A stretch of DNA of 64,000 bases, from positions 4,544,001 to 4,608,000 of the forward strand of contig OY843751.1 of the NCBI GenBank assembly GCA_963693055.1. Direction: 5' to 3'. How positions within the stretch are numbered: the stretch's first letter is position 1; every line of letters starts with the position of its first letter. This document shows positions 1 through 64,000 of this stretch, in pieces. Source of the stretch: a bacterium. Its GTDB lineage: Bacteria > Zhuqueibacterota > Zhuqueibacteria > Residuimicrobiales > Krinioviventaceae. Under the pieces are notes generated by a model. It saw only the letters and a program-made list of their open reading frames with translations, was not told where the DNA came from and made no database searches. The translations under genes were made by a program, and so were the position numbers.

Positions 1-924
1 TGAAACTAGTTTTTGAAATTCAGACTCATCAAATGCTTTTTCTTCAAAGCCGATTGAAAAAGTCCGCAGTTTATTATTATGCCCTGTTTTTACCAGAGCG
101 GTTGTGATTGAAGAATCAAGCCCACCGCTTAAATAAGCACCAACCGGCACATCAGCCCGAAGACGAATACGTACAGAATCTTCAAGCAAATCCGTCAATT
201 CTTCTGAAGCGCTGTTTACATCCCTTATATAATCGGAATCACTTTCAGGGTAGCTTAACTGCCAATATGGTTTTTGTTCAAAATGGTCTTGAGTGTATTT
301 GATATAATGGCCCGGCTTGACCTCTTGTATATTTTTAAAAATCGAATTACCGGGCAGTGGAGACCAAAAAGTTAAAGTTTGCAGCATGGCCTCAGGATCA
401 ATGGTAAAATCCAGTTCAGGAAACGGCAGAAACAGTTTAATTTCTGATGCAAAATACAATTGATTATCTGCTATTTGATAATGCAAAGGACAAATGCCAA
501 CATGATCACGAGCCAGCATGATAGATTTATGGTTCTTGTCCCAAATGGCAAAAGCAAATTGACCATTCAAATGATCAAACAGTTTTACACCATATTCTTC
601 ATACAGATGCAAAACAACTTCAACATCCGTATGCGTAGTAAATCTATGTCCCTTTGCAATCAACTCTTGTCGTAGTTCAATATAATTAAAGATCTCGCCA
701 TTACACACCAACCAGAGAGAACCATCTTCGTTTCCAATGGGTTGATGCCCGCCTTCAAGGTCGATAATGCTTAGACGGGTTTGTCCCAGCAAAGCATAGT
801 CATCCACATAGACACCACGCCCATCAGGGCCCCGGTGTCCCAACATCCCCAGACTCTTGCGAAATACCGGAAAAGCATTGGGATTCAGTTCGTTTTTATT
901 AAAAACTCCGGCAATACCACACAT
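1..924 (-). CDS. asnB: Asparagine synthase (glutamine-hydrolysing)-family amidotransferase; 5' part only, runs off the window edge; not in ORF track
   Basis: Manual translation from ATG at 924: MCGIAGVF...HRGPDG...RLSIIDLEGGHQP...NGEIFNY...RADVPVGAYLSGGLDSS; frame open to position 1. Confidence 0.92.
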   Translation of the reverse strand, partial: MCGIAGVFNKNELNPNAFPVFRKSLGMLGHRGPDGRGVYVDDYALLGQTRLSIIDLEGGHQPIGNEDGSLWLVCNGEIFNYIELRQELIAKGHRFTTHTDVEVVLHLYEEYGVKLFDHLNGQFAFAIWDKNHKSIMLARDHVGICPLHYQIADNQLYFASEIKLFLPFPELDFTIDPEAMLQTLTFWSPLPGNSIFKNIQEVKPGHYIKYTQDHFEQKPYWQLSYPESDSDYIRDVNSASEELTDLLEDSVRIRLRADVPVGAYLSGGLDSSITTALVKTGHNNKLRTFSIGFEEKAFDESEFQKLVS

Positions 925-1007
925 ATTATAAACCAGTAAATGTCAGGTAATAAAAATTTTATGGCAAGAAGCATTACAAGATAATCAAATCAACAGGAAA
1001 CAGAAAA

Positions 1008-1256
1008 TCAGTTTGCTTTTTTACTTTGTATAAATGAAACAAGTTGATCAACAGTATCCAGATTTTCTGGTATCAATTCATGGTCATCAATATTGATCTT
1101 GAATGTTTCCTCTACAAAAGTTACAAGCTCCAAAACACCCGTAGAATCAATGATCCCGCCTTCAAGAAAAGATTGTTTATCATCTAATTCTTTAGAAAAA
1201 TCATTAAAGAAAAAATTCTCATAAATAAAACTTCTGATTTGTTCTTTCTCAGACAT
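1008..1256 (-). CDS. Acyl carrier protein
   Basis: 82 aa, acidic, GIIDSTGVLELV phosphopantetheine-attachment motif. Confidence 0.9.
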   Translation of the reverse strand: MSEKEQIRSFIYENFFFNDFSKELDDKQSFLEGGIIDSTGVLELVTFVEETFKINIDDHELIPENLDTVDQLVSFIQSKKAN

Positions 1257-1304
1257 TCCGCAATTCCTCTATCTTTATCTACTATCCAAAGAATAACCGT
1301 AAAA

Positions 1305-3158
1305 TTATCTCATCATCGAGCGGCCTTCTTCAATAATTTCTTCAAGTTTACTTTTGAATCCGTTTAGATTTTTTTCCTGAGTAGATGCAATACGAATAAT
1401 ATTGTTAATTTTTCCCTTGAATTCACGAAGGTTAAAACGGTTAGTTGAACGTCGTTTTAAGATGTAGAGATTATCATTTTCACTTTCTAACAGCTCTTCT
1501 TCGTTTTCCCACAACTCTTCAATTATCTTTTCCCCAAATCGAAGTCCGGTATAACTAATATTGATCTTGTCAGCGGAACCATTACCTGCAAGCAGTATTA
1601 ATTCCTTGGCAATTTCGTTGATCTTAATCAACTCACCCATTTTCAGTAAAAAGATCTGACCACCCTCACCCAATGCTGCCGCTTGCAATACAAGCTGAAC
1701 AGCCTCGGGAATTGACATAAAATATCGTTTAACATCAGGATGTGTAACTGTTACAGGCCCGCCCTTACTGATCTGCTCCTGAAACAGCCTGATAACGCTA
1801 CCACTACTACCAATCACATTACCAAAACGCACCGCCATACAACGTGTACTATTTGTATTATCACTTGCCTGAACAACCTGCTCAGCAATACGCTTGGTCA
1901 TTCCCATAAAACTGGTAGGATTAACAGCTTTATCTGTGGAAATGAAGACAAATTTCTTAACATGATGTTGTATACAAACATCGAGCACATTCTTGGTACC
2001 CATTACATTATTTTTAACAGCCTGACTGGGATGCAACTCCATCATGGGTACATGTTTGTAAGCAGCTGCATGAAAAACGAGCTGCGGTTTATGCTTATTA
2101 AAGGCATTATCGGTTTCAATAAAATCTGTAATATCTGCCAATGCAAGCGAATAGTCCAGTTCGGGGTACTTTTCACTCAATTCACGATCAAGATAAAACA
2201 ACCCATTTTCCGAACGATCAAAAGCAACCAGCTTCTCGGGATTAAATTTTGCAATTTGCCTGCAAATTTCCGAGCCTATTGAACCAGCAGCACCGGTAAC
2301 CAACACTCGCTTACCTTCGATATATTTCTGAACCTGATCAAAATTGATCTGGATTTGCTCACGACCAATTAAATCTTCAATCTTGATCTTGCGAATACGA
2401 TCAAAAATTGTCTTCTGGTCCATAGGACCTTCCGGTTTGCTTATAATGCGAAAGGGCTTGCCAGACATACGACAAATCTTGACCAACTCTCTCATATCTT
2501 CACCACGAGCATATGAAAATGCAATAATAATCTCATCCACATTCATGGTCTCTGCAAGATGTAAAATACTCTTGCGGTTTCCCATAACCTTTACACCCAT
2601 AACCGAATGACCCAGTTTTTGGGGATCATCATCAACCAATGCAATTGGATTATATCCCATTTCCCAATTGGATTTCAACTCTTTAATCAAACGACGCGCC
2701 ATAATTCCACCACCAACAACCAGCACGCGTTTAACAGATAATGACTTTTTATAAATAATCTCGTTATACAACCTGACAGCAAAACGGCTGAAACCGGTAA
2801 ACAATATTGCAATCATAAAATCGATAATAAAAACGCTAAAAGGAATTGCATTTTTTAATGTAAAATATAAAATTATTGTTATAGTAATAGAAGATACAAT
2901 ATTAGCTTTACTTAATGCGACAATATCAGGAACACTAGCATCTTTCCATTGCCCTGAAAAAGCTCTGAACAAACTAAAAACAAGAACTTTTACAAGTAAT
3001 AATGCAGGAAGCGTAATTAAAAAAAGATGTAAAGCTTCACTATTCCAGGTATTAAAGAAAATAAGGCCAAAAGCAAAGAAATAAGAAATAACAAAAATCA
3101 CCAGATGTATTATGATATCCAGAGCCACTCTTTTATTGTAATAATTTGCGCTTAACAT
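1305..3158 (-). CDS. CapD/PglF-like nucleoside-diphosphate sugar dehydratase (polysaccharide biosynthesis)
   Basis: N-terminal TM helices, GAAGSIGSE, HAAAYKHVP, STDKAVNP, VRFGNV motifs. Confidence 0.93.
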   Translation of the reverse strand: MLSANYYNKRVALDIIIHLVIFVISYFFAFGLIFFNTWNSEALHLFLITLPALLLVKVLVFSLFRAFSGQWKDASVPDIVALSKANIVSSITITIILYFTLKNAIPFSVFIIDFMIAILFTGFSRFAVRLYNEIIYKKSLSVKRVLVVGGGIMARRLIKELKSNWEMGYNPIALVDDDPQKLGHSVMGVKVMGNRKSILHLAETMNVDEIIIAFSYARGEDMRELVKICRMSGKPFRIISKPEGPMDQKTIFDRIRKIKIEDLIGREQIQINFDQVQKYIEGKRVLVTGAAGSIGSEICRQIAKFNPEKLVAFDRSENGLFYLDRELSEKYPELDYSLALADITDFIETDNAFNKHKPQLVFHAAAYKHVPMMELHPSQAVKNNVMGTKNVLDVCIQHHVKKFVFISTDKAVNPTSFMGMTKRIAEQVVQASDNTNSTRCMAVRFGNVIGSSGSVIRLFQEQISKGGPVTVTHPDVKRYFMSIPEAVQLVLQAAALGEGGQIFLLKMGELIKINEIAKELILLAGNGSADKINISYTGLRFGEKIIEELWENEEELLESENDNLYILKRRSTNRFNLREFKGKINNIIRIASTQEKNLNGFKSKLEEIIEEGRSMMR

Positions 3159-3195
3159 CTATTGTTCCTGTATTTTAGTTTTTATCAAGTGTGAA

Positions 3196-5571
3196 CTATT
3201 TTAGTGCTTTACTTTCATTAAAGTATGAATAATAATAAGATGTATAACTTTCCTTAGGATTAAGATAATTGACAATCAAACCAGAAATCTTTGTATTTGA
3301 TTTTTTCAACAAACTCTTTGCTTTTTGTAATTCTTTTTGCGAGGTACTACCGGCCTTGATAACCAAAACAGCACCATCAACTATTGATCCCAGTATACCT
3401 GCATCTGTTACAACATTGATTGGAGGTGTATCCAGGAAAATCACATCATAAATATTGTTTAATTCGAAAAGTAAATTCTTCATTGCGCGTGACCCCAAAA
3501 CTTCTGATGGATATTTGGGGATCTCTCCACAAGGAAGCAAGTCTAAATTATCAATACCTGTCTCTACAATAGATGAATTAAAAGGAAACTGGGATTTCAT
3601 TTCTGTACCTGAACTACCATTATCCCTATTTTCAGGTATAGACACTTGCATATCATCCATTGGTTTTCCATGAATTTCATCATCAAAATCAAATATTTCC
3701 GGCATACCAATCAATTTCTTTGAAGGTTCCTCATCTACAATTCGACGAGGCACTCGCACACTTTTTTCGACTTTGACATTTTTACTATTAATAATCAATT
3801 CTGCTAAACCTGGCTTTAACTCTCTTTCAAATACGTGATGTAACACAGGTTTGCGGAGATCAGCATCAATCAATAATGTTTTGAGCCCCATTTGTGCAGT
3901 AGTAACAGCCATATTTGAAGAAATAAAAGACTTGCCCTCATTGGGATTACTACTGGTCACCAAAATGATCCGCATTGCAGAATCAAAATCTGAGATATTT
4001 AAATTCGTTCTAATAGACCGAAACGCCTCAGATTCAGGAGATTGCGGGTCCAGCAATGTAATCAAATCTTCTTTGGATTGTTCCGGCAGCTTTCTAATTC
4101 TTTTATTCAACCACTTTCCAGGACGTTTGTACAAGGGTGTTCTAATTTCGGGAATGGACCCGATCAAATTCAACTCAGACACACGCTCAGCATCTTCGGC
4201 TTTTTTTATCTTGTCATCAAAAAACTCTAACGCAAGTGCAAGCCCAACACCACAAGACATACCCAGCATAAATCCAACAATCAGGTTAAGCATTTTTCTA
4301 GGACGAATGGGATTATCTGGCAAAATTGCTTTATCAATGATACGAATATTACCGGAAATTTCAGCTTCAGCAATTTTGGCTTCTTCCCTCTTGGAAAGCA
4401 GCATAGTATATATCTCTTCACTTACGGCTTTATCACGCATCAACTGAGCAAGGCGCAATTCCTTTGCAGGCATGGTATTTAAATTTTTCTCGTAATTGGA
4501 AATGACATCATCCAAGGCTTTTTGCTGAGCTTCGTAAGCTTTGATATCTATGTCAAGCGTAATAGACTCTTCCAGTAAACGCTGTATTTCAGAAAGAGGA
4601 TCGATCGTGTTTTCACCTGAAGCAATACGTAATGTTTCGTCACGAAGATTATCACTAATCTCATTAATCTGCGTTCTCAACTCTACCATTTTCGGGTGGT
4701 CCGCAGGATAATCTTGCACACTTAATCTTGTATATTGGTCTTCAAGATTTATCAACTCTTCACGCATTCTTTGTGCGCGCGTTGAAGTAGTTTTAGTAAC
4801 TGCCGGAACTAAATCCTTACGTTCTTCTGCCAATCTTTGCGTTATAAAGCTTTGTCTTTCTTGTGCAGCATTCAAATTAGTAATGGTTTGATTCAACAAA
4901 TTTTCAGCTTCGGTAATACGCCTCAAGATCTCGCTACCCTGCTGGCTGATTTCGGTCAATTTATTTTTTTCTTTAAACTCTCGCATCCGCAACTCTGCAT
5001 CATCCAGATCTCGCTTGTATCGCTGCAAATTATCATTTATTATTGACCGCACATTACTGGCTTCCTGACCAATAACTTCAAGGTTTCGCTCTACCAATAC
5101 ATCTGCAATACGGTTTGCAATAAACATTGCCGCCAAAGGAGATTCTGTATTGACTTCAATATTAATAACATCAGACCCCTGAACTGAACTGGCAACAATT
5201 CCCTCTTTAATCAGACCTACAAGATACTCTTTTTCATTAAAATTAGGTCCCGCATCAATAGGATATGTAAATTCTGCTTTAATGCTGTCTGGCAATGTTA
5301 ATACAACATCCCTAGCCATTGAACGACTTTGAATTTCTTCAATTTGATTAATAATAATATTTTCAGAGGTTACAGCATAAGATTCTGTAATCTGTCGGCC
5401 CCCTTTTGATTGATCAAATACAATCTTGGTTTTGGCCGAATAGACCGGTGTTGAATATTTGTTCAACATATACACCGGCACAAGGAATAATAATAGGGAA
5501 GCCAGAACAACCAGCTTTTTCCTTAATATTATATGTAAAATCCTTCGAAGATCTATTTCATTAGAGTTCAT
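3196..5571 (-). CDS. wzc: Polysaccharide chain-length determinant / tyrosine autokinase (Wzc/GumC family)
   Basis: Two TM segments around a coiled-coil region, Walker A SSNPNEGKS, LIDADLRKP, DTPP, C-terminal Tyr cluster SYTSYYYSY; start moved to MNSNEIDL (5571) to avoid overlap with the upstream gene. Confidence 0.92.
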   Translation of the reverse strand: MNSNEIDLRRILHIILRKKLVVLASLLLFLVPVYMLNKYSTPVYSAKTKIVFDQSKGGRQITESYAVTSENIIINQIEEIQSRSMARDVVLTLPDSIKAEFTYPIDAGPNFNEKEYLVGLIKEGIVASSVQGSDVINIEVNTESPLAAMFIANRIADVLVERNLEVIGQEASNVRSIINDNLQRYKRDLDDAELRMREFKEKNKLTEISQQGSEILRRITEAENLLNQTITNLNAAQERQSFITQRLAEERKDLVPAVTKTTSTRAQRMREELINLEDQYTRLSVQDYPADHPKMVELRTQINEISDNLRDETLRIASGENTIDPLSEIQRLLEESITLDIDIKAYEAQQKALDDVISNYEKNLNTMPAKELRLAQLMRDKAVSEEIYTMLLSKREEAKIAEAEISGNIRIIDKAILPDNPIRPRKMLNLIVGFMLGMSCGVGLALALEFFDDKIKKAEDAERVSELNLIGSIPEIRTPLYKRPGKWLNKRIRKLPEQSKEDLITLLDPQSPESEAFRSIRTNLNISDFDSAMRIILVTSSNPNEGKSFISSNMAVTTAQMGLKTLLIDADLRKPVLHHVFERELKPGLAELIINSKNVKVEKSVRVPRRIVDEEPSKKLIGMPEIFDFDDEIHGKPMDDMQVSIPENRDNGSSGTEMKSQFPFNSSIVETGIDNLDLLPCGEIPKYPSEVLGSRAMKNLLFELNNIYDVIFLDTPPINVVTDAGILGSIVDGAVLVIKAGSTSQKELQKAKSLLKKSNTKISGLIVNYLNPKESYTSYYYSYFNESKALK

Positions 5572-5590
5572 AATATACCCTGAATTAAAA

Positions 5591-6112
5591 TTAATTCCGG
5601 TTCCAGTACCAATAAACCTGTGCAACAATTGCCAACTGCGAAACTACACGAATTACCGTTTGCCATCTAAACCAATTATTCTTCCCTACCTGAACAACAT
5701 CGCCAGGTTGCAATGTTGGCAGCAATTGCTCAAATTCCTGGCTTTCCAGAATTTTGTGCAAATTAATTTTGACAATTCTTTTTTGGGCCGCCTGATTCAT
5801 CATAATATTACGGTACGTTTCCCGCTCTATGGGACCAGTGGAACTTGTAATACTCAACAAGCCTCTTGTTATTTTAACATTTTTCAAGTTTGAATATTCC
5901 GTTGGACCACCTGCTTTTGAAATCAATTCAAGTAAATCAGTCTTGTCTGAAACGGTGTATTCTCCAGGAATTCTCACTTCACCCCAAATATGGACAGTGA
6001 ATTGAAGCTTCCCATCATCGCCAATGATATATTCATTTTTTTTAACGACACTTTGACTAAAAAGCCAAAAAGGTACGAGTACAAACACTAAAACAAGTAT
6101 TACATTCTTCAT
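5591..6112 (-). CDS. SLBB-domain polysaccharide export protein (Wza-like)
   Basis: Signal peptide, VHIWGEVRIPGEY...LISKAGG...LQPGDVV SLBB pattern; first gene of the EPS operon. Confidence 0.8.
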   Translation of the reverse strand: MKNVILVLVFVLVPFWLFSQSVVKKNEYIIGDDGKLQFTVHIWGEVRIPGEYTVSDKTDLLELISKAGGPTEYSNLKNVKITRGLLSITSSTGPIERETYRNIMMNQAAQKRIVKINLHKILESQEFEQLLPTLQPGDVVQVGKNNWFRWQTVIRVVSQLAIVAQVYWYWNRN

Positions 6113-6203
6113 AATAATTCTTTATTTTAAAATTAAATAAATATTTCAATATTAATATATATGAACTCTACCCCAAAGACCATAATCTGCACGATTACAA
6201 TTT

Positions 6204-6219
6204 TGCAATTAGCGTGCCA
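6204..6219 (-). promoter_or_regulatory. Sigma54 (-24/-12) promoter of the EPS operon
   Basis: Minus strand TGGCAC-GCTAA-TTGCA, an exact match to TGGCAC-N5-TTGC, ~90 bp upstream of the start at 6112. Confidence 0.8.
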
Positions 6220-6389
6220 AATTCCCGGAAGCATTATAATTTGTCAAAGAATACAACATCTTTTTTTTATTTTGTATTCCCTAACATGGCATACTAAACC
6301 ACTTGAATTGTAAAAATTTTGCTCAACAGTGTCAAGTTTTTTCCTGGAAATTTTAGAAATGAAAGCCCCCTGAAATTTTACTACATCAC

Positions 6390-7889
6390 TTAATACTTGT
6401 TCATCTTGAACTGATCAAGTAAACTGATTTGGTTTTCAAAATCATAATATGTATTAGTCATCAAAGACAGCAATGATCTTCTAAACCCCAGGTATGCATC
6501 GAGAAAATTCAATTCTGTATCGGTTTGCCTTGATATATTTTGCAACAAGTCTTGCAATGAAATCTTGCCTTTTTGATACATAACTATACTCTGATCAGTA
6601 ATTTCTATCGCCATATCCAAATTTTCTTGCATATTTAACGCTCTTGTTTGATATTCTTCCAAATTTGATATGGCATTTTTAATTTCAGACTCGATTCTTG
6701 TCTTAGTTTCTTCTTTGTAAAGGTCAACACTCTTTATATCAAGCTTGTATGCTTCAATCCTTGCCTTTCTCTGCCCCCAGTCCCATAACGGGATATATGC
6801 TGTCAAGGTAACAGAATTACTATTTTCACTATCTTCCCACAGATATTGATATGTTTCATCCTGTTTTTCAATTCCATAAGTCATTTCAAGGTTCATACTA
6901 AAGGAATTCCAGCCCTTTACATTTTCAAGATCAATTTCATCTCTTCGTCGGCTATTGTCCAAACTACGCATACTCGGGCGTAAAGTTAAACCATATTGAG
7001 TTGCCTGGTCTAAATCCACCTCAATTGGGGTAATTTTTACCACCGGATTGATAAAAATATCATCTTCTGTATCAATACGCAAAGTTTGTTTTAAGCGGGC
7101 TGTTGCAAGGCGTAGCTCACTTTTATTTTGCAACATCCTTTCTTCGGCATTGGCTAATTCTACCTGTACCTGAATAGCCTCGATTGACCGTGTAGTATCC
7201 TCTCTGGAAACACGATCAACGAATCCTGTTACACGTTTCAAATTTTGAATTTTATGGTCGAATATAATACTTAGATAAGTTAATCGAAATAAATTATAAT
7301 AAGAATCTGCTATAGTATTCAAATAACTAACCTGATCGGTAAGAAAGTTTAACTCTTGCCTTTGCAGATTCAACTCTGCTTGCTCAATATTATTTTTTAA
7401 TGTATTGGGTTTAAAAAATGGCTGTTCAAATTTAACAAAATAGCGATTATAATAACTCACATCCTGCTCACCTTCATCCATCTGAATATAACGATACATT
7501 GTATTATTCAGAGATAAATATCCATTTGTCGGATACCCCAATAAAATTACGGGTTGGCGAATGGATAAATCCATTTGAACTTTTTGGGTGTTTTGACGAA
7601 TCATTTCATCGCGCTGAAGTGTAGAATTCCATTTATATTCAGATAAATTACTAAACTCTGGTGCTGTAAGATTCATATAAACTGAGGATTTTAACCCAGC
7701 ACGCTCTGCCTTTAACCAATAGCGAGTACGATCAATTCCGAGTTTGAGTTGTCGGATTCGATAGCTGTTATCCATAGCAATTCTTACAGCAGAATGTAAT
7801 GTTAACTCTATTGTTCTTTCTTTAGGCAGCACAGGTGCGGTAATGGCAAGTATACATAAAAAAATTGAAATCTTGGATACTCTGTTCAA
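6390..7889 (-). CDS. TolC-family outer membrane efflux protein
   Basis: Signal peptide, LTLHSAVRIAMDNS start, two helical repeats, IPLWDWGQRKA motif. Confidence 0.85.
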   Translation of the reverse strand: MNRVSKISIFLCILAITAPVLPKERTIELTLHSAVRIAMDNSYRIRQLKLGIDRTRYWLKAERAGLKSSVYMNLTAPEFSNLSEYKWNSTLQRDEMIRQNTQKVQMDLSIRQPVILLGYPTNGYLSLNNTMYRYIQMDEGEQDVSYYNRYFVKFEQPFFKPNTLKNNIEQAELNLQRQELNFLTDQVSYLNTIADSYYNLFRLTYLSIIFDHKIQNLKRVTGFVDRVSREDTTRSIEAIQVQVELANAEERMLQNKSELRLATARLKQTLRIDTEDDIFINPVVKITPIEVDLDQATQYGLTLRPSMRSLDNSRRRDEIDLENVKGWNSFSMNLEMTYGIEKQDETYQYLWEDSENSNSVTLTAYIPLWDWGQRKARIEAYKLDIKSVDLYKEETKTRIESEIKNAISNLEEYQTRALNMQENLDMAIEITDQSIVMYQKGKISLQDLLQNISRQTDTELNFLDAYLGFRRSLLSLMTNTYYDFENQISLLDQFKMNKY

Positions 7890-7935
7890 TGGTTCTCCAG
7901 TAGCGTTACATAAATTAATACAACATTTTATAATA

Positions 7936-8937
7936 TCATCGGACCGTTTTCATATATTTCAAATATTCTTTTCGGGTTACCAGTCCAACATACTCTTTAT
8001 ATATACCCCCATTATGTCCGGCATCATAAACACGAACGGCTATTACATTTTCTTCTTCTTTTCGAATAAAGTCCGGAGGGACAAAATAAGCCCTCAACTC
8101 TTTTTTCATATTCTCAATAGTAGCTGGCTTTCCATCTTGCGGAAATTTTCCTGTCAGTCCAATCAGATGTCCATTAAAATAAACCTGATCAATATCATTG
8201 ACTTTACCTAGCAACAAAATTAATTTTTCATCAGCATACTTTTGATCTATCTTGAAACGTTTTCTATACCAAGCAATACCATCCAGGTTGGGATATCCCT
8301 GATCTTCCCAATATGCCGGTACCTTGATTATATCCCAAGCAGACTCGTCAAAATTTGGATCTTTCCATGCGAGACTATCACCATGCTTGAACCACCAAAG
8401 CCCTGTTAAATCCAAAACCAATTTTACCACATCAATTCTTGAATACAACCCGACTTCACCGGTATATATTCCACCAACACCTTGCTTGTCATAAACACGA
8501 ACCGAAATGATATTCTCACTGCCATACTTTAATGCTATCCGCGGTATTTTATAAATACGGTTATTATCAAAAGCAGACTTGTAATCAGGAGGTAGTTGTC
8601 CCATACCTCCAATATAATGACCGTTCAAGTAAACCATATCTACATCATCTATTCGGCCCAACTTGACGTATAATACTTTATTTTTCAGACCCCGGTTTAC
8701 AGAAAAACGTATTCGGTACCATGCAAATCCATCATAACCAGGAAAGCCTTCATTTTCCCAGCTATCAGGTACAACTATTTTCTCCCACTGTTCATCATTA
8801 TAATTAGGGCTGGCATATTCTTCACGATCACCAATTTCAAAACGCCATTCACCTTCTAAAGATAATTCTTTTTCAAGTTGCATAGCGTGATTTTCAGCAC
8901 AAAACAATAAAATTATAATTAAAACAAACTTCCGCAT
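7936..8937 (-). CDS. Secreted protein with two beta-galactosidase-type jelly-roll (sugar-binding) domains and no catalytic domain
   Basis: Signal peptide; internal duplication (LEGEWRF..VPDSWE..DGFAWYR..LGRIDDVD / LTGLWWF..VPAYWE..DGIAWYR..LGKVNDID). Confidence 0.75.
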   Translation of the reverse strand: MRKFVLIIILLFCAENHAMQLEKELSLEGEWRFEIGDREEYASPNYNDEQWEKIVVPDSWENEGFPGYDGFAWYRIRFSVNRGLKNKVLYVKLGRIDDVDMVYLNGHYIGGMGQLPPDYKSAFDNNRIYKIPRIALKYGSENIISVRVYDKQGVGGIYTGEVGLYSRIDVVKLVLDLTGLWWFKHGDSLAWKDPNFDESAWDIIKVPAYWEDQGYPNLDGIAWYRKRFKIDQKYADEKLILLLGKVNDIDQVYFNGHLIGLTGKFPQDGKPATIENMKKELRAYFVPPDFIRKEEENVIAVRVYDAGHNGGIYKEYVGLVTRKEYLKYMKTVR

Positions 8938-8990
8938 CTAAATCCCAAAACTTGGTATATAGGAAATTAACACAATATAAAGGTAAAAAG

Positions 8991-9027
8991 TGTTAATTGG
9001 GTGTCAAAAAGTGTAAAAAAATGTAAA
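8991..9027 (-). promoter_or_regulatory. Direct-repeat array, putative OmpR/CpxR-type response regulator binding site and promoter
   Basis: TGTTAA, TGTCAA, TGTAAA, TGTAAA (+ strand) at 8991, 9002, 9012, 9022, a 10-11 bp period; includes GTAAA-N5-GTAAA. Confidence 0.55.
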
Positions 9028-9045
9028 ACCAGAATTAACCCGCTT

Positions 9046-9741
9046 CTATTCAATAAACTTGTAACCAATTCCATACACAGTCAGGATGTGTTTAGGATTT
9101 ACGGGGTCAATTTCAATTTTTTTACGCAGCTTGACAATATGGTTATCAACAGTTCGTGAGGTTGGAAAATAATCATACCCCCATACATCATCCAACAACT
9201 TATCTCTGCTGATTGTTTGCCCTTCATGTTCCAAAAAATATTTTAGAATCTCAAACTCTTTAAAAGTCAGCTCAACTTTACCATTATCGTCATATGCTGA
9301 ATAATGATCGAAATCAACTTTGATTTTTCCAAAAGTATGATATTTGCCCTCTCCACCAGCTTCCTCTGGAGTGCGACGCAAAACTGCTTTAACCCGAGCC
9401 AGTAACTCACGTACACTAAAAGGTTTGGTTATATAGTCATCTGCACCCAGTTCTAACCCCAAAACCTTATCAATCTCCTGTCCTCTTGCTGTAAGCATTA
9501 TAATAGGGATCTTAATTCCTTTACCACGCAGTTCTTTACAAACATCAAAACCGGACTTTTTGGGCAGCATTACATCTAGGATAATTAACTGCGGCTTGCC
9601 CTCAACCGCAAGTTGCGAGCCTTTTTCACCATCTTCCGCTATAATTACTTCATGACCATCGAACTCAAAATTATCTTTTAACCCCTGGGCCATTTCAAGC
9701 TCATCTTCAACTATGAGAATTCGCGCCATTTTTTTCTCCAT
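9046..9741 (-). CDS. OmpR/PhoB-family response regulator
   Basis: Receiver domain (ILIVEDE, LDVMLP, GADDYITKPF) plus winged helix (RTVDNHIVKLRKKIE, VYGIGYKF). Confidence 0.95.
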   Translation of the reverse strand: MEKKMARILIVEDELEMAQGLKDNFEFDGHEVIIAEDGEKGSQLAVEGKPQLIILDVMLPKKSGFDVCKELRGKGIKIPIIMLTARGQEIDKVLGLELGADDYITKPFSVRELLARVKAVLRRTPEEAGGEGKYHTFGKIKVDFDHYSAYDDNGKVELTFKEFEILKYFLEHEGQTISRDKLLDDVWGYDYFPTSRTVDNHIVKLRKKIEIDPVNPKHILTVYGIGYKFIE

Positions 9742-23695: not shown

Positions 23696-26108
23696 ATTCA
23701 TACTTTATAGAGTCAACAGGGTTTGCTTGAGCGGCCCGTATCACTTGCCAACTTATGGTTATCAACGCAACGGCTAACAGAATCGTTCCCGAAAAAATAA
23801 AAGTAAATATACCAATATTGATCCTGTAAGCAAAATTCTCAAGCCAGTTGTTCATAAAATACCAGGCAAGTGGCCAGGCAATCACATTAGCTACAAGAAT
23901 CCACTTTAAAAAATCCTTAATTAGCAGTAAAACAACATTTACTACAGAAGAACCCAACACCTTACGGATCCCAATTTCTTTGGTTCGCTGCATTGTAGTA
24001 AAAGATACAATACCAAACAACCCCAAACAGGCTACAAATATTGCCAATACAGAAAAAACAGATAATACATGGCCTGCCTGTATTTCAGATTTATACATCT
24101 TGCCAAATTCATCGTCATAAAAAACATAATCCAACGGTTGGTCAGGCACATACTGTACCCATTGGTTTTCAATATGCTTTAAGGTTTTCTGAATATTCCC
24201 CCCTCTCAATTTGACAGAGAGTAAATAAGCAGTCCTTTCTTTTATCATTACAGAGGCCATGGGTTTTATATCATAATGTAATGAAGCCAAATGAAAATCT
24301 TCAAAAACACCAATAATTTTCAAGCGTGTACGGTTTCTGCCCAACAAGTACAAGTCTTCCTGCTGCCAGTTTTCAATATTCATTGCTTTTATTGCGGCTT
24401 TGTTCAATATGACACCTTCTGCATCTGCAGGCCGGGTTTTATCAAAAAACCGTCCTTCCGCCATTTTTACATCATATGTTTTTTGAAAATCATAATCAGA
24501 TAAAATTGTAATCAATGTGTAATTCTGATTCGCTTGCGGACGCTCAAACACTTTAACCTCAAGGCGCATCTGTGGCACACAATCTGTAAATGTTGCGCTT
24601 TTGATATTAGAGTCCGTTAACAAACTGTTTTTAAATGCTTCCCGGTTCGTCAGAGATTCAGCGTTTTGGATCACCACAATCTGGTCTTTATCAAAACCCA
24701 GTTCTTTGGTTTGAAAATATTTCAATTGATTATAAATAACAAGGGTACCAATGATTAATGCAATAGAAGCCACAAACTGAAAAATAACCAGTATATTCCT
24801 GAATTGACCACCATGTGTACCTGCCATATATTTTCCTTTGAGTATCAACGCCGGTTTAAATGAGGATAAAACCAATGCGGGATAACTGCCCGCAATAGAT
24901 CCTATAAACACAACGCTTAGTAACAGCAAGGGAATAAACATAACATTTTGAAATAATGTAAAAGGTATCGCTCTTCCCAACAGCTGACTAAATACAGGCA
25001 ATACCAGAACAACCACGATTAATGCAACAACAACAGCAATAAAACATAATACAATGGTTTCAATTAGAAATTGCACAACCAGATGCATGCGGGTGGACCC
25101 CACTGCCTTGCGTACACCAATCTCTCGTGTTCGTCTGGCCGAACGACTGATTGCCAGATTGATAAAATTAATACATGCCACAAAGAGAATTATTATAGCT
25201 ATTGCAGAAAATATATAAACTGTTTTAATATTGCCGCCTGGCTCCAAATTGTTCTCTACTTTGGAGTACAAGTGAATTTGCGTTAACGGTTCCAGAAAAA
25301 AAGTATATTCGTATCCGTTTGCGAGAAACTCATCCCATGCTAAACCGGTTATCATCTTAATTACCGGCTCTGCATGTTCCCGCGAAAATCGATCAAGCTT
25401 TGCCTCCAATTGACCTGATGGATAATCTTCAGGAAGGACTACATACGTTAACACCGCAGTGTCGTACCAATCCGTATCTCTGCTTTTCTTTAAACTGGAA
25501 AATGAAGCCATAAAATCGAAATGGAAATGCGAGTTAACCGGTAGGTCTTCTGCGATAGCGGTGACTTTATACAAGGTTCCGTCTTCAAATTTCAGCATTT
25601 TTCCAATGGGGTTCACGTCCCCAAAATACTTTTTCGCAGTTTCAGGAGTTATCATAACCGAATTGGGTGAATTTAATGCGGTTTTAGCATCTCCCGTAAG
25701 CACCGTAATATCAAATACATCAAATATCGTTGAATCGGCCCACACAAAATTCTTTTCGCTATATTGCTTATCCTCATATCTCACATAAACGTTTCCGCCA
25801 TACAAGCTGATGCTGTAAAGTCTCGTAGCAGCTAATACTTCGGGGAAATCGCTCAACATTGCTTCTGCAAGGGGACACGGAGCCAATGCGGATTCAAATT
25901 CATTTACACCCACATGAAACCGCCAGGGTACCTGATAAATCTGGCTGGCTTTGCTGTGAAACCGATCGTAGCTCAATTCGTTACGTACAAATAATAAAAT
26001 CAACAAACAACTTGCCAAACCAACACTTAAACCGACAATATTGATAAGTGAATAGCTTTTATACTTAATCAGATTTCGGTAAGCTACTTTGATATAATTG
26101 ATCAGCAT
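23694..26108 (-). CDS. MacB/FtsX-type ABC transporter permease (duplicated-domain, ~800 aa), copy 11 (last in operon)
   Basis: MLINYIKVAYRNL start, ACINFINL..REIGVRKAVG, RTKEIGIRKVLG, NPVDSIKYE end; start 1 nt after the ATPase stop. Confidence 0.92.
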   Translation of the reverse strand: MLINYIKVAYRNLIKYKSYSLINIVGLSVGLASCLLILLFVRNELSYDRFHSKASQIYQVPWRFHVGVNEFESALAPCPLAEAMLSDFPEVLAATRLYSISLYGGNVYVRYEDKQYSEKNFVWADSTIFDVFDITVLTGDAKTALNSPNSVMITPETAKKYFGDVNPIGKMLKFEDGTLYKVTAIAEDLPVNSHFHFDFMASFSSLKKSRDTDWYDTAVLTYVVLPEDYPSGQLEAKLDRFSREHAEPVIKMITGLAWDEFLANGYEYTFFLEPLTQIHLYSKVENNLEPGGNIKTVYIFSAIAIIILFVACINFINLAISRSARRTREIGVRKAVGSTRMHLVVQFLIETIVLCFIAVVVALIVVVLVLPVFSQLLGRAIPFTLFQNVMFIPLLLLSVVFIGSIAGSYPALVLSSFKPALILKGKYMAGTHGGQFRNILVIFQFVASIALIIGTLVIYNQLKYFQTKELGFDKDQIVVIQNAESLTNREAFKNSLLTDSNIKSATFTDCVPQMRLEVKVFERPQANQNYTLITILSDYDFQKTYDVKMAEGRFFDKTRPADAEGVILNKAAIKAMNIENWQQEDLYLLGRNRTRLKIIGVFEDFHLASLHYDIKPMASVMIKERTAYLLSVKLRGGNIQKTLKHIENQWVQYVPDQPLDYVFYDDEFGKMYKSEIQAGHVLSVFSVLAIFVACLGLFGIVSFTTMQRTKEIGIRKVLGSSVVNVVLLLIKDFLKWILVANVIAWPLAWYFMNNWLENFAYRINIGIFTFIFSGTILLAVALITISWQVIRAAQANPVDSIKYE

Positions 26109-26109
26109 T

Positions 26110-26793
26110 TCAATCATGATCGACCTTGACCTCTTTTTCTAAATAACCGTCCAGTAAATGGATTATTCTGTCACCATATTCTGCTTTTTTCTCATCATGC
26201 GTTACCTGAATAATGGTTGTACCGTCTTTGTTCAACTGCTTCAACATTTCCATAATCTCAGTGCCCTGCTTTGAATTCAAATTGCCGGTAGGCTCATCCG
26301 CCAATATCAATTTGGGATTAATTATCATGGCCCGGGCCACCGCAACCAACTGCTGTTGGCCGCCGCTCAACTGGTGTGGGAACAGATCTTTTTTCGCAAC
26401 TATATTAAACCGGTCAAGCATATCTGCTACCAGACTTTTTCGCTCGCTGCCCTTTACTTTTTTGTACAACAGCGGAGTTTCCAGATTCTCATATACTGTC
26501 AGTTCATCAATAAGATGATAAGCCTGAAACACAAAACCAATATTTTGCTGATGCAATGCCGTACGTTTTTTTTCATTCAACGCGTGTACAGCTTGATCAT
26601 TGAAATAATATTCCCCTTCAGACATGTCATCCAGCATCCCGATTATATGCAGCAATGTGGATTTACCCGCACCGGAAGGTCCCATAATAGTCACAAACTC
26701 ACCCTCCTCAATCTCAAGGTCAATATCCCTCAGCACCCAGGTCTTGACAAACTTGTTGGAATAGTATTTTTCAATATCTTTTAATTTGATCAT
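26110..26793 (-). CDS. ABC transporter ATP-binding protein (MacB/LolD type)
   Basis: [25 protein letters not shown]. Confidence 0.95.
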
Positions 26794-26846
26794 TCCATTT
26801 CTCCATATTTTTCTTTTACTTTATTTGCATAATTCATTTTTCATCT

Positions 26847-26976
26847 GGTTCTCAGTATTCATTAAAATCATCAATTATTCAAATACAAAAATTCATTTAA
26901 ATTATAAAGTTTTTGTAAATCTAATCAGTTAATCTTACTGATCACTAATAACTGACAACTGAATACTATTATTCAT
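26847..26976. repeat. Degenerate inverted heptamer element preceded by an ATGAATAA gene-end remnant
   Basis: actgatc-actaata-actgaca-actgaat-act at 26937-26967, ttattcat at 26969-26976, weak partner arm ggttctcagtattca at 26847. Confidence 0.6.
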
Positions 26977-27004
26977 CTCCCGTCTGTCCTTTACCGTCTA
27001 CCCT

Positions 27005-27031
27005 CGGCTCCTGAGCTTGTAAAAAGGACAA
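27005..27031. repeat. REP-like junction element type B (copy 1)
   Basis: cggctcctgagcttgtaaaaaggacaa, similar to cggttcctgagcttgtcgaaggacaa at 37018-37043. Confidence 0.6.
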
Positions 27032-27032
27032 A

Positions 27033-29486
27033 TTACTCATACCTCAACGTAACCACTGGCCGAATCAAAAGCACCTTAATAACCTGAGCGCTGATGGCCG
27101 CAAATGCAATGATCAGGGCCCCGGCAACAGGCAATATGAAAAGGAAAATATTCAAAGGCGACCGGTAAGCAAAATTCTCAAGCCATATTTTAACAACAAA
27201 CCAGGAAACCGGCACTGCAAACAAACCCGCTATAAAAACCAGGAAAATAAACTTTTTGGCCAATAAATAATAGACCTGGCTCAATGATGCGCCCAGCACT
27301 TTACGGATGCCAATCTCTTTTGTCCGTTGCTGTACAATAAATGACGCCAGCCCACTTAATCCCGTACAGGCTACAAATAGTGCAATCAATGACACAAATC
27401 CCAGCAACCTCCCAGCCTGGATCTCTGAATGGTATTGCCGGTCATAGTCCTCATCCAGGAAAAATCCTTCCAAAGGAATGTCAGGGTACATTTCTTTCCA
27501 TCTTGAGCTCACAAAATCCAAAGTTGAATGCACATCCTGATCCAGCATATTCAAAGTCAGATAATTAAATCTGTACCCGGAATGCTCAATAAATAAGGGT
27601 TCCACCTCTTGCTGCATGCCTTCATAATAGAAATCCTTTACTACGCCAACAATCTCTTTTGCCCGCTGATACGGTGTATAACATTCCTGCCAAACAGTTC
27701 CCACAGCTTCCTGAGCAGATTCAAATCCCAATAACGCTACGGCAGATTCGTTAACGAGTATCCCGCCGTTTTTATCACCTCTATCCTCCATCATAGCACG
27801 TCCGGCAACTACCGGTATCTGATAAACATTTACAAAATCACAATCACCGTCAATAAAACTCAACTGCCGGGAAGGATCATGTCGTTTTCCAGGTACACGT
27901 AAATTATTTTTCAAAATAGACCTGCCAGGAATACCGGATGATACAGTCGAGCCAGTGATCATGGGATGTCTGGCCATCTCCGCTTTCAAGCTCAAATAAT
28001 CTTTGCTTAATTTCCTGTTATTTCTGAATGGGATGATATATTTTTGTTCCTTACTGAAACCAAGCTCCTGGGTTCTCATAAAATCCAATTGACTGTGCAT
28101 AGCAAGCGTACAAATCGCAAACAAAATTGAAATCACAAATTGGGCGATCACAAAAAACCGTACAAACCCGGAACCCTGCTTACCGGACACTTTAACCGAT
28201 TTAAGGACGGTAACTGGCTTTAATAAAGACATAATAAAAGCGGGATACAAACCGGCCCCCAAACCGACACTTGTTACAAGCACAAAAAGTGCAATAATCA
28301 CATTTCGCTCAAGTAATGGATAAAGGTCAAGGTCTGCGTTTGCCATTGAATTAAATGGCCCCACAAAAAGTCCTGCAAACAATAAAGCGATTGCAAATGA
28401 AATGACCGCAACAGCCATTGATTCACTAATAAACTGTCTGATCAATTGACTTCGTGTAACACCAAATGTTTTTTTTACCCCCACCTCGCGGGAACGTCGA
28501 ATCGAAAGCGTTGCGGTCAGGTTGATGTAATTCAAACATCCTATCAACAAGATCATTACTGCAATAGACGCGTAAATATAAATAAATAAATATTGGCCGG
28601 GCGGCTCAAGCTCTTCAGCTTCTCCCCCTATACTGAAACCGGCCAACCGGGATTTAAAATGGATATCTTTAACAGGTTGTAAAAAATAATTACGCTCTTG
28701 TTTCCAGGCATTCAGTTTTTCACCATAATATGTGTATGCAAGCCTTTTTATTTGATCTTCAAACATTAACGCATCAACGCCCTCTGATAATTTAACATAG
28801 GTATAAGCTGAACTGTTGTCCCACCCTAGAAAAGATGAATTGTTTGCAAACAATTCTGCCGAAGCAATAATGTCAAATTTAAAATGCGTGTTCGAACGTG
28901 AATTTTCAACAACACCCGTTATCTCGTAATCTAACAAAGGGGCCCCATTATCAGAACGTCCGCCAATTGTGGGATCAAGTAATTGAAACCGTTTCCCAAC
29001 AGGGTTCTCGTTGGGGGAATACATATCTGCAATCTCTCGTGTAATTACCGCGGTCCGAGGTCGAAGCAATGCGTCCTTAGCGCGTCCTTTCACAAACGGT
29101 ATGCTGAAAACATCAAACAAAGACGGGTCCGCGTAAAATAACCTCTCCGGAAAAGAGTGCTGCTGGCCGAATTTAACCATACCGTTTCGTATACGATAGA
29201 GCCTCGCTGTCTGGTCAACTTGAGGGTAGTCATCAAGTATCTTGCCAACCAACGGCGAGATCCTTGCTTTTCTAAAATGCCCGGCGGGAACAGTCCGATC
29301 TTCTGCGATGCGATATATATTATCTGCATTATCATGAAATGCATCATAAGCTAGCTCATTGTGAACATATAAAAAAATTACGATACAGCAAGCCATACCC
29401 AAGGCCAAACCAGATATTTTTATTAAAGAAATATACTTGTTCCTCAATATATTTCGTATTACTATTTTAATATCATGACCAATCAC
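27033..29486 (-). CDS. MacB/FtsX-type ABC permease, copy 10
   Basis: GCLNYINL..REVGVKK, RTKEIGIRKVLGAS, ends LRYE. Confidence 0.92.
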   Translation of the reverse strand: MIGHDIKIVIRNILRNKYISLIKISGLALGMACCIVIFLYVHNELAYDAFHDNADNIYRIAEDRTVPAGHFRKARISPLVGKILDDYPQVDQTARLYRIRNGMVKFGQQHSFPERLFYADPSLFDVFSIPFVKGRAKDALLRPRTAVITREIADMYSPNENPVGKRFQLLDPTIGGRSDNGAPLLDYEITGVVENSRSNTHFKFDIIASAELFANNSSFLGWDNSSAYTYVKLSEGVDALMFEDQIKRLAYTYYGEKLNAWKQERNYFLQPVKDIHFKSRLAGFSIGGEAEELEPPGQYLFIYIYASIAVMILLIGCLNYINLTATLSIRRSREVGVKKTFGVTRSQLIRQFISESMAVAVISFAIALLFAGLFVGPFNSMANADLDLYPLLERNVIIALFVLVTSVGLGAGLYPAFIMSLLKPVTVLKSVKVSGKQGSGFVRFFVIAQFVISILFAICTLAMHSQLDFMRTQELGFSKEQKYIIPFRNNRKLSKDYLSLKAEMARHPMITGSTVSSGIPGRSILKNNLRVPGKRHDPSRQLSFIDGDCDFVNVYQIPVVAGRAMMEDRGDKNGGILVNESAVALLGFESAQEAVGTVWQECYTPYQRAKEIVGVVKDFYYEGMQQEVEPLFIEHSGYRFNYLTLNMLDQDVHSTLDFVSSRWKEMYPDIPLEGFFLDEDYDRQYHSEIQAGRLLGFVSLIALFVACTGLSGLASFIVQQRTKEIGIRKVLGASLSQVYYLLAKKFIFLVFIAGLFAVPVSWFVVKIWLENFAYRSPLNIFLFILPVAGALIIAFAAISAQVIKVLLIRPVVTLRYE

Positions 29487-29638
29487 ATATCCTCCGGAAT
29501 AGCATTTAGGATTACAATTTAAATAACTTTTAAAAAAAGGATATTCATTAGAGATTACGACATTTTTTTAATTTTCATTAATGTTTTCGCTCTCATTTCA
29601 ATATCTTTTATAAAAATTTCAAGTTTAAACTATGAGTA

Positions 29639-32050
29639 TTATTCATACCTCAACGTATCCACCGGATTCGTTTGAGCCGCCCGAAAAGCCTGTGTGGTTA
29701 CCGTTAGCAGAGTAATGATCCAGACAACAATCAGCGGAAGCAAAAAAAGCAATACATTCAGATCCATCTTTTGCACAAAATCATTCAGCCAGAGTCGGAT
29801 CCCATAAATACCGGCAGGCAGCGCAACAATAAATGCAATACCCAGCAATAACAGAAAATCTTTTGCAAACATGAGTACAATACCCGGCACATTGGCACCC
29901 AATACCTTACGAATACCTACTTCTTTGGTCCGCTGCACCGCACTATATGCCGAAAGTCCCAGAATTCCCAAACAAGTTACCAGTACCGCAAGGACCGAAA
30001 ACAAACCAATCACCTGCCCAAACATTTGGTCTGCTTTGTATTGCTGATCATAATACTCGTCCAGAAAATAAAAATCAAAAGGATTCCCAGGGAAAAACTG
30101 GGCCCACAATTCCTGTACTTGTTTCATACTTTGCGGAATGGATTTACCATCCAGATTCAGCGCAAATACACCAAAATACGCAGTGGGATAATAACGAAAT
30201 ATTTGCGGTTCAAAATCGTCTTTGACTGTCTGCTGATGATAATTTTTCACCACACCAATTATAGGATAAATCTTTTCCCAATAACTGACTTCACTTCCAA
30301 CTGCTTCTTCTGCAGATTCGAATCCCATCCACTCTACGGCTTTTTCATTCAGCATCAATGCACCCTTGTCTGACGAAAACTCACGGGAAAAGGAACGTCC
30401 CGCCACTATTTCCAAATCAAACATTTCTATAAAATTAAAATCCACGCCTGTGATCATGTAATTTCGATTATGAGTCTGATCACTCCCCTTTTTCCGGATT
30501 CCGCCATTGTCCCAGAAAAACTGACGCCCCGGCACTTCGGTTACAAAACACGCATCAGTCACTCCCGATAAACGTTTGGCCTCGGTTTTAAAAGCTTCAA
30601 ACTTTTCTTCTTTGCCTTCTTCTGCCACAACCCTGGGCACCTTGAACACTAATGTTTGGTTCATTGCAAATCCCAAATCCTGCTTACGCATAAACCGGAT
30701 CTGATTATAAATTGCAAATGTCCCTGTAATTAACAGCAAGGCAATAATAAACTGAGTCAGCAGCAGTACTTTACGCAGCCCCATACCTCTGAATCCTGCA
30801 CTATTTTTTACTTTTAATACCTTTTGTGGCTTGAATGATGTGAGCAAAAAAACAGGATAACTTCCAGAGAATACGACTCCTGCAACAAATAAAATAGCTA
30901 TTCCAGCCCAAAACCACACACGGTCAAGCAATGAATACATATCCGGCATTCCGGTAAAATGATAAAATTGAGGTAAAACCAAAACAATCAAGACCAGAGC
31001 TATCAATACAGACAATGCATTTACAATCACTGTCTCTAGTAAGAATTGTGTACCTAAATGCCTGCGAGACGCACCAACCACCTTGCGTATACCCACCTCT
31101 TTTGCCCGGCTCATGGCCATTGCCGTCGAAAGATTGATATAATTGATCCACGCCATCAAGACAATAAATACAGCAATAACAGACAAGATCCGCACGGTAT
31201 CCTGACTGCCATTAACCTTAAATTCCTGCAAATAATGCGATTTTAAATGTATATCTGCTAATGGTTGTAATTGCAAATAAACATGTACACCATATTTTTC
31301 AATCCATTCTTTAAACTCGTTTTCAACACTGTTCAAAATTTGTGATTGCAGTTCCTGAACATCTGTCCCCTTGGTCAGGCGTAAATAAGTGAAAAATCCG
31401 GTATATCCCCATGCCTCTTGCAGTTCCTGCCCCTTTAGGGTTATCAGGTCCTTATATGCCAGCAATACATCACATTGTATATGCGAATTTTCAGGAAAAT
31501 CTTTATAAACCCCGGTTATTATATAACTATTGTCCTTGTCCACCTGAAACATTTTCCCAGTGGCCGGTTCATCTCCAAAATATTTTTTCGCAACAGAACT
31601 GGCAATCAATGCGGTTCCGGGTTTGACCAGTGCGCTATCAAAAGTTCCGTCAACCAGAGAAAAGGTAAACACATCCAAAAGCTCCGGTTCAGCAAAAAAC
31701 ATAAACTCTTCGGTAAACTTTTTTTGTTCAAAAGACATGACCGCTTTATGTCTGTACAAACGCCCAATCTTTTCAATCTGCGGAAACTTTTCCTTAACAA
31801 AGGGAGCTCCGGGCGGGCAACAAGAGGCAAATTGCACAATCGTCCCTTCGTCAGCGGTCCGCTCATACCGTAAACGATAGATCTGTTCATAATCATCGTG
31901 AAATTTATCAAAACTGGTTTCATAGTGAATATAATGAAAAATCAACAGGCACGACACAATGCCCACACTCAAGCCAATAATATTGAGCAAAGTAAAAAAT
32001 CTGGATTTTAATAAATTCCGAATCGCCACTCTAAAGTAATTTTGAAACAT
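29639..32050 (-). CDS. MacB/FtsX-type ABC permease, copy 9
   Basis: MFQNYFRVAIRNL, AWINYINL..RAKEVGIRK, NPVDTLRYE. Confidence 0.93.
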   Translation of the reverse strand: MFQNYFRVAIRNLLKSRFFTLLNIIGLSVGIVSCLLIFHYIHYETSFDKFHDDYEQIYRLRYERTADEGTIVQFASCCPPGAPFVKEKFPQIEKIGRLYRHKAVMSFEQKKFTEEFMFFAEPELLDVFTFSLVDGTFDSALVKPGTALIASSVAKKYFGDEPATGKMFQVDKDNSYIITGVYKDFPENSHIQCDVLLAYKDLITLKGQELQEAWGYTGFFTYLRLTKGTDVQELQSQILNSVENEFKEWIEKYGVHVYLQLQPLADIHLKSHYLQEFKVNGSQDTVRILSVIAVFIVLMAWINYINLSTAMAMSRAKEVGIRKVVGASRRHLGTQFLLETVIVNALSVLIALVLIVLVLPQFYHFTGMPDMYSLLDRVWFWAGIAILFVAGVVFSGSYPVFLLTSFKPQKVLKVKNSAGFRGMGLRKVLLLTQFIIALLLITGTFAIYNQIRFMRKQDLGFAMNQTLVFKVPRVVAEEGKEEKFEAFKTEAKRLSGVTDACFVTEVPGRQFFWDNGGIRKKGSDQTHNRNYMITGVDFNFIEMFDLEIVAGRSFSREFSSDKGALMLNEKAVEWMGFESAEEAVGSEVSYWEKIYPIIGVVKNYHQQTVKDDFEPQIFRYYPTAYFGVFALNLDGKSIPQSMKQVQELWAQFFPGNPFDFYFLDEYYDQQYKADQMFGQVIGLFSVLAVLVTCLGILGLSAYSAVQRTKEVGIRKVLGANVPGIVLMFAKDFLLLLGIAFIVALPAGIYGIRLWLNDFVQKMDLNVLLFLLPLIVVWIITLLTVTTQAFRAAQTNPVDTLRYE

Positions 32051-32106
32051 TTTTATCCCTTTTAAATTTATTCAATTGGATATGCCATTCGACTTAAATT
32101 TTTTCT

Positions 32107-32191
32107 AGTTTTCAGTTATCAGTCATATTAAATCATTTAATAAACTCAAAATAGATAGCCACTGAAAACTGCATACTGATAACTGATTACT
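32107..32191. repeat. Inverted heptamer-repeat hairpin (type A)
   Basis: agttttcagttatcagt ... actgaaaactgcatactgataactgattact, directly after the stop of 32193. Confidence 0.8.
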
Positions 32192-32192
32192 C

Positions 32193-34541
32193 TTATTCAA
32201 ACCTCAATGCGTCTACCGGATTGGCATTTGCCGCTTTAATGGATTGCCAACTCACAGTTAACACGGCAAAAGCAAAAGCCAGAAAACCGGCCAATACAAA
32301 TATCCACAAATCCAGATGGATCCGGTACACATAGCTTTGCAGCCATTTATTCATCAAAAACCACGAAACCGGCCACGCAATTACATTCGCAATCAACACC
32401 CATTTTCCAAAATCGATAAAAGTTTTAACAACAATACCCGACACCTCGGCTCCCAAAACTTTGCGGATCCCAATCTCTTTTGTGCGCTGTTCATTTAAAA
32501 ATGTTGACAAACCAAACAGTCCCAGACAAGAGACAAATACAGCAAGTATAGTGGACAAGAGTATAATTTTTTGAGAGAATTCTTGTGTCTGATTAAACTG
32601 ATGAGAAACATCACTCAAATATTGATAATTCAAGGGCCGTTCCGGGCTGAAGCGATTACAAGTTTCACGTATAAAACCAACAGTTTTGGTGATTTCTCTA
32701 ATATCTTTTAATTCAGGATTCATTTTTATAAATAGATATTTACTTGCTGCTGTATTTAGCCCAAATGCTAGGGGTTCGGGTTTTCCGGTTAATGTTTTAT
32801 TATGATGAAAATCTTTGACAATACCCACCAGTGTGATATATCGGTCATTCACAAAAAAGGGAACACCTGCCTTCATCTCCATACCTGCTGCCTTAATCGC
32901 CGCTTCATTTACAACCACAGCGCCTTTTGCATCATTGGGAAATTCCGAAGAGAAATATCGTCCATCTACCAATTCCAGATCAAATGCTTCCAAAAAATCA
33001 TATCCGGTTTCTGTATAGCACAATCTACGTGACTTTTGATCGTTCACACCCCATTGAAAAAAAGACCCGTTTAAAATCGAATTGGGAAGATTTGATGCAG
33101 TAGTTACCGTTTTGATTTGCGGATTCTGTAGTAATTCTTGTTTCAAGGGCTGATAATTATTTTGTATCTCTCCATCCATTTGAACATAAATTACATTGCT
33201 TTCATTGACACCCAAATTGAAATTTTTCACATATTTCACCTGGGAGCTAATCACAATCGCCATAATCACAAATCCAATCGAAAAAACAAATTGCACAACA
33301 ATCAAAGTTTTTCTCAATCGTCCTCGGGCGGAAGATAAAGACTGTTGCTTGAATATCTTGACAGGTTGAAATCGGGATAAATACAAAGCAGGGTATCCAC
33401 CGGCAAGCAATCCTGTAACAATCAATAACCCAACAAATCCAATCCAAAACACAGGATCAGCAATATCGAGACTGATTGCCTTACCGGTCATTTGGTTAAA
33501 TTTGTTTAATAAAAGACGTATAATTAAAAGAGCGAGTACTCCTGCCATTCCGGTCAAGAGTAATGATTCACCCATAAACTGTTTCGCAATTTCAAACCGG
33601 CTTGCACCGGTCACTTTGCGCACAGCTATCTCTCTGGCTCTAACGGTAGCACGTGCTGTAGCCAAATTCATAAAGTTAATACAGGCAATGGATAATATAA
33701 TCAGAGCTATTAATGCCAGAATTAAATTGCGCGTTTCTCCTCCGGTATCAAACATATAAGTATCGTTAAATGGCATTAATACAATTTCAAAGGATATCGT
33801 TTCCCCTTTTGAAAAAATTCGTTGACTGATTTTGTCAGATAAATTTTGATAATCAATACCGGAATCCAGCAAAACATAAGTCAAATATTGACATGGAAAA
33901 AATGGAGTTCCTTCTATATCCTGCCCCAGCTTTTTTAAAAATTCCAGGGGCAAAACATAGGTAAAGGTCCTGTAGGCATTTCCAGGAAGGTCTTCAACAA
34001 TACCGGTTACTTTGAAATCAAATTTATTATCATAACGAATCACTTGCCCCAGAGCATTCTCATTACCAAAATATTTTTTTGCTAATGATTCGGTTAATAC
34101 GATACTCTCAGGGTCCTGCAACGCGGTTTCAGGATTACCCGAGATGAATGAATATGAAAACACACTAAAAATGGACGGGTCCGCAGAAATCCCCCCCCTC
34201 TCTAATATCCGGGTTTCACCGGTCTTGAATACATGCGGGGCCATTAATCGCACACGAACCGACTCTATAATTTCAGGATATTCGGATTTAAAAATATTTG
34301 CAATAGCGGGCGATACCGTAGACTGCAAGTTGGTATTTTCACCCTGTGTGCTTTTTAAATACGCTTGACACATTCTGTCCCGGTTTTCATGGAAACTGTC
34401 AACGCTCAATTCATTCTGTATCCATAAAAGAATTAAAATGGAACAACTCAATCCTATAGCCAAACCTGCAACATTTATAAATGAATAGGTCTTGTATTTC
34501 ATCAAATTCCGAAAAACCGCTTTTAACAAATTCTTGAACAT
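32193..34541 (-). CDS. MacB/FtsX-type ABC permease, copy 8
   Basis: MFKNLLKAVFRNL, ACINFMNLATAR, NPVDALRFE. Confidence 0.93.
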   Translation of the reverse strand: MFKNLLKAVFRNLMKYKTYSFINVAGLAIGLSCSILILLWIQNELSVDSFHENRDRMCQAYLKSTQGENTNLQSTVSPAIANIFKSEYPEIIESVRVRLMAPHVFKTGETRILERGGISADPSIFSVFSYSFISGNPETALQDPESIVLTESLAKKYFGNENALGQVIRYDNKFDFKVTGIVEDLPGNAYRTFTYVLPLEFLKKLGQDIEGTPFFPCQYLTYVLLDSGIDYQNLSDKISQRIFSKGETISFEIVLMPFNDTYMFDTGGETRNLILALIALIILSIACINFMNLATARATVRAREIAVRKVTGASRFEIAKQFMGESLLLTGMAGVLALLIIRLLLNKFNQMTGKAISLDIADPVFWIGFVGLLIVTGLLAGGYPALYLSRFQPVKIFKQQSLSSARGRLRKTLIVVQFVFSIGFVIMAIVISSQVKYVKNFNLGVNESNVIYVQMDGEIQNNYQPLKQELLQNPQIKTVTTASNLPNSILNGSFFQWGVNDQKSRRLCYTETGYDFLEAFDLELVDGRYFSSEFPNDAKGAVVVNEAAIKAAGMEMKAGVPFFVNDRYITLVGIVKDFHHNKTLTGKPEPLAFGLNTAASKYLFIKMNPELKDIREITKTVGFIRETCNRFSPERPLNYQYLSDVSHQFNQTQEFSQKIILLSTILAVFVSCLGLFGLSTFLNEQRTKEIGIRKVLGAEVSGIVVKTFIDFGKWVLIANVIAWPVSWFLMNKWLQSYVYRIHLDLWIFVLAGFLAFAFAVLTVSWQSIKAANANPVDALRFE

Positions 34542-34604
34542 TATGAGAACCTCAACTATATTAATAACAAAATAACTATAAATATCTACCAGACAGAAAT
34601 CGTA

Positions 34605-36965
34605 CTATTCATATTTCAGCGTCTTGGCCGGATTCAAGGTTGCAGCATTTATAGATTGCAGAATCAAAGCAAAAAGTGATAATCCAATCAAAGAAAAACC
34701 AGATACAATAAATATCCACCAATGCATATCCACTCGAAATGTAAAATTCTGAAGCCATGTATTCATAATCCAATATGCAATAGGGCTCGAAATAATCATC
34801 GCAATAACACCCAGCAATATAAACTCACGTGACAAGCCTGCAATAATATCTGTAACTGATGCGCCCAGTATTTTCCGAACACCAATTTCTTTTATTCTTC
34901 GCTCTGTATTAAAAGCAGCTAATCCTATTAAACCCATTATAGTAATAATTATGGCAAGTAAAGTAATATATAGTAAAATTGTTCGCGTAAATTCTTCCAT
35001 TTTATAATGACGATATATTACATCATCAAGAAATGTAAAAGAGAATTCCTGATCAGGTATTATATCACTAAATACCTTGTGAATTTCATCCAATGTTTTA
35101 TGCATTTGCCCCTGTTGGACCTTGATGTAAAGTTGCCCTCCATTAACAGTATTGTAAAGGACAAAGGGACGAATCGGTTTGTGCAATGATTCTGTATGAT
35201 AATTTTTGACAACACCAATAATGACTCCTGACATTTCCATCATAGAGTTTTCAGCCCAGGTAATCTGTTTACCAAGAGGTTCTGAAATACCCATCGCTTT
35301 AACAGCTTCTTCATTAACCACACAAGCATTACTCAAATCAGAAGGATGTTCGCTCGAAAAGAATCTACCTTGAGCCATTTCAAGGTTAAAAGTCTTTTGA
35401 TAATCTTCATCAACCCGATTAAAACCTACGTCAAAAACAATATCCGGATCTTTCCCGGGCCAACTCAAACCTGCTGATGCCTGCCATTGAGTCATGTCAA
35501 ATTGTGCCAAAGTAACACTCTTTATATTTATGTTTTTCAATAATTCTTTTTTTAAAACATGACTTTTATCCACTACTTTGTTGTGAATAGGAATAATTAC
35601 AACATTGTCATGATCAAACCCCAGAGGCTTTGTTTGTAAAAAATGTATCTGATAATAAATAATAGATACACATATAATAAAAAAAATGGACAAGGTAAAT
35701 TGAACGGTTACCAACAGCTTTCGGAGGACAGAAGGTTTGGAATAAATTTTATTCGTTGAATTGCTTTTTAACAATCCCACAGGGATTAATCCTGACATAA
35801 AAAAAGCGGGATATCCACCGGCAGCAATTCCCACAATCATCACAAATATCAACAATGTAGACCAATGTTCAGCAACGACAAACTCTAGCTGTTCACCCAA
35901 AAGTGTATTTACAAAAGGCAGAACCAGTTTTACAAAAAGAATTGATAAAATTAATGCAAAAACACTAAACAATACAGATTCAAGTAAGAATTGTATCAAG
36001 AGTTGATATCGTCTTGCACCTATTACTTTTTTAACAGCAATTTCTTTTGTTCGGACTGAAGCACGTGCAGTAGACATGTTTACATAATTAATGCAAGCCA
36101 TTACTAGTATAAATAAAGCCAATAAGGAAAAGATATAAACATATACAATTCTGCCGCCCTGACCATCAATTGCATGTAAATGAATATCTTTTAATGGTTG
36201 TAAAAATAAATAATTGGGAGAACCATCAGGATTTAAATCATTATAAACAGAAATTATCTTTTTATTTACATTTTGCATATCAATATTATCATGCAACATG
36301 ACAAATAATTGACCGCTTTTAATACTCGTGCTTTTAAACACCTCAGGTGAAAACTGGTACGGAAGTAAAAAATCAAACTGAATATGTGAATTTACCGGTG
36401 GAGCTTTGATAACTGCAGCAATTGAAAATTGAGAATTTCCCAGCATTATACTTTTTCCCAAAGCAGGTTCACTGTTGAACAACTTTCTTTCTACCTTGTC
36501 TGTAATCACTATACTCTTGGGTTCAGATAATGCAGTTGCAGCATTACCTGATATCAATGAAAAAGAAAACATGTCCAAAAAATCAGAATGAACAATTCCT
36601 GCCGATGCAAACATTTCTTTTCCCTGGTTGGAAAGATTCCAACTCGGATTACCAAAAAACGAAGCATGACTGATCTCTGGATATTTTTCAACCAATATTT
36701 CAGCCAAACCGCCAGGCATTACTGGGCTATAAAATACTTTTTCATCAGTGTTGTTTGTATCAGTATAAAAACAAATACGATATAATTGATCAATATTTTT
36801 GTGAAAACGATCAAAACCAAGTTCATGCTCAACCCAAAGCATAATTATTATCGAACAGGCTATCCCTATTGCCAATCCCACAATATTATTAATTGTGTAA
36901 ATTTTGTTTTTCATTACCTGTCGAAAAAAAATTCTAAAATCATTCAAGGCAATTCTCCTATTCAT
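34605..36965 (-). CDS. MacB/FtsX-type ABC permease, copy 7 (AT-rich, lacks the conserved end motif)
   Basis: ACINYVNMSTAR, RIKEIGVRKILGAS, NPAKTLKYE. Confidence 0.92.
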   Translation of the reverse strand: MNRRIALNDFRIFFRQVMKNKIYTINNIVGLAIGIACSIIIMLWVEHELGFDRFHKNIDQLYRICFYTDTNNTDEKVFYSPVMPGGLAEILVEKYPEISHASFFGNPSWNLSNQGKEMFASAGIVHSDFLDMFSFSLISGNAATALSEPKSIVITDKVERKLFNSEPALGKSIMLGNSQFSIAAVIKAPPVNSHIQFDFLLPYQFSPEVFKSTSIKSGQLFVMLHDNIDMQNVNKKIISVYNDLNPDGSPNYLFLQPLKDIHLHAIDGQGGRIVYVYIFSLLALFILVMACINYVNMSTARASVRTKEIAVKKVIGARRYQLLIQFLLESVLFSVFALILSILFVKLVLPFVNTLLGEQLEFVVAEHWSTLLIFVMIVGIAAGGYPAFFMSGLIPVGLLKSNSTNKIYSKPSVLRKLLVTVQFTLSIFFIICVSIIYYQIHFLQTKPLGFDHDNVVIIPIHNKVVDKSHVLKKELLKNINIKSVTLAQFDMTQWQASAGLSWPGKDPDIVFDVGFNRVDEDYQKTFNLEMAQGRFFSSEHPSDLSNACVVNEEAVKAMGISEPLGKQITWAENSMMEMSGVIIGVVKNYHTESLHKPIRPFVLYNTVNGGQLYIKVQQGQMHKTLDEIHKVFSDIIPDQEFSFTFLDDVIYRHYKMEEFTRTILLYITLLAIIITIMGLIGLAAFNTERRIKEIGVRKILGASVTDIIAGLSREFILLGVIAMIISSPIAYWIMNTWLQNFTFRVDMHWWIFIVSGFSLIGLSLFALILQSINAATLNPAKTLKYE

Positions 36966-37017
36966 TACTAAATGTTGTTAGCATCCATCAACTTTTTTTG
37001 GGTTACTCGTTCACCAT

Positions 37018-37043
37018 CGGTTCCTGAGCTTGTCGAAGGACAA
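37018..37043. repeat. REP-like junction element type B (copy 2)
   Basis: cggttcctgagcttgtcgaaggacaa right after the stop of 37046. Confidence 0.6.
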
Positions 37044-37045
37044 CC

Positions 37046-39436
37046 TCACTCATACCTCAATGCATCAACCGGGTTCGCTGTAGCTGCCCTGTAAACCTGC
37101 CCGGCAACAGTCAAAAACGCAATAAACAACGTTACAAACCAGGCCAGGATAAAAATACCAGGTCCGATATTGGTCTTGTAAGCAAAATTTTGCATCCATT
37201 TTATGCTTAAATACCATGCGGCAGGCGTTGCTATCAATACCGCAATATTAAGAAGAATAAAATACTCTTTCGATAGCCCCAAAAGCACATTCCCGATCGA
37301 TGCACCCAAAACTTTTCGAACGCCAATTTCTCTGGTTCGCTGTTCCGTACTAAAAGACACCAATCCGAACAGCCCAATGCTGGCAATAAAAATAGCAAAG
37401 ATTGAAAAAACGGTCATGATCTTGCGGGTTTTCATTTCTGAAAAATACATTTGCGCATAGACATCATCCAAAATGAACCGTTCAAAATCAGCATTGGGTG
37501 CATATTGCGTCCAGATATCTTGCATGAATGAAAACAATTTTTGCATATTTTCAGGCTCACAACGTACCGAAATATAATTCCGAAAATCAGGATTAATTAA
37601 TAAAACAATCCCTTCAACAGCTGAATGCAGGGATTTAAAGTTGAAATCTTTAACAACACCAATCACTCTTCCGGTTCTGTCTTGTAATTCAGGTACTCTG
37701 AATTCTTTACCTACAGCGGTTTCCCATCCCAGTTGTTTTTTCAATTTTTCACTTATTATATATGCATCGGTTTTATCTGTTTCATAATCCCGCGAAAAAT
37801 CACGTCCTTCAATTAATTCAAGTCCGAAAAATTTTAAAAAATCATAATCTACTGCAGTACAGCTCGCAAACCACATTCGGTCATAGGTTTGACCTTCAAA
37901 CTCGAACTGCTTTCCAAAAATACCATTCAGGTTATTGGGACCATAACCGCTAACATCTTTGACCCAGGTTTCCTGCAATAACTGTTGTCGGATTGTCTCA
38001 AAATTGTTCTGTACTTTTGCCGGCATTTTAAAATCAACCACATGCTCTTTGTCAAAACCCAGATTTTTATTTTGCATCCACTGCAATTGTTTATTGATTG
38101 TAAAACTGGTAACAATTAATACCATGGTTATAAAAAACTGGGCAACTACCAAAATACGACGAATATTAAAAAATCCGCTGGCACCAATATCACGGTTCTT
38201 GTTCATGATTGCTTTAGGTGCCGGTTTTGCCAACACCTGTGCAGGATACCAACCGGTTAATAACCCCACAATAAATGTAAGTAATGCCATGTATCCCAAA
38301 ATCTGTATTCGGGTTATACCCAGCATGCCCAATTCATTATCAAACAATCGATTAAATAAAGGCAGTGTGAGTTCAATAATCAGATAGCCAATAAACATCG
38401 CCAGAAATGCAAACAGTAGTGATTCTCCAAAAAATTGTCCCGATATCTGAAATTTTGTTGCACCAATGGCCTTGCGAATGCCTACTTCTCTGGCCCTTCG
38501 CTGAGCTCGCGCGGTTGCGAGATTGATATAATTCATACATGCTATAGCCAATACCAGCAATGCAATTGCAGAAAAGAGATAAATATAGGTAATATCCAGC
38601 TTGCGCCAGTTACGGTCCGCATCAATACTTGAAGAATATAAATGAATTTTCTCCAGGGGTTGCAAAACAAACGACAATCCGTCTTTAACCTCGGCGGGCA
38701 TTATTTTCGAAACCAGTGGAGGCATTTTAGCTTCGAGTTGTTGAATATCTGCACCAGGTGTAATCAGCAAATAGCTCATAAAATCAAGATCGTAATCATG
38801 ATTTTCCATATAACTTTCTAACCAATAGGGATCAAAAGAGCATAATACCTGAAAATTTAAATGAGAATTTCTTGGAGCTTTTTCCAAAACACCGGTTATC
38901 TTGTAATTGGTATCATCACCAGCCCGCACAAATCGCCCTATAGGATTTTCATCGCCAAACAATGCATCTGCGGCTTCAGCAGTAAGAACCAGACTTTTAG
39001 GCTCTACCAGCGCAGTATTGGGATCTCCATATTTAAACTTGTAGCTGAATATCTCAAAAAAATCAGGATCCGCACAATAAAATCCCCAATAGGGTTTAAC
39101 CTTGTCACCATTTCGAACCATAACCGTTTCTTCAACCCGATACATGCGCACAAACTTTTCAATCTCGGGGAACTCTGCCTTTAACTCTGGTGCCATGCGT
39201 CCATTGGTTCCGCCATTGATATGATCATTAATGCCATTCACATGTACATCAAGAACCAGCCTCACCGTTCTGTCTGATTTTTCATGAAAACGATCAAAAG
39301 ATAAATGATAATGAATCCAAATAAAGAGAATCATGCACAGCGCCAATCCCATCGCCAAACCTGTCACATTGATCACAGAATATATTTTTTGCCGAAACAT
39401 ATTCCGAAATGCAGTTTTTATATAATTAATAAACAT
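37046..39436 (-). CDS. MacB/FtsX-type ABC permease, copy 6
   Basis: MFINYIKTAFRNM, ACMNYINLATAR, NPVDALRYE. Confidence 0.93.
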   Translation of the reverse strand: MFINYIKTAFRNMFRQKIYSVINVTGLAMGLALCMILFIWIHYHLSFDRFHEKSDRTVRLVLDVHVNGINDHINGGTNGRMAPELKAEFPEIEKFVRMYRVEETVMVRNGDKVKPYWGFYCADPDFFEIFSYKFKYGDPNTALVEPKSLVLTAEAADALFGDENPIGRFVRAGDDTNYKITGVLEKAPRNSHLNFQVLCSFDPYWLESYMENHDYDLDFMSYLLITPGADIQQLEAKMPPLVSKIMPAEVKDGLSFVLQPLEKIHLYSSSIDADRNWRKLDITYIYLFSAIALLVLAIACMNYINLATARAQRRAREVGIRKAIGATKFQISGQFFGESLLFAFLAMFIGYLIIELTLPLFNRLFDNELGMLGITRIQILGYMALLTFIVGLLTGWYPAQVLAKPAPKAIMNKNRDIGASGFFNIRRILVVAQFFITMVLIVTSFTINKQLQWMQNKNLGFDKEHVVDFKMPAKVQNNFETIRQQLLQETWVKDVSGYGPNNLNGIFGKQFEFEGQTYDRMWFASCTAVDYDFLKFFGLELIEGRDFSRDYETDKTDAYIISEKLKKQLGWETAVGKEFRVPELQDRTGRVIGVVKDFNFKSLHSAVEGIVLLINPDFRNYISVRCEPENMQKLFSFMQDIWTQYAPNADFERFILDDVYAQMYFSEMKTRKIMTVFSIFAIFIASIGLFGLVSFSTEQRTREIGVRKVLGASIGNVLLGLSKEYFILLNIAVLIATPAAWYLSIKWMQNFAYKTNIGPGIFILAWFVTLFIAFLTVAGQVYRAATANPVDALRYE

Positions 39437-39483
39437 ACTTTCTCTTCATTCTGCAGACTTGAATTAATTATCATATTTTTTCA

Positions 39484-39511
39484 GCCTTTAGCTATAAGCT
39501 TATAGCTTATT
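39484..39511. repeat. GCT-type heptamer repeat / palindrome (type C)
   Basis: gccttta-gctataa-gcttata-gcttatt containing the perfect palindrome agctataagcttatagct. Confidence 0.6.
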
Positions 39512-41902
39512 TTATTCATACCTCAACGCGTTGACCGGATCAGCATTTGCCGCTTTGCTCACCTGCCAGGCAATGCTCAACATTGCTATAACAAGCGCTA
39601 TACTGCCGGCTGCAATAAATACCCACCACGGTATACTTGAACGATACGCATAACCTGACAGCCATTTATTCATCACAAACCAACCGGCAGGCCAGGCAAT
39701 CAAATTACTCAGCACCACCCATTTCATGTATTCTGCAGCAAACAGATGCCAGATGCCTGAAACAGATGATCCCAACACCTTGCGAATGCCAATCTCTTTG
39801 GTTTTCTGCTGAATAGAAAAAGACGCCAGACCAAACAATCCCAAACAGGCAATCAACATGGCAAATACAGCAAAACTGTTCAGTAATAGTGCGGACCGCT
39901 CTTCGCCCGCATATACCTGGTCAAGTTTTTCATCCACAAAAGTATAACTAAATGGATAATTATGCCCGTGTTTTTGCCAGGTTTCCTGTATATATGATAT
40001 TGTCTCTTGCATATGATCAGGACGGATTTTAATCAGCAATGTATGATTGTAAAACGGGTGTACAAATATAGCCAATGGTTTAACCGGTGTTTTCAGACTG
40101 CGAAAGTGAAAATCTTTAACCACACCAATAATTTCGCCGCGCTTGCCATAATGTTCAAACCATTTGCTAACCGGTGAATCGGGGCCCATCATTTTCGCGG
40201 CAGATTCATTTATCATATAGGCACCGCCATCCCAATTACTCATATCATTTGCAAATTCTTTAGAGAACGCGCGCCCTTCAACAATCGGAATATCAAAAAC
40301 ATCAAAAAAATCATAATGTACGCTCAGCCAGTTCACTAACTCGGAATCTCCCTCCGGTTTACCCTCCCAGTTGGCAGGTGCCGCTAAAGTTTGCACGTCT
40401 CCGGGAGATTGAAAAGATTGCGTAACGCCCAAAATATTAGGATTCTCAAGCAATTCCGTTTTCAATCCATTATAAAAAGAACCATCTTCCCGATATCCCC
40501 AATGAAGTACCATGGGTATAGAGATTACATTCTTGTGGTTATAACCCACGTCAAAATTCCTGACAAAGCGTAACTGCTGAAATACTACAAATGTACTGAT
40601 AAGAAAAAGGATGGAAAGTGTAAATTGCACTACAACCAGACCCTTGCGAATGCCGGCCCGATTTCCTCCGGGAATAATCTGATTTTTAAGTATTACAACC
40701 GGTCTGAACCTGCTGATAAACAATGCAGGATAAATCCCCGCAGCCAACCCTGTCATCACAGTCAATCCTGCCAAAACTGACCAAAAAAGTGGCTGCCCTT
40801 TTGGTAGATGCGTAAACGTCTTGCCGGAGATATGATTAAACAGAGGCATAATAAACTCTACAAATAGCAAAGATACTATAAACGCCGTCGCAGTAACCAC
40901 AAGTGATTCTAAAACAAACTGAACGATCAACTGACTGCGGTTCGCACCAATCGCTTTTTTCACACCAATCTCCGGTAAACGCCTGCTAAACTGTGCTACG
41001 GACAAGTTCATAAAGTTGATACAGGCAATGACCAGTATCAAAATGGCTATCCCTAAAAAAGTATAAATTTCTTTAATCTCTACTGCAGCGGCGTTCACCG
41101 GTACCGATTCGGGATGCGTATGAATTCCGATAAACGGAAAAATACGCAGCGTTAAATCATCAACCGCATGTTTATGTGCAAAATCTGATATCATGGAAGC
41201 AACTTTTTCCGAGCTTCCCTTTTCATTCAACTGGATATAGGTTGAATTGGCGCCGGGGGTATGCCAGTCCTCCAAAACTGTCGTGTATCGAACCATAAAG
41301 GTATGAATGGGCACCAAAAACTCAAAATCAAACATAGAGTTCCGGGGCAAATCTTTAAGCACTCCTGCTACCTTGAACTCAAATATAGGATCAAACTTTA
41401 AAATCTTTCCAATAGGATCCGTATCACCAAAATACTTTTTCGCCATCTTTTCAGTCAACAAAATATTATCCGGGCCATCAAACATTAGCTGCACATTTCC
41501 CCTCACCAGTGGAAAACTGAACATGCTTAGAAATGTCGAATCCACTCCTAAAGTTTTATCTTCAACAAAATGCTTATCCTCATAACTGACCAGAAAATCA
41601 TCCAGATAATTGACCCGCGTTGCGTTAACAATCTCCGGAATTTCCGTTTTAAGCGCTTCAGCCAATGGCCCCGGAGTTTCAGTATAGGTTTGCACATTAC
41701 CACCTAGATGCTCATCTGCCAGCACGATATACAACGAATCCGCGTTTTCATGAAACCGATCAAAACTGAGCTCATCCGTCACCCAAAGCATAATCAAAAA
41801 ACTTGCTGTCAAACCAATCGCCAAACCCAGAACATTGATCAAAGAAAAGGTTTTATTCTTGAAAAGATTTCTCAACGCAATTTTGAAATAATTTGAAATC
41901 AT
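39512..41902 (-). CDS. MacB/FtsX-type ABC permease, copy 5
   Basis: MISNYFKIALRNL, ACINFMNL, DPVNALRYE. Confidence 0.93.
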   Translation of the reverse strand: MISNYFKIALRNLFKNKTFSLINVLGLAIGLTASFLIMLWVTDELSFDRFHENADSLYIVLADEHLGGNVQTYTETPGPLAEALKTEIPEIVNATRVNYLDDFLVSYEDKHFVEDKTLGVDSTFLSMFSFPLVRGNVQLMFDGPDNILLTEKMAKKYFGDTDPIGKILKFDPIFEFKVAGVLKDLPRNSMFDFEFLVPIHTFMVRYTTVLEDWHTPGANSTYIQLNEKGSSEKVASMISDFAHKHAVDDLTLRIFPFIGIHTHPESVPVNAAAVEIKEIYTFLGIAILILVIACINFMNLSVAQFSRRLPEIGVKKAIGANRSQLIVQFVLESLVVTATAFIVSLLFVEFIMPLFNHISGKTFTHLPKGQPLFWSVLAGLTVMTGLAAGIYPALFISRFRPVVILKNQIIPGGNRAGIRKGLVVVQFTLSILFLISTFVVFQQLRFVRNFDVGYNHKNVISIPMVLHWGYREDGSFYNGLKTELLENPNILGVTQSFQSPGDVQTLAAPANWEGKPEGDSELVNWLSVHYDFFDVFDIPIVEGRAFSKEFANDMSNWDGGAYMINESAAKMMGPDSPVSKWFEHYGKRGEIIGVVKDFHFRSLKTPVKPLAIFVHPFYNHTLLIKIRPDHMQETISYIQETWQKHGHNYPFSYTFVDEKLDQVYAGEERSALLLNSFAVFAMLIACLGLFGLASFSIQQKTKEIGIRKVLGSSVSGIWHLFAAEYMKWVVLSNLIAWPAGWFVMNKWLSGYAYRSSIPWWVFIAAGSIALVIAMLSIAWQVSKAANADPVNALRYE

Positions 41903-41936
41903 TATTTATCCAATTTTCTATGGTCATTCAATTCCA

Positions 41937-42023
41937 AGTCATCAGTAATCAGTCGTCAGTTATCAGTTTAAAAACGACTTGATACATCTTTTACTGAGAA
42001 CTGAATACTGATTACTGACCACT
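41937..42023. repeat. Inverted heptamer-repeat hairpin (type A)
   Basis: agtcatcagtaatcagtcgtcagttatcagt / actgagaactgaatactgattactgaccact. Confidence 0.85.
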
Positions 42024-42025
42024 CT

Positions 42026-44404
42026 TTATTCATACCTCAACGCCTTGACCGGTTCTGCAGTTGCCGCTCGGACCACCTGCCACAGCACGCTTGACAGTGC
42101 AATACCCAACGCTGCTATACCAGCAAAAATAAACATCCACCATTGCAGCGAAATCCGGTATGCATATCCCTCCAACCAGTTATTCAGCAGCCAGAATGCT
42201 ACGGGCCAGGCAATGATATTAGCGACTAGCATACCTTTTATAAGGTCTTTTAACAAATCATATACGATATTAAAAATAGACGCCCCCAGCACTTTACGAA
42301 CACCGGTTTCTTTGGTTTTCTGTTCCGTGGCAAAGGTTACCAGACCCCATATTCCCATACCTGAAATGATCAACGCCAACAATGTAAAAATCTGTACCAA
42401 ACGTCCTGCAACTTCTTCGGCATGATACAACCGCTCAAAACTCTCATCCAGAAAAAAGTACTCAAAGGGTTTATCGGGATAAAACGCAGTCCAGGTTTCT
42501 TTTACGGCACTCAGCAATCCGTCCAGGTCCCGGGTATCCACATTCAATGTCAAATGACCGAATTTGGAGGGCATGATCTGCACCAGCAAGGGATCAATTT
42601 TATATTGCGCGCCAAGATAATTATAATCTTTGATTACACCCACAACCTCCAGCTCGCGCTGGTCCATACCTTCTTTAATATGCTTACCGAGGGCTTCTGT
42701 TGCGTTGCTCCAGCCAAAAGCAGACAATGCAGCCTGATTTACCAGGCAGGCGTTCTGCTCGTCGCTGGTTATACTTTTATCAAAACTTCGTCCCGCAATT
42801 ATTTGAATATCATACAGGGATTGAAAATCCGTATCCCAAAAGGCATAATACACCATTTGCGATTTATCATCACTCTGCCCAATAACTGATGTCATCATAC
42901 TGCCCGCGCCTTGCCCCGGAACCGATGCGGAAGCGGTTGCCCCAAGCACATCCGGAATGCGCTCAAAACCGGACTTTAACGTTTCATAATTTCTCTCCAT
43001 AGCCCTTATCCCCTGCACAGGGATCACCAGCTTTTGTTTTTGATCGAATCCCGCATCCCGATTCTTCATGTAACGGATTTGCCCCCCTACCACCAGTGTA
43101 CCAATAATTAACAGCACTGAAACAGCAAATTGAAAAGTCACCAATACCCGGCGGATACCAAATCCACTACTGTTTTTCATCATCCCCCCTTTGATCAAGG
43201 TTATGGGTTTATATGATGAAATCAGCAAAGAAGGATAAATACCAATCAACATTCCGGTTACAATCATCATTGATAACACAAAAGCACAATTTTCAAGTGT
43301 AATCAAATCAAAAACATGAATATTTACAGATAAAAAGAATCGAAACATGGGCAGCAGACCCAATACAGCAATCAACGCCAAAACCAACGAGATCATTAAC
43401 AACAAAAATGACTCGAGGAAAAATTGAATGGCAAGCTGAATTCTATCTGCACCCACAACCCGACGTACCGTAATTTCCTTGCCTCGTTTTACTGCCCGCG
43501 CTGTGGTCAAATTGATATAGTTAAACATGGCTGTAAACAGTACCAGTAATCCAATCCCGCCAAACAGATATAAACGTTTCACATTTCCGGTAGCGGTAAA
43601 TTCATACTCTAAACCGGAATAGAGATAAATATCTCGTATTGGCTGCAAAATATACGAATAACGGTTTTCACCCGATGGATCGCGTGTGGTATGTGTTTCT
43701 GCAAATCTGGCAAGTGCCTGACTAAAATCCTCAGGATTCACCTGAGCACGCAGTTTGATATAGGTATAGATACCCGGCCAGTTCCAGTCCTGCATCCACG
43801 GCAGCCGGTCCAGTTGATGTATAGAAACAAACATATTGTACGGTAAATGGGTTTGTTTTGGTGCGTCTTCCAATACCGCAGATACGGTATAATCCCGTCT
43901 ATCCACTTTTAACACTTTACCAATCGGATCACCGTCCCCAAAATATTTCGCAGCAATAGACTTTGTGATTACAATGGAATTCAGATCATTTAAAGCAGTT
44001 TCCGCATTTCCTGAAACCAACGGTAACGTCAATACCTGAAAAACAGATGGATCCGCGTACAGCATCAGGTCTTCATAAAAGGTCTTGCTTTCATATTTTA
44101 CATATACCCGATTAAAAAAGCTCATCACCCTTGTACTAGCTTCAACCTGCGGGAATTGCTCCTTTAAAGCGGGACCCAACGGTGGTACATTCAACGCATA
44201 ATCACGATCAGAGGCATCATTTTCAATGCTCAATCCCAAACGGTAAATCCTGTCTGCGTCCTTATGATACCGGTCATACCCGGTTTCATTACTGATATAT
44301 AGATAAATAAAGACTACCGTAACCAGTCCCAACGCCAATCCCAGGATATTAATGCCGGAAGAGGTCTTGTTTTTCATCAAATTTCTGGATAACATTTTAA
44401 TCAT
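42026..44404 (-). CDS. MacB/FtsX-type ABC permease, copy 4
   Basis: AMFNYINLTTAR, KTKETGVRKVLGAS, EPVKALRYE. Confidence 0.92.
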   Translation of the reverse strand: MIKMLSRNLMKNKTSSGINILGLALGLVTVVFIYLYISNETGYDRYHKDADRIYRLGLSIENDASDRDYALNVPPLGPALKEQFPQVEASTRVMSFFNRVYVKYESKTFYEDLMLYADPSVFQVLTLPLVSGNAETALNDLNSIVITKSIAAKYFGDGDPIGKVLKVDRRDYTVSAVLEDAPKQTHLPYNMFVSIHQLDRLPWMQDWNWPGIYTYIKLRAQVNPEDFSQALARFAETHTTRDPSGENRYSYILQPIRDIYLYSGLEYEFTATGNVKRLYLFGGIGLLVLFTAMFNYINLTTARAVKRGKEITVRRVVGADRIQLAIQFFLESFLLLMISLVLALIAVLGLLPMFRFFLSVNIHVFDLITLENCAFVLSMMIVTGMLIGIYPSLLISSYKPITLIKGGMMKNSSGFGIRRVLVTFQFAVSVLLIIGTLVVGGQIRYMKNRDAGFDQKQKLVIPVQGIRAMERNYETLKSGFERIPDVLGATASASVPGQGAGSMMTSVIGQSDDKSQMVYYAFWDTDFQSLYDIQIIAGRSFDKSITSDEQNACLVNQAALSAFGWSNATEALGKHIKEGMDQRELEVVGVIKDYNYLGAQYKIDPLLVQIMPSKFGHLTLNVDTRDLDGLLSAVKETWTAFYPDKPFEYFFLDESFERLYHAEEVAGRLVQIFTLLALIISGMGIWGLVTFATEQKTKETGVRKVLGASIFNIVYDLLKDLIKGMLVANIIAWPVAFWLLNNWLEGYAYRISLQWWMFIFAGIAALGIALSSVLWQVVRAATAEPVKALRYE

Positions 44405-44429
44405 TTTCGATTCTTCACTCCTGTTTTTT

Positions 44430-44486
44430 GCTTATAGCTAATAGCTGAAAGCAGCTCATCTCACATTTCACGTCTCACGTCTGACG
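44430..44486. repeat. Two adjacent heptamer tracts (GCT-type and TCTCACG-type)
   Basis: gcttata-gctaata-gctgaaa-gc, then atctcac-atttcac-gtctcac-gtctgac-g abutting the stop of 44487. Confidence 0.65.
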
Positions 44487-46823
44487 TTACTCATACCTCA
44501 ACGTTTTTACAGGATCCATCGTTGCGACTTTGAGGGTTTGCCAGCTTGTGGTGAATACAGCAATTCCTAAAGCCATAAATCCTGCCAGTACGAATATCCA
44601 AAATTGCAAATCAATACGATACGCATAATTCTGCAGCCACTTGTTCATCATGTACCAGGTTAGCGGCCAGGCGATAATATTTGCCGCCAATACCCAGCGT
44701 GCAAAATCACTTGTCATTAAAAGGATGATTCCCGATACCGGCGCACCTAAAACTTTACGGATGCCAATTTCCTTGGTGCGTTGTTCAGCGGTAAACATGG
44801 ACAAGCCCAGCAATCCCAAGCCCGCAATAACCAGAGCAAGCGCTGTAAAACTGTTGATTACATTTTCAACTTTTTGATCAGCTTTATAATAATCATTAAT
44901 TTCTTCATCTATAAAACTGTACTCAAATGGATCATCAGGGACCAGAGTCTTCCAGAGGGACTCTATTTCATTGATTGTACTGTTCAAACCCGTGGGTTCT
45001 ACTCGTACTATTAAAAATCTTGTATTTTCTGCTTTATTATTGATCATTAACGGACCAATCTTTTCGTGTAGTGAACGAAAATTAAAATCCTTTACAACCC
45101 CAATAACCGTTCGATCACCAACCCGCTTACCCACAGCATCATCAAATCCCATCATTTTCATGGCAGCTTCATTGATCACCAGGCTTGAGGAAGAATCAGA
45201 CGGAAACTCGCGCGAGAAAAAACGTCCCTGTACCATCTGCATTTCAAGGGTACTCACCATATCATTATCCGCAGATAATATATGGATCAGGAAATTCTCT
45301 TCACCTCTTCGCTCTTCCCAGTCATCCATAACGATAGAATGCCCAAGATATGAAGGTGAATACGAAACCCCACTCGCGCTCGTTACAAAACGGCATCCCT
45401 CTATCTCTCTTTTCAATAATTCAATTTGGGTTGCCGGTTTATTTTGCAAATCTATCAATAAAACATTTCTCTGATTATACCCAAGTTTATGGTTACGCAT
45501 ATAATGCAGCTGCTGATTTATTACCATTGAACTGGCAATCAAAACAATGGTTATAACAAACTGAAATGAAACCAACACCCGGCGAAAAGCTTTACCTTTT
45601 AACCCAAATCCCGATTTAGCTTTCAATACTTTAACCGGATTAAATGATGACATAAAGAATGCAGGATAACTACCGGATATCACTCCGGTCAAAAACGCGA
45701 TCAATATAAATCCAATCAATATCCTGACATCCTGGATTATCCTGATTGATAATTGTTTACCGGAAATCATTTCAAAAACAGGCATGAACAGTTTCAATAA
45801 CACCAGGGAGATCAGAAAAGCAGTAAACGTGTAAATCAGTGTCTCGCCCATAAACTGCATTACCAAATCTTTTTTCCCGGCCCCTATCACTTTGCGCAGC
45901 CCCACCTCCATTGAACGGTTACCTGCTCTCGCGGTGCTCAGATTCATAAAATTGATACATGCCAGCAACAACACAATCACAGCCAATATTGAAAAAATAT
46001 AAATATATCGTATATCCCCATTACCGCCCATACCCCACATGGTCCCGGATCTCAAATGGATATCGGTCAATGGCTGCAAGGACAGATCAACAAGCGCATC
46101 TTTAAACCGGTCTTTAATAATGGGTTTAATTTTTTCATCAACAACGCTTTCGTCAATTCCATCTTTCAGCTTGACAAATGTAGAGAACGCGTAATAATTC
46201 CAATTCTCTTTGGGTTCTCCAAAGTTGTCAATGGATTCAAAAGGAATAATAAACTTGAAACTATGGATTGTATTAGAGGGCAGTGTTTTCAAAACACCGG
46301 TAACTTTATAATCATGTTTACTGTCAATACGCAGTGTCTTTCCCAAAGCGTCAACAGTGCCAAAATACTTTATTGCCATGGGCTCTGTCAATAGAATTGA
46401 CATGGGTTCAGTTAATGCATTCTCAGGTGTTCCGCTTGCAAATCCAAAACTGAAATAGTCGAAAAAATTCTGATCAGCACACAAGATCCGTGTTTCGTTG
46501 AATTGCTTGTCTTCATATTGTAACACATGCTTCCCAATGGATTTCATGCGCAGAGCACTCTGAATTTCAGGATAATCCGTGGCAAGTAATGGTCCAAGGT
46601 CTGGTGGATTGGTTGAAAACAACAAAACCTCTCCGTTTGAATAAGTTTCAATATCGATTACCCGGTAGATTTTCTCCGCATCGTCATGAAACCGGTCAAA
46701 GCTTAACTCATCCTGCACCCATAATAAAATAAATAACGCGCAAACCATACCCAGCGCCAATCCCAGAATGTTGATTGTAGAATGGATTTTATTTTTTAAT
46801 AATTGCCTGATTATAATCTTCAT
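44487..46823 (-). CDS. MacB/FtsX-type ABC permease, copy 3
   Basis: ACINFMNLSTAR, RTKEIGIRKVLGA, DPVKTLRYE. Confidence 0.92.
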   Translation of the reverse strand: MKIIIRQLLKNKIHSTINILGLALGMVCALFILLWVQDELSFDRFHDDAEKIYRVIDIETYSNGEVLLFSTNPPDLGPLLATDYPEIQSALRMKSIGKHVLQYEDKQFNETRILCADQNFFDYFSFGFASGTPENALTEPMSILLTEPMAIKYFGTVDALGKTLRIDSKHDYKVTGVLKTLPSNTIHSFKFIIPFESIDNFGEPKENWNYYAFSTFVKLKDGIDESVVDEKIKPIIKDRFKDALVDLSLQPLTDIHLRSGTMWGMGGNGDIRYIYIFSILAVIVLLLACINFMNLSTARAGNRSMEVGLRKVIGAGKKDLVMQFMGETLIYTFTAFLISLVLLKLFMPVFEMISGKQLSIRIIQDVRILIGFILIAFLTGVISGSYPAFFMSSFNPVKVLKAKSGFGLKGKAFRRVLVSFQFVITIVLIASSMVINQQLHYMRNHKLGYNQRNVLLIDLQNKPATQIELLKREIEGCRFVTSASGVSYSPSYLGHSIVMDDWEERRGEENFLIHILSADNDMVSTLEMQMVQGRFFSREFPSDSSSSLVINEAAMKMMGFDDAVGKRVGDRTVIGVVKDFNFRSLHEKIGPLMINNKAENTRFLIVRVEPTGLNSTINEIESLWKTLVPDDPFEYSFIDEEINDYYKADQKVENVINSFTALALVIAGLGLLGLSMFTAEQRTKEIGIRKVLGAPVSGIILLMTSDFARWVLAANIIAWPLTWYMMNKWLQNYAYRIDLQFWIFVLAGFMALGIAVFTTSWQTLKVATMDPVKTLRYE

Positions 46824-46842
46824 TTTATACCTTTTTTATTCT

Positions 46843-46919
46843 GGTTTTCAGTAATCAGTTGGCAGTTTACAGTAACAAGTTCCGTTTTACTGATAACTGA
46901 ATACTGATAACCGTCAACT
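46843..46919. repeat. Inverted heptamer-repeat hairpin (type A)
   Basis: ggttttcagtaatcagttggcagtttacagt-aacaagttccgtttt-actgataactgaatactgataaccgtcaact. Confidence 0.85.
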
Positions 46920-49289
46920 TTATTCATACCTCAACGCCTTTACCGGATCAGCCGTTGCCGCTTTAATCACCTGCAAACTCACGGTCAGCATGGCAATCAA
47001 AAGCGCTGCGGCACCTGCCAGCAAAAACGGCCATACGGTAATATTAATCCGGTAAGCAAAATTCTCTAACCATTTATGCATAGCATACCAGGCTATGGGC
47101 CAGGAAATCACACTGGAAATCAGAATACGATTTATAAATCCACCCAGCAATAATCTGAGAATACTGCTCAATGAAGCGCCCAGCACTTTACGTACACCAA
47201 TCTCTTTGGTGCGTTTTTCAGCCATAAACGAGGCAAATCCAAACAGTCCCAGGCACGAGATAAATATGGCAAATACGGTAAATCCGTTAAAAAGGAGTTT
47301 GATCCGCTGTTCCAATTGATACATGCGTTCATATCGTTCATCCAAAAAGCTGTATTCCAGGGGATATCCTGTCACGCGTCTGTCCCAAACACTTTTAATT
47401 GACCGGACACTCTCATCGATCCTGTCACCGGTTCGTACCAAAAGAGTGAATCCCATAGCGCTGATGGGCTCTTCTGTCATGGGTAAAAATACTTGTGGTT
47501 CCACGCTTTTATGCAGCGAGTGAAAATTGGCATCTTTGATCACACCCACAATAGTTCTCGGATTGTCATTTCCATAAACCGTGATCGTTTTCCCGATGGG
47601 GTCTGTTATACCCATCCGGCTCAAACCGGTTTCATTGATAATAACCGAGTTATTCACATCTCCGGGATGTTCCAATGAAAAACTCCTGCCAAACAAAAGC
47701 GCTACATTCAGGTCCGATAAATAGGATTCGTTGATCCAGTTGACCTCCCACAATACATCCTCATCCGGGTCGTTGCCCTGCCAGTTCACGGATTGGGTGG
47801 CACGGGCTATATGCTCGGGAGAACAGTTTTTCACAGCCACACCGGCAATTCCGGGTTGACGCAGCAGTTCATCCCGCATGGATTCATAATCCACATCAAC
47901 ACCCCGGTTTACTTCCACACACAATACATTATCTTTATTGAAACCCAAAGATTTGTTCTGCAGAAAATGTACCTGCTCATTTACAACCAGCATTCCGGTT
48001 ATTAATGCAATAGACAGGGAAAACTGAACAATAGTGAGTATATGACGGAACCCAAAAGTTTTTCCCGCTTGAATTTTTTGTTTAAATGCCCCTTGCGGCT
48101 TGATCGCTGAAAGATAAAACGCGGGATATGCTCCCGCAATCAATGCGGTAACAATCAAAATGCCCACCAACGAGAACAAGAACCTCGGATCGACCAGATT
48201 CAATGCACATACAGAACTTGATAATTTTGCATAAATGGGACATCCTATAACTGCAAGTCCCAGTGCAAGGATAAATGCTGCAAATGTAATCAGAAACGAT
48301 TCACCCATAAACTGCATTACAATATCTTTTCTGGCTGCTCCCATCACCTTTTTCAAACCGATCTCTTTGGCGCGATTGGTAAACCGGGCTGTGGATATGC
48401 TCATATAGTTGATACAGGCTATGAGCAAAATGAAAACAGCAATGACAGAAAATATATAAATATAATTTCGGTTCACGTTGGTACTGTCATCATTGAACAA
48501 GCCAGGCTCTAGATGTATAGATTGTAACGGCTGTAATTCAAAACTCTTGTTTGTATTCGGATTCGAATTATTCTTCTTATACAACGCGGTAATATTACCG
48601 GCTACCGCCTGGGGGTCGGATTGCTCATCTATCAATACATATGTATATGTGGGGAACCGGTTCCAGCGTGTCAGCAGATCGTTACGTTTTTCAGCCGCTT
48701 CAAAAGAAGTCAGAAAACGGAATCCCATATGCGAGTTTTCCGGCCAATCCTTTATAACCGCTGAAACGGTCATCAATTGATCATTCACCTCTAGCTGTCG
48801 GTTGAGCGGATATTGATCGCCAAAATATTTTTTTGCCGCGCTTTCCGTAAAAACAATCCTGCCCGGAGCAGATAATGCATTTCGGGCATCACCAGCTAAA
48901 AACTCGACTGAAAAAATATCAAAAAAGGACGGGTCAGCTACCGCCACCCCATTTTCAAACATGGCTTCATTATTATAACGAAACAATGTATTAACCCCGC
49001 TCCTGAACCGCGTTGCATTTACCACCTGCGGCAATTCTTGTTCAAGCTCAGGCGCCATTGGACCGGGAGTAGAAGCCCATTTTGCAGCATCATCATGAAA
49101 ATCAGCTATCACCCGGTAAACCCGTTCCGATTTTTCATTAAATGCGTCATACCCTAACTCATGCTGCACCCACTGTAAAATAAATATCACACAGGCCAAA
49201 CTCACCGCCAGCCCGGTTATATTTAAAATGGAGTATTGTTTATGTTTTAACAAATTTCGTATCGCAATTTTCAGATAATTAATTAACAT
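46920..49289 (-). CDS. MacB/FtsX-type ABC permease, copy 2
   Basis: MLINYLKIAIRNL, ACINYMSISTAR, DPVKALRYE. Confidence 0.93.
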   Translation of the reverse strand: MLINYLKIAIRNLLKHKQYSILNITGLAVSLACVIFILQWVQHELGYDAFNEKSERVYRVIADFHDDAAKWASTPGPMAPELEQELPQVVNATRFRSGVNTLFRYNNEAMFENGVAVADPSFFDIFSVEFLAGDARNALSAPGRIVFTESAAKKYFGDQYPLNRQLEVNDQLMTVSAVIKDWPENSHMGFRFLTSFEAAEKRNDLLTRWNRFPTYTYVLIDEQSDPQAVAGNITALYKKNNSNPNTNKSFELQPLQSIHLEPGLFNDDSTNVNRNYIYIFSVIAVFILLIACINYMSISTARFTNRAKEIGLKKVMGAARKDIVMQFMGESFLITFAAFILALGLAVIGCPIYAKLSSSVCALNLVDPRFLFSLVGILIVTALIAGAYPAFYLSAIKPQGAFKQKIQAGKTFGFRHILTIVQFSLSIALITGMLVVNEQVHFLQNKSLGFNKDNVLCVEVNRGVDVDYESMRDELLRQPGIAGVAVKNCSPEHIARATQSVNWQGNDPDEDVLWEVNWINESYLSDLNVALLFGRSFSLEHPGDVNNSVIINETGLSRMGITDPIGKTITVYGNDNPRTIVGVIKDANFHSLHKSVEPQVFLPMTEEPISAMGFTLLVRTGDRIDESVRSIKSVWDRRVTGYPLEYSFLDERYERMYQLEQRIKLLFNGFTVFAIFISCLGLFGFASFMAEKRTKEIGVRKVLGASLSSILRLLLGGFINRILISSVISWPIAWYAMHKWLENFAYRINITVWPFLLAGAAALLIAMLTVSLQVIKAATADPVKALRYE

Positions 49290-49351
49290 TGAATTTCCTG
49301 GAATATTGAAAACACTCTATTTTTATCTATACTAAATTATTATTTATATCT

Positions 49352-49429
49352 AGTCATCAGTAATCAGTCGTCAGTTTACAGCAACAAGTTCCGTTATTAC
49401 TGATAACTGAATACTGACAACCGAAAACT
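49352..49429. repeat. Inverted heptamer-repeat hairpin (type A), near-identical to 46843-46919
   Basis: agtcatcagtaatcagtcgtcagtttacagc-aacaagttccgttatt-actgataactgaatactgacaaccgaaaact. Confidence 0.85.
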
Positions 49430-51742
49430 TTATTCATACCTCAACGCCTCTACCGGATTCGCCGTAGCGGTTTTGATTACCTGCCAGCTTGTGGTCAGTA
49501 GAGCAATGGACAAAGCTGCAATACCCGAGATGGCAAATATCCACCAGCCCAACTCAGTACGATACGCAAAACTCTCAAGCCACTTGTTCATGATATACCA
49601 GCTCATCGGTACAGCGATAACAAATGCAATAACGGTCCATTTCAGCATATCCCGGTTCAGCAGGGCTGTTATCTCCCGCACTGATGCACCATTCACTTTG
49701 CGAATGCCTACCTCTTTGGCGCGACGTCGGGTCGTAAACTGCACCACACCAAAGGTACCCATAGCTGTAATCAGCAGGGCAATTACAGAAAAAATCCGGA
49801 TTGCGAATCCCAGTCTTTCTTCAGATTTATACATGGCATCATACCATTCGTCATAAAAAGAATATTCTAATACAAATTCAGGACAAACCTCATCCCAAAC
49901 ATTCTGGATATAATCCAAAGTGCCTGAAATATTTTCAGGAGCAATTCTCAGAGACAGCCAGGTATAATAGCTATCCTGATTATAAATAAAAAACGCGGGT
50001 TCAAGAGATTTGTACATACTCTCCGTATGAAAATCCTTAACGACTCCAATCACATCATTACCATTAATCTTTTTGTCCACAATTGAATTCCAGTTCACCA
50101 ATTTCCTGGCAGATTCATTAATGATAATGACATTGTTTTTCTCTGTTTCAATAAAATTTCTACCCTCAATGACCGAAATATCAAAAACATTGAAAAAATC
50201 CGTATCTACCATAAAAGTGGATACACTTTCTTTCCAGGTTCCCGCATCATACGCTTCATTCCATCCGTTTCCCATATATACTGCACCGGGACCGCTGTTT
50301 GAACAGGTCACATGATAAATTTGCGGAGATTCTGCAATTTTCTGTTTCAACAAGGGCAGTTTATCCTTGATCCGCCATGACACTTCAATCTTGACCAGGC
50401 AATCCTTGTCAAATCCCCAATCCATATTTTTAACATGCTTCATCTGAAGACTGATCACGATCAGCGCCGTGATCAGGATAATACTTACGGTATACTGCAC
50501 AGTCAGTAATCCCGCCTTGATCTTGAGCGCATTCCCATCAACATTGCGAAACATGGAGAGAACCGAGTAACGCGACGCCAGTATCGCGGGAAACAATCCT
50601 GCCAGTACCGAAATAAAAATCAACCCCGCAGGGATCAACAGGACCGTGGGCATCGAGTAAATATAATTCATATCAAAGGACTTGTTGACAATAGACTCAA
50701 ACACCGGTTTGGTCAAACCGGACAATAAAATAGCTGCCAAAAGTGATATGGCGCCAATCATTACAGATTCCAGAATAAATTGAAAAAATATAGTTTTACA
50801 ACCAGCGCCGACGGTCTTTTTAGTGCCAATCTCTTTGATCCGGGTCATATATTGTGCTGTAAACAAAACAATAAAATTTAAAATCGAGATTAAAAGAACC
50901 AACAGGGCAATTGCTCCCAAAATACGGATCAATCGCAAATTGGCGTGCATTAAATGGCTGCTGTCCCGGGCATCACTGAAATACGAATCTTTTAGAGACA
51001 TCAGATGGACCGGGTTATCCACCATATCATGATCAATTAAATGCGCGGACAATTTTCCATTAACTGCCGAAACATCACTGCCAGGCTCAAGCAGTACAAA
51101 ATAACGGTTAAAATATATTGTCTCACCATCATTTGTATAGCTGTTGACAACTGTTTTCAGGTCTCTGTGAATTATGGCTTTTGGCTGAAGACTGGAATTT
51201 CCAGGCAAGGATTTAATCACTGCACTCACGGTTAGATCATTTTTATGATATACCGTTAACGGTTCTCCAACAGGATTCCGTTCACCAAACAGTTTTTGTG
51301 CAATTTCTTCAGTCAAAATGATGGAATTTATATCGCTCAGAGCTGTCTCTTTGTTACCATATACAAAATCCACATCAAAAATATCAAAGAATGATGGTTC
51401 GGTATGCAGAATTTGATTGACCTTGAACGAATGCAGATCATGGGTCAATGCACCCCGGAAATTGATAAAATAGTTATATCGGCATACCTGTTCAATTTCA
51501 GGGAAATCATGGGTCAGATAATCAATTGCATCTTCGTTAATATCACTCTTGTCACCGTCTTTGATTATCCGATAAATACGGTCGACTTTGCTAAAAGCCC
51601 GGTCATAAGACAATTCATTAAATACAAAAGCGGATAACAGCAGGACCACTGTCAGGCTCAGTGTAAATCCTGATATGGTAATAACCGAGAATGTCTTGTT
51701 CCTGATCAAATTTCTATAAAACAACCGAAAAAAATGGATCAT
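49430..51742 (-). CDS. MacB/FtsX-type ABC permease, copy 1
   Basis: Start MIHFFRLFYRNL after a GGGAG RBS; RAKEVGIRKVNGAS, NPVEALRYE. Confidence 0.92.
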   Translation of the reverse strand: MIHFFRLFYRNLIRNKTFSVITISGFTLSLTVVLLLSAFVFNELSYDRAFSKVDRIYRIIKDGDKSDINEDAIDYLTHDFPEIEQVCRYNYFINFRGALTHDLHSFKVNQILHTEPSFFDIFDVDFVYGNKETALSDINSIILTEEIAQKLFGERNPVGEPLTVYHKNDLTVSAVIKSLPGNSSLQPKAIIHRDLKTVVNSYTNDGETIYFNRYFVLLEPGSDVSAVNGKLSAHLIDHDMVDNPVHLMSLKDSYFSDARDSSHLMHANLRLIRILGAIALLVLLISILNFIVLFTAQYMTRIKEIGTKKTVGAGCKTIFFQFILESVMIGAISLLAAILLSGLTKPVFESIVNKSFDMNYIYSMPTVLLIPAGLIFISVLAGLFPAILASRYSVLSMFRNVDGNALKIKAGLLTVQYTVSIILITALIVISLQMKHVKNMDWGFDKDCLVKIEVSWRIKDKLPLLKQKIAESPQIYHVTCSNSGPGAVYMGNGWNEAYDAGTWKESVSTFMVDTDFFNVFDISVIEGRNFIETEKNNVIIINESARKLVNWNSIVDKKINGNDVIGVVKDFHTESMYKSLEPAFFIYNQDSYYTWLSLRIAPENISGTLDYIQNVWDEVCPEFVLEYSFYDEWYDAMYKSEERLGFAIRIFSVIALLITAMGTFGVVQFTTRRRAKEVGIRKVNGASVREITALLNRDMLKWTVIAFVIAVPMSWYIMNKWLESFAYRTELGWWIFAISGIAALSIALLTTSWQVIKTATANPVEALRYE

Positions 51743-51815
51743 CATTACTCCCAAAATCAATCAATATACCAAATCAACGCACCTGTTCTTTAAATCATCA
51801 TTATTTACCAACCAT

Positions 51816-51905
51816 AGTTTTCAGTCGGTAGTTATCAGTTTTCAAAATACTATTTACATTCCACATAATATTTTACTGATTACAGACTACTGAAAACTGA
51901 CAACT
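51816..51905. repeat. Inverted heptamer-repeat hairpin (type A) after the first ATPase
   Basis: agttttcagtcggtagttatcagttttc ... actgattacagactactgaaaactgacaact. Confidence 0.8.
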
Positions 51906-51910
51906 CGTTT

Positions 51911-52600
51911 TTATACATGAAACTGGTTCTGCATATTTTCTGTCACTACCTTGCCGTCGAACAAGTGCACAATACGATTACTGAATTCCGCGTACGTTGG
52001 CGAGTGGGTTACCATTACAATAGTGGTGCCTTTATCATTCAGCTCGGTGAGAATACTCATCACTTCGTCACCATGACGTGAATCGAGATTACCGGTCGGT
52101 TCATCCGCGAGGATCACTTTGGGATCTGCTACAACCGCACGCGCAACCGCCACACGCTGTTGCTGACCACCGGACAACTGCTGCGGAAAGTGGTTTTTAC
52201 GATGCATGATCTGCATGTATTCCATGGCATGCTCTACACGCTCTTTGCGCTCTTTGGCCGGGACTTTCATATACAGCAGCGGCAGTTCAATGTTCTCAAA
52301 TACTGTCAACTCATCGATCAGATTAAACGATTGAAAGATGAATCCAATATTGCCTTTCCGCAGATTGGCGCGCTGACGTTCGTTGTATTTGGCAACATTC
52401 TCACCATTGAAAAAATAATCACCATCATCAATGGTATCAATCAGCCCAATCACATTCAACAGTGTCGATTTGCCACACCCTGACGGCCCCATTATGGCCA
52501 CAAACTCGCCTTCATTGGCCTGAAAATTAATATTATTCAGCGCCGTTGTCTCAATCTCATCTGTACGATAGACTTTGTTAAGATTTGTTGTTTTGATCAT
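51911..52600 (-). CDS. ABC transporter ATP-binding protein (MacB/LolD type)
   Basis: [33 protein letters not shown]. Confidence 0.95.
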   Translation of the reverse strand: MIKTTNLNKVYRTDEIETTALNNINFQANEGEFVAIMGPSGCGKSTLLNVIGLIDTIDDGDYFFNGENVAKYNERQRANLRKGNIGFIFQSFNLIDELTVFENIELPLLYMKVPAKERKERVEHAMEYMQIMHRKNHFPQQLSGGQQQRVAVARAVVADPKVILADEPTGNLDSRHGDEVMSILTELNDKGTTIVMVTHSPTYAEFSNRIVHLFDGKVVTENMQNQFHV

Positions 52601-52665
52601 TGTTGTGTCCTTTATAAATATTTGCTACATGATTTCTATTTTAATTAAATTTATTGATTCCCAAT

Positions 52666-52695
52666 AGTATTCAGTACTCAGTTTTCAGTATTCAG
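52666..52695. repeat. Heptamer arm downstream of the four-helix-bundle gene
   Basis: agtattc-agtactc-agttttc-agtattc-ag, complementary in register to the (CTGACAA)6 tract. Confidence 0.8.
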
Positions 52696-52705
52696 AAAAA
52701 GCAGG

Positions 52706-53071
52706 TTATTCTTTTTGAGATTTTACTTTCTTGATCAAAGATGTTAACATCCGTTTTATTTCCTGAATCTGTTTTGTCAATTCGTTAAATAAATCAACAT
52801 CAATATATTCCAGGTCATTAGATAACATGATCTGATATTCCAATTCGCTGGCTGATCCCATCGCTATAAACAGAAATCGATTAAAATCAGATTTACTGCT
52901 ACGACAACACCCTTCAGCAATATTCGATGGAATTGACACTGCACATCTTCGTATTTGACTCGTTAAACCAAACATCTCTTCCTTGGGATAATTCTTTGTA
53001 ACTTTATAAATTTTCAATACCATCAAATGACTCTTTTCCCATACTACCAACTTTTTAAAATCCTGCATCAT
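52706..53071 (-). CDS. Four-helix-bundle protein (23S rRNA intervening-sequence protein / Avd-like family)
   Basis: FKKLVVWEKS, YPKEEMFGLTSQIRRCAVSIPSNIAEG, FLFIAMGSASELEYQ signature; GGAGG RBS. Confidence 0.9.
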   Translation of the reverse strand: MMQDFKKLVVWEKSHLMVLKIYKVTKNYPKEEMFGLTSQIRRCAVSIPSNIAEGCCRSSKSDFNRFLFIAMGSASELEYQIMLSNDLEYIDVDLFNELTKQIQEIKRMLTSLIKKVKSQKE

Positions 53072-53127
53072 TTTCCTCCGAGTTATTTATCTACTCCTGA
53101 ATCCTGACTTCTGGCTGATAGTTTTTT

Positions 53128-53169
53128 CTGACAACTGACAACTGACAACTGACAACTGACAACTGACAA
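53128..53169. repeat. Perfect tandem heptamer (CTGACAA)6 upstream of the four-helix-bundle gene
   Basis: Six exact copies; degenerate copies (cctgaat-cctgact-tctggct) at ~53096-53116. Confidence 0.95.
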
Positions 53170-53226
53170 CACTAAAAAAAGATAATAATTATATTCAAGC
53201 ATTCCTTTTAGTTTAAATGCATATTA

Positions 53227-54477
53227 CTATTTAAGAACCAACACATCAATATCCCCAAACGTCTCATATGATGAAGTAATGACATTTTCGCCCGGCTCCA
53301 GACCTTCAAGCACTTCATAATCACGGGTGTTTTGGCGGCCAATCCGGATGTCACGCTTGCGTGCGGTGCTGCCGTCATCATCAACCACATACACCCATTG
53401 CCCGCCGGTAGAACTGTAAAATCCGCCTGTAGCCAGCAAGAGTGCTTCCGAAAGATCGCCCAGTGCCAATCGGATATGTACCGTCTGACCACGACGAATG
53501 CCTTCCGGTTCAGCTCCTACAAATTCCATATCCACTTCAAAACGCCCTTCAAGCACTTCGGGATATATTTTTTTGATTACAAGCTTGTGGTCCTTTCCCG
53601 CAAAAGTAAACTCGCCGGTCTGTCCGGGTGAAATACGTGCAATATAATGCTCATCTACCTGCACCCGGATCTTGAATCCATCCAGTACATCAATCTGCCC
53701 CAGTCGCTCCCCACGGGTCTTGGATTCCCCAATCTCGGCATTCAGGGATGTTAAATTTCCGGTAATGGGTGCGCGTAGTGTCAGATTTTCCATATTCTGC
53801 TTTACCAGATCAAGGTTATCTTCCATGCGATTTAACGATGCTTCCAGTTGCAGTACCTGCGACTCACGATACAACGAATCCTGCTTGTGCGAGGCCAGGG
53901 TAAGTTCGCGTTTTTTGGCAAGATACTCGTAATTGTCCCGCGCTTCCTCAAACTCTTTATCAGATATCAACTTTTTATCCAACAGTTCCTGTGCACGATC
54001 AAAAGCGCGCTTTTGCATTTTTAAACTGTAATCCAGTTCCAGCAGTTGGGCCTGCAGACTGAGACGTTTCTCTTCCATGCTCAAACGGGTATTACGCAGA
54101 TTATTGCTCTGTGCAAAAAGCTCCGCTTCACGATACATAATATCCATGATCAGATCCGTATTGGTAAGCTGCAATATGCTGTCGCCTTTTTGTACAAAGG
54201 TACCCGCTTCCAGAAACTTTGTCTCCACACGACCGCCTTCAATAGCATCCAGATATATGGTAGTAATTGGAATCACCGTGCCCGTCACCGGAATAAATTC
54301 CTGAAACTTGTCTTGTCTTACGGTGGATATGGTAATACGCTCGGCCTGAACATTCAGCCGCGAACTGTGATCGCTGAACAGCAATTGGTACAAAACAAAT
54401 ATAATAAATACTCCGCCCGCAGCAGTCATTGCAATTTTCTTTGGCGGCCACTTTTTCTTTTGAATTACTCGATCCAT
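53227..54477 (-). CDS. Periplasmic adaptor / membrane fusion protein (HlyD/MacA family)
   Basis: Single N-terminal TM helix, lipoyl-like IEGGRVE..VQKGD, coiled-coil hairpin, LRAPITG, GLEPGENVI. Confidence 0.92.
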   Translation of the reverse strand: MDRVIQKKKWPPKKIAMTAAGGVFIIFVLYQLLFSDHSSRLNVQAERITISTVRQDKFQEFIPVTGTVIPITTIYLDAIEGGRVETKFLEAGTFVQKGDSILQLTNTDLIMDIMYREAELFAQSNNLRNTRLSMEEKRLSLQAQLLELDYSLKMQKRAFDRAQELLDKKLISDKEFEEARDNYEYLAKKRELTLASHKQDSLYRESQVLQLEASLNRMEDNLDLVKQNMENLTLRAPITGNLTSLNAEIGESKTRGERLGQIDVLDGFKIRVQVDEHYIARISPGQTGEFTFAGKDHKLVIKKIYPEVLEGRFEVDMEFVGAEPEGIRRGQTVHIRLALGDLSEALLLATGGFYSSTGGQWVYVVDDDGSTARKRDIRIGRQNTRDYEVLEGLEPGENVITSSYETFGDIDVLVLK

Positions 54478-54515
54478 TTTCTTTCCCGATATTGGTATTA
54501 TTTTTGAACGTATAA

Positions 54516-54531
54516 AGCATAAAGTGTGCCA
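54516..54531 (-). promoter_or_regulatory. Sigma54 promoter of the adaptor-ABC permease operon
   Basis: Minus strand TGGCAC-ACTTT-ATGCT, ~40 bp upstream of the adaptor ATG. Confidence 0.75.
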
Positions 54532-54585
54532 ATACTGTTTTTATTGAACTTAGATGCGCTTTCAGGCGATCAGATTAGCCGCTTT

Positions 54586-54622
54586 TATCCGATATCAGAC
54601 AAACAGTGTCCGATATCGGACA
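54586..54622. promoter_or_regulatory. Paired palindromic enhancer (UAS) for the NtrC-family activator
   Basis: TATCCGATATCAGACA (54586) and perfect palindrome TGTCCGATATCGGACA (54607), 21 bp apart, TGT-N10-ACA form. Confidence 0.75.
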
Positions 54623-54720
54623 TTAAATCATTTGCAAAGAACAGGATTATTCTTATATTATCCCGTAACCCTTTGCAAATTACCAATCAAACCTAAAAAC
54701 AATATATACAAGGATTTGCA

Positions 54721-56091
54721 ATGGACCCTCTGGGTAAAATACTGGTTGTGGATGACAATAAAGACATTCTAACAGCCGCAAAACTGCTGCTCAAGCAAAA
54801 CAGCGCGCTCGTTCATATCGAAGACGATCCCGAGCGCATTCCCCAACTGCTCAAAAACGAACACTATGACATTATTCTGCTGGATATGAACTTTACCCGC
54901 GATATGACCAGCGGTTCGGAAGGATTCTATTGGCTGGAAGAGATCCACAAAATCGATCCCTCGGTTATCGTTATTCTCATGACCGCCTATGGAGATGTGG
55001 ATCTTGCCGTGCGCGCCATGAAAGCCGGCGCAACGGATTTTATTATGAAACCCTGGCAGAACGAAAAATTGCAGGCAACTCTCTCCGTAGCTATGAACCT
55101 GAGAAATTCCCGTCTGGAAATCGACAAACTCCGCTCCCGCCAGCAGCAAATGAGCGACGACATGGACCAGCGCTTCCATGAGATGATTGGCTCGTGTCCC
55201 CCCATTCAGCGTGTGTTCGACGCCATCGCCAAAGTGGCCGCAACTGATGCCAATGTGCTCATTATGGGTGAAAACGGCACAGGCAAAGAACTGGTGGCCC
55301 GCGCCCTGCACCGGCAATCCCTGCGCAATGACGATGTCTTTATCAGTGTGGATATGGGCGCCATTCCCGAAACCCTGTTCGAAAGCCAGCTGTTCGGCCA
55401 TGTCAAAGGCGCCTTTACCGATGCCCGACAGGATAAACCCGGACGTTTTGAAATTGCCTCGGGCGGCACCCTGTTCCTGGACGAGATTGGTAACCTGCCC
55501 CTCTCTATGCAAGCCAAACTACTGCGCGTGCTCGAAGAGCGCAAGATCTTGCGCGTGGGCTCCAACAAGTCCCGCGATATTGACATTCGCCTCATCTGCG
55601 CAACCAACATGCCACTTTATGAAATGACCGAGGAAAAGAGTTTCCGGCAGGACTTTCTCTACCGTATCAACACCGTAGAGATCCATCTGCCGCCCCTGCG
55701 TGACCGCCAGGAAGACATTCCCCAGTTGGTGGACCATTTTCTGCAATACTATGCGAAAAAATATAAAAAATCCATAAAACGTATCAGCACCGGCGCCATG
55801 ACCAAACTGCAAACTTATCACTGGCCCGGTAATATCCGTGAACTGCGCCACGCCCTTGAACGCGCGGTGATCATGAGCGACAGCCCCGCACTGCAGCCTG
55901 GCGATTTCATGATGCAGGAAGCCAAAGCTGGTGACGGATTCAGTCTGGATACCTACAATCTGGACGATATTGAAAAATCCGTTATTCGCAAAGTGCTTGA
56001 CCTCAGCGGAGACAATATCAGCCAGGCCGCATCCAAACTGGGCATTACCCGCTCATCACTCTATCGCAGGATGGAAAAGCATGGTCTTTAG
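54721..56091 (+). CDS. Sigma54-dependent response regulator (NtrC family)
   Basis: Receiver domain plus AAA+ (GENGTGKE, LFGHVKGAFTDA, LFLDEIG, WPGNIREL) and Fis-type HTH. Confidence 0.96.
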   Translation: MDPLGKILVVDDNKDILTAAKLLLKQNSALVHIEDDPERIPQLLKNEHYDIILLDMNFTRDMTSGSEGFYWLEEIHKIDPSVIVILMTAYGDVDLAVRAMKAGATDFIMKPWQNEKLQATLSVAMNLRNSRLEIDKLRSRQQQMSDDMDQRFHEMIGSCPPIQRVFDAIAKVAATDANVLIMGENGTGKELVARALHRQSLRNDDVFISVDMGAIPETLFESQLFGHVKGAFTDARQDKPGRFEIASGGTLFLDEIGNLPLSMQAKLLRVLEERKILRVGSNKSRDIDIRLICATNMPLYEMTEEKSFRQDFLYRINTVEIHLPPLRDRQEDIPQLVDHFLQYYAKKYKKSIKRISTGAMTKLQTYHWPGNIRELRHALERAVIMSDSPALQPGDFMMQEAKAGDGFSLDTYNLDDIEKSVIRKVLDLSGDNISQAASKLGITRSSLYRRMEKHGL

Positions 56092-57427
56092 GCGGTTTCG
56101 CATACTGGTGGTTTTACGGATTCTCTTTCTCACCCTCACCCTGCTTGCGCTGGTATGGACATTGCAGAATACCAACGTCATCGGAATTCCTGTCATCTTT
56201 TTACTGATTGCTATTTGGCAGGTCATAAGCCTGGTCCGGTTTGTGGATTATACCAACACCGAACTGGCCCGGTTCTTTGAGGCCATTCGTTATTCCGACT
56301 TTACCCGCAACATGACGCCGCGATTAAAAGGCGCGGGATTCCGCGAGCTCAACACCGCCCTGAACGGCGTGGTTGCACAGATCAAACAGAACCGCGAGGA
56401 AAAAGAAGAACAGTACCGCTATTTACAGACCATTGTACAGCACATCGGCATTGGCCTGATCGTGTTTGATGATACCGGTAAAGTAGACCTGGTTAACAAT
56501 GCTGCCCGGCGTATCCTCAACATGTCCAACATTCGCAGTATTGAAAAACTGAAATCCTTTGACACAGGACTCGCAGACCGTATCACCTCCCTCTCGCACG
56601 GAGAGCGGGCCATTTTAAAAATAAGGGTTAACGACGAGCTCCAGCAGATGATGATATTCGTAACCGATTTTGTCATGCGCCACCGCAATTTTCGTCTCAT
56701 CTCGTTCCAAAACATTCAGAGCGAACTGGAAGAAAAAGAGCTGGAAGCCTGGCAGAGCCTGATCCGTGTGCTCACGCACGAAATTATGAATTCCATCACC
56801 CCCATCTCGTCCCTGGCCTCTACCGCCAACTCGCTGCTCAATAACCGCGCGGAAAAAGAACCGGCAGAAACCGACGAAACCCTAACGGACGTGGGCCATG
56901 CCGTGCAGACCATTGAGAACCGCAGCAAAGGACTGTTAAACTTTGTGGAAAATTATCGCAAACTCACAAAGATCCCCAAACCCAACTATAAAATCCTGCC
57001 TATCAGTGGACTGTTCAACACCGCGCAATTGCTGTTCAAAGCCGAGATGGAATCCCGCAACATCACCTGCGAGGTAAACATTGATCCCGACCAGTTGGAA
57101 ATCACCGCTGATCCTGATCTGATCGAGCAGGTGCTCATCAACCTGGTCAAAAACGCCATCGAGGCGGTCAACAGCAGTCCCAATGGTCAACTGCGTCTCT
57201 CGGCCTATCTGGACCGCTACGGCAAGCCCTGCCTCGAGATTGCTGATAACGGCCCCGGCATTAACAAAGACGTCATTGACAATATATTCATCCCCTTTTT
57301 CACCACCAAAGCCAGTGGCTCAGGCATAGGACTCAGCCTCTCCCGCCAGATCATGCGCGTGCACGGCGGCAGCATCACCGCCCGCTCGGGAAATAGGGAA
57401 ACCGTGTTTACCTTGCGGTTTAAATAG
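56081..57427 (+). CDS. Sensor histidine kinase (NtrY-like, PAS-containing)
   Basis: Start MVFRRF at 56081 overlapping the regulator's end; two TM helices, LTHEIMNSITP H-box, NLVKNA, DNGPGI, FFTTK, GSGIGL. Confidence 0.92.
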   Translation: MVFRRFRILVVLRILFLTLTLLALVWTLQNTNVIGIPVIFLLIAIWQVISLVRFVDYTNTELARFFEAIRYSDFTRNMTPRLKGAGFRELNTALNGVVAQIKQNREEKEEQYRYLQTIVQHIGIGLIVFDDTGKVDLVNNAARRILNMSNIRSIEKLKSFDTGLADRITSLSHGERAILKIRVNDELQQMMIFVTDFVMRHRNFRLISFQNIQSELEEKELEAWQSLIRVLTHEIMNSITPISSLASTANSLLNNRAEKEPAETDETLTDVGHAVQTIENRSKGLLNFVENYRKLTKIPKPNYKILPISGLFNTAQLLFKAEMESRNITCEVNIDPDQLEITADPDLIEQVLINLVKNAIEAVNSSPNGQLRLSAYLDRYGKPCLEIADNGPGINKDVIDNIFIPFFTTKASGSGIGLSLSRQIMRVHGGSITARSGNRETVFTLRFK

Positions 57428-57558
57428 TTTTTTCTTGCTTGTTTCTTCTGAATTGATTTTATTTAATCATACCATTTTACAATTCGATATGGGGAGTTGC
57501 TTGGGTGGAATTTTTAATAATTTTATTAATTATTTAAATCTTAAAAAGGGGATTGAAA

Positions 57559-58161
57559 ATGAGTACTCCGAAATCTTCGCTTCAAATAATTATTTTTATA
57601 CTAGTTGCATCAACTAATTTATTTTCACAAAAAACTCAAGATTTAATTAAAATCGAATCTCAACTTGATAGCCTAAACACAATAAAAAATAAAATCGAAA
57701 CTTTACTTAATTCAATTAATACTAAAATTGATGATCTTGAAAAAGAAAAGTTAAAAATACAAATTGATTCTGATACGACTAAAGGTTTTTCAATAATGTT
57801 AGTAGATAATGGTTTTCTGAAAAAAGATCCATCTATTGTTTCAGATATTTACATGAAATTACCTAAAGGGACTGAAGTGCTTGTCGTAGGTTATACTAAA
57901 AATTATTTCAAAACAAAAATAGGGAACAAAGTTGGATTTGTACATGAAATGTTCTTCCCGTTTAATGAAAATCTTAATCGAATATCAAATTATAAAGCCA
58001 AATTCCACAAGGCATCAATATCAAACACGACATACTCTGGATCAAATAATTCATCAAAAACAACAAATTCAACTTCCAAAAATAGAATCATTCATACTGG
58101 GCCTCGTGGAGGTCGATATTATATTAACTCAAAAGGTAAAAAAGTCTATATCAAAAAATAA
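57559..58161 (+). CDS. Secreted hypothetical protein: coiled coil, SH3-like segment, C-terminal basic GPRGGRYY motif
   Basis: Signal peptide; LPKGTEVLVVG..YFKTKIGNKVGFV; Ser/Thr-rich linker; HTGPRGGRYYINSKGKKVYIKK. Confidence 0.75.
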   Translation: MSTPKSSLQIIIFILVASTNLFSQKTQDLIKIESQLDSLNTIKNKIETLLNSINTKIDDLEKEKLKIQIDSDTTKGFSIMLVDNGFLKKDPSIVSDIYMKLPKGTEVLVVGYTKNYFKTKIGNKVGFVHEMFFPFNENLNRISNYKAKFHKASISNTTYSGSNNSSKTTNSTSKNRIIHTGPRGGRYYINSKGKKVYIKK

Positions 58162-58201
58162 CTATATCACCAATCTGTATCCTAAAATTGAAACATAAAG
58201 T

Positions 58202-58528
58202 TTTTATCGGAATCAAGATTTTTTAGGATGAATAAAAACCCAAAATAAAGTAGCCAGTAGCCCGGGCATCTTGCCCTGGGCCTTTTGTCTGAATCAGGAA
58301 TCAACTATTCCCTTTGTGTGCTTCGTGGTTAATTGATTACCACCAAAGTACGCGCTTCACAAATGGGGGCTTTTGTCTGAATTAGAATTAAGATGTACAA
58401 GATGACAGGATTCAAAAAACGAACTGACCCAAATCAAGGTAATCATTCAATCCTGTGAATCATGGTTTATCAAGGTAATCCCTAAATCCTGTTAATCTGG
58501 GTATGAATCTGGGTCTAAATCCGGGTTA
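58202..58528. repeat. Mosaic of short palindromic and ~9-bp-period repeats, including a GTAG-type REP-like palindrome
   Basis: Three TTTTRTCKGAATYARRAWT starts (58202, 58283, 58371); complementary aatcctgtgaatcatggt / aatcctgttaatctgggt tracts (58441-58528); GTAGCCCGGGCATCTTGCCCTGGG at 58257. Confidence 0.55.
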
Positions 58529-58681
58529 ATTATTTTGATTAGGGTCAAAATTTCGATTGCATATTTCCATATTAATCATTTAATTAGTACTCGCTGTAAT
58601 GGGGCGGGCCAAAAGAGAAACCTTTCTATTTTTTAACCAACAATTTCAAAATCCAAAAACTAAAGTATTGGGGAAAAAACC

Positions 58682-61600
58682 GTGAATACAATTAAAAACG
58701 TATGCCTGTACATCTTTACATTTATTTCAATAGCACTATCTCAAGACCTTCAAATTCAATGGGCAAAAACATATGATTATGGATATAGTTATAGAAATAT
58801 TATTGATTTTGCACATGATGATGGTTTTGTTTTCTCAGCTAGTTATAATAAAATTGTAAAGATTGACAAACAAGGTATTATTCAAGAGGATTGGCCGCAG
58901 GATCCAATTCCAAATGACCAAGACACAAGATATATTCAAAAGTGTAATGAAGGTTATATAATAGCAGGGAGTGACTACCAAGACGAATATGAAGACAGGA
59001 TCATGCTTAAGAAACTTGACAACCAGGGTCGGCAAGTATGGGTAAAGTTTCATTACAATTCTGGTCATGAAAATCATGGTAGATTTGTCAAACAAACATA
59101 TGACAATGGCTTCATTCTTTTTTACACTTCATTTAGTTATGCTGACCCACCGGCAAGCGGCCCACCGGACTATTGGATAATGAAAACGGATCCAAATGGG
59201 GAAAAAGAATGGGATTATGAAATTACATGTGGTGAGGACCAATATATTGAAGCAATACACCAAACATCAGACGGTGGTTTTATTGTAGCCTATAACAATG
59301 GTAATGGATATCTGCTCCGGTTAACTGCAGATGGGCAAAAAATCTGGCAAAAAAAATATAAAAATATATCTTATGCTTTACCGACAAAAGATGGTGGATA
59401 CATTATTTGTGGTAACAATTATTCAAACGATTATCCTTTACGTGATGCAGCATATTTAAAAAAATTAGATGAAAATGGAGATGAAATTTGGGAAAAAATC
59501 TTTAAAGGTGATACGAAATATGCCTTTTTAAAAAATATTAGTAAACCGGACAACAATAGCTATTTATTATGTGGTCAAATGCGATATTCTGATTGGAATT
59601 CATCCATTTCGTGGTTAATCAAAACGGATAGTTTAGGAAATAAAATATGGGAAAAAACATTAACAGAAATTGATGTCGTAAAACAAACTTTAAAAATCTC
59701 CAACAATGAATTTCTTTTATTCGGTGACAAGGATTATTACACTACAATAATAAAAATAAATGAAAACAACCAGCAAGATCCCTCAAGCTTTGCATTGCTA
59801 GACCCTGTATTTTATAAATTGGGGGTTGGCACCCAACCGTGTCTGGATTGGACCAGCATTGCCAATGCTACATCATACCTCATTGAAATATCTGAAAACA
59901 TTGACATGTCAGCCCCTGTCATCTCAAAAACAGTTTCAAATAGTTCAAATTGTATCATCGATAGTTTGTCATATTCTACACAATATTATTGGAGGGTCAA
60001 AGCCCAATTCCCGGATGGATCTGATCAATGGTCTGGTATCAGCACATTTACAACAATGCCTCCGCCACACATAGAGTTTATTGATAAAGAATACAATATG
60101 TCTTATGTGGATGTTGGCGATCAATATTACACAGACAGAGAATATACCATAAAAGAACTGCCGGAGCCATTGAAAAATTGTCTGTGGATCAAAACCCAAA
60201 ACAGCGATAAATATGTAACCGACGATGATTACATTCAATTTCAGCTAAAAAGAGATGCAACCATCTATATCGCCTATGACAATCGTGCAAGCGCTGTCCC
60301 CCATTGGTTGTCATCCGGTTTTGAACAAACTGAATATACGATTCAGAGTTCTGATGAAGAATGTACGTTTAATGTCTGGAAGGGCCGGTTCCCGGCAGGT
60401 GATGTAACATTAGGGGCAAATTCGGCAACCGGAGCAGAGGATGTGCAAACAAATTATGTTGTATTCATAGATATACCACTGCAAATGCTTGATCCCAGAG
60501 ACAACAAATCAGGGGTTGGGGAAAATTTATACTTTAGCTGGGAAGAAATTGGCAATTTCGGCAATTATGATTTACAAATAAGCGACAGTCAGGACATGTC
60601 ATCACCCTTGCATAATATTACCAATATTAATGAATCCAGATATTTATTAAAAGGATTGGACTTTAATAAAGGCTATTACTGGAGGGTCAAAGCGCACAAT
60701 CGCAACGATGTGGATGCCTGGTACCAGACACAAAAATTCCATACAATGGCTAAACCTCCGGTTTCAATTTCATTTTGGTCAAATGATTTTGCTTCATTGT
60801 CATGGCTTGAAGAAAACGATCAATACTATATTGACCGGAATGATGTTGTTCTTTCCATCCCTGATCAGTTGAAAAATTTGCTATGGATCAAAACCGCAAA
60901 TAATGATGCAGATAAGGATAATATCCGTAATACGGATATATATTTTGAAAATGATGCAACCCTCTATGTGGGTTTTGATAAAAGGGCCACTTCCCTGCCC
61001 AATTGGGTTACAGAAAATTTTAAAAATACTGGGTTAACCATAACCGTATCTGATTCAGCAAATGAATTAAACATATGGACCAGAAATGTTGATAAAGGCC
61101 ATATCGAATTGGGATCAAATATGGCAGAAGGCGCTGAAAATATTAAAAGTCATTATGTCATTTTAATAGCCCCCAACCAGATACAACCCCTTTCAGCTCA
61201 TTTTGGTTCAGATGTAACATCAGGAGTGCAACCCTTGACCGTTAATTTCTCAGACCATTCTCAAGGATTTATAACATCATGGGTATGGGATTTTGGTGAC
61301 GGCTCAACCTCCACTGAAAAGAATCCCTCTCACACCTATGAAAATGAGGGAATCTATACCGTTAGTCTGACAACAAGTAATCAAGACAGTTCTGATACCA
61401 TAACAAAAGGAAATTACATTACCGTTAAAAACCTGGTTGCAAATTTCAGTGCGGATGTGACTATGGGAAAAGCGCCGCTCACTGTGAGCTTTACCGACAG
61501 CTCGCTGGGCGAAATTGAAGCATGGTTGTGGAAATTTGGAGACGGACTCACAAGCACGTCGCAAAATCCAACGCATGTGTACACATCTGGCGACTCGTTC

Positions 61601-61972
61601 ACGGTAACGCTATTTGTACGAAATTCCAGTGGATCAAATACTATGGTCAAAACGAATTATATTATTGTAGTCCATCCAACATCCATAGACGACATGGCAG
61701 GGATACCTGGAAAATTCGATTTACTTCCCAATTATCCCAATCCGTTCAATCCGCAGACCACAATCCGGTTTGCAGTACCGAAAAAGTCTTTTGTAAAATT
61801 AACTATCTATGATATAAACGGAAAACAGGTTCAGGATTTGTTCTCCGGCACCAAAAATCCGGGGCACTATGCCATCACATGGAACGCATCAGGATTTTCA
61901 TCCGGCATGTATTTCATCAAAATGGATACAGACACTTTTTCGTCTGTTAGAAAATGTATACTGGTTAAATAA
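58682..61972 (+). CDS. Large secreted protein: beta-propeller-like N-terminus, 2x(FN3-like + ~130-aa domain), 2 PKD domains, C-terminal T9SS type A/FlgD-like sorting domain
   Basis: Signal peptide; W-E-K repeats with DGGY/F; YYWRVKA twice; WDFGDG and WKFGDG PKD motifs; NYPNPFNPQTTI...SSGMYFIKM. Confidence 0.85.
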   Translation: MNTIKNVCLYIFTFISIALSQDLQIQWAKTYDYGYSYRNIIDFAHDDGFVFSASYNKIVKIDKQGIIQEDWPQDPIPNDQDTRYIQKCNEGYIIAGSDYQDEYEDRIMLKKLDNQGRQVWVKFHYNSGHENHGRFVKQTYDNGFILFYTSFSYADPPASGPPDYWIMKTDPNGEKEWDYEITCGEDQYIEAIHQTSDGGFIVAYNNGNGYLLRLTADGQKIWQKKYKNISYALPTKDGGYIICGNNYSNDYPLRDAAYLKKLDENGDEIWEKIFKGDTKYAFLKNISKPDNNSYLLCGQMRYSDWNSSISWLIKTDSLGNKIWEKTLTEIDVVKQTLKISNNEFLLFGDKDYYTTIIKINENNQQDPSSFALLDPVFYKLGVGTQPCLDWTSIANATSYLIEISENIDMSAPVISKTVSNSSNCIIDSLSYSTQYYWRVKAQFPDGSDQWSGISTFTTMPPPHIEFIDKEYNMSYVDVGDQYYTDREYTIKELPEPLKNCLWIKTQNSDKYVTDDDYIQFQLKRDATIYIAYDNRASAVPHWLSSGFEQTEYTIQSSDEECTFNVWKGRFPAGDVTLGANSATGAEDVQTNYVVFIDIPLQMLDPRDNKSGVGENLYFSWEEIGNFGNYDLQISDSQDMSSPLHNITNINESRYLLKGLDFNKGYYWRVKAHNRNDVDAWYQTQKFHTMAKPPVSISFWSNDFASLSWLEENDQYYIDRNDVVLSIPDQLKNLLWIKTANNDADKDNIRNTDIYFENDATLYVGFDKRATSLPNWVTENFKNTGLTITVSDSANELNIWTRNVDKGHIELGSNMAEGAENIKSHYVILIAPNQIQPLSAHFGSDVTSGVQPLTVNFSDHSQGFITSWVWDFGDGSTSTEKNPSHTYENEGIYTVSLTTSNQDSSDTITKGNYITVKNLVANFSADVTMGKAPLTVSFTDSSLGEIEAWLWKFGDGLTSTSQNPTHVYTSGDSFTVTLFVRNSSGSNTMVKTNYIIVVHPTSIDDMAGIPGKFDLLPNYPNPFNPQTTIRFAVPKKSFVKLTIYDINGKQVQDLFSGTKNPGHYAITWNASGFSSGMYFIKMDTDTFSSVRKCILVK

Positions 61973-61987
61973 TATTAGGGAAAAATC

Positions 61988-64000
61988 GTGAATATAATGA
62001 AAAACCTTTGCCTGCTTATTATTATGAGCTTTACAACAGTATTATCTCAAGACCTGCAAATACAATGGTCAAAAACATATGATTATGAATATGCCAATAA
62101 CATTGATTTTGCACATGATGGAGGATTTGTTTTCACAACTTGTGACGATAACAAAGCTATTGTCAAGATAGACAAACATGGCATTGTTCAGGAAGATTGG
62201 CCGTTAGATTTTGGAGAAAATCCCATCTATGGTTATCTACAAAAGTGCAATGAAGGCTATATAATGATAGGTACTACTCCAATGTTGATAAAACTTGACA
62301 ACCAGGGCCGGCAGGAATGGGAAAAACAATATTACGAAAATGAATATGGTGAAGTTGATTATTGGTACACTGGTGAATTTGTCAAACAAACTCATGACAA
62401 TGGATACATTCTTTTTTGTACTACAAACAACAATGCTGATCCCTCGGGTTCTCGCAGGAGCTTTATGTTTATTAAAACAGACCCCAATGGGGAAATAGAG
62501 TGGGAAAGCGGGGCCAGTGGTAATTATTATGGATCAAATACATCTATAGGTGTACATCAATTATCAGATGGTGGTTATCTTTTCGCCTATAACAACGATT
62601 ATGGCGGCTTGACCCGGTTATCACCAGAAGGAAAAGAAATCTGGGAAAAAAGTTATGACAAATACATAAAATACGCCTTGCCGGCAGATGATGGTGGTTT
62701 CTTTATTTGCGGTAACACCTATTCACAGGATAGTCCTACACAAGATGCAGTTTATTTAATAAAAGTAGACAAGTATGGAGAAGAAATTTGGGAAAAGACA
62801 TTTACTTTTTCAGGTAATATGCCATATATCTATATAAATGAGATGATTAAATTGAATGACAATAGCTATCTATTATGCGGCAATAATATTGACAGATCAG
62901 ATTGGACATCAAAAGGCTGGTTAATCAAAACGGATAATTTTGGGAATAAAATATGGGAAAAAAATTTTACTGAAATTGATAATATCAAACAAATTTTAAG
63001 AGTCTCCGACAATGAATTTATTTTGTTTGGTAACAAAGATTATTATGCAACAGTTGTCCATATCAAAGAAAACAGCCAACAAGAATCCGCAACTCTTGAA
63101 TTATTAGATCCGGTTAACTATAAATTAGGAGTTGGATCTCGTCTTAATCTGGACTGGACCAGCATTGCCGATGCTTCATCATACCTTCTTGAAATTGATG
63201 ATGATAGTGACATGTCAAGCCCCCTCATTTCGAAAACAGTTTCAAGCAGTTCAGATTGTATCATCGATAGTTTATCATATTCTGCAAAATATTACTGGAG
63301 GGTCAGGGCCCAATTATCCGATGGTTCCGAAAGTTGGTCAAATATCAGAACATTTACAACAATGCCTTCCCCACACCTCGAGTTTAACGGACCGGATGGC
63401 TGCATCCTGTCATACGTAGATGTTGGAGATCAATATTACACGGACAGAGAGTATACAATATCAGAATTTCCAAATCAATTTAAAAATTGTTTATGGATCA
63501 AAACTAAAAACAGTGAAAAATATTTAACTGATGACAATTACATTCAATTTCAATTAAAAAGAGACGCTACTGTCTATATCGCCTATGATAATCGGGCAAG
63601 TTCTGTTCCCCATTGGTTGTCATCCGGGTTTGAGCAAACACAATACACAATCGAAAGTACTGATGAATACTCTAATTTTAATGTCTGGCAGGGCCAATTT
63701 GCTGCAGGCAAAGTAACCTTGGGGGCCAATTCGGCAAGTGGAGCAGAAGGTGTGCTTACAAATTATGTTGTGCTCCTGGATATCCCCTTGCAAACACTTG
63801 ATCCCAAAAACAATAAAGACGGGATTGGAAATTATTTATACTTGAGTTGGGAAATAACAGGAAATTTCAAAAATTATGACCTGCAAGTCAGCGAAAACCA
63901 GGATATGTCGTCACCACTATACGATATTACCAATTTAATGAATCCCAGGTATTTAATAAAAAACCTGGATTATAATAAAGACTATTACTGGAGGGTCAAA
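61988..64000 (+). CDS. Tandem paralog of 58682..61972; 5' part only, runs off the window; not in ORF track
   Basis: GTG start MNIMKNLCLL..SQDLQIQWSKTYDY..IDFAHD; the same frame ends in NLDYNKDYYWRVK at 64000, matching the paralog. Confidence 0.85.
   Translation, partial: MNIMKNLCLLIIMSFTTVLSQDLQIQWSKTYDYEYANNIDFAHDGGFVFTTCDDNKAIVKIDKHGIVQEDWPLDFGENPIYGYLQKCNEGYIMIGTTPMLIKLDNQGRQEWEKQYYENEYGEVDYWYTGEFVKQTHDNGYILFCTTNNNADPSGSRRSFMFIKTDPNGEIEWESGASGNYYGSNTSIGVHQLSDGGYLFAYNNDYGGLTRLSPEGKEIWEKSYDKYIKYALPADDGGFFICGNTYSQDSPTQDAVYLIKVDKYGEEIWEKTFTFSGNMPYIYINEMIKLNDNSYLLCGNNIDRSDWTSKGWLIKTDNFGNKIWEKNFTEIDNIKQILRVSDNEFILFGNKDYYATVVHIKENSQQESATLELLDPVNYKLGVGSRLNLDWTSIADASSYLLEIDDDSDMSSPLISKTVSSSSDCIIDSLSYSAKYYWRVRAQLSDGSESWSNIRTFTTMPSPHLEFNGPDGCILSYVDVGDQYYTDREYTISEFPNQFKNCLWIKTKNSEKYLTDDNYIQFQLKRDATVYIAYDNRASSVPHWLSSGFEQTQYTIESTDEYSNFNVWQGQFAAGKVTLGANSASGAEGVLTNYVVLLDIPLQTLDPKNNKDGIGNYLYLSWEITGNFKNYDLQVSENQDMSSPLYDITNLMNPRYLIKNLDYNKDYYWRVK

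What the first reader, a model, noticed from the sequence alone, without database searches (positions are those of the whole stretch)
26847..51905. Family of intergenic inverted-heptamer hairpins placed immediately after stop codons
Seen: elements at 51816-51905, 49352-49429, 46843-46919, 41937-42023, 32107-32191 and (degenerate) 26847-26967 share one polarity. In the mRNA, (AGTNNTC)~4 begins 0-5 nt after the stop, then a 15-40 nt loop (longer in the degenerate copy), then (GANNACT)2-4. The 5-bp cores are well conserved while the NN dinucleotides vary and often mismatch, predicting a periodic 5-bp helix with 2x2 internal loops. They lack the GC stem plus U-tract of terminators. Inference: these are RNA processing, stability or protein-loading sites that segment a ~31 kb transcript and tune permease stoichiometry, or attC-like ssDNA hairpins.
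Basis: partly seen in the sequence, partly recalled or inferred. Interest (0 to 1): 0.72.

Follow-up and report, generated by a model that had tools for sequence, protein, structure and literature searches.

The report
Emptied four-helix-bundle cassette hairpins
Six mirror-image runs of a 7-base repeat sit between the genes of a long transporter operon, and the same two runs bracket a small four-helix-bundle gene in that operon, so the hairpins are likely the gene-less remains of a hitch-hiking cassette that related bacteria gain, swap and lose at the same spot.

Summary
The six elements are real and far above chance, but their likely origin is not host regulation. In the same-genus genome G001, gene and arms were swapped together: the protein is 61% identical with saturated synonymous sites, its neighbours are 98-99% identical, and the heptamer differs. 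Across 16 readable relatives, this junction is filled (5), an empty hairpin (2), an arm remnant (3) or repeat-free (6). A relative with a similar permease array has no hairpins. Most arms in this genome are solo (35 of 49). The variable dinucleotides pair no better than chance. No RNA data exist, so RNase III cutting is inferred only from the Coxiella rRNA intervening sequence. Against my reading, only 1 of 123 arms sampled across bacteria flanks an intact gene, and no mobilising enzyme was found. The heptamer itself is published (TAACTGA repeats). I found no paper linking it to this gene. This scan has reported the same cassette on other DNA many times.

The parts
51816..51905 (-). Empty heptamer hairpin, ATPase-permease 1 junction; AGTNNTC arm begins 5 nt after the stop
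   Evidence: (z -3.4); kept at the orthologous junction in G001
49352..49429 (-). Empty hairpin, permease 1-2 junction; arm begins at the stop
   Evidence: (z -6.1); nearly identical in G001
46843..46919 (-). Empty hairpin, permease 2-3 junction; mosaic whose centre matches the permease 1-2 copy and whose outer ends match the G001 hairpin before permease 3
   Evidence: (z -5.2)
41937..42023 (-). Empty hairpin, permease 4-5 junction; G001 has an AGCT-type arm here instead
   Evidence: (z -7.7)
32107..32191 (-). Empty hairpin, permease 8-9 junction
   Evidence: (z -2.5)
26847..26967 (-). Degenerate hairpin, permease 10-ATPase 2 junction; starts 65 nt after the stop, behind a REP-like repeat and AGACGG-type units
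   Evidence: (z -3.5); not recovered by the covariance model
53130..53171 (-). 5' arm of the filled cassette, six AGTTGTC-type units, 55 nt after the HlyD-family gene stop
   Evidence: pairs with the 3' arm in the fold of the whole 629-nt spacer
52706..53071 (-). Four-helix-bundle gene (PF05635 23S_rRNA_IVP, TIGR02436; 121 aa; 32% G+C against 45-47% in both neighbours)
   Evidence: (PDB 2GSC, E 1e-22)
52666..52693 (-). 3' arm of the filled cassette, four GANNACT units, 12 nt after the four-helix-bundle stop
   Evidence: arm duplex -34.8 kcal/mol against -11.3 +/- 3.8; 0 of 1000 shuffles as low
44425..44489 (-). Solo arms of two other heptamer families (AGACGTG-type, then AGCT-type) directly after the permease 3 stop; G001 has AGTNNTC then AGACGG-type here
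39480..39508 (-). Solo AGCT-type arm after the permease 5 stop (limits read by eye)
23694..54477 (-). Host gene array: HlyD-family adaptor, two ABC ATPases and eleven MacB/FtsX-type permeases, all on the minus strand; one transcript is not shown

Best explanation
The hairpins are likely the gene-less remains of a small hitch-hiking cassette (about four heptamers, a ribosome-binding site, a four-helix-bundle gene, then the inverted heptamers), whose intact form lies in the same operon at 52666-53171. SHOWN: the two forms share arms and order; the gene and its arms were exchanged together between two species of one genus; one junction occurs filled, empty, with a remnant arm or repeat-free among relatives. 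INFERRED, step 1: cassettes land in the gap just behind a stop codon between co-directional genes, often on top of older arms, most likely by recombination through the short repeats, since no dedicated enzyme was found. Step 2: the gene is lost by deletion between direct copies of an arm, leaving an 80-90 nt hairpin, and later a solo arm. Step 3: hairpins spread further by duplication with the 3' ends of paralogous genes and by conversion between junctions. Step 4: in the transcript the arms would pair into an imperfect stem of about 28 bp that RNase III would likely cut, as in the rRNA intervening sequence, so any segmentation of the mRNA is a by-product. Step 5 (speculative): the pentameric, Avd-like protein would bind the repeats and help maintain or move them.
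For: Same arms around a PF05635 gene in the operon. G000 against G001: four-helix-bundle pS 0.92 (saturated), pN 0.235; the ten operon neighbours compared have pS 0.23-0.43; the armless four-helix-bundle paralogue is 100% identical. The arm family changed with the gene. Adaptor-ATPase junction: 22 loci fetched, 2 cut off by contig ends, 4 with an extra ~500-aa gene in between; of the other 16, 5 filled, 2 empty hairpins of other heptamers (z -4.9, -2.6), 3 remnants, 6 repeat-free. Period-7 signal in both flanks: 15 of 19 cassette-type loci, 0 of 10 in one armless clade, 50 of 4894 G000 genes (29 of 31 fetched loci, 2 dropped for short flanks). Neighbours co-directional: 16 of 18 upstream, 19 of 19 downstream. 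G010 holds filled, internally deleted and empty copies with the same arms, and the empty join matches a deletion between two direct copies of the 3' arm. The other hairpin cluster in G000 lies in a tandem rhamnosidase paralogue array. The Coxiella IVS has a 28-bp stem, heptamers and the same protein family, and is cut by RNase III (PMC4990558 passages).
Against: From the repeat side the gene is rare: 1 of 123 GTDB loci is the arm of an intact gene, 33 are hairpins, 88 solo, 1 has a gene about 620 nt away on the other side (only 76 had >=600 nt on the relevant side). In G000 only 2 of 49 arms flank the gene. G005 and G011 carry heptamer arrays but only the armless gene type was found (fragmented assemblies). 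Arm cores are kept at 96% between G000 and G001, more than expected of dead relics. One origin for the genes at the adaptor-ATPase junction is not rejected (AU p 0.135). One cross-pairing of G000 and G001 arms is as stable as the native pairs (-40.1; the other is -13.5). No transposase, integrase or DGR-type reverse transcriptase lies beside the cassette. The G010 series is paralogous, so its direction is not shown. No G.U strand bias was found.
Confidence: 0.64

Rival explanations
1. The repeats come first. They are independent REP/STRR-like heptamer arrays, made by slippage and kept as binding sites for a host protein, and four-helix-bundle genes merely land between existing arms.
For: Gene-less arms outnumber filled ones by roughly 25- to 100-fold. 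Cores are 96% and NN positions 84% identical at 27 retained arms. In G010 an arm pair also stands upstream of the intact gene, so the empty form could be the target. MacGregor proposed a repeat-binding regulator (PMC4679880, section 23).
Against: Unrelated heptamer families bracket the same gene family in matched inverted pairs. Arms change when the gene changes. The armless clade of the gene has no repeats (0 of 10).
Confidence: 0.17
2. One reading: host-evolved RNA processing or stability sites that segment the ~31 kb transcript and tune permease amounts.
For: Stable folds right after stops. Three junctions are kept in G001. RNase III is present. In Xanthomonas, assembled transcripts started or stopped more often at the G4-capable heptamer repeats than at control repeats (PMC4692102, section 15).
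Against: G004 has an array of six or more permeases with no hairpin, and G025 has three without. The arm family at one stop differs between congeners. 35 of 49 arms are solo. 8 of 35 GTDB hairpins lie between divergent frames by a crude call. The opposite strand folds with similar z-scores. No covariation.
Confidence: 0.13
3. attC-like single-stranded DNA hairpins used for site-specific shuffling of permease genes.
For: The permease array differs between congeners: three extra permeases and a different tenth one in G001. One hairpin is a mosaic.
Against: The best integron-integrase score is 80.9 bits against a cut-off of 265. The exchange that removed two permeases maps to the conserved last ~30 nt of the genes or the adjoining arm, which ordinary homologous recombination explains. 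No joined or excised form was seen in two DNA runs, though contigs cannot show absence.
Confidence: 0.04

Closest known systems
ORF-bearing 23S rRNA intervening sequence of Coxiella burnetii (S23p; PMC4990558, passages read)
   Same: PF05635/S23p gene in the loop of a stem of about 28 bp; tandem heptamers in the arm, varying in number between strains.
   Different: Here the element lies between protein genes, not in rRNA. It has gene-less and solo derivatives, and the heptamer differs (GACAGAT there). Cutting is untested here.
TAACTGA heptamer repeats of Beggiatoaceae, Cyanobacteria and Bacteroidetes (MacGregor 2015, PMC4679880; abstract, passages and sections 12, 16, 23 read)
   Same: Same heptamer (TAACTGA is a rotation of GATAACT); intergenic; forward orientation before start codons; mixed with other heptamers.
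   Different: The paper treats them as direct repeats, mostly 1 nt from the start codon, and names no mechanism. It has no occurrence of 'four helix', 'intervening' or 'S23' in the main text. Here the units are degenerate, paired as inverted arms and mostly behind stops.
GGGANTN heptamer repeats of Xanthomonas and Nostoc (PMC4692102; passages and sections 15, 16 read)
   Same: Preference for four units; one orientation right behind stops on the coding strand, the other before starts; many inverted pairs; fast variation between close species.
   Different: Explained there as G-quadruplexes. AGTNNTC has no G-tract, so the shared layout needs another cause.
REPIN/RAYT systems (PMC3337134; abstract and section 5 read)
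   Same: Many gene-less inverted doublets and singlets per genome, with one gene flanked by the same repeat.
   Different: The unit is a tandem non-palindromic heptamer. The flanked gene is not an HUH/IS200-type transposase, and it is replaced between congeners.
DGR accessory protein Avd (PF22296, NF033474; bioRxiv 10.1101/2023.10.23.563531 and PMC10053308, passages read)
   Same: Related fold family, described as a positively charged pentamer that contacts RNA.
   Different: Scores are below both cut-offs (37.7 of 40; 36.5 of 80) and there is no adjacent reverse transcriptase.

Membership tests
ORF-bearing rRNA intervening sequence (IVS) | PF05635/S23p gene enclosed by the stem | tested here: met
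   Met by the filled copy; the six reported copies have no gene
ORF-bearing rRNA intervening sequence (IVS) | Terminal inverted repeats forming a stem of about 28 bp with heptamers | tested here: met
   compare
ORF-bearing rRNA intervening sequence (IVS) | Located inside a 23S rRNA gene | tested here: not met
   All copies lie between protein genes; no period-7 array was found in the window's 23S gene at 11627-14622
ORF-bearing rRNA intervening sequence (IVS) | Excised by RNase III | not testable with these tools
   RNase III gene present; no RNA holder listed
TAACTGA repeats (MacGregor 2015) | Intergenic tandem TAACTGA-type heptamer | tested here: met
   GATAACT/AGTTATC is the commonest unit, 32 of 161; 0 of 49 arms inside ORFs
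TAACTGA repeats (MacGregor 2015) | Forward orientation, within a few nt of a start codon | tested here: inconclusive
   Orientation met in 15 of 17 start-nearest arms, but only one lies closer than 34 nt to the start
Xanthomonas/Nostoc G-rich heptamer repeats | About four units, coding strand behind the stop, inverted pairs | tested here: met
   4 units in 32 of 49; 20 of 28 stop-side arms within 19 nt
Xanthomonas/Nostoc G-rich heptamer repeats | G-tracts able to form a quadruplex | tested here: not met
   The unit is AGTNNTC
REPIN/RAYT | Inverted doublet with spacer, many gene-less copies | tested here: met
REPIN/RAYT | Flanked gene is an HUH tyrosine transposase | tested here: not met
   The flanked gene is PF05635/TIGR02436 with no transposase match
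Integron attC sites | Integron integrase in the genome | tested here: not met
   TIGR02249 best 80.9 bits, cut-off 265
Integron attC sites | R''/R' core boxes and extrahelical bases | not tested
   Motifs are recalled only; no scan was run
DGR (Avd) | Avd score over cut-off and an adjacent reverse transcriptase | tested here: not met
   the only RT found is about 150 kb away
Intrinsic terminator | Short G+C stem followed by a U-tract | tested here: not met
   No listed site overlaps the six elements

The most novel reading that the evidence does not exclude
The Avd-like four-helix-bundle pentamer is the trans-acting factor of an unrecognised class of mobile element without a transposase. It binds about four heptamer units in RNA or single-stranded DNA and drives their insertion behind stop codons, so the long-unexplained heptamer repeats of many bacterial phyla are its non-autonomous offspring, and rRNA intervening sequences are only the copies that landed in rRNA.
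Probability: 0.3. Interest if true: 0.88.

Novelty: new variant of a known kind. Interest (0 to 1): 0.62.

Why it matters
Abundant 7-base intergenic repeats have been reported in several phyla without a mechanism (PMC4679880, PMC4692102), and the S23p/four-helix-bundle family has a solved structure but no function (PMC4990558; PDB 2GSC). This operon holds the filled and the emptied forms side by side, and a congener shows the gene and arms exchanged together. That ties the two puzzles to one element and gives matched protein-repeat pairs (G000 and G001) for direct binding and cleavage tests. It also warns against reading such hairpins as host regulatory sites by default.

Tried and rejected
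RNA evidence: no RNA holder listed; this says nothing about expression. Two runs of assembled contigs showed no credible joint across a hairpin or the cassette; the listed joints have 20-38 nt sides. Rfam: only rRNA and tRNA in the window. G.U strand-asymmetry test on 35 GTDB hairpins: 2 against 3, 7 against 5, 4 against 7; no signal. NN co-pairing: 46 of 84 against 41.0 expected, p 0.13. Covariation: term +0.65, 1 of 17 pairs. Flank-duplex test against other loci was weak; the G000 and G001 cassettes ranked 7 and 18 of 56, because relatives share compatible heptamers and 130-nt flanks add noise. I used periodicity and arm-only duplexes instead. AU test of one origin at the junction: not rejected. 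Another passenger gene family between arms: 87 short ORFs near 80 GTDB arms gave only scattered host families. Single-sequence structure prediction: pLDDT 45.9, not used. An intervening sequence in the window's 23S gene: none seen. Promoter scans gave no site of note. Gene calls in G000 come from my own ORF caller with a hexamer filter, so nearest-gene labels are approximate.
Full report
OBSERVATION. The six elements are present at the given coordinates. They lie in minus-strand junctions of an array made of an HlyD-family adaptor, two ABC ATPases and eleven MacB/FtsX-type permeases. In five, the AGTNNTC arm begins 0-5 nt after the stop; in the sixth it begins 65 nt after. Folding z-scores are -2.5 to -7.7 on the mRNA strand and -2.9 to -6.5 on the other. 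The alignment consensus of 11 copies from G000 and G001 is a periodic 5-bp helix with 2x2 loops, with no covariation. In single folds of 14 hairpins, 9 of 42 unit pairs have 2x2 loops, 20 have 1x1 and 13 are fully paired. The NN positions pair no better than chance (46 of 84 against 41.0, p 0.13). Intergenic DNA holds 51 arms of two or more perfect units, against 0-1 in ten Markov controls.

The 121-aa ORF at 52706-53071 is a four-helix-bundle protein: TIGR02436 139 bits, PF05635 140 bits, closest solved structure 2GSC. It sits between the adaptor and the first ATPase, with six AGTTGTC-type units before it and four GANNACT units after it. In the fold of the whole 629-nt spacer these arms pair and enclose the gene. 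The arm duplex is -34.8 kcal/mol against -11.3 +/- 3.8 in 1000 shuffles. The gene has 32% G+C and its neighbours 45-47%. I noted this reading before consulting earlier scan notes, which report the same cassette in many other genomes; those notes are unchecked AI text and are not counted as support.

GENOME-WIDE PATTERN. With a relaxed rule there are 49 arms in G000, none inside an ORF. By nearest gene end, 28 read AGTNNTC behind a stop, 15 read GANNACT before a start, and 6 are exceptions (Fisher p 2.6e-7). Outside the window and the CRISPR-like region the counts are 21, 9 and 2 (p 2e-6). Put simply, AGTNNTC points away from the neighbouring gene into the spacer, like a terminal inverted repeat. 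14 of the 28 stop-side arms start within 5 nt of the stop. 32 of 49 arms have four units, and only 14 of 49 have a partner within 150 nt. The other hairpin cluster lies in a tandem array of three alpha-L-rhamnosidase paralogues, and a fourth paralogue elsewhere also carries an arm behind its stop, so the copies are not all independent. A covariance model finds 6 sites in G000, 6 in G001, 4 in G014 and none in G004 (150 candidates scored per genome, training copies included).

TURNOVER BETWEEN RELATIVES. In G001 (same genus) the adaptor and ATPase are 98.1% and 98.7% identical, but the four-helix-bundle protein between them is 61% identical and its arms are AGACGG-type and AGCT-type. Its synonymous sites are saturated (pS 0.92, pN 0.235), while ten neighbours have pS 0.23-0.43. 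Neutral decay cannot give that pattern, so the gene was replaced by a diverged, constrained relative. The second PF05635 gene of G000 has no arms and is 100% identical in G001; it belongs to a well-supported clade in which 0 of 10 loci show period-7 flanks, against 15 of 19 for the rest and 50 of 4894 G000 genes. Arm families also differ at the stops of permeases 3, 4 and 9. At the adaptor-ATPase junction, 22 loci were fetched from 61 genomes. Two end before the junction and four have an extra ~500-aa gene there. Of the other 16, five are filled (G000, G001, G014, G017, G051), two are empty hairpins of other heptamers (G057 z -4.9, G055 z -2.6), three carry short remnants without a significant fold (G034, G045, G060) and six have no repeat. 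The five genes fall in two parts of the tree, but one origin is not rejected (AU p 0.135). In G010, filled, internally deleted and empty copies share the same arms, and the empty join equals a deletion between two direct copies of the 3' arm. These are paralogous sites, so the direction is inferred. The G000 permease 2-3 hairpin is a mosaic of the permease 1-2 centre and the outer ends seen before permease 3 in G001, where two more permeases lie in between.

ACROSS BACTERIA. A scan for four perfect units in GTDB genomes stopped at 123 loci from 14 named phyla. 33 are hairpins in the order AGTNNTC then GANNACT, none in the reverse order, 88 are solo, and 53 follow a stop that closes a long frame. 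Only 1 is the arm of an intact four-helix-bundle gene; 76 loci had 600 nt or more on that side. No other passenger family recurred. Among 41 related genomes the exact AGTNNTC triple occurs in 4, and two other families occur in 8 and 13. Of 13 genomes with two or more matches to any family, 11 hold a PF05635 gene outside the armless clade and two (G005, G011) do not; kin are not independent and these assemblies are fragmented. At 27 retained arms (34 aligned, 7 dropped as replaced; 15 of 49 not aligned or not fetched) cores are 96% and NN 84% identical between G000 and G001. The arms were picked as intact in G000, which inflates the core figure, but they do not look like fast-decaying junk. This is the main reason the 'repeats first' rival keeps weight.

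MECHANISM. Shown: shared arms, joint replacement of gene and arms, and all states at one junction. Inferred: landing behind stop codons by recombination through the repeats, loss of the gene between direct arm copies, spread with paralogue ends and by conversion. RNase III is encoded and cuts the comparable 28-bp, heptamer-bearing stem of the Coxiella IVS (PMC4990558), so cleavage of these stems is likely but untested; no RNA run is listed. No integron integrase passes the cut-off. The single reverse transcriptase is about 150 kb away and not beside a four-helix-bundle gene. A role for the protein as a repeat-binding pentamer rests on its kinship with Avd and is speculation.

COMPARISON WITH PRINT. 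The heptamer is the TAACTGA repeat of MacGregor 2015, and the layout matches the Xanthomonas GGGANTN repeats. The main text of the former has no mention of four-helix or intervening-sequence proteins; I did not search the latter for those terms. The many-empty, one-filled pattern resembles REPIN/RAYT, but the gene is no HUH transposase. Cyanobacterial STRR heptamers are recalled, apart from a passing mention in PMC4692102. Searches (0 papers with all four terms; 7 papers, 5 listed, passages of 2 read) found no paper linking PF05635 genes to heptamer arms in mRNA operons. The library covers only openly licensed PMC papers and bioRxiv, and I read no supplements, which may bear on this.

VERDICT. 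A real family, better explained as emptied copies of an IVS-like four-helix-bundle cassette than as host-built processing sites. It works like an intervening sequence moved into mRNA operons with REPIN-like offspring, and it is a member of neither family by their defining features. New variant of a known kind; interest 0.62.

Noticed in passing
G000:C1:2797371-2798440 (L090) and 2565740 (L089): A unit made of an AGTNNTC arm, an AGCT-type arm and a CRISPR-like repeat occurs four times in tandem within a CRISPR-like array; a related unit lies near a Cas6 gene and a DDE transposase.
   Followed up: no
L002 (G000:C1:5878393-5878761); L022-L030: An armless clade of PF05635 genes (support 100/100), 100% identical between G000 and G001, often followed by the same downstream gene: it looks like a domesticated copy with a host function.
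   Followed up: partly
window 36965-37046 and 26990-27033: A REP-like palindrome (CTTCGACAAGCTCAGG type) directly behind two permease stops; many intergenic regions of this genome are mosaics of several such repeat families nested with heptamer arms.
   Followed up: no
window 23694-51760 against L032, L033: The permease array differs between congeners (three extra genes and a different tenth gene in G001). The last 15-18 nt of most permease genes are nearly identical at the DNA level and contain GAGG, possibly a coupling ribosome-binding site and a recombination tract.
   Followed up: partly
G000:C1:3760458-5294067: 38 of the 49 arms lie in one quarter of the chromosome; unexplained.
   Followed up: no
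L081:105-2421 (G000:C1 about 4.446 Mb): The genome's only reverse transcriptase found (386 aa), preceded by a 326-aa ORF; the layout suggests a retron-type defence system, not tested.
   Followed up: no
window 58682-61972 and L093:4273-7563: Two 1096-aa proteins with the same PKD, Ig and C-terminal sorting domains at distant loci: a likely recent duplicate.
   Followed up: no
window 11435-16544: A complete rRNA operon with two spacer tRNAs; the 23S gene is about 70 nt longer than the Rfam model, with no heptamer insert seen.
   Followed up: partly
window 23059-23646 (+): A 195-aa ORF with no Pfam or NCBIfam match facing the end of the permease array.
   Followed up: no

Follow-up and report, generated by a model that had tools for sequence, protein, structure and literature searches.

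Two intergenic junctions of an ABC permease array, here called A and B, were near-identical behind genes whose proteins shared 31% of their residues. Both lie in a stretch of 64,000 nucleotides (the window) of a bacterial genome. Junction A was a mosaic, the cassette content of the source genome and its single congener was unlike, and across related arrays sharing was limited to gene tips and near neighbours. We give slightly better than even odds (roughly 0.5) that the B-type core of A was copied by homologous recombination between neighbouring junctions, around the time of the species split. The process is of a known kind, seen here with a polarity towards the 3' gene end. The features are collected in Table 1.

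Table 1. Features of the permease array and of the junctions compared (positions are those of the window).
Feature	Position	Strand	Remarks
Array of 11 permeases (25-38% aa identical) with a second ATPase at 26110-26793	23694..51760	-	
Junction C, heptamer hairpin behind permease 42026	41903..42025	-	Core differs from B; other spacer there in the congener
Permease downstream of junction A	44487..46823	-	Congener orthologue at 94%
Right flank of A (right-arm end and leader of gene 44487)	46829..46852	-	Common to the congener junction, not B
Shared tract, copy A: last 28 nt of permease 46920 and heptamer-arm hairpin	46848..46948	-	94/102 columns as in B
Non-repeat core of hairpin A	46874..46886	-	Core in the genome at A and B only
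First 7 nt of spacer A	46913..46919	-	6/7 to the congener junction upstream of the 44487 orthologue, 5/7 to B
Duplicated MacB/FtsX-type (ADOP-like) ABC permease between B and A, 789 aa	46920..49289	-	Pfam MacB_PCD x2, FtsX x2
Shared tract, copy B: last 28 nt of permease 49430 and heptamer-arm hairpin	49357..49458	-	Aligned to A
Non-repeat core of hairpin B	49383..49395	-	Core in the genome at A and B only; single copy in the congener
Duplicated MacB/FtsX-type permease, first in array	49430..51760	-	Pfam MacB_PCD x2, FtsX x2; 31% identical to 46920
Operon head: periplasmic adaptor (53227-54477) and ABC ATPase (51911-52600)	51911..54477	-	
Four-helix-bundle (23S rRNA IVP family) gene 52706-53071 between inverted heptamer arms	52670..53167	-	

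The junctions were compared using BLAST, which joined gene end and spacer in a single tract of 102 columns with 94 identical (92.2%), running from 28 nt inside the gene end to 73 nt beyond it. The non-coding portion matched at 66 of 73 columns. An initial annotation made from the sequence alone had claimed near-identical junctions behind divergent ORFs, which these values bear out. It had also described about 95 bp of shared gene end and hairpin; the tract is there, but its coding part is non-specific. The last 27 nt of gene 46920 were one base off 49430, one off 42026 and two off 39512, and these coding bases are weak evidence of copying because other array genes match equally well. A 15-mer spanning the loop occurred twice, at A and B, at up to one mismatch in the 6,535,007-base genome, and a 15-mer centred on B had one additional, unrelated match. 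Of 43 genomes of the order, 2 had the 23/24-nt core pattern, the source genome in two copies and the congener in one. No third copy of the core was found in the source genome, rejecting a dispersed element with such a core, and no Rfam family matched the junctions. As RNA, hairpin B folded at -33.4 kcal/mol (z -6.9) with a predicted loop of 6 nt. The match had been said to include a non-repetitive loop; a core confined to A and B is indeed shared, but most of that "loop" is predicted stem extension. Mis-assembly of the junctions, which the annotation had allowed for, was rejected on short-read Logan contigs from sequencing runs X1 and X2 (one sample, perhaps the source of the genome assembly itself), which spanned 39000-53157 in a single piece with 0 differences to the window. 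Among the joints listed for the contigs examined, none was a recombinant joint linking A to B.

The two genes themselves were only distantly related. Four-fold sites of 46920 and 49430 were 30% identical over 87 codons, saturated as in all array pairs, and in a gene-body tree each grouped with its own congener orthologue and not with the other. The body tree and the 31% identity ruled out the pair as closest paralogues and excluded simple tandem duplication, as had been argued from the sequence; the comparison of ORF-body trees that had been proposed gave non-sister genes although the junctions are alike. No full-length paralogue outside the array was found elsewhere in the genome, and, outside the genus, the relatives and 80 metagenome loci examined contained nothing that matched gene 46920 above about 40% along its length.

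Comparison with the congener indicated how A is composed. The congener retains gene 46920 (92% aa), carries two additional cassettes there, and has the core once only, as B, with 1 difference across the 78-nt hairpin. The flanks of A matched the same-position congener junction and its core matched B. The best match of that congener junction in the source genome was A, and its own core had no second copy in either genome. Same-position flanks around a B-type core, with B in both species and the core of A in the source genome alone, point to copying into A, with B the likely donor. Cassettes X1-X4 were present in the congener only and gene 27033 in the source genome only, and hairpin cores were often swapped out between the two.

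The copy appears about as old as the species split and not fresh, as A and B were 90% identical versus a median of 93% for orthologous spacers of the two genomes (quartiles 88-96%, n=89). The claim that the junctions were copied much more recently than the ORFs diverged therefore stands insofar as copying came long after, but the copy is not young. Across the 67-column core, 4 differences fell on the side of A, 1 on B of the source genome and 0 on B of the congener. Under a strict clock this split would favour a copy before the species split by about 8 to 1 (a hand calculation), would leave direction and date unfixed, and would fit duplication on insertion equally well. No relative closer than 48% identity that might fix the direction was found among 80 of 277 metagenome loci, and the order held one congener. 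A relative with a single junction copy and no cassette had been suggested as a check; the congener has the single copy but keeps gene 46920 and has two more cassettes, so no empty site was found. Target-site duplication or gene conversion had both been proposed, and the mosaic fits conversion at least equally well; two genomes do not separate them.

Tip sharing was then assessed across 44 permease loci, after removal of 9 redundant loci and, from 247 permease ORFs, of 16 that were shorter than 2100 nt or, in one case, had a mis-called start, and ignoring 100%-identity rows of the tract list in which the spacer overlapped the next gene. High-identity tracts between divergent neighbours lay almost exclusively in the last 60 codons and weakened with distance. 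In the 453 same-locus pairs whose bodies were <55% identical, at least 85% identity over 30 codons was reached 9, 7 and 1 times in the three windows nearest the gene end and never in the 23 others. Two internal motifs conserved like the tip yielded no such window in these pairs, and 4000 sampled between-genome pairs yielded 1. For 49-56 of 179 tips the nearest non-orthologue came from the same locus or genome, as compared to 10-21 of 179 for other windows and 5.0 at random; gene bodies had it in their own locus in 13/179 and N-terminal ends, with little sharing, in 21/179. The tips are a nucleotide block with a history unlike that of the gene body. Sharing fell from 14/134 adjacent pairs to 7/91, 2/60 and 0/168 at four or more genes, and was 0/64 with other contigs of the same genome and 59/20,878 between genomes. 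Pairs within a locus are non-independent, and counted per locus sharing was seen in 15, 4 and 6 of 44 (last three 20-codon windows). Spacers were shared (score >=30) in 11/357 same-locus pairs versus 0/3870.

Individual tracts showed the same polarity. Locus L095 was a second case like A/B, at 31% body identity. The last 183 nt of cassette X1 of the congener (34% aa to the 46920 orthologue) matched that gene's tip at 96.7% with no hairpin shared, and in genome G004 two genes matched over the last 180 nt at 97.8%, with a non-adjacent pair closer than the adjacent one (97.8% vs 88%). Both of these tracts began near AWY codons and stopped at the stop codon. Tracts decayed inward from the stop codon, their ends varied in position, and the substitutions in nine pairs examined were mixed and not adenine-confined.

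Heptamer arms were far more frequent in the genome than in one shuffle (54 vs 2), as a low-complexity, dispersed set of intergenic tandem 7-mers of the TAACTGA family. Fifty of the 54 were intergenic, 11 lay inside the 32-kb array versus 0.26 expected, and 21 began no more than 25 nt behind a stop codon. The 25-nt arm of junction C (41937-41961) was identical to the B arm at 49352, as had been noted, and at up to one mismatch these were its only 2 copies.

Homologous recombination could have acted through two short homologies, the conserved tip (NPVxALRYE codons) and the heptamer arms. The copy would be made through gene conversion, or else through an unequal crossover at the tips and a subsequent deletion between right arms, and a dedicated recombinase would be unnecessary. 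Tip crossovers would survive because whole genes are added, removed or swapped, whereas crossovers in the equally conserved internal motifs would yield chimeric transporters; repeated rounds would make the tips more alike and favour further exchange. Homology alone fails to explain the 3' polarity, since the internal motifs are equally conserved between genomes yet never shared, suggesting either selection against chimeric permeases or a source of breaks at the stop codon. A filter against chimeras would be our proposed account. The N-terminal ends, exchange at which would also spare whole genes, share little, and this counts against it.

Duplication on insertion, which we consider unlikely, would have cassette 46920 enter behind 49430 before the split by ends-in recombination of a circle or by gap repair, leaving tip and hairpin on both sides; the congener would later have gained X1 and X2 at the 46920 tip and had its A core replaced. 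A pre-split date is allowed by the core differences and the spacer clock, but the loss of the A core in the congener is an extra event. Gene 46920 may be a late arrival given its lack of matches outside the genus, but the empty site was not found and the sole single-copy genome keeps the gene. Permease-tip-duplicating insertions occur in the family, X1 (absent from the source genome) is flanked by two copies of a single 183-nt tip, and hairpin cores are frequently replaced; the arm common to junction C, three genes off and absent from the congener, and the closer non-adjacent pair of G004 would go unexplained, and no transposase or integrase was found in the cassette (one permease ORF) or near the array, the recombinase search covering PF00589. 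More doubtful is that heptamer or other hairpins behind stop codons are cut or mobilised by machinery of their own, with repair or homing copying the hairpin and upstream tip in a gradient from the stop codon. The decay of tracts inward and the density of arms in the array and behind stop codons fit this, but the sharpest tip tracts (X1, G004) end at the stop codon with no hairpin in common. The heptamer hairpins are likely emptied four-helix-bundle cassettes, and the cassette at the array head differs between species, arms included (gene 61% identical to the same-place gene, its neighbours 98-99%). Of 66 palindrome-bearing tip copies in other genomes, 57 followed an intact permease end, and the linker was often that end in inverted form (mean stem 6.5 vs 4.1 in 500 shuffles, maximum 4.5); no orphan tip was found in the arrays of the source genome and congener. 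The orphan-tip pattern demanded an EALRYE/ESLRYE copy and so cannot show other targets of such elements, and of two palindromic-element patterns the first matched nothing in 2 genomes and the second had 7 matches in one of these, including 4 at permease ends. Hairpin-specific ssDNA nucleases are described in the available text of PMC11893778, but the window lacked the SRM motif and all 5 GIY-YIG matches lay at least 150 kb from the array. It is similarly doubtful that the stop-codon junction is an actively triggered, one-directional exchange site at which hairpins start breaks or homing that copies hairpin and tip onto neighbours. If true, whole permease genes could be added or swapped without an integrase, A/B would be a heptamer hairpin caught in the act of homing, and the arrays would be a natural recorder of element movement. 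Candidate triggers are emptied four-helix-bundle cassettes and GIY-YIG-type palindromes.

That A and B were never copied, and reflect independent repeat insertions, selection on RNA structure or RBS-like tips, chance or mis-assembly, is very improbable and largely refuted already. The arms do belong to a dispersed low-complexity family, but the A/B core is unique to two sites and that of the congener junction is not repeated in either genome. Where LRYE has its Arg, which is so in 9 array genes, the codon is always AGG (7.5% of Arg codons genome-wide), a Shine-Dalgarno-like word, but this codon varies between arrays (CGT in G017, AGA in L108); sharing drops off with distance and was not seen between separate contigs of a genome, and read contigs match the window exactly. 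An integron cassette array has an adjacent integrase and one attC-like site family behind every gene, and a diversity-generating retroelement (DGR) has a DGR-type reverse transcriptase and a TR/VR pair differing at adenines. Shuffling by either kind of system, through integron-like recombination at hairpins or DGR-like retrohoming aided by an Avd-like four-helix-bundle protein, is the remotest prospect. The cassette-like layout with hairpins behind several genes and the 3'-end polarity recall such systems, and a weak Avd match lies in the operon (36.5 bits, cut-off 80). The integron was rejected on mixed spacers (several without a hairpin), varying tract ends, no Rfam match and no integrase nearby, the nearest of 7 tyrosine recombinases in the genome (PF00589 search) being about 200 kb off. 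The DGR was rejected as the only reverse transcriptase in the genome, about 120 kb from the array, is of retron-like type and has a PRTase effector, and substitutions are mixed.

The ADOP family (TIGR03434) is named for orphans, with no cognate ATPase or adaptor nearby. The genes here scored below its curated cut-off of 622.3 bits (295.5 for gene 46920, and 189.8), and with an adaptor and two ATPases in the array they are non-orphan. Like the 42-kb ADOP cluster of Psychroflexus torquis in the available text of PMC3914696, the array comprises proteins of about 800 aa with two MacB_PCD/FtsX halves and about ten paralogues in series; exchange at junctions is not a subject of that text. Local homologous recombination of the kind preferred here has precedents, compared as far as the accessible parts of the papers go. 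Recombination at a conserved central block was reported in the tandem lpl cluster of S. aureus, with apparent conversion modelled as repeated crossover (Tsuru and Kobayashi 2008, PMC2568036), and at conserved blocks in esaG and tipC, at both ends in tipC (Garrett et al. 2022, PMC9484751). The array shares with these accounts divergent tandem paralogues (11 genes, 25-38% aa) with a conserved nucleotide block, genes gained, lost and substituted between relatives, apparent conversion and no dedicated recombinase. Unlike them, its block is a 3' tip with a non-coding hairpin, its paralogues are about 30% identical, and equally conserved internal motifs are without tracts.

Repeat systems offered further parallels, again within the available text. 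TAACTGA heptamer repeats are intergenic, strain-specific and before start codons, and in Elizabethkingia near-identical repeat-bearing spacers are flanked by similar ORFs, with a suggested role in rearrangement (MacGregor 2015, PMC4679880). The units here are 7-nt, intergenic and of the same family; unlike those described, they are degenerate, form inverted pairs of arms and begin shortly behind stop codons. Rhs C-terminal displacement involves homologous recombination at gene 3' parts and leaves orphan tips (Jackson et al. 2009, PMC2935791). Recombination at 3' parts would be common to both, with orphan tips in relatives and none in the window, but Rhs tips are described as the variable part and permease tips are the conserved part, growing more alike. 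Ssn/SRM hairpin repeats likewise cluster beside membrane-protein genes, with a suggested effect on recombination (Chenal et al. 2025, PMC11893778). An SRM-type system was rejected here, the motif occurring 10 times in the genome and not in the window, with no small GIY-YIG gene in the array. A search with little subscription content found no literature that treats tip exchange in arrays of these permeases.

Although their members are only about 30% alike, arrays of at least ten export permeases can acquire, drop and exchange entire genes, by way of the last 20-60 codons and the hairpins behind them. In annotation, gene tips in such arrays mislead trees and such repeats are not transposon footprints. 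The tip polarity is the testable part, and a break source at the stop codon, if true, would give a handle on the spread of heptamer hairpins. The junction spacers of the array were of many kinds, several of them without a hairpin.

The region of A and B, two near-identical tracts that each join a gene end to a hairpin, is contained in an operon on the minus strand. The ABC ATPase is followed by 11 permeases of ~800 aa each, with a second ATPase preceding the last permease, and the transcription order is 49430, junction B, 46920, junction A, 44487, 42026 and junction C (permeases are named by window coordinate). Both 46920 and 49430 carry two MacB_PCD and two FtsX stretches, and their scores did not reach the ADOP cut-off. 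Clusters of such permeases are already described in passages of PMC3914696. Pairwise identity among the 11 array permeases was 25-38% and their four-fold sites were saturated (19-40% identity). No further full-length paralogue was found in the source genome, G000.

Operon features and junction tracts, in window coordinates
Feature	Position	Strand
Periplasmic adaptor	53227-54477	minus
Four-helix-bundle gene	52706-53071	minus
ABC ATPase	51911-52600	minus
Junction B	49357-49458	
Junction A	46848-46948	
Junction C	41903-42025	

A and B were identical in 94 of 102 columns, spanning -28 nt to +73 nt about the gene end, and in 66 of the 73 columns of the non-coding portion. The 46920 and 49430 proteins were 31% identical, and in a tree of 48 permease bodies (the permease minus its conserved end, the tip, with NPVxALRYE codons) each clustered with its own orthologue. 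Contigs of two runs, both from one sample, spanned window 39000-53157 with 0 differences. Over the last 27 coding nt, 42026 was as close to 46920 as 49430 was, and over the last 60 nt the 83% identity of 46920 and 49430 was tied with that of 46920 and 39512. The coding 27 nt of the tract are non-specific, and the A/B evidence depends on the hairpin core, the non-repeat middle. This core was found at only these 2 sites in the whole G000 genome; among 43 genomes of the order, 2 carried it. B and C had a 25-nt arm in common as an exact match; the longest match among 1366 other arm pairs was 22 nt, one local triplicate excepted.

The arms of the A/B hairpins are inverted, degenerate 7-mers of the TAACTGA family, which is treated in passages of PMC4679880. 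The G000 genome contained 54 heptamer arms compared to 2 in one shuffle; 11 of the 54 lie in the array and 21 start no more than 25 nt from a stop codon. For 9 of 21 left arms the next 600 nt contained a right arm, and the opposite order was seen in 1 of 32. Fold energies were -33.4 kcal/mol for B and -24.3 kcal/mol for A, and 0 of 200 shuffles folded equally well. One arm pair enclosed the four-helix-bundle gene. Comparison of the junctions to Rfam families gave no match. Elsewhere in G000 (C1 2,797,375-2,798,370) one heptamer arm was present, together with its flanks, in three near-identical copies within 1 kb, including a 50-nt exact match. A second, REP-like hairpin family was found at window 36966-37045 and 26794-27032, directly behind genes 37046 and 27033, and its 11-nt core word occurred 8 times in the G000 genome.

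Nine array permeases have orthologues at 89-96% aa identity on one contig of the congener G001, which adds four other permeases, X1-X4; X4 takes the place of G000 gene 27033. The cassette count is a lower bound as the G001 assembly breaks within the array (C2/C3, second ATPase/last permease). B was near-unaltered in G001, with a single difference across 78 nt. Gene 46920 was kept (92%) and is followed in G001 by X1, X2 and then another hairpin, a second copy of whose core was found in neither G000 nor G001. The flanks of this hairpin matched A at 6 of the 7 first nt and at the right end with the 44487 leader, and the middle of A resembled B and not the G001 hairpin; A is therefore a mosaic of G001-like flanks and a B-like middle. 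Further junctions were also replaced between the two species. The G001 spacers matched window 32051-32192, 44405-44486 and 41903-42025 at 79%, 58% and 73% with many gaps, and all three were partly or wholly replaced between orthologous gene pairs. In 32051-32192 the hairpin core differed and the flanks were retained. The four-helix-bundle cassette (window 52670-53167) was also swapped, with 61% protein identity and arm types ACTG vs AGCT, between surrounding genes that were 98-99% identical.

The age of the A/B copy was assessed using 440 kb of G001, in which 99 orthologous spacers were scored. The 89 free of heptamers had a median identity of 93% (quartiles 88-96%) and 27% of four-fold sites differed across 266 genes. 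A and B were 90% identical, suggesting that the copy dates from roughly the time of the species split. Core differences fell 4 on the A side, 1 on G000 B and 0 on G001 B, a distribution that leans toward copying before the split. Against that, copying after the split requires one event less, and over its final 27 nt 46920 differed from G000 49430 at 1 position and from its own orthologue at 4. X1 had 1 difference to the 46920 orthologue from about -184 to -55, indicating that the X1 tip copy is younger than A/B.

Tip sharing was also evident beyond A and B. X1 (G001 C3, L012) was 34% identical to its upstream neighbour, the 46920 orthologue, yet their last 183 nt matched at 96.7%. In the relative G004 two genes had their last 180 nt in common at 97.8%. 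The tracts in both genomes begin near the AWY codons, run to the stop and contain no hairpin. We aligned 231 of 247 permeases from relatives and 80 metagenome loci, leaving out 9 loci as redundant. The same-locus pairs whose bodies were <55% identical numbered 453; in these, windows of 30 codons with at least 85% identity were counted 9, 7 and 1 times at the last three positions and 0 times at the other 23. Two internal motifs matched the tip in between-genome conservation, yet had 0 high-identity windows. Counted per locus, the last three 20-codon windows gave 15, 4 and 6 of 44 and the N-terminus 1. The nearest non-orthologue lay in the permease's own locus or genome for 49-56 of 179 tips compared to 10-21 of 179 for other windows. 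Sharing was found in 14/134 adjacent pairs, 0/168 pairs four or more genes apart and 0/64 pairs between contigs of one genome; this distance decay and the absence across contigs rule out genome-wide codon habits as the cause. Spacer sharing was 11/357 for same-locus pairs vs 0/3870, and the A/B pattern recurred in locus L095. Arg in the LRYE tip is encoded by AGG in all 9 such array genes (window 27033-49430), a codon making up 7.5% of Arg codons genome-wide, and this AGG creates a Shine-Dalgarno-like word; one G001 gene begins 1 nt behind such a stop.

Extra tips were found in other arrays. Among 36 extra tip-like matches in 10 loci, 15 lay no more than 255 nt behind a genuine stop codon; the opposite strand gave 1 match in 905 kb, and G000 and G001 had no orphan tips. 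A species-genome scan returned 66 tip copies bearing a palindrome, and in 57 cases the permease end in front of the copy was intact; some are junctions already counted in the 10-locus set, and the pattern required the tip peptide. The palindrome is a small ATCC...GGAT, behind which the last seven permease codons occur a second time, and the linker frequently repeats the gene's own last codons in inverted orientation. These modules occurred in L138-L203, G005, G014, G017, L045, L059, L086 and L094, with record titles naming Bacteroidota, Ignavibacteria, KSB1, Kryptonia and others, and were absent from the window. G017 had five 51-nt copies in tandem. One genome had 7 copies of such a palindrome, 4 of them at the ends of permeases in a single array, two with an almost identical multi-tip junction. 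The tip is thus also a place where insertion is accompanied by duplication.

Core identity, the mosaic A, cassette turnover and tip-restricted, distance-limited sharing were all observed, and we consider the A/B match a real footprint of local recombination. We infer, at a probability of about 0.52, that homologous recombination between neighbouring junctions produced A. The left anchor would be the gene tip and the right anchor the heptamer right arm, and A may have arisen via conversion or via duplication and subsequent deletion. Apparent conversion by repeated crossovers is modelled in passages of PMC2568036, and tipC exchange driven by blocks at gene ends appears in passages of PMC9484751. 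The putative basis of the tips-only polarity is likely that crossovers at tips leave genes whole. The initial annotation named duplication on insertion or gene conversion, and the first of these is kept alive at the family level by the orphan and duplicated tips; for A/B, such a duplication before the species split predicts an empty site, which was not found, and is the less likely reading.

Copying triggered by the hairpin is consistent with a gradient that begins at the stop codon, yet not with the hairpin-free tip tracts, and we consider it improbable. A dedicated shuffling system is the most doubtful source of A, as its enzymes are missing (the closest integrase is ~200 kb off), the sole reverse transcriptase is retron-like, tract differences are not limited to adenine and the SRM motif is absent from the window. 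The retron-like locus (L134, G000 C1 4,444,361-4,446,950) consists of a PRTase-CE/wHTH effector, a 175-nt spacer and the reverse transcriptase, whose best match was retron St85, under its cut-off. A small GIY-YIG gene at about G000 C1 5,147,300-5,148,050 has tandem hairpin repeats on both sides in an Ssn-like layout.

Recombination at conserved blocks in tandem paralogues is already in print, as is tip displacement in rhs (PMC2935791). A literature search, with supplements outside its scope, turned up no work describing exchange of tips within such permease arrays, and the strict 3' polarity of sharing is the aspect worth attention. Other repeats were noted in the window. Two tandem large secreted-protein genes (58682-64000) had 74-80% DNA identity, the first with a T9SS-type C-terminal match, and a ~90-nt unit was present four times at 16774-17117, one pair being 97% identical, immediately upstream of the rRNA operon (11435-16544).

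Follow-up and report, generated by a model that had tools for sequence, protein, structure and literature searches.

The 121-aa four-helix-bundle gene on the minus strand at 52706..53071 of the window (the whole 64,000-nt stretch of DNA analysed here, to which coordinates refer unless prefixed) is best explained as a promoterless, exchangeable guest cassette, whose predicted pentameric product likely binds its own flanking repeat units sequence-specifically, DNA being a more probable target than a stem of paired mRNA; we give this reading a probability of about two in three. In such a cassette, inverted heptamer arrays flank the gene on both sides, the whole lies behind the stop codon of a host gene, and read-through of the host operon presumably provides expression. 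Throughout, G000 denotes the genome under study (6.5 Mb) and G001 its congener.

In operon order, the genes are an efflux periplasmic adaptor gene (the upstream host gene, 53227..54477, profile match to TIGR01730), the family gene, an ABC transporter ATPase gene (the downstream host gene, 51911..52600, assigned by profile match) and then a run of MacB-like permease genes, the first three on the minus strand. The resident protein (Gln3, Lys60) scored 139 bits against TIGR02436 (cut-off 24) and 140 bits against PF05635 (cut-off 33.8) in profile searches; the Avd models fell below their cut-offs (NF033474, 36.5 vs 80; PF22296, 37.7 vs 40). Its gene has a GC content of 32 %, compared with 45–47 % in the neighbours. 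It is preceded by an inner leader (53072..53127, minus strand) in which some degenerate units occur; the leader also holds a ribosome-binding site, GGAGG (53075-53079), to which the second ATG, at 53068, is better suited as a start codon. A promoter scan returned nine sites against 5.6 ± 2.0 in shuffled sequences (i.e. no excess) and no terminator, and an Rfam search of positions 49200-53300 gave zero matches at E values up to 1. Positions 23694-51760 hold approximately eleven tandem paralogous MacB-like (ADOP-like) permease genes, a run that differs in gene content in G001; in relatives, the gaps of this run hold duplicated gene 3′ ends, which suggests recombination at conserved last codons.

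The heptamer arms that the earlier note described around the gene, (TTGTCAG)6 on one side and four complementary units on the other, were confirmed. The 5′ arm (53128..53170, minus strand) comprises six perfect units (period 7, 6.1 copies, 100 % matches) with an A-tract after them and begins about 57 nt past the adaptor stop; the unit is TTGTCAG as transcribed, or GTTGTCA when written in the register of the family. This arm is one of only three perfect heptamer arrays with at least five copies in the whole 6.5-Mb genome, and DNA-type contigs of one sample (three runs) break at this arm. The 3′ arm (52666..52695, minus strand) is preceded by a T-tract and comprises four degenerate complementary units, CTGAATA, CTGAAAA, CTGAGTA and CTGAATA (4.3 copies, 82 % matches). 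The predicted fold (z −2.34; 1/100 shuffles as good) has the two arms paired and the ORF looped out between them, as the note had proposed; its ‘long stem’, however, resolves into 3–6-bp helices in series with internal loops between them, and the longest unbroken helix is 9 bp.

Evidence for exchange comes from the region directly after the adaptor stop, which we compared in the genomes that encode an orthologue of the adaptor (22 of 61 searched). The family gene is found at this position in five genomes (G000, G001, G014, G017 and G051) and is absent in nine. The note had recommended inspecting orthologous operons that lack the gene: in three of these nine the adaptor and ATPase genes lie only 10–11 nt apart, and in the other six the gap is ~70–130 nt and in some cases holds arm-like relics. 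An extra gene of ~515 aa follows the adaptor in a further four genomes, in two of which the cassette comes after the extra gene. The remaining junctions comprise three at contig edges and one with an unrecognised ORF in G004. The latter (L054:1154-1495) is an AT-rich, armless ORF of 114 codons in the adaptor–ATPase junction that matches zero families and may be a decayed cassette gene; since Pfam gave no match and our own profile scored it at 5.8 bits, it was not counted as a family member.

Where the gene is present, its alleles differ far more than their surroundings. Between G000 and G001, the adaptors are 98 % identical and the ATPases 99 % (pS 0.35 and 0.42, respectively), whereas the cassette proteins share 61 % identity (pS 0.92, pN 0.24, synonymous sites saturated) and the arms are of GTT-type in G000 and GCT-type in G001. 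An armless paralogue elsewhere in the same two genomes encodes 100 % identical proteins (pS 0.08). Sequence identity stops within the last five adaptor codons and returns at the ATPase start codon, and the swapped tract may thus begin in those last five codons. Two further same-genus pairs display this pattern at the same junction: their ATPases share 92 % and 95 % identity (the second value covering 77 aa), but their cassette proteins come from distant clades and share only 42 % and 41 %. Relic arms are also present: G001 carries eight units of the other clade's type ahead of its own arm, and G017 retains a 3′ arm of the G000-clade type behind its own. The divergence of alleles between near-identical flanks, together with these relic arms, indicates that different cassettes have occupied the junction repeatedly. 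The note's insertable unit of gene plus arms is therefore upheld, being present, absent or replaced at one junction, with arms and protein changing together.

The arms are not peculiar to this locus. Our discovery set comprised 301 loci drawn from the phylum of G000 and from public collections of genomes, metagenomes and viruses (274 kept after duplicates and partial ORFs were dropped; 259 scored), and a held-out set comprised 89 loci from other groups (81 kept on the same grounds; 79 scored). Period-7 arrays lie upstream of the family gene in 155/257 loci, compared with 15/196 far flanks, and downstream in 167/265, compared with 11/206; inverted arms with the same core occur in 117/254 loci against 12.4 in shuffled pairs. 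By a joint score, matching inverted arms of 7- or 8-mers accompany 190 of the 259 family genes, compared with 1/170 control flanks, although survey loci were retrieved by motifs of the G000 clade and family-wide fractions are accordingly biased towards it. The 190 armed loci divide into 149 with heptamers and 41 with octamers, and the unit type tracks the protein clade. Cassettes are oriented as the upstream gene in 104/133 cases, and in 66 of these 104 the arm begins within 10 nt of the upstream stop. The family ORF is AT-richer than its flanks in 131/135 loci, and 158 upstream genes fall into 114 clusters, i.e. the neighbours are mostly unrelated. A search of viral contigs with the resident protein returned zero matches, and one with a relative returned six contigs encountered before, which were left out.

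Family members lacking arms, which the note had named as counter-evidence, do exist. Genes that encode Glu53 fall below the arm threshold in 77/329 scored cases; the clear cases, however, belong to a single distinct group that lacks this otherwise invariant residue and of which 8/8 scored members are armless. The only paralogue in G000 (G000:C1:5878393-5878761) is armless and has no Glu53; it lies ahead of the same peptidase-like gene in several relatives and looks domesticated, judging by this context.

Several further arrays adjoin CRISPR loci. At L006 (G050:C59:1541-4897), a CRISPR array ends in two neighbouring 8-mer cassettes, one filled (566 nt) and one empty (102 nt), both enclosed by copies of one 22-nt repeat core; L326 also adjoins a CRISPR-like array. 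In G000, nested heptamer arrays of three unit types (G000:C1:2562870-2563000, 2565400-2565870 and 2797200-2798500) form 160–210-nt inserts between truncated CRISPR repeat cores, the usual core spacing being 50–60 nt, near a cas6-like gene labelled by eye. Separately, most of the five GxxExxY (TIGR04256) genes of G000 (G000:C1: 5954822-5955166, 6492183-6492506, 1597127-1597474, 2044232-2044579 and 6207254-6207604) appear by eye to be flanked by their own inverted short-repeat arrays with a period of ~9–10 nt, and are possibly a parallel cassette family.

As the note had stated, the resident protein belongs to the family known from 23S rRNA intervening sequences (IVSs) and has the Avd fold, on the evidence of the profile scores and of structural matches. 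Its model (pLDDT 96.5) has helices at residues 9–25, 30–55, 60–86 and 92–118 and superimposes on the five-chain structure 2GSC (Xcc0516) with a TM score of 0.91, an rmsd of 1.0 and ~40 % identity; against Avd, the TM score is 0.77–0.81. By analogy with the five-chain structures 2GSC and 2RLD, we infer that the protein is a pentamer. The helix topology of the model would place residues 3 and 55–61 at one end of the bundle, which has a net charge of +7, compared with −4 at the opposite end. The note had also suggested one repeat unit per subunit, and a length of mostly 4–5 units per arm, a count that may be shaped by the arm threshold, would be compatible with a pentamer.

We looked for a correspondence between protein residues and repeat bases. 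Among all 149 heptamer loci, C occurs at unit position 2 in 34/47 with an acidic residue 60, compared with 20/102 of the others, although a strict independent-pairs test of this residue-60 rule over the same loci returned 1.0 same vs 1.4 opposite, i.e. no support. We then considered the G000 clade, defined by residues 15 and 55, leaving out loci with an arm score under 11 or a period of 8. In its 57 discovery loci, residues 3 and 60 ranked top among 1928 tests. Predictions were recorded before fresh loci were retrieved, the held-out loci sharing phylogeny with the discovery loci. In the 52 armed held-out loci of the clade, T was present at unit position 2 in 6/8 with Gln3 and 0/44 with another residue, and in 0/29 with Asp or Glu at position 60 compared with 6/23 without. 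The combined rule, Gln3 and no acid at residue 60, gave T in 20/21 loci compared with 1/88 otherwise and stands in each arm taken alone. Both congeners obey it, G000 having Gln3, Lys60 and T, and G001 having Gln3, Asp60 and C.

A poor, though not negligible, competitor is that arms and gene only travel together, the unit following the protein by descent and slippage with no recognition involved. Unit similarity does grow with protein identity, an AU test leaves a single origin of T-type cassettes standing (p 0.13), and the strict pairs lend no support to the rule; within the clade, the supported independent pairs number 1–2 on trees of these short proteins. Against this, a tree computed with columns 3 and 60 removed requires 15 changes of the T state (shuffle mean 19.6, minimum 16). 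Prediction from nearest neighbours or from other columns also falls far short of that from residues 3 and 60: nearest-neighbour prediction found 8 of the 21 T loci, and on held-out loci the residue 3 and 60 rule reached an MCC of 0.92, while the best rules from other columns had a mean of 0.06 and a maximum of 0.49. The armlessness of all eight members lacking Glu53 also argues against simple co-travel. The residue–base rule makes sequence-specific recognition by the protein of its own repeats likely, and the note's proposal that the protein recognises the heptamer units is thus probably right.

An RNA stem under selection should accumulate more G-U-forming than C-A-forming changes, and its variable positions should covary. 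Neither signature was detected in the arms. The G-U vs C-A asymmetry at conserved positions had an odds ratio (OR) of 0.84 in the discovery set (CI 0.55–1.29; 52:61 per locus) and of 1.72 in the held-out set (p 0.16, a non-significant lean towards G-U tolerance), and the combined sets gave no bias (OR 1.02, p 0.93). No G-U bias was found at the variable arm positions, nor was there order-specific complementarity between arms (186 vs 192 ± 7 in shuffles). In the hairpins of G000, bases pair at the five core positions but mostly not at the two variable ones. With neither G-U bias nor covariation between arms, the arms behave as strand-symmetric motif arrays, which favours DNA as the target.

These results also bear on the note's suggestion of an mRNA intervening sequence, in which the arms would pair in the transcript, the interrupted duplex would be bound by the protein, and the host genes would be insulated from the insert by the hairpin or by RNase III-type cleavage. 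This explanation has real attractions. The ORF is closed in the loop of the predicted fold, cassettes run in the host sense direction and begin at the host stop codon, the 23S IVS of Coxiella has heptamers before an ORF of the same kind and is cut by RNase III (PMC4990558), and in its solved complex Avd binds an RNA stem-loop and not DNA (10.1101/2023.10.23.563531). A protein that demands strict Watson–Crick cores could, moreover, mask a G-U bias. Nevertheless, in addition to the missing pairing signatures and the mismatched variable positions, the longest helix of 9 bp compares poorly with the 28-bp near-perfect stem in Coxiella, and most arrays in G000 lack a partner arm. We consider it unlikely that RNA pairing holds the unit together.

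In keeping with the note's picture of the locus as a ‘filled’ hairpin, there are gene-less hairpins built of the same unit further down the operon. Our repeat scan placed such hairpins on the minus strand after the ATPase stop (51820..51903, outer end approximate) and between permease genes (49354..49427, 46845..46910 and 32109..32189). A further gene-less hairpin lies at 41939..42021 (minus strand), where the orthologous gap in G001 has a GCT-type array, and arrays with other units, one type GTGAGAC-like and one GCTATTA-like, lie without a gene at 44429..44487 (minus strand); these two unit types match family clades that G000 does not encode. Genome-wide, G000 has 54 arrays of at least three resident-type units, 52 of them non-coding in a genome that is ~10 % non-coding; at the scan threshold, the reversed genome gave 3 matches compared with 67 in the real one. 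A same-strand stop codon lies within 20 nt before the array in 20 of the 52, compared with 2 in the opposite orientation and an expectation of 5.7 %. Only nine inward-facing pairs occur among the 54 arrays, most having no partner arm at the threshold used.

Might the protein act on these hairpins, as the note supposed, and serve as a host regulator of the transporter operon through the hairpin after each permease gene? The predicted T-type specificity of the G000 protein does correspond to the commonest array type in G000. However, T-type and C-type arrays are both present in both congeners, and in the stretches of G001 that we examined (35 array-bearing gaps, 15 of which can be matched to G000 on both sides), the array type is the same in 14/15 orthologous gaps though the resident proteins differ in predicted specificity. 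The one exception and three half-matched gaps do differ in the way that the two resident proteins would predict. A regulatory role would also have to accommodate a gene that is missing from the junction in at least 9/22 relatives, that is swapped between distant clades and whose neighbours are unrelated across the family. We regard this role as highly improbable, and the case for action on the downstream hairpins as weak. With array type unchanged in 14/15 gaps, the gene-less arrays look from their sequences like relics or passengers, mostly predating the resident protein, and not like a regulon.

Returning to the guest cassette, we can outline how it might work. Each subunit would read one 7-nt unit through the basic barrel end bearing residues 3 and 55–61; given the inversion of the arms, each DNA strand shows the same motif at one end, and binding would mark both ends of the cassette. 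How cassettes move is the weakest part of the model. As no recombinase, nuclease, reverse transcriptase (RT) or target duplication was found, we propose that homologous recombination by the host, acting in the ends of the flanking genes, could install and exchange cassettes and, equally tentatively, that loss of the gene would leave gene-less arrays behind. The four-helix-bundle ORF is the only one between the arms, with no transposase. Direct repeats of at least 12 nt flank 1/242 cassettes, namely the one in a CRISPR array, and 8–9-nt flanking matches are slightly in excess (33 vs 16.8 at ≥8 nt).

Known element types were considered and rejected. An insertion sequence or MITE does not fit a cassette with no transposase and no general target-site duplication. 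For an integron gene cassette, the genome has no TIGR02249 match over the cut-off; we take the consensus order of attC core sites to be the opposite of the arm order here. A diversity-generating retroelement is contradicted by the Avd scores under cut-off and by the lack of an RT adjoining the cassette. The only RT in G000 (G000:C1:4445790-4446950, ~150 kb from the cassette) is retron-like, with its best match, to the St85 family, below cut-off, and lies beside a umuDC-like pair; used as a query against the 259 loci it returned no matches, a weak test with a single distant query.

The closest described relatives are the 23S rRNA IVSs of Coxiella burnetii and Leptospira (PMC4990558), which likewise have a PF05635 ORF in sense orientation inside terminal inverted repeats, a lower GC content than the host and a sporadic distribution; in Coxiella, tandem heptamers (GACAGAT) lie ahead of the ORF. 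In contrast, the cassette studied here lies between protein-coding genes, and 0/355 loci are in 23S rRNA. The single 23S gene of the window lies elsewhere (11627-14622, 2996 nt); near the rRNA operon, an 89-nt repeat occurs three times at 16825-17087. The stem also differs, being interrupted every few base pairs with no RNA-pairing signature, and neither allele swapping nor a residue–base rule is part of the account in the available text of PMC4990558. The inverted repeats can pair, as in an IVS, but because the locus differs from one in both location and stem continuity, we did not file it there. Avd (PDB 4DWL, 8UB7), which has the same fold, is a pentameric basic barrel whose five protomers contact one RNA stem-loop through flipped bases in inter-protomer crevices (10.1101/2023.10.23.563531); the resident protein differs in its scores under the Avd cut-offs and in having no RT gene beside it. 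The closest solved relatives, Xcc0516 (PDB 2GSC) and BT_0352 (PDB 2RLD), have five chains each and are listed as uncharacterised, with no ligand or flanking repeat given in their records.

The repeats themselves have been described before. MacGregor (2015; PMC4679880, which cites Mrazek 2007) reported intergenic TAACTGA direct repeats in Beggiatoaceae, Cyanobacteria and Bacteroidetes; TAACTGA is the reverse complement of a common unit here, and the repeats are similarly intergenic, situated before start codons or just after stops, and of mixed heptamers. That study suggested a repeat-binding protein as a possible mobile element, with S1, Csp and CsrA as candidates, and found no mechanism; a term search of the available text and supplement gave no mention of the four-helix-bundle family. 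Elsewhere, family genes have been reported inside cas loci (PMC3936711), their likeness to Avd is in print (PMC10053308), scattered copies are known from rRNA insertions (10.1101/2024.02.27.582315) and such genes are merely listed in PMC5524665. Nothing in our literature search, from which subscription journals were mostly absent, described such a code or, outside rRNA, a cassette combining the gene with heptamers.

We tentatively extend the reading to the wider family, with slightly less than even confidence: the thousands of TIGR02436/PF05635 orphans may encode pentamers that read repeats through a residue-to-base code; each gene would carry binding sites of its own as inverted 7-/8-mer terminal arrays, spread with no transposase between a stop codon and the next ribosome-binding site (and also into CRISPR arrays and rRNA) and leave behind bacterial heptanucleotide repeats. 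If this is true, it would provide a ligand for a widespread family that is orphaned in function despite solved pentamer structures, and a source for the intergenic heptamer repeats of bacteria. The locus supplies a natural allele pair in sister species, with Lys or Asp at residue 60 and T or C as the predicted base, and a ring protein this small whose code can be read might find use as a programmable nucleic-acid binder.
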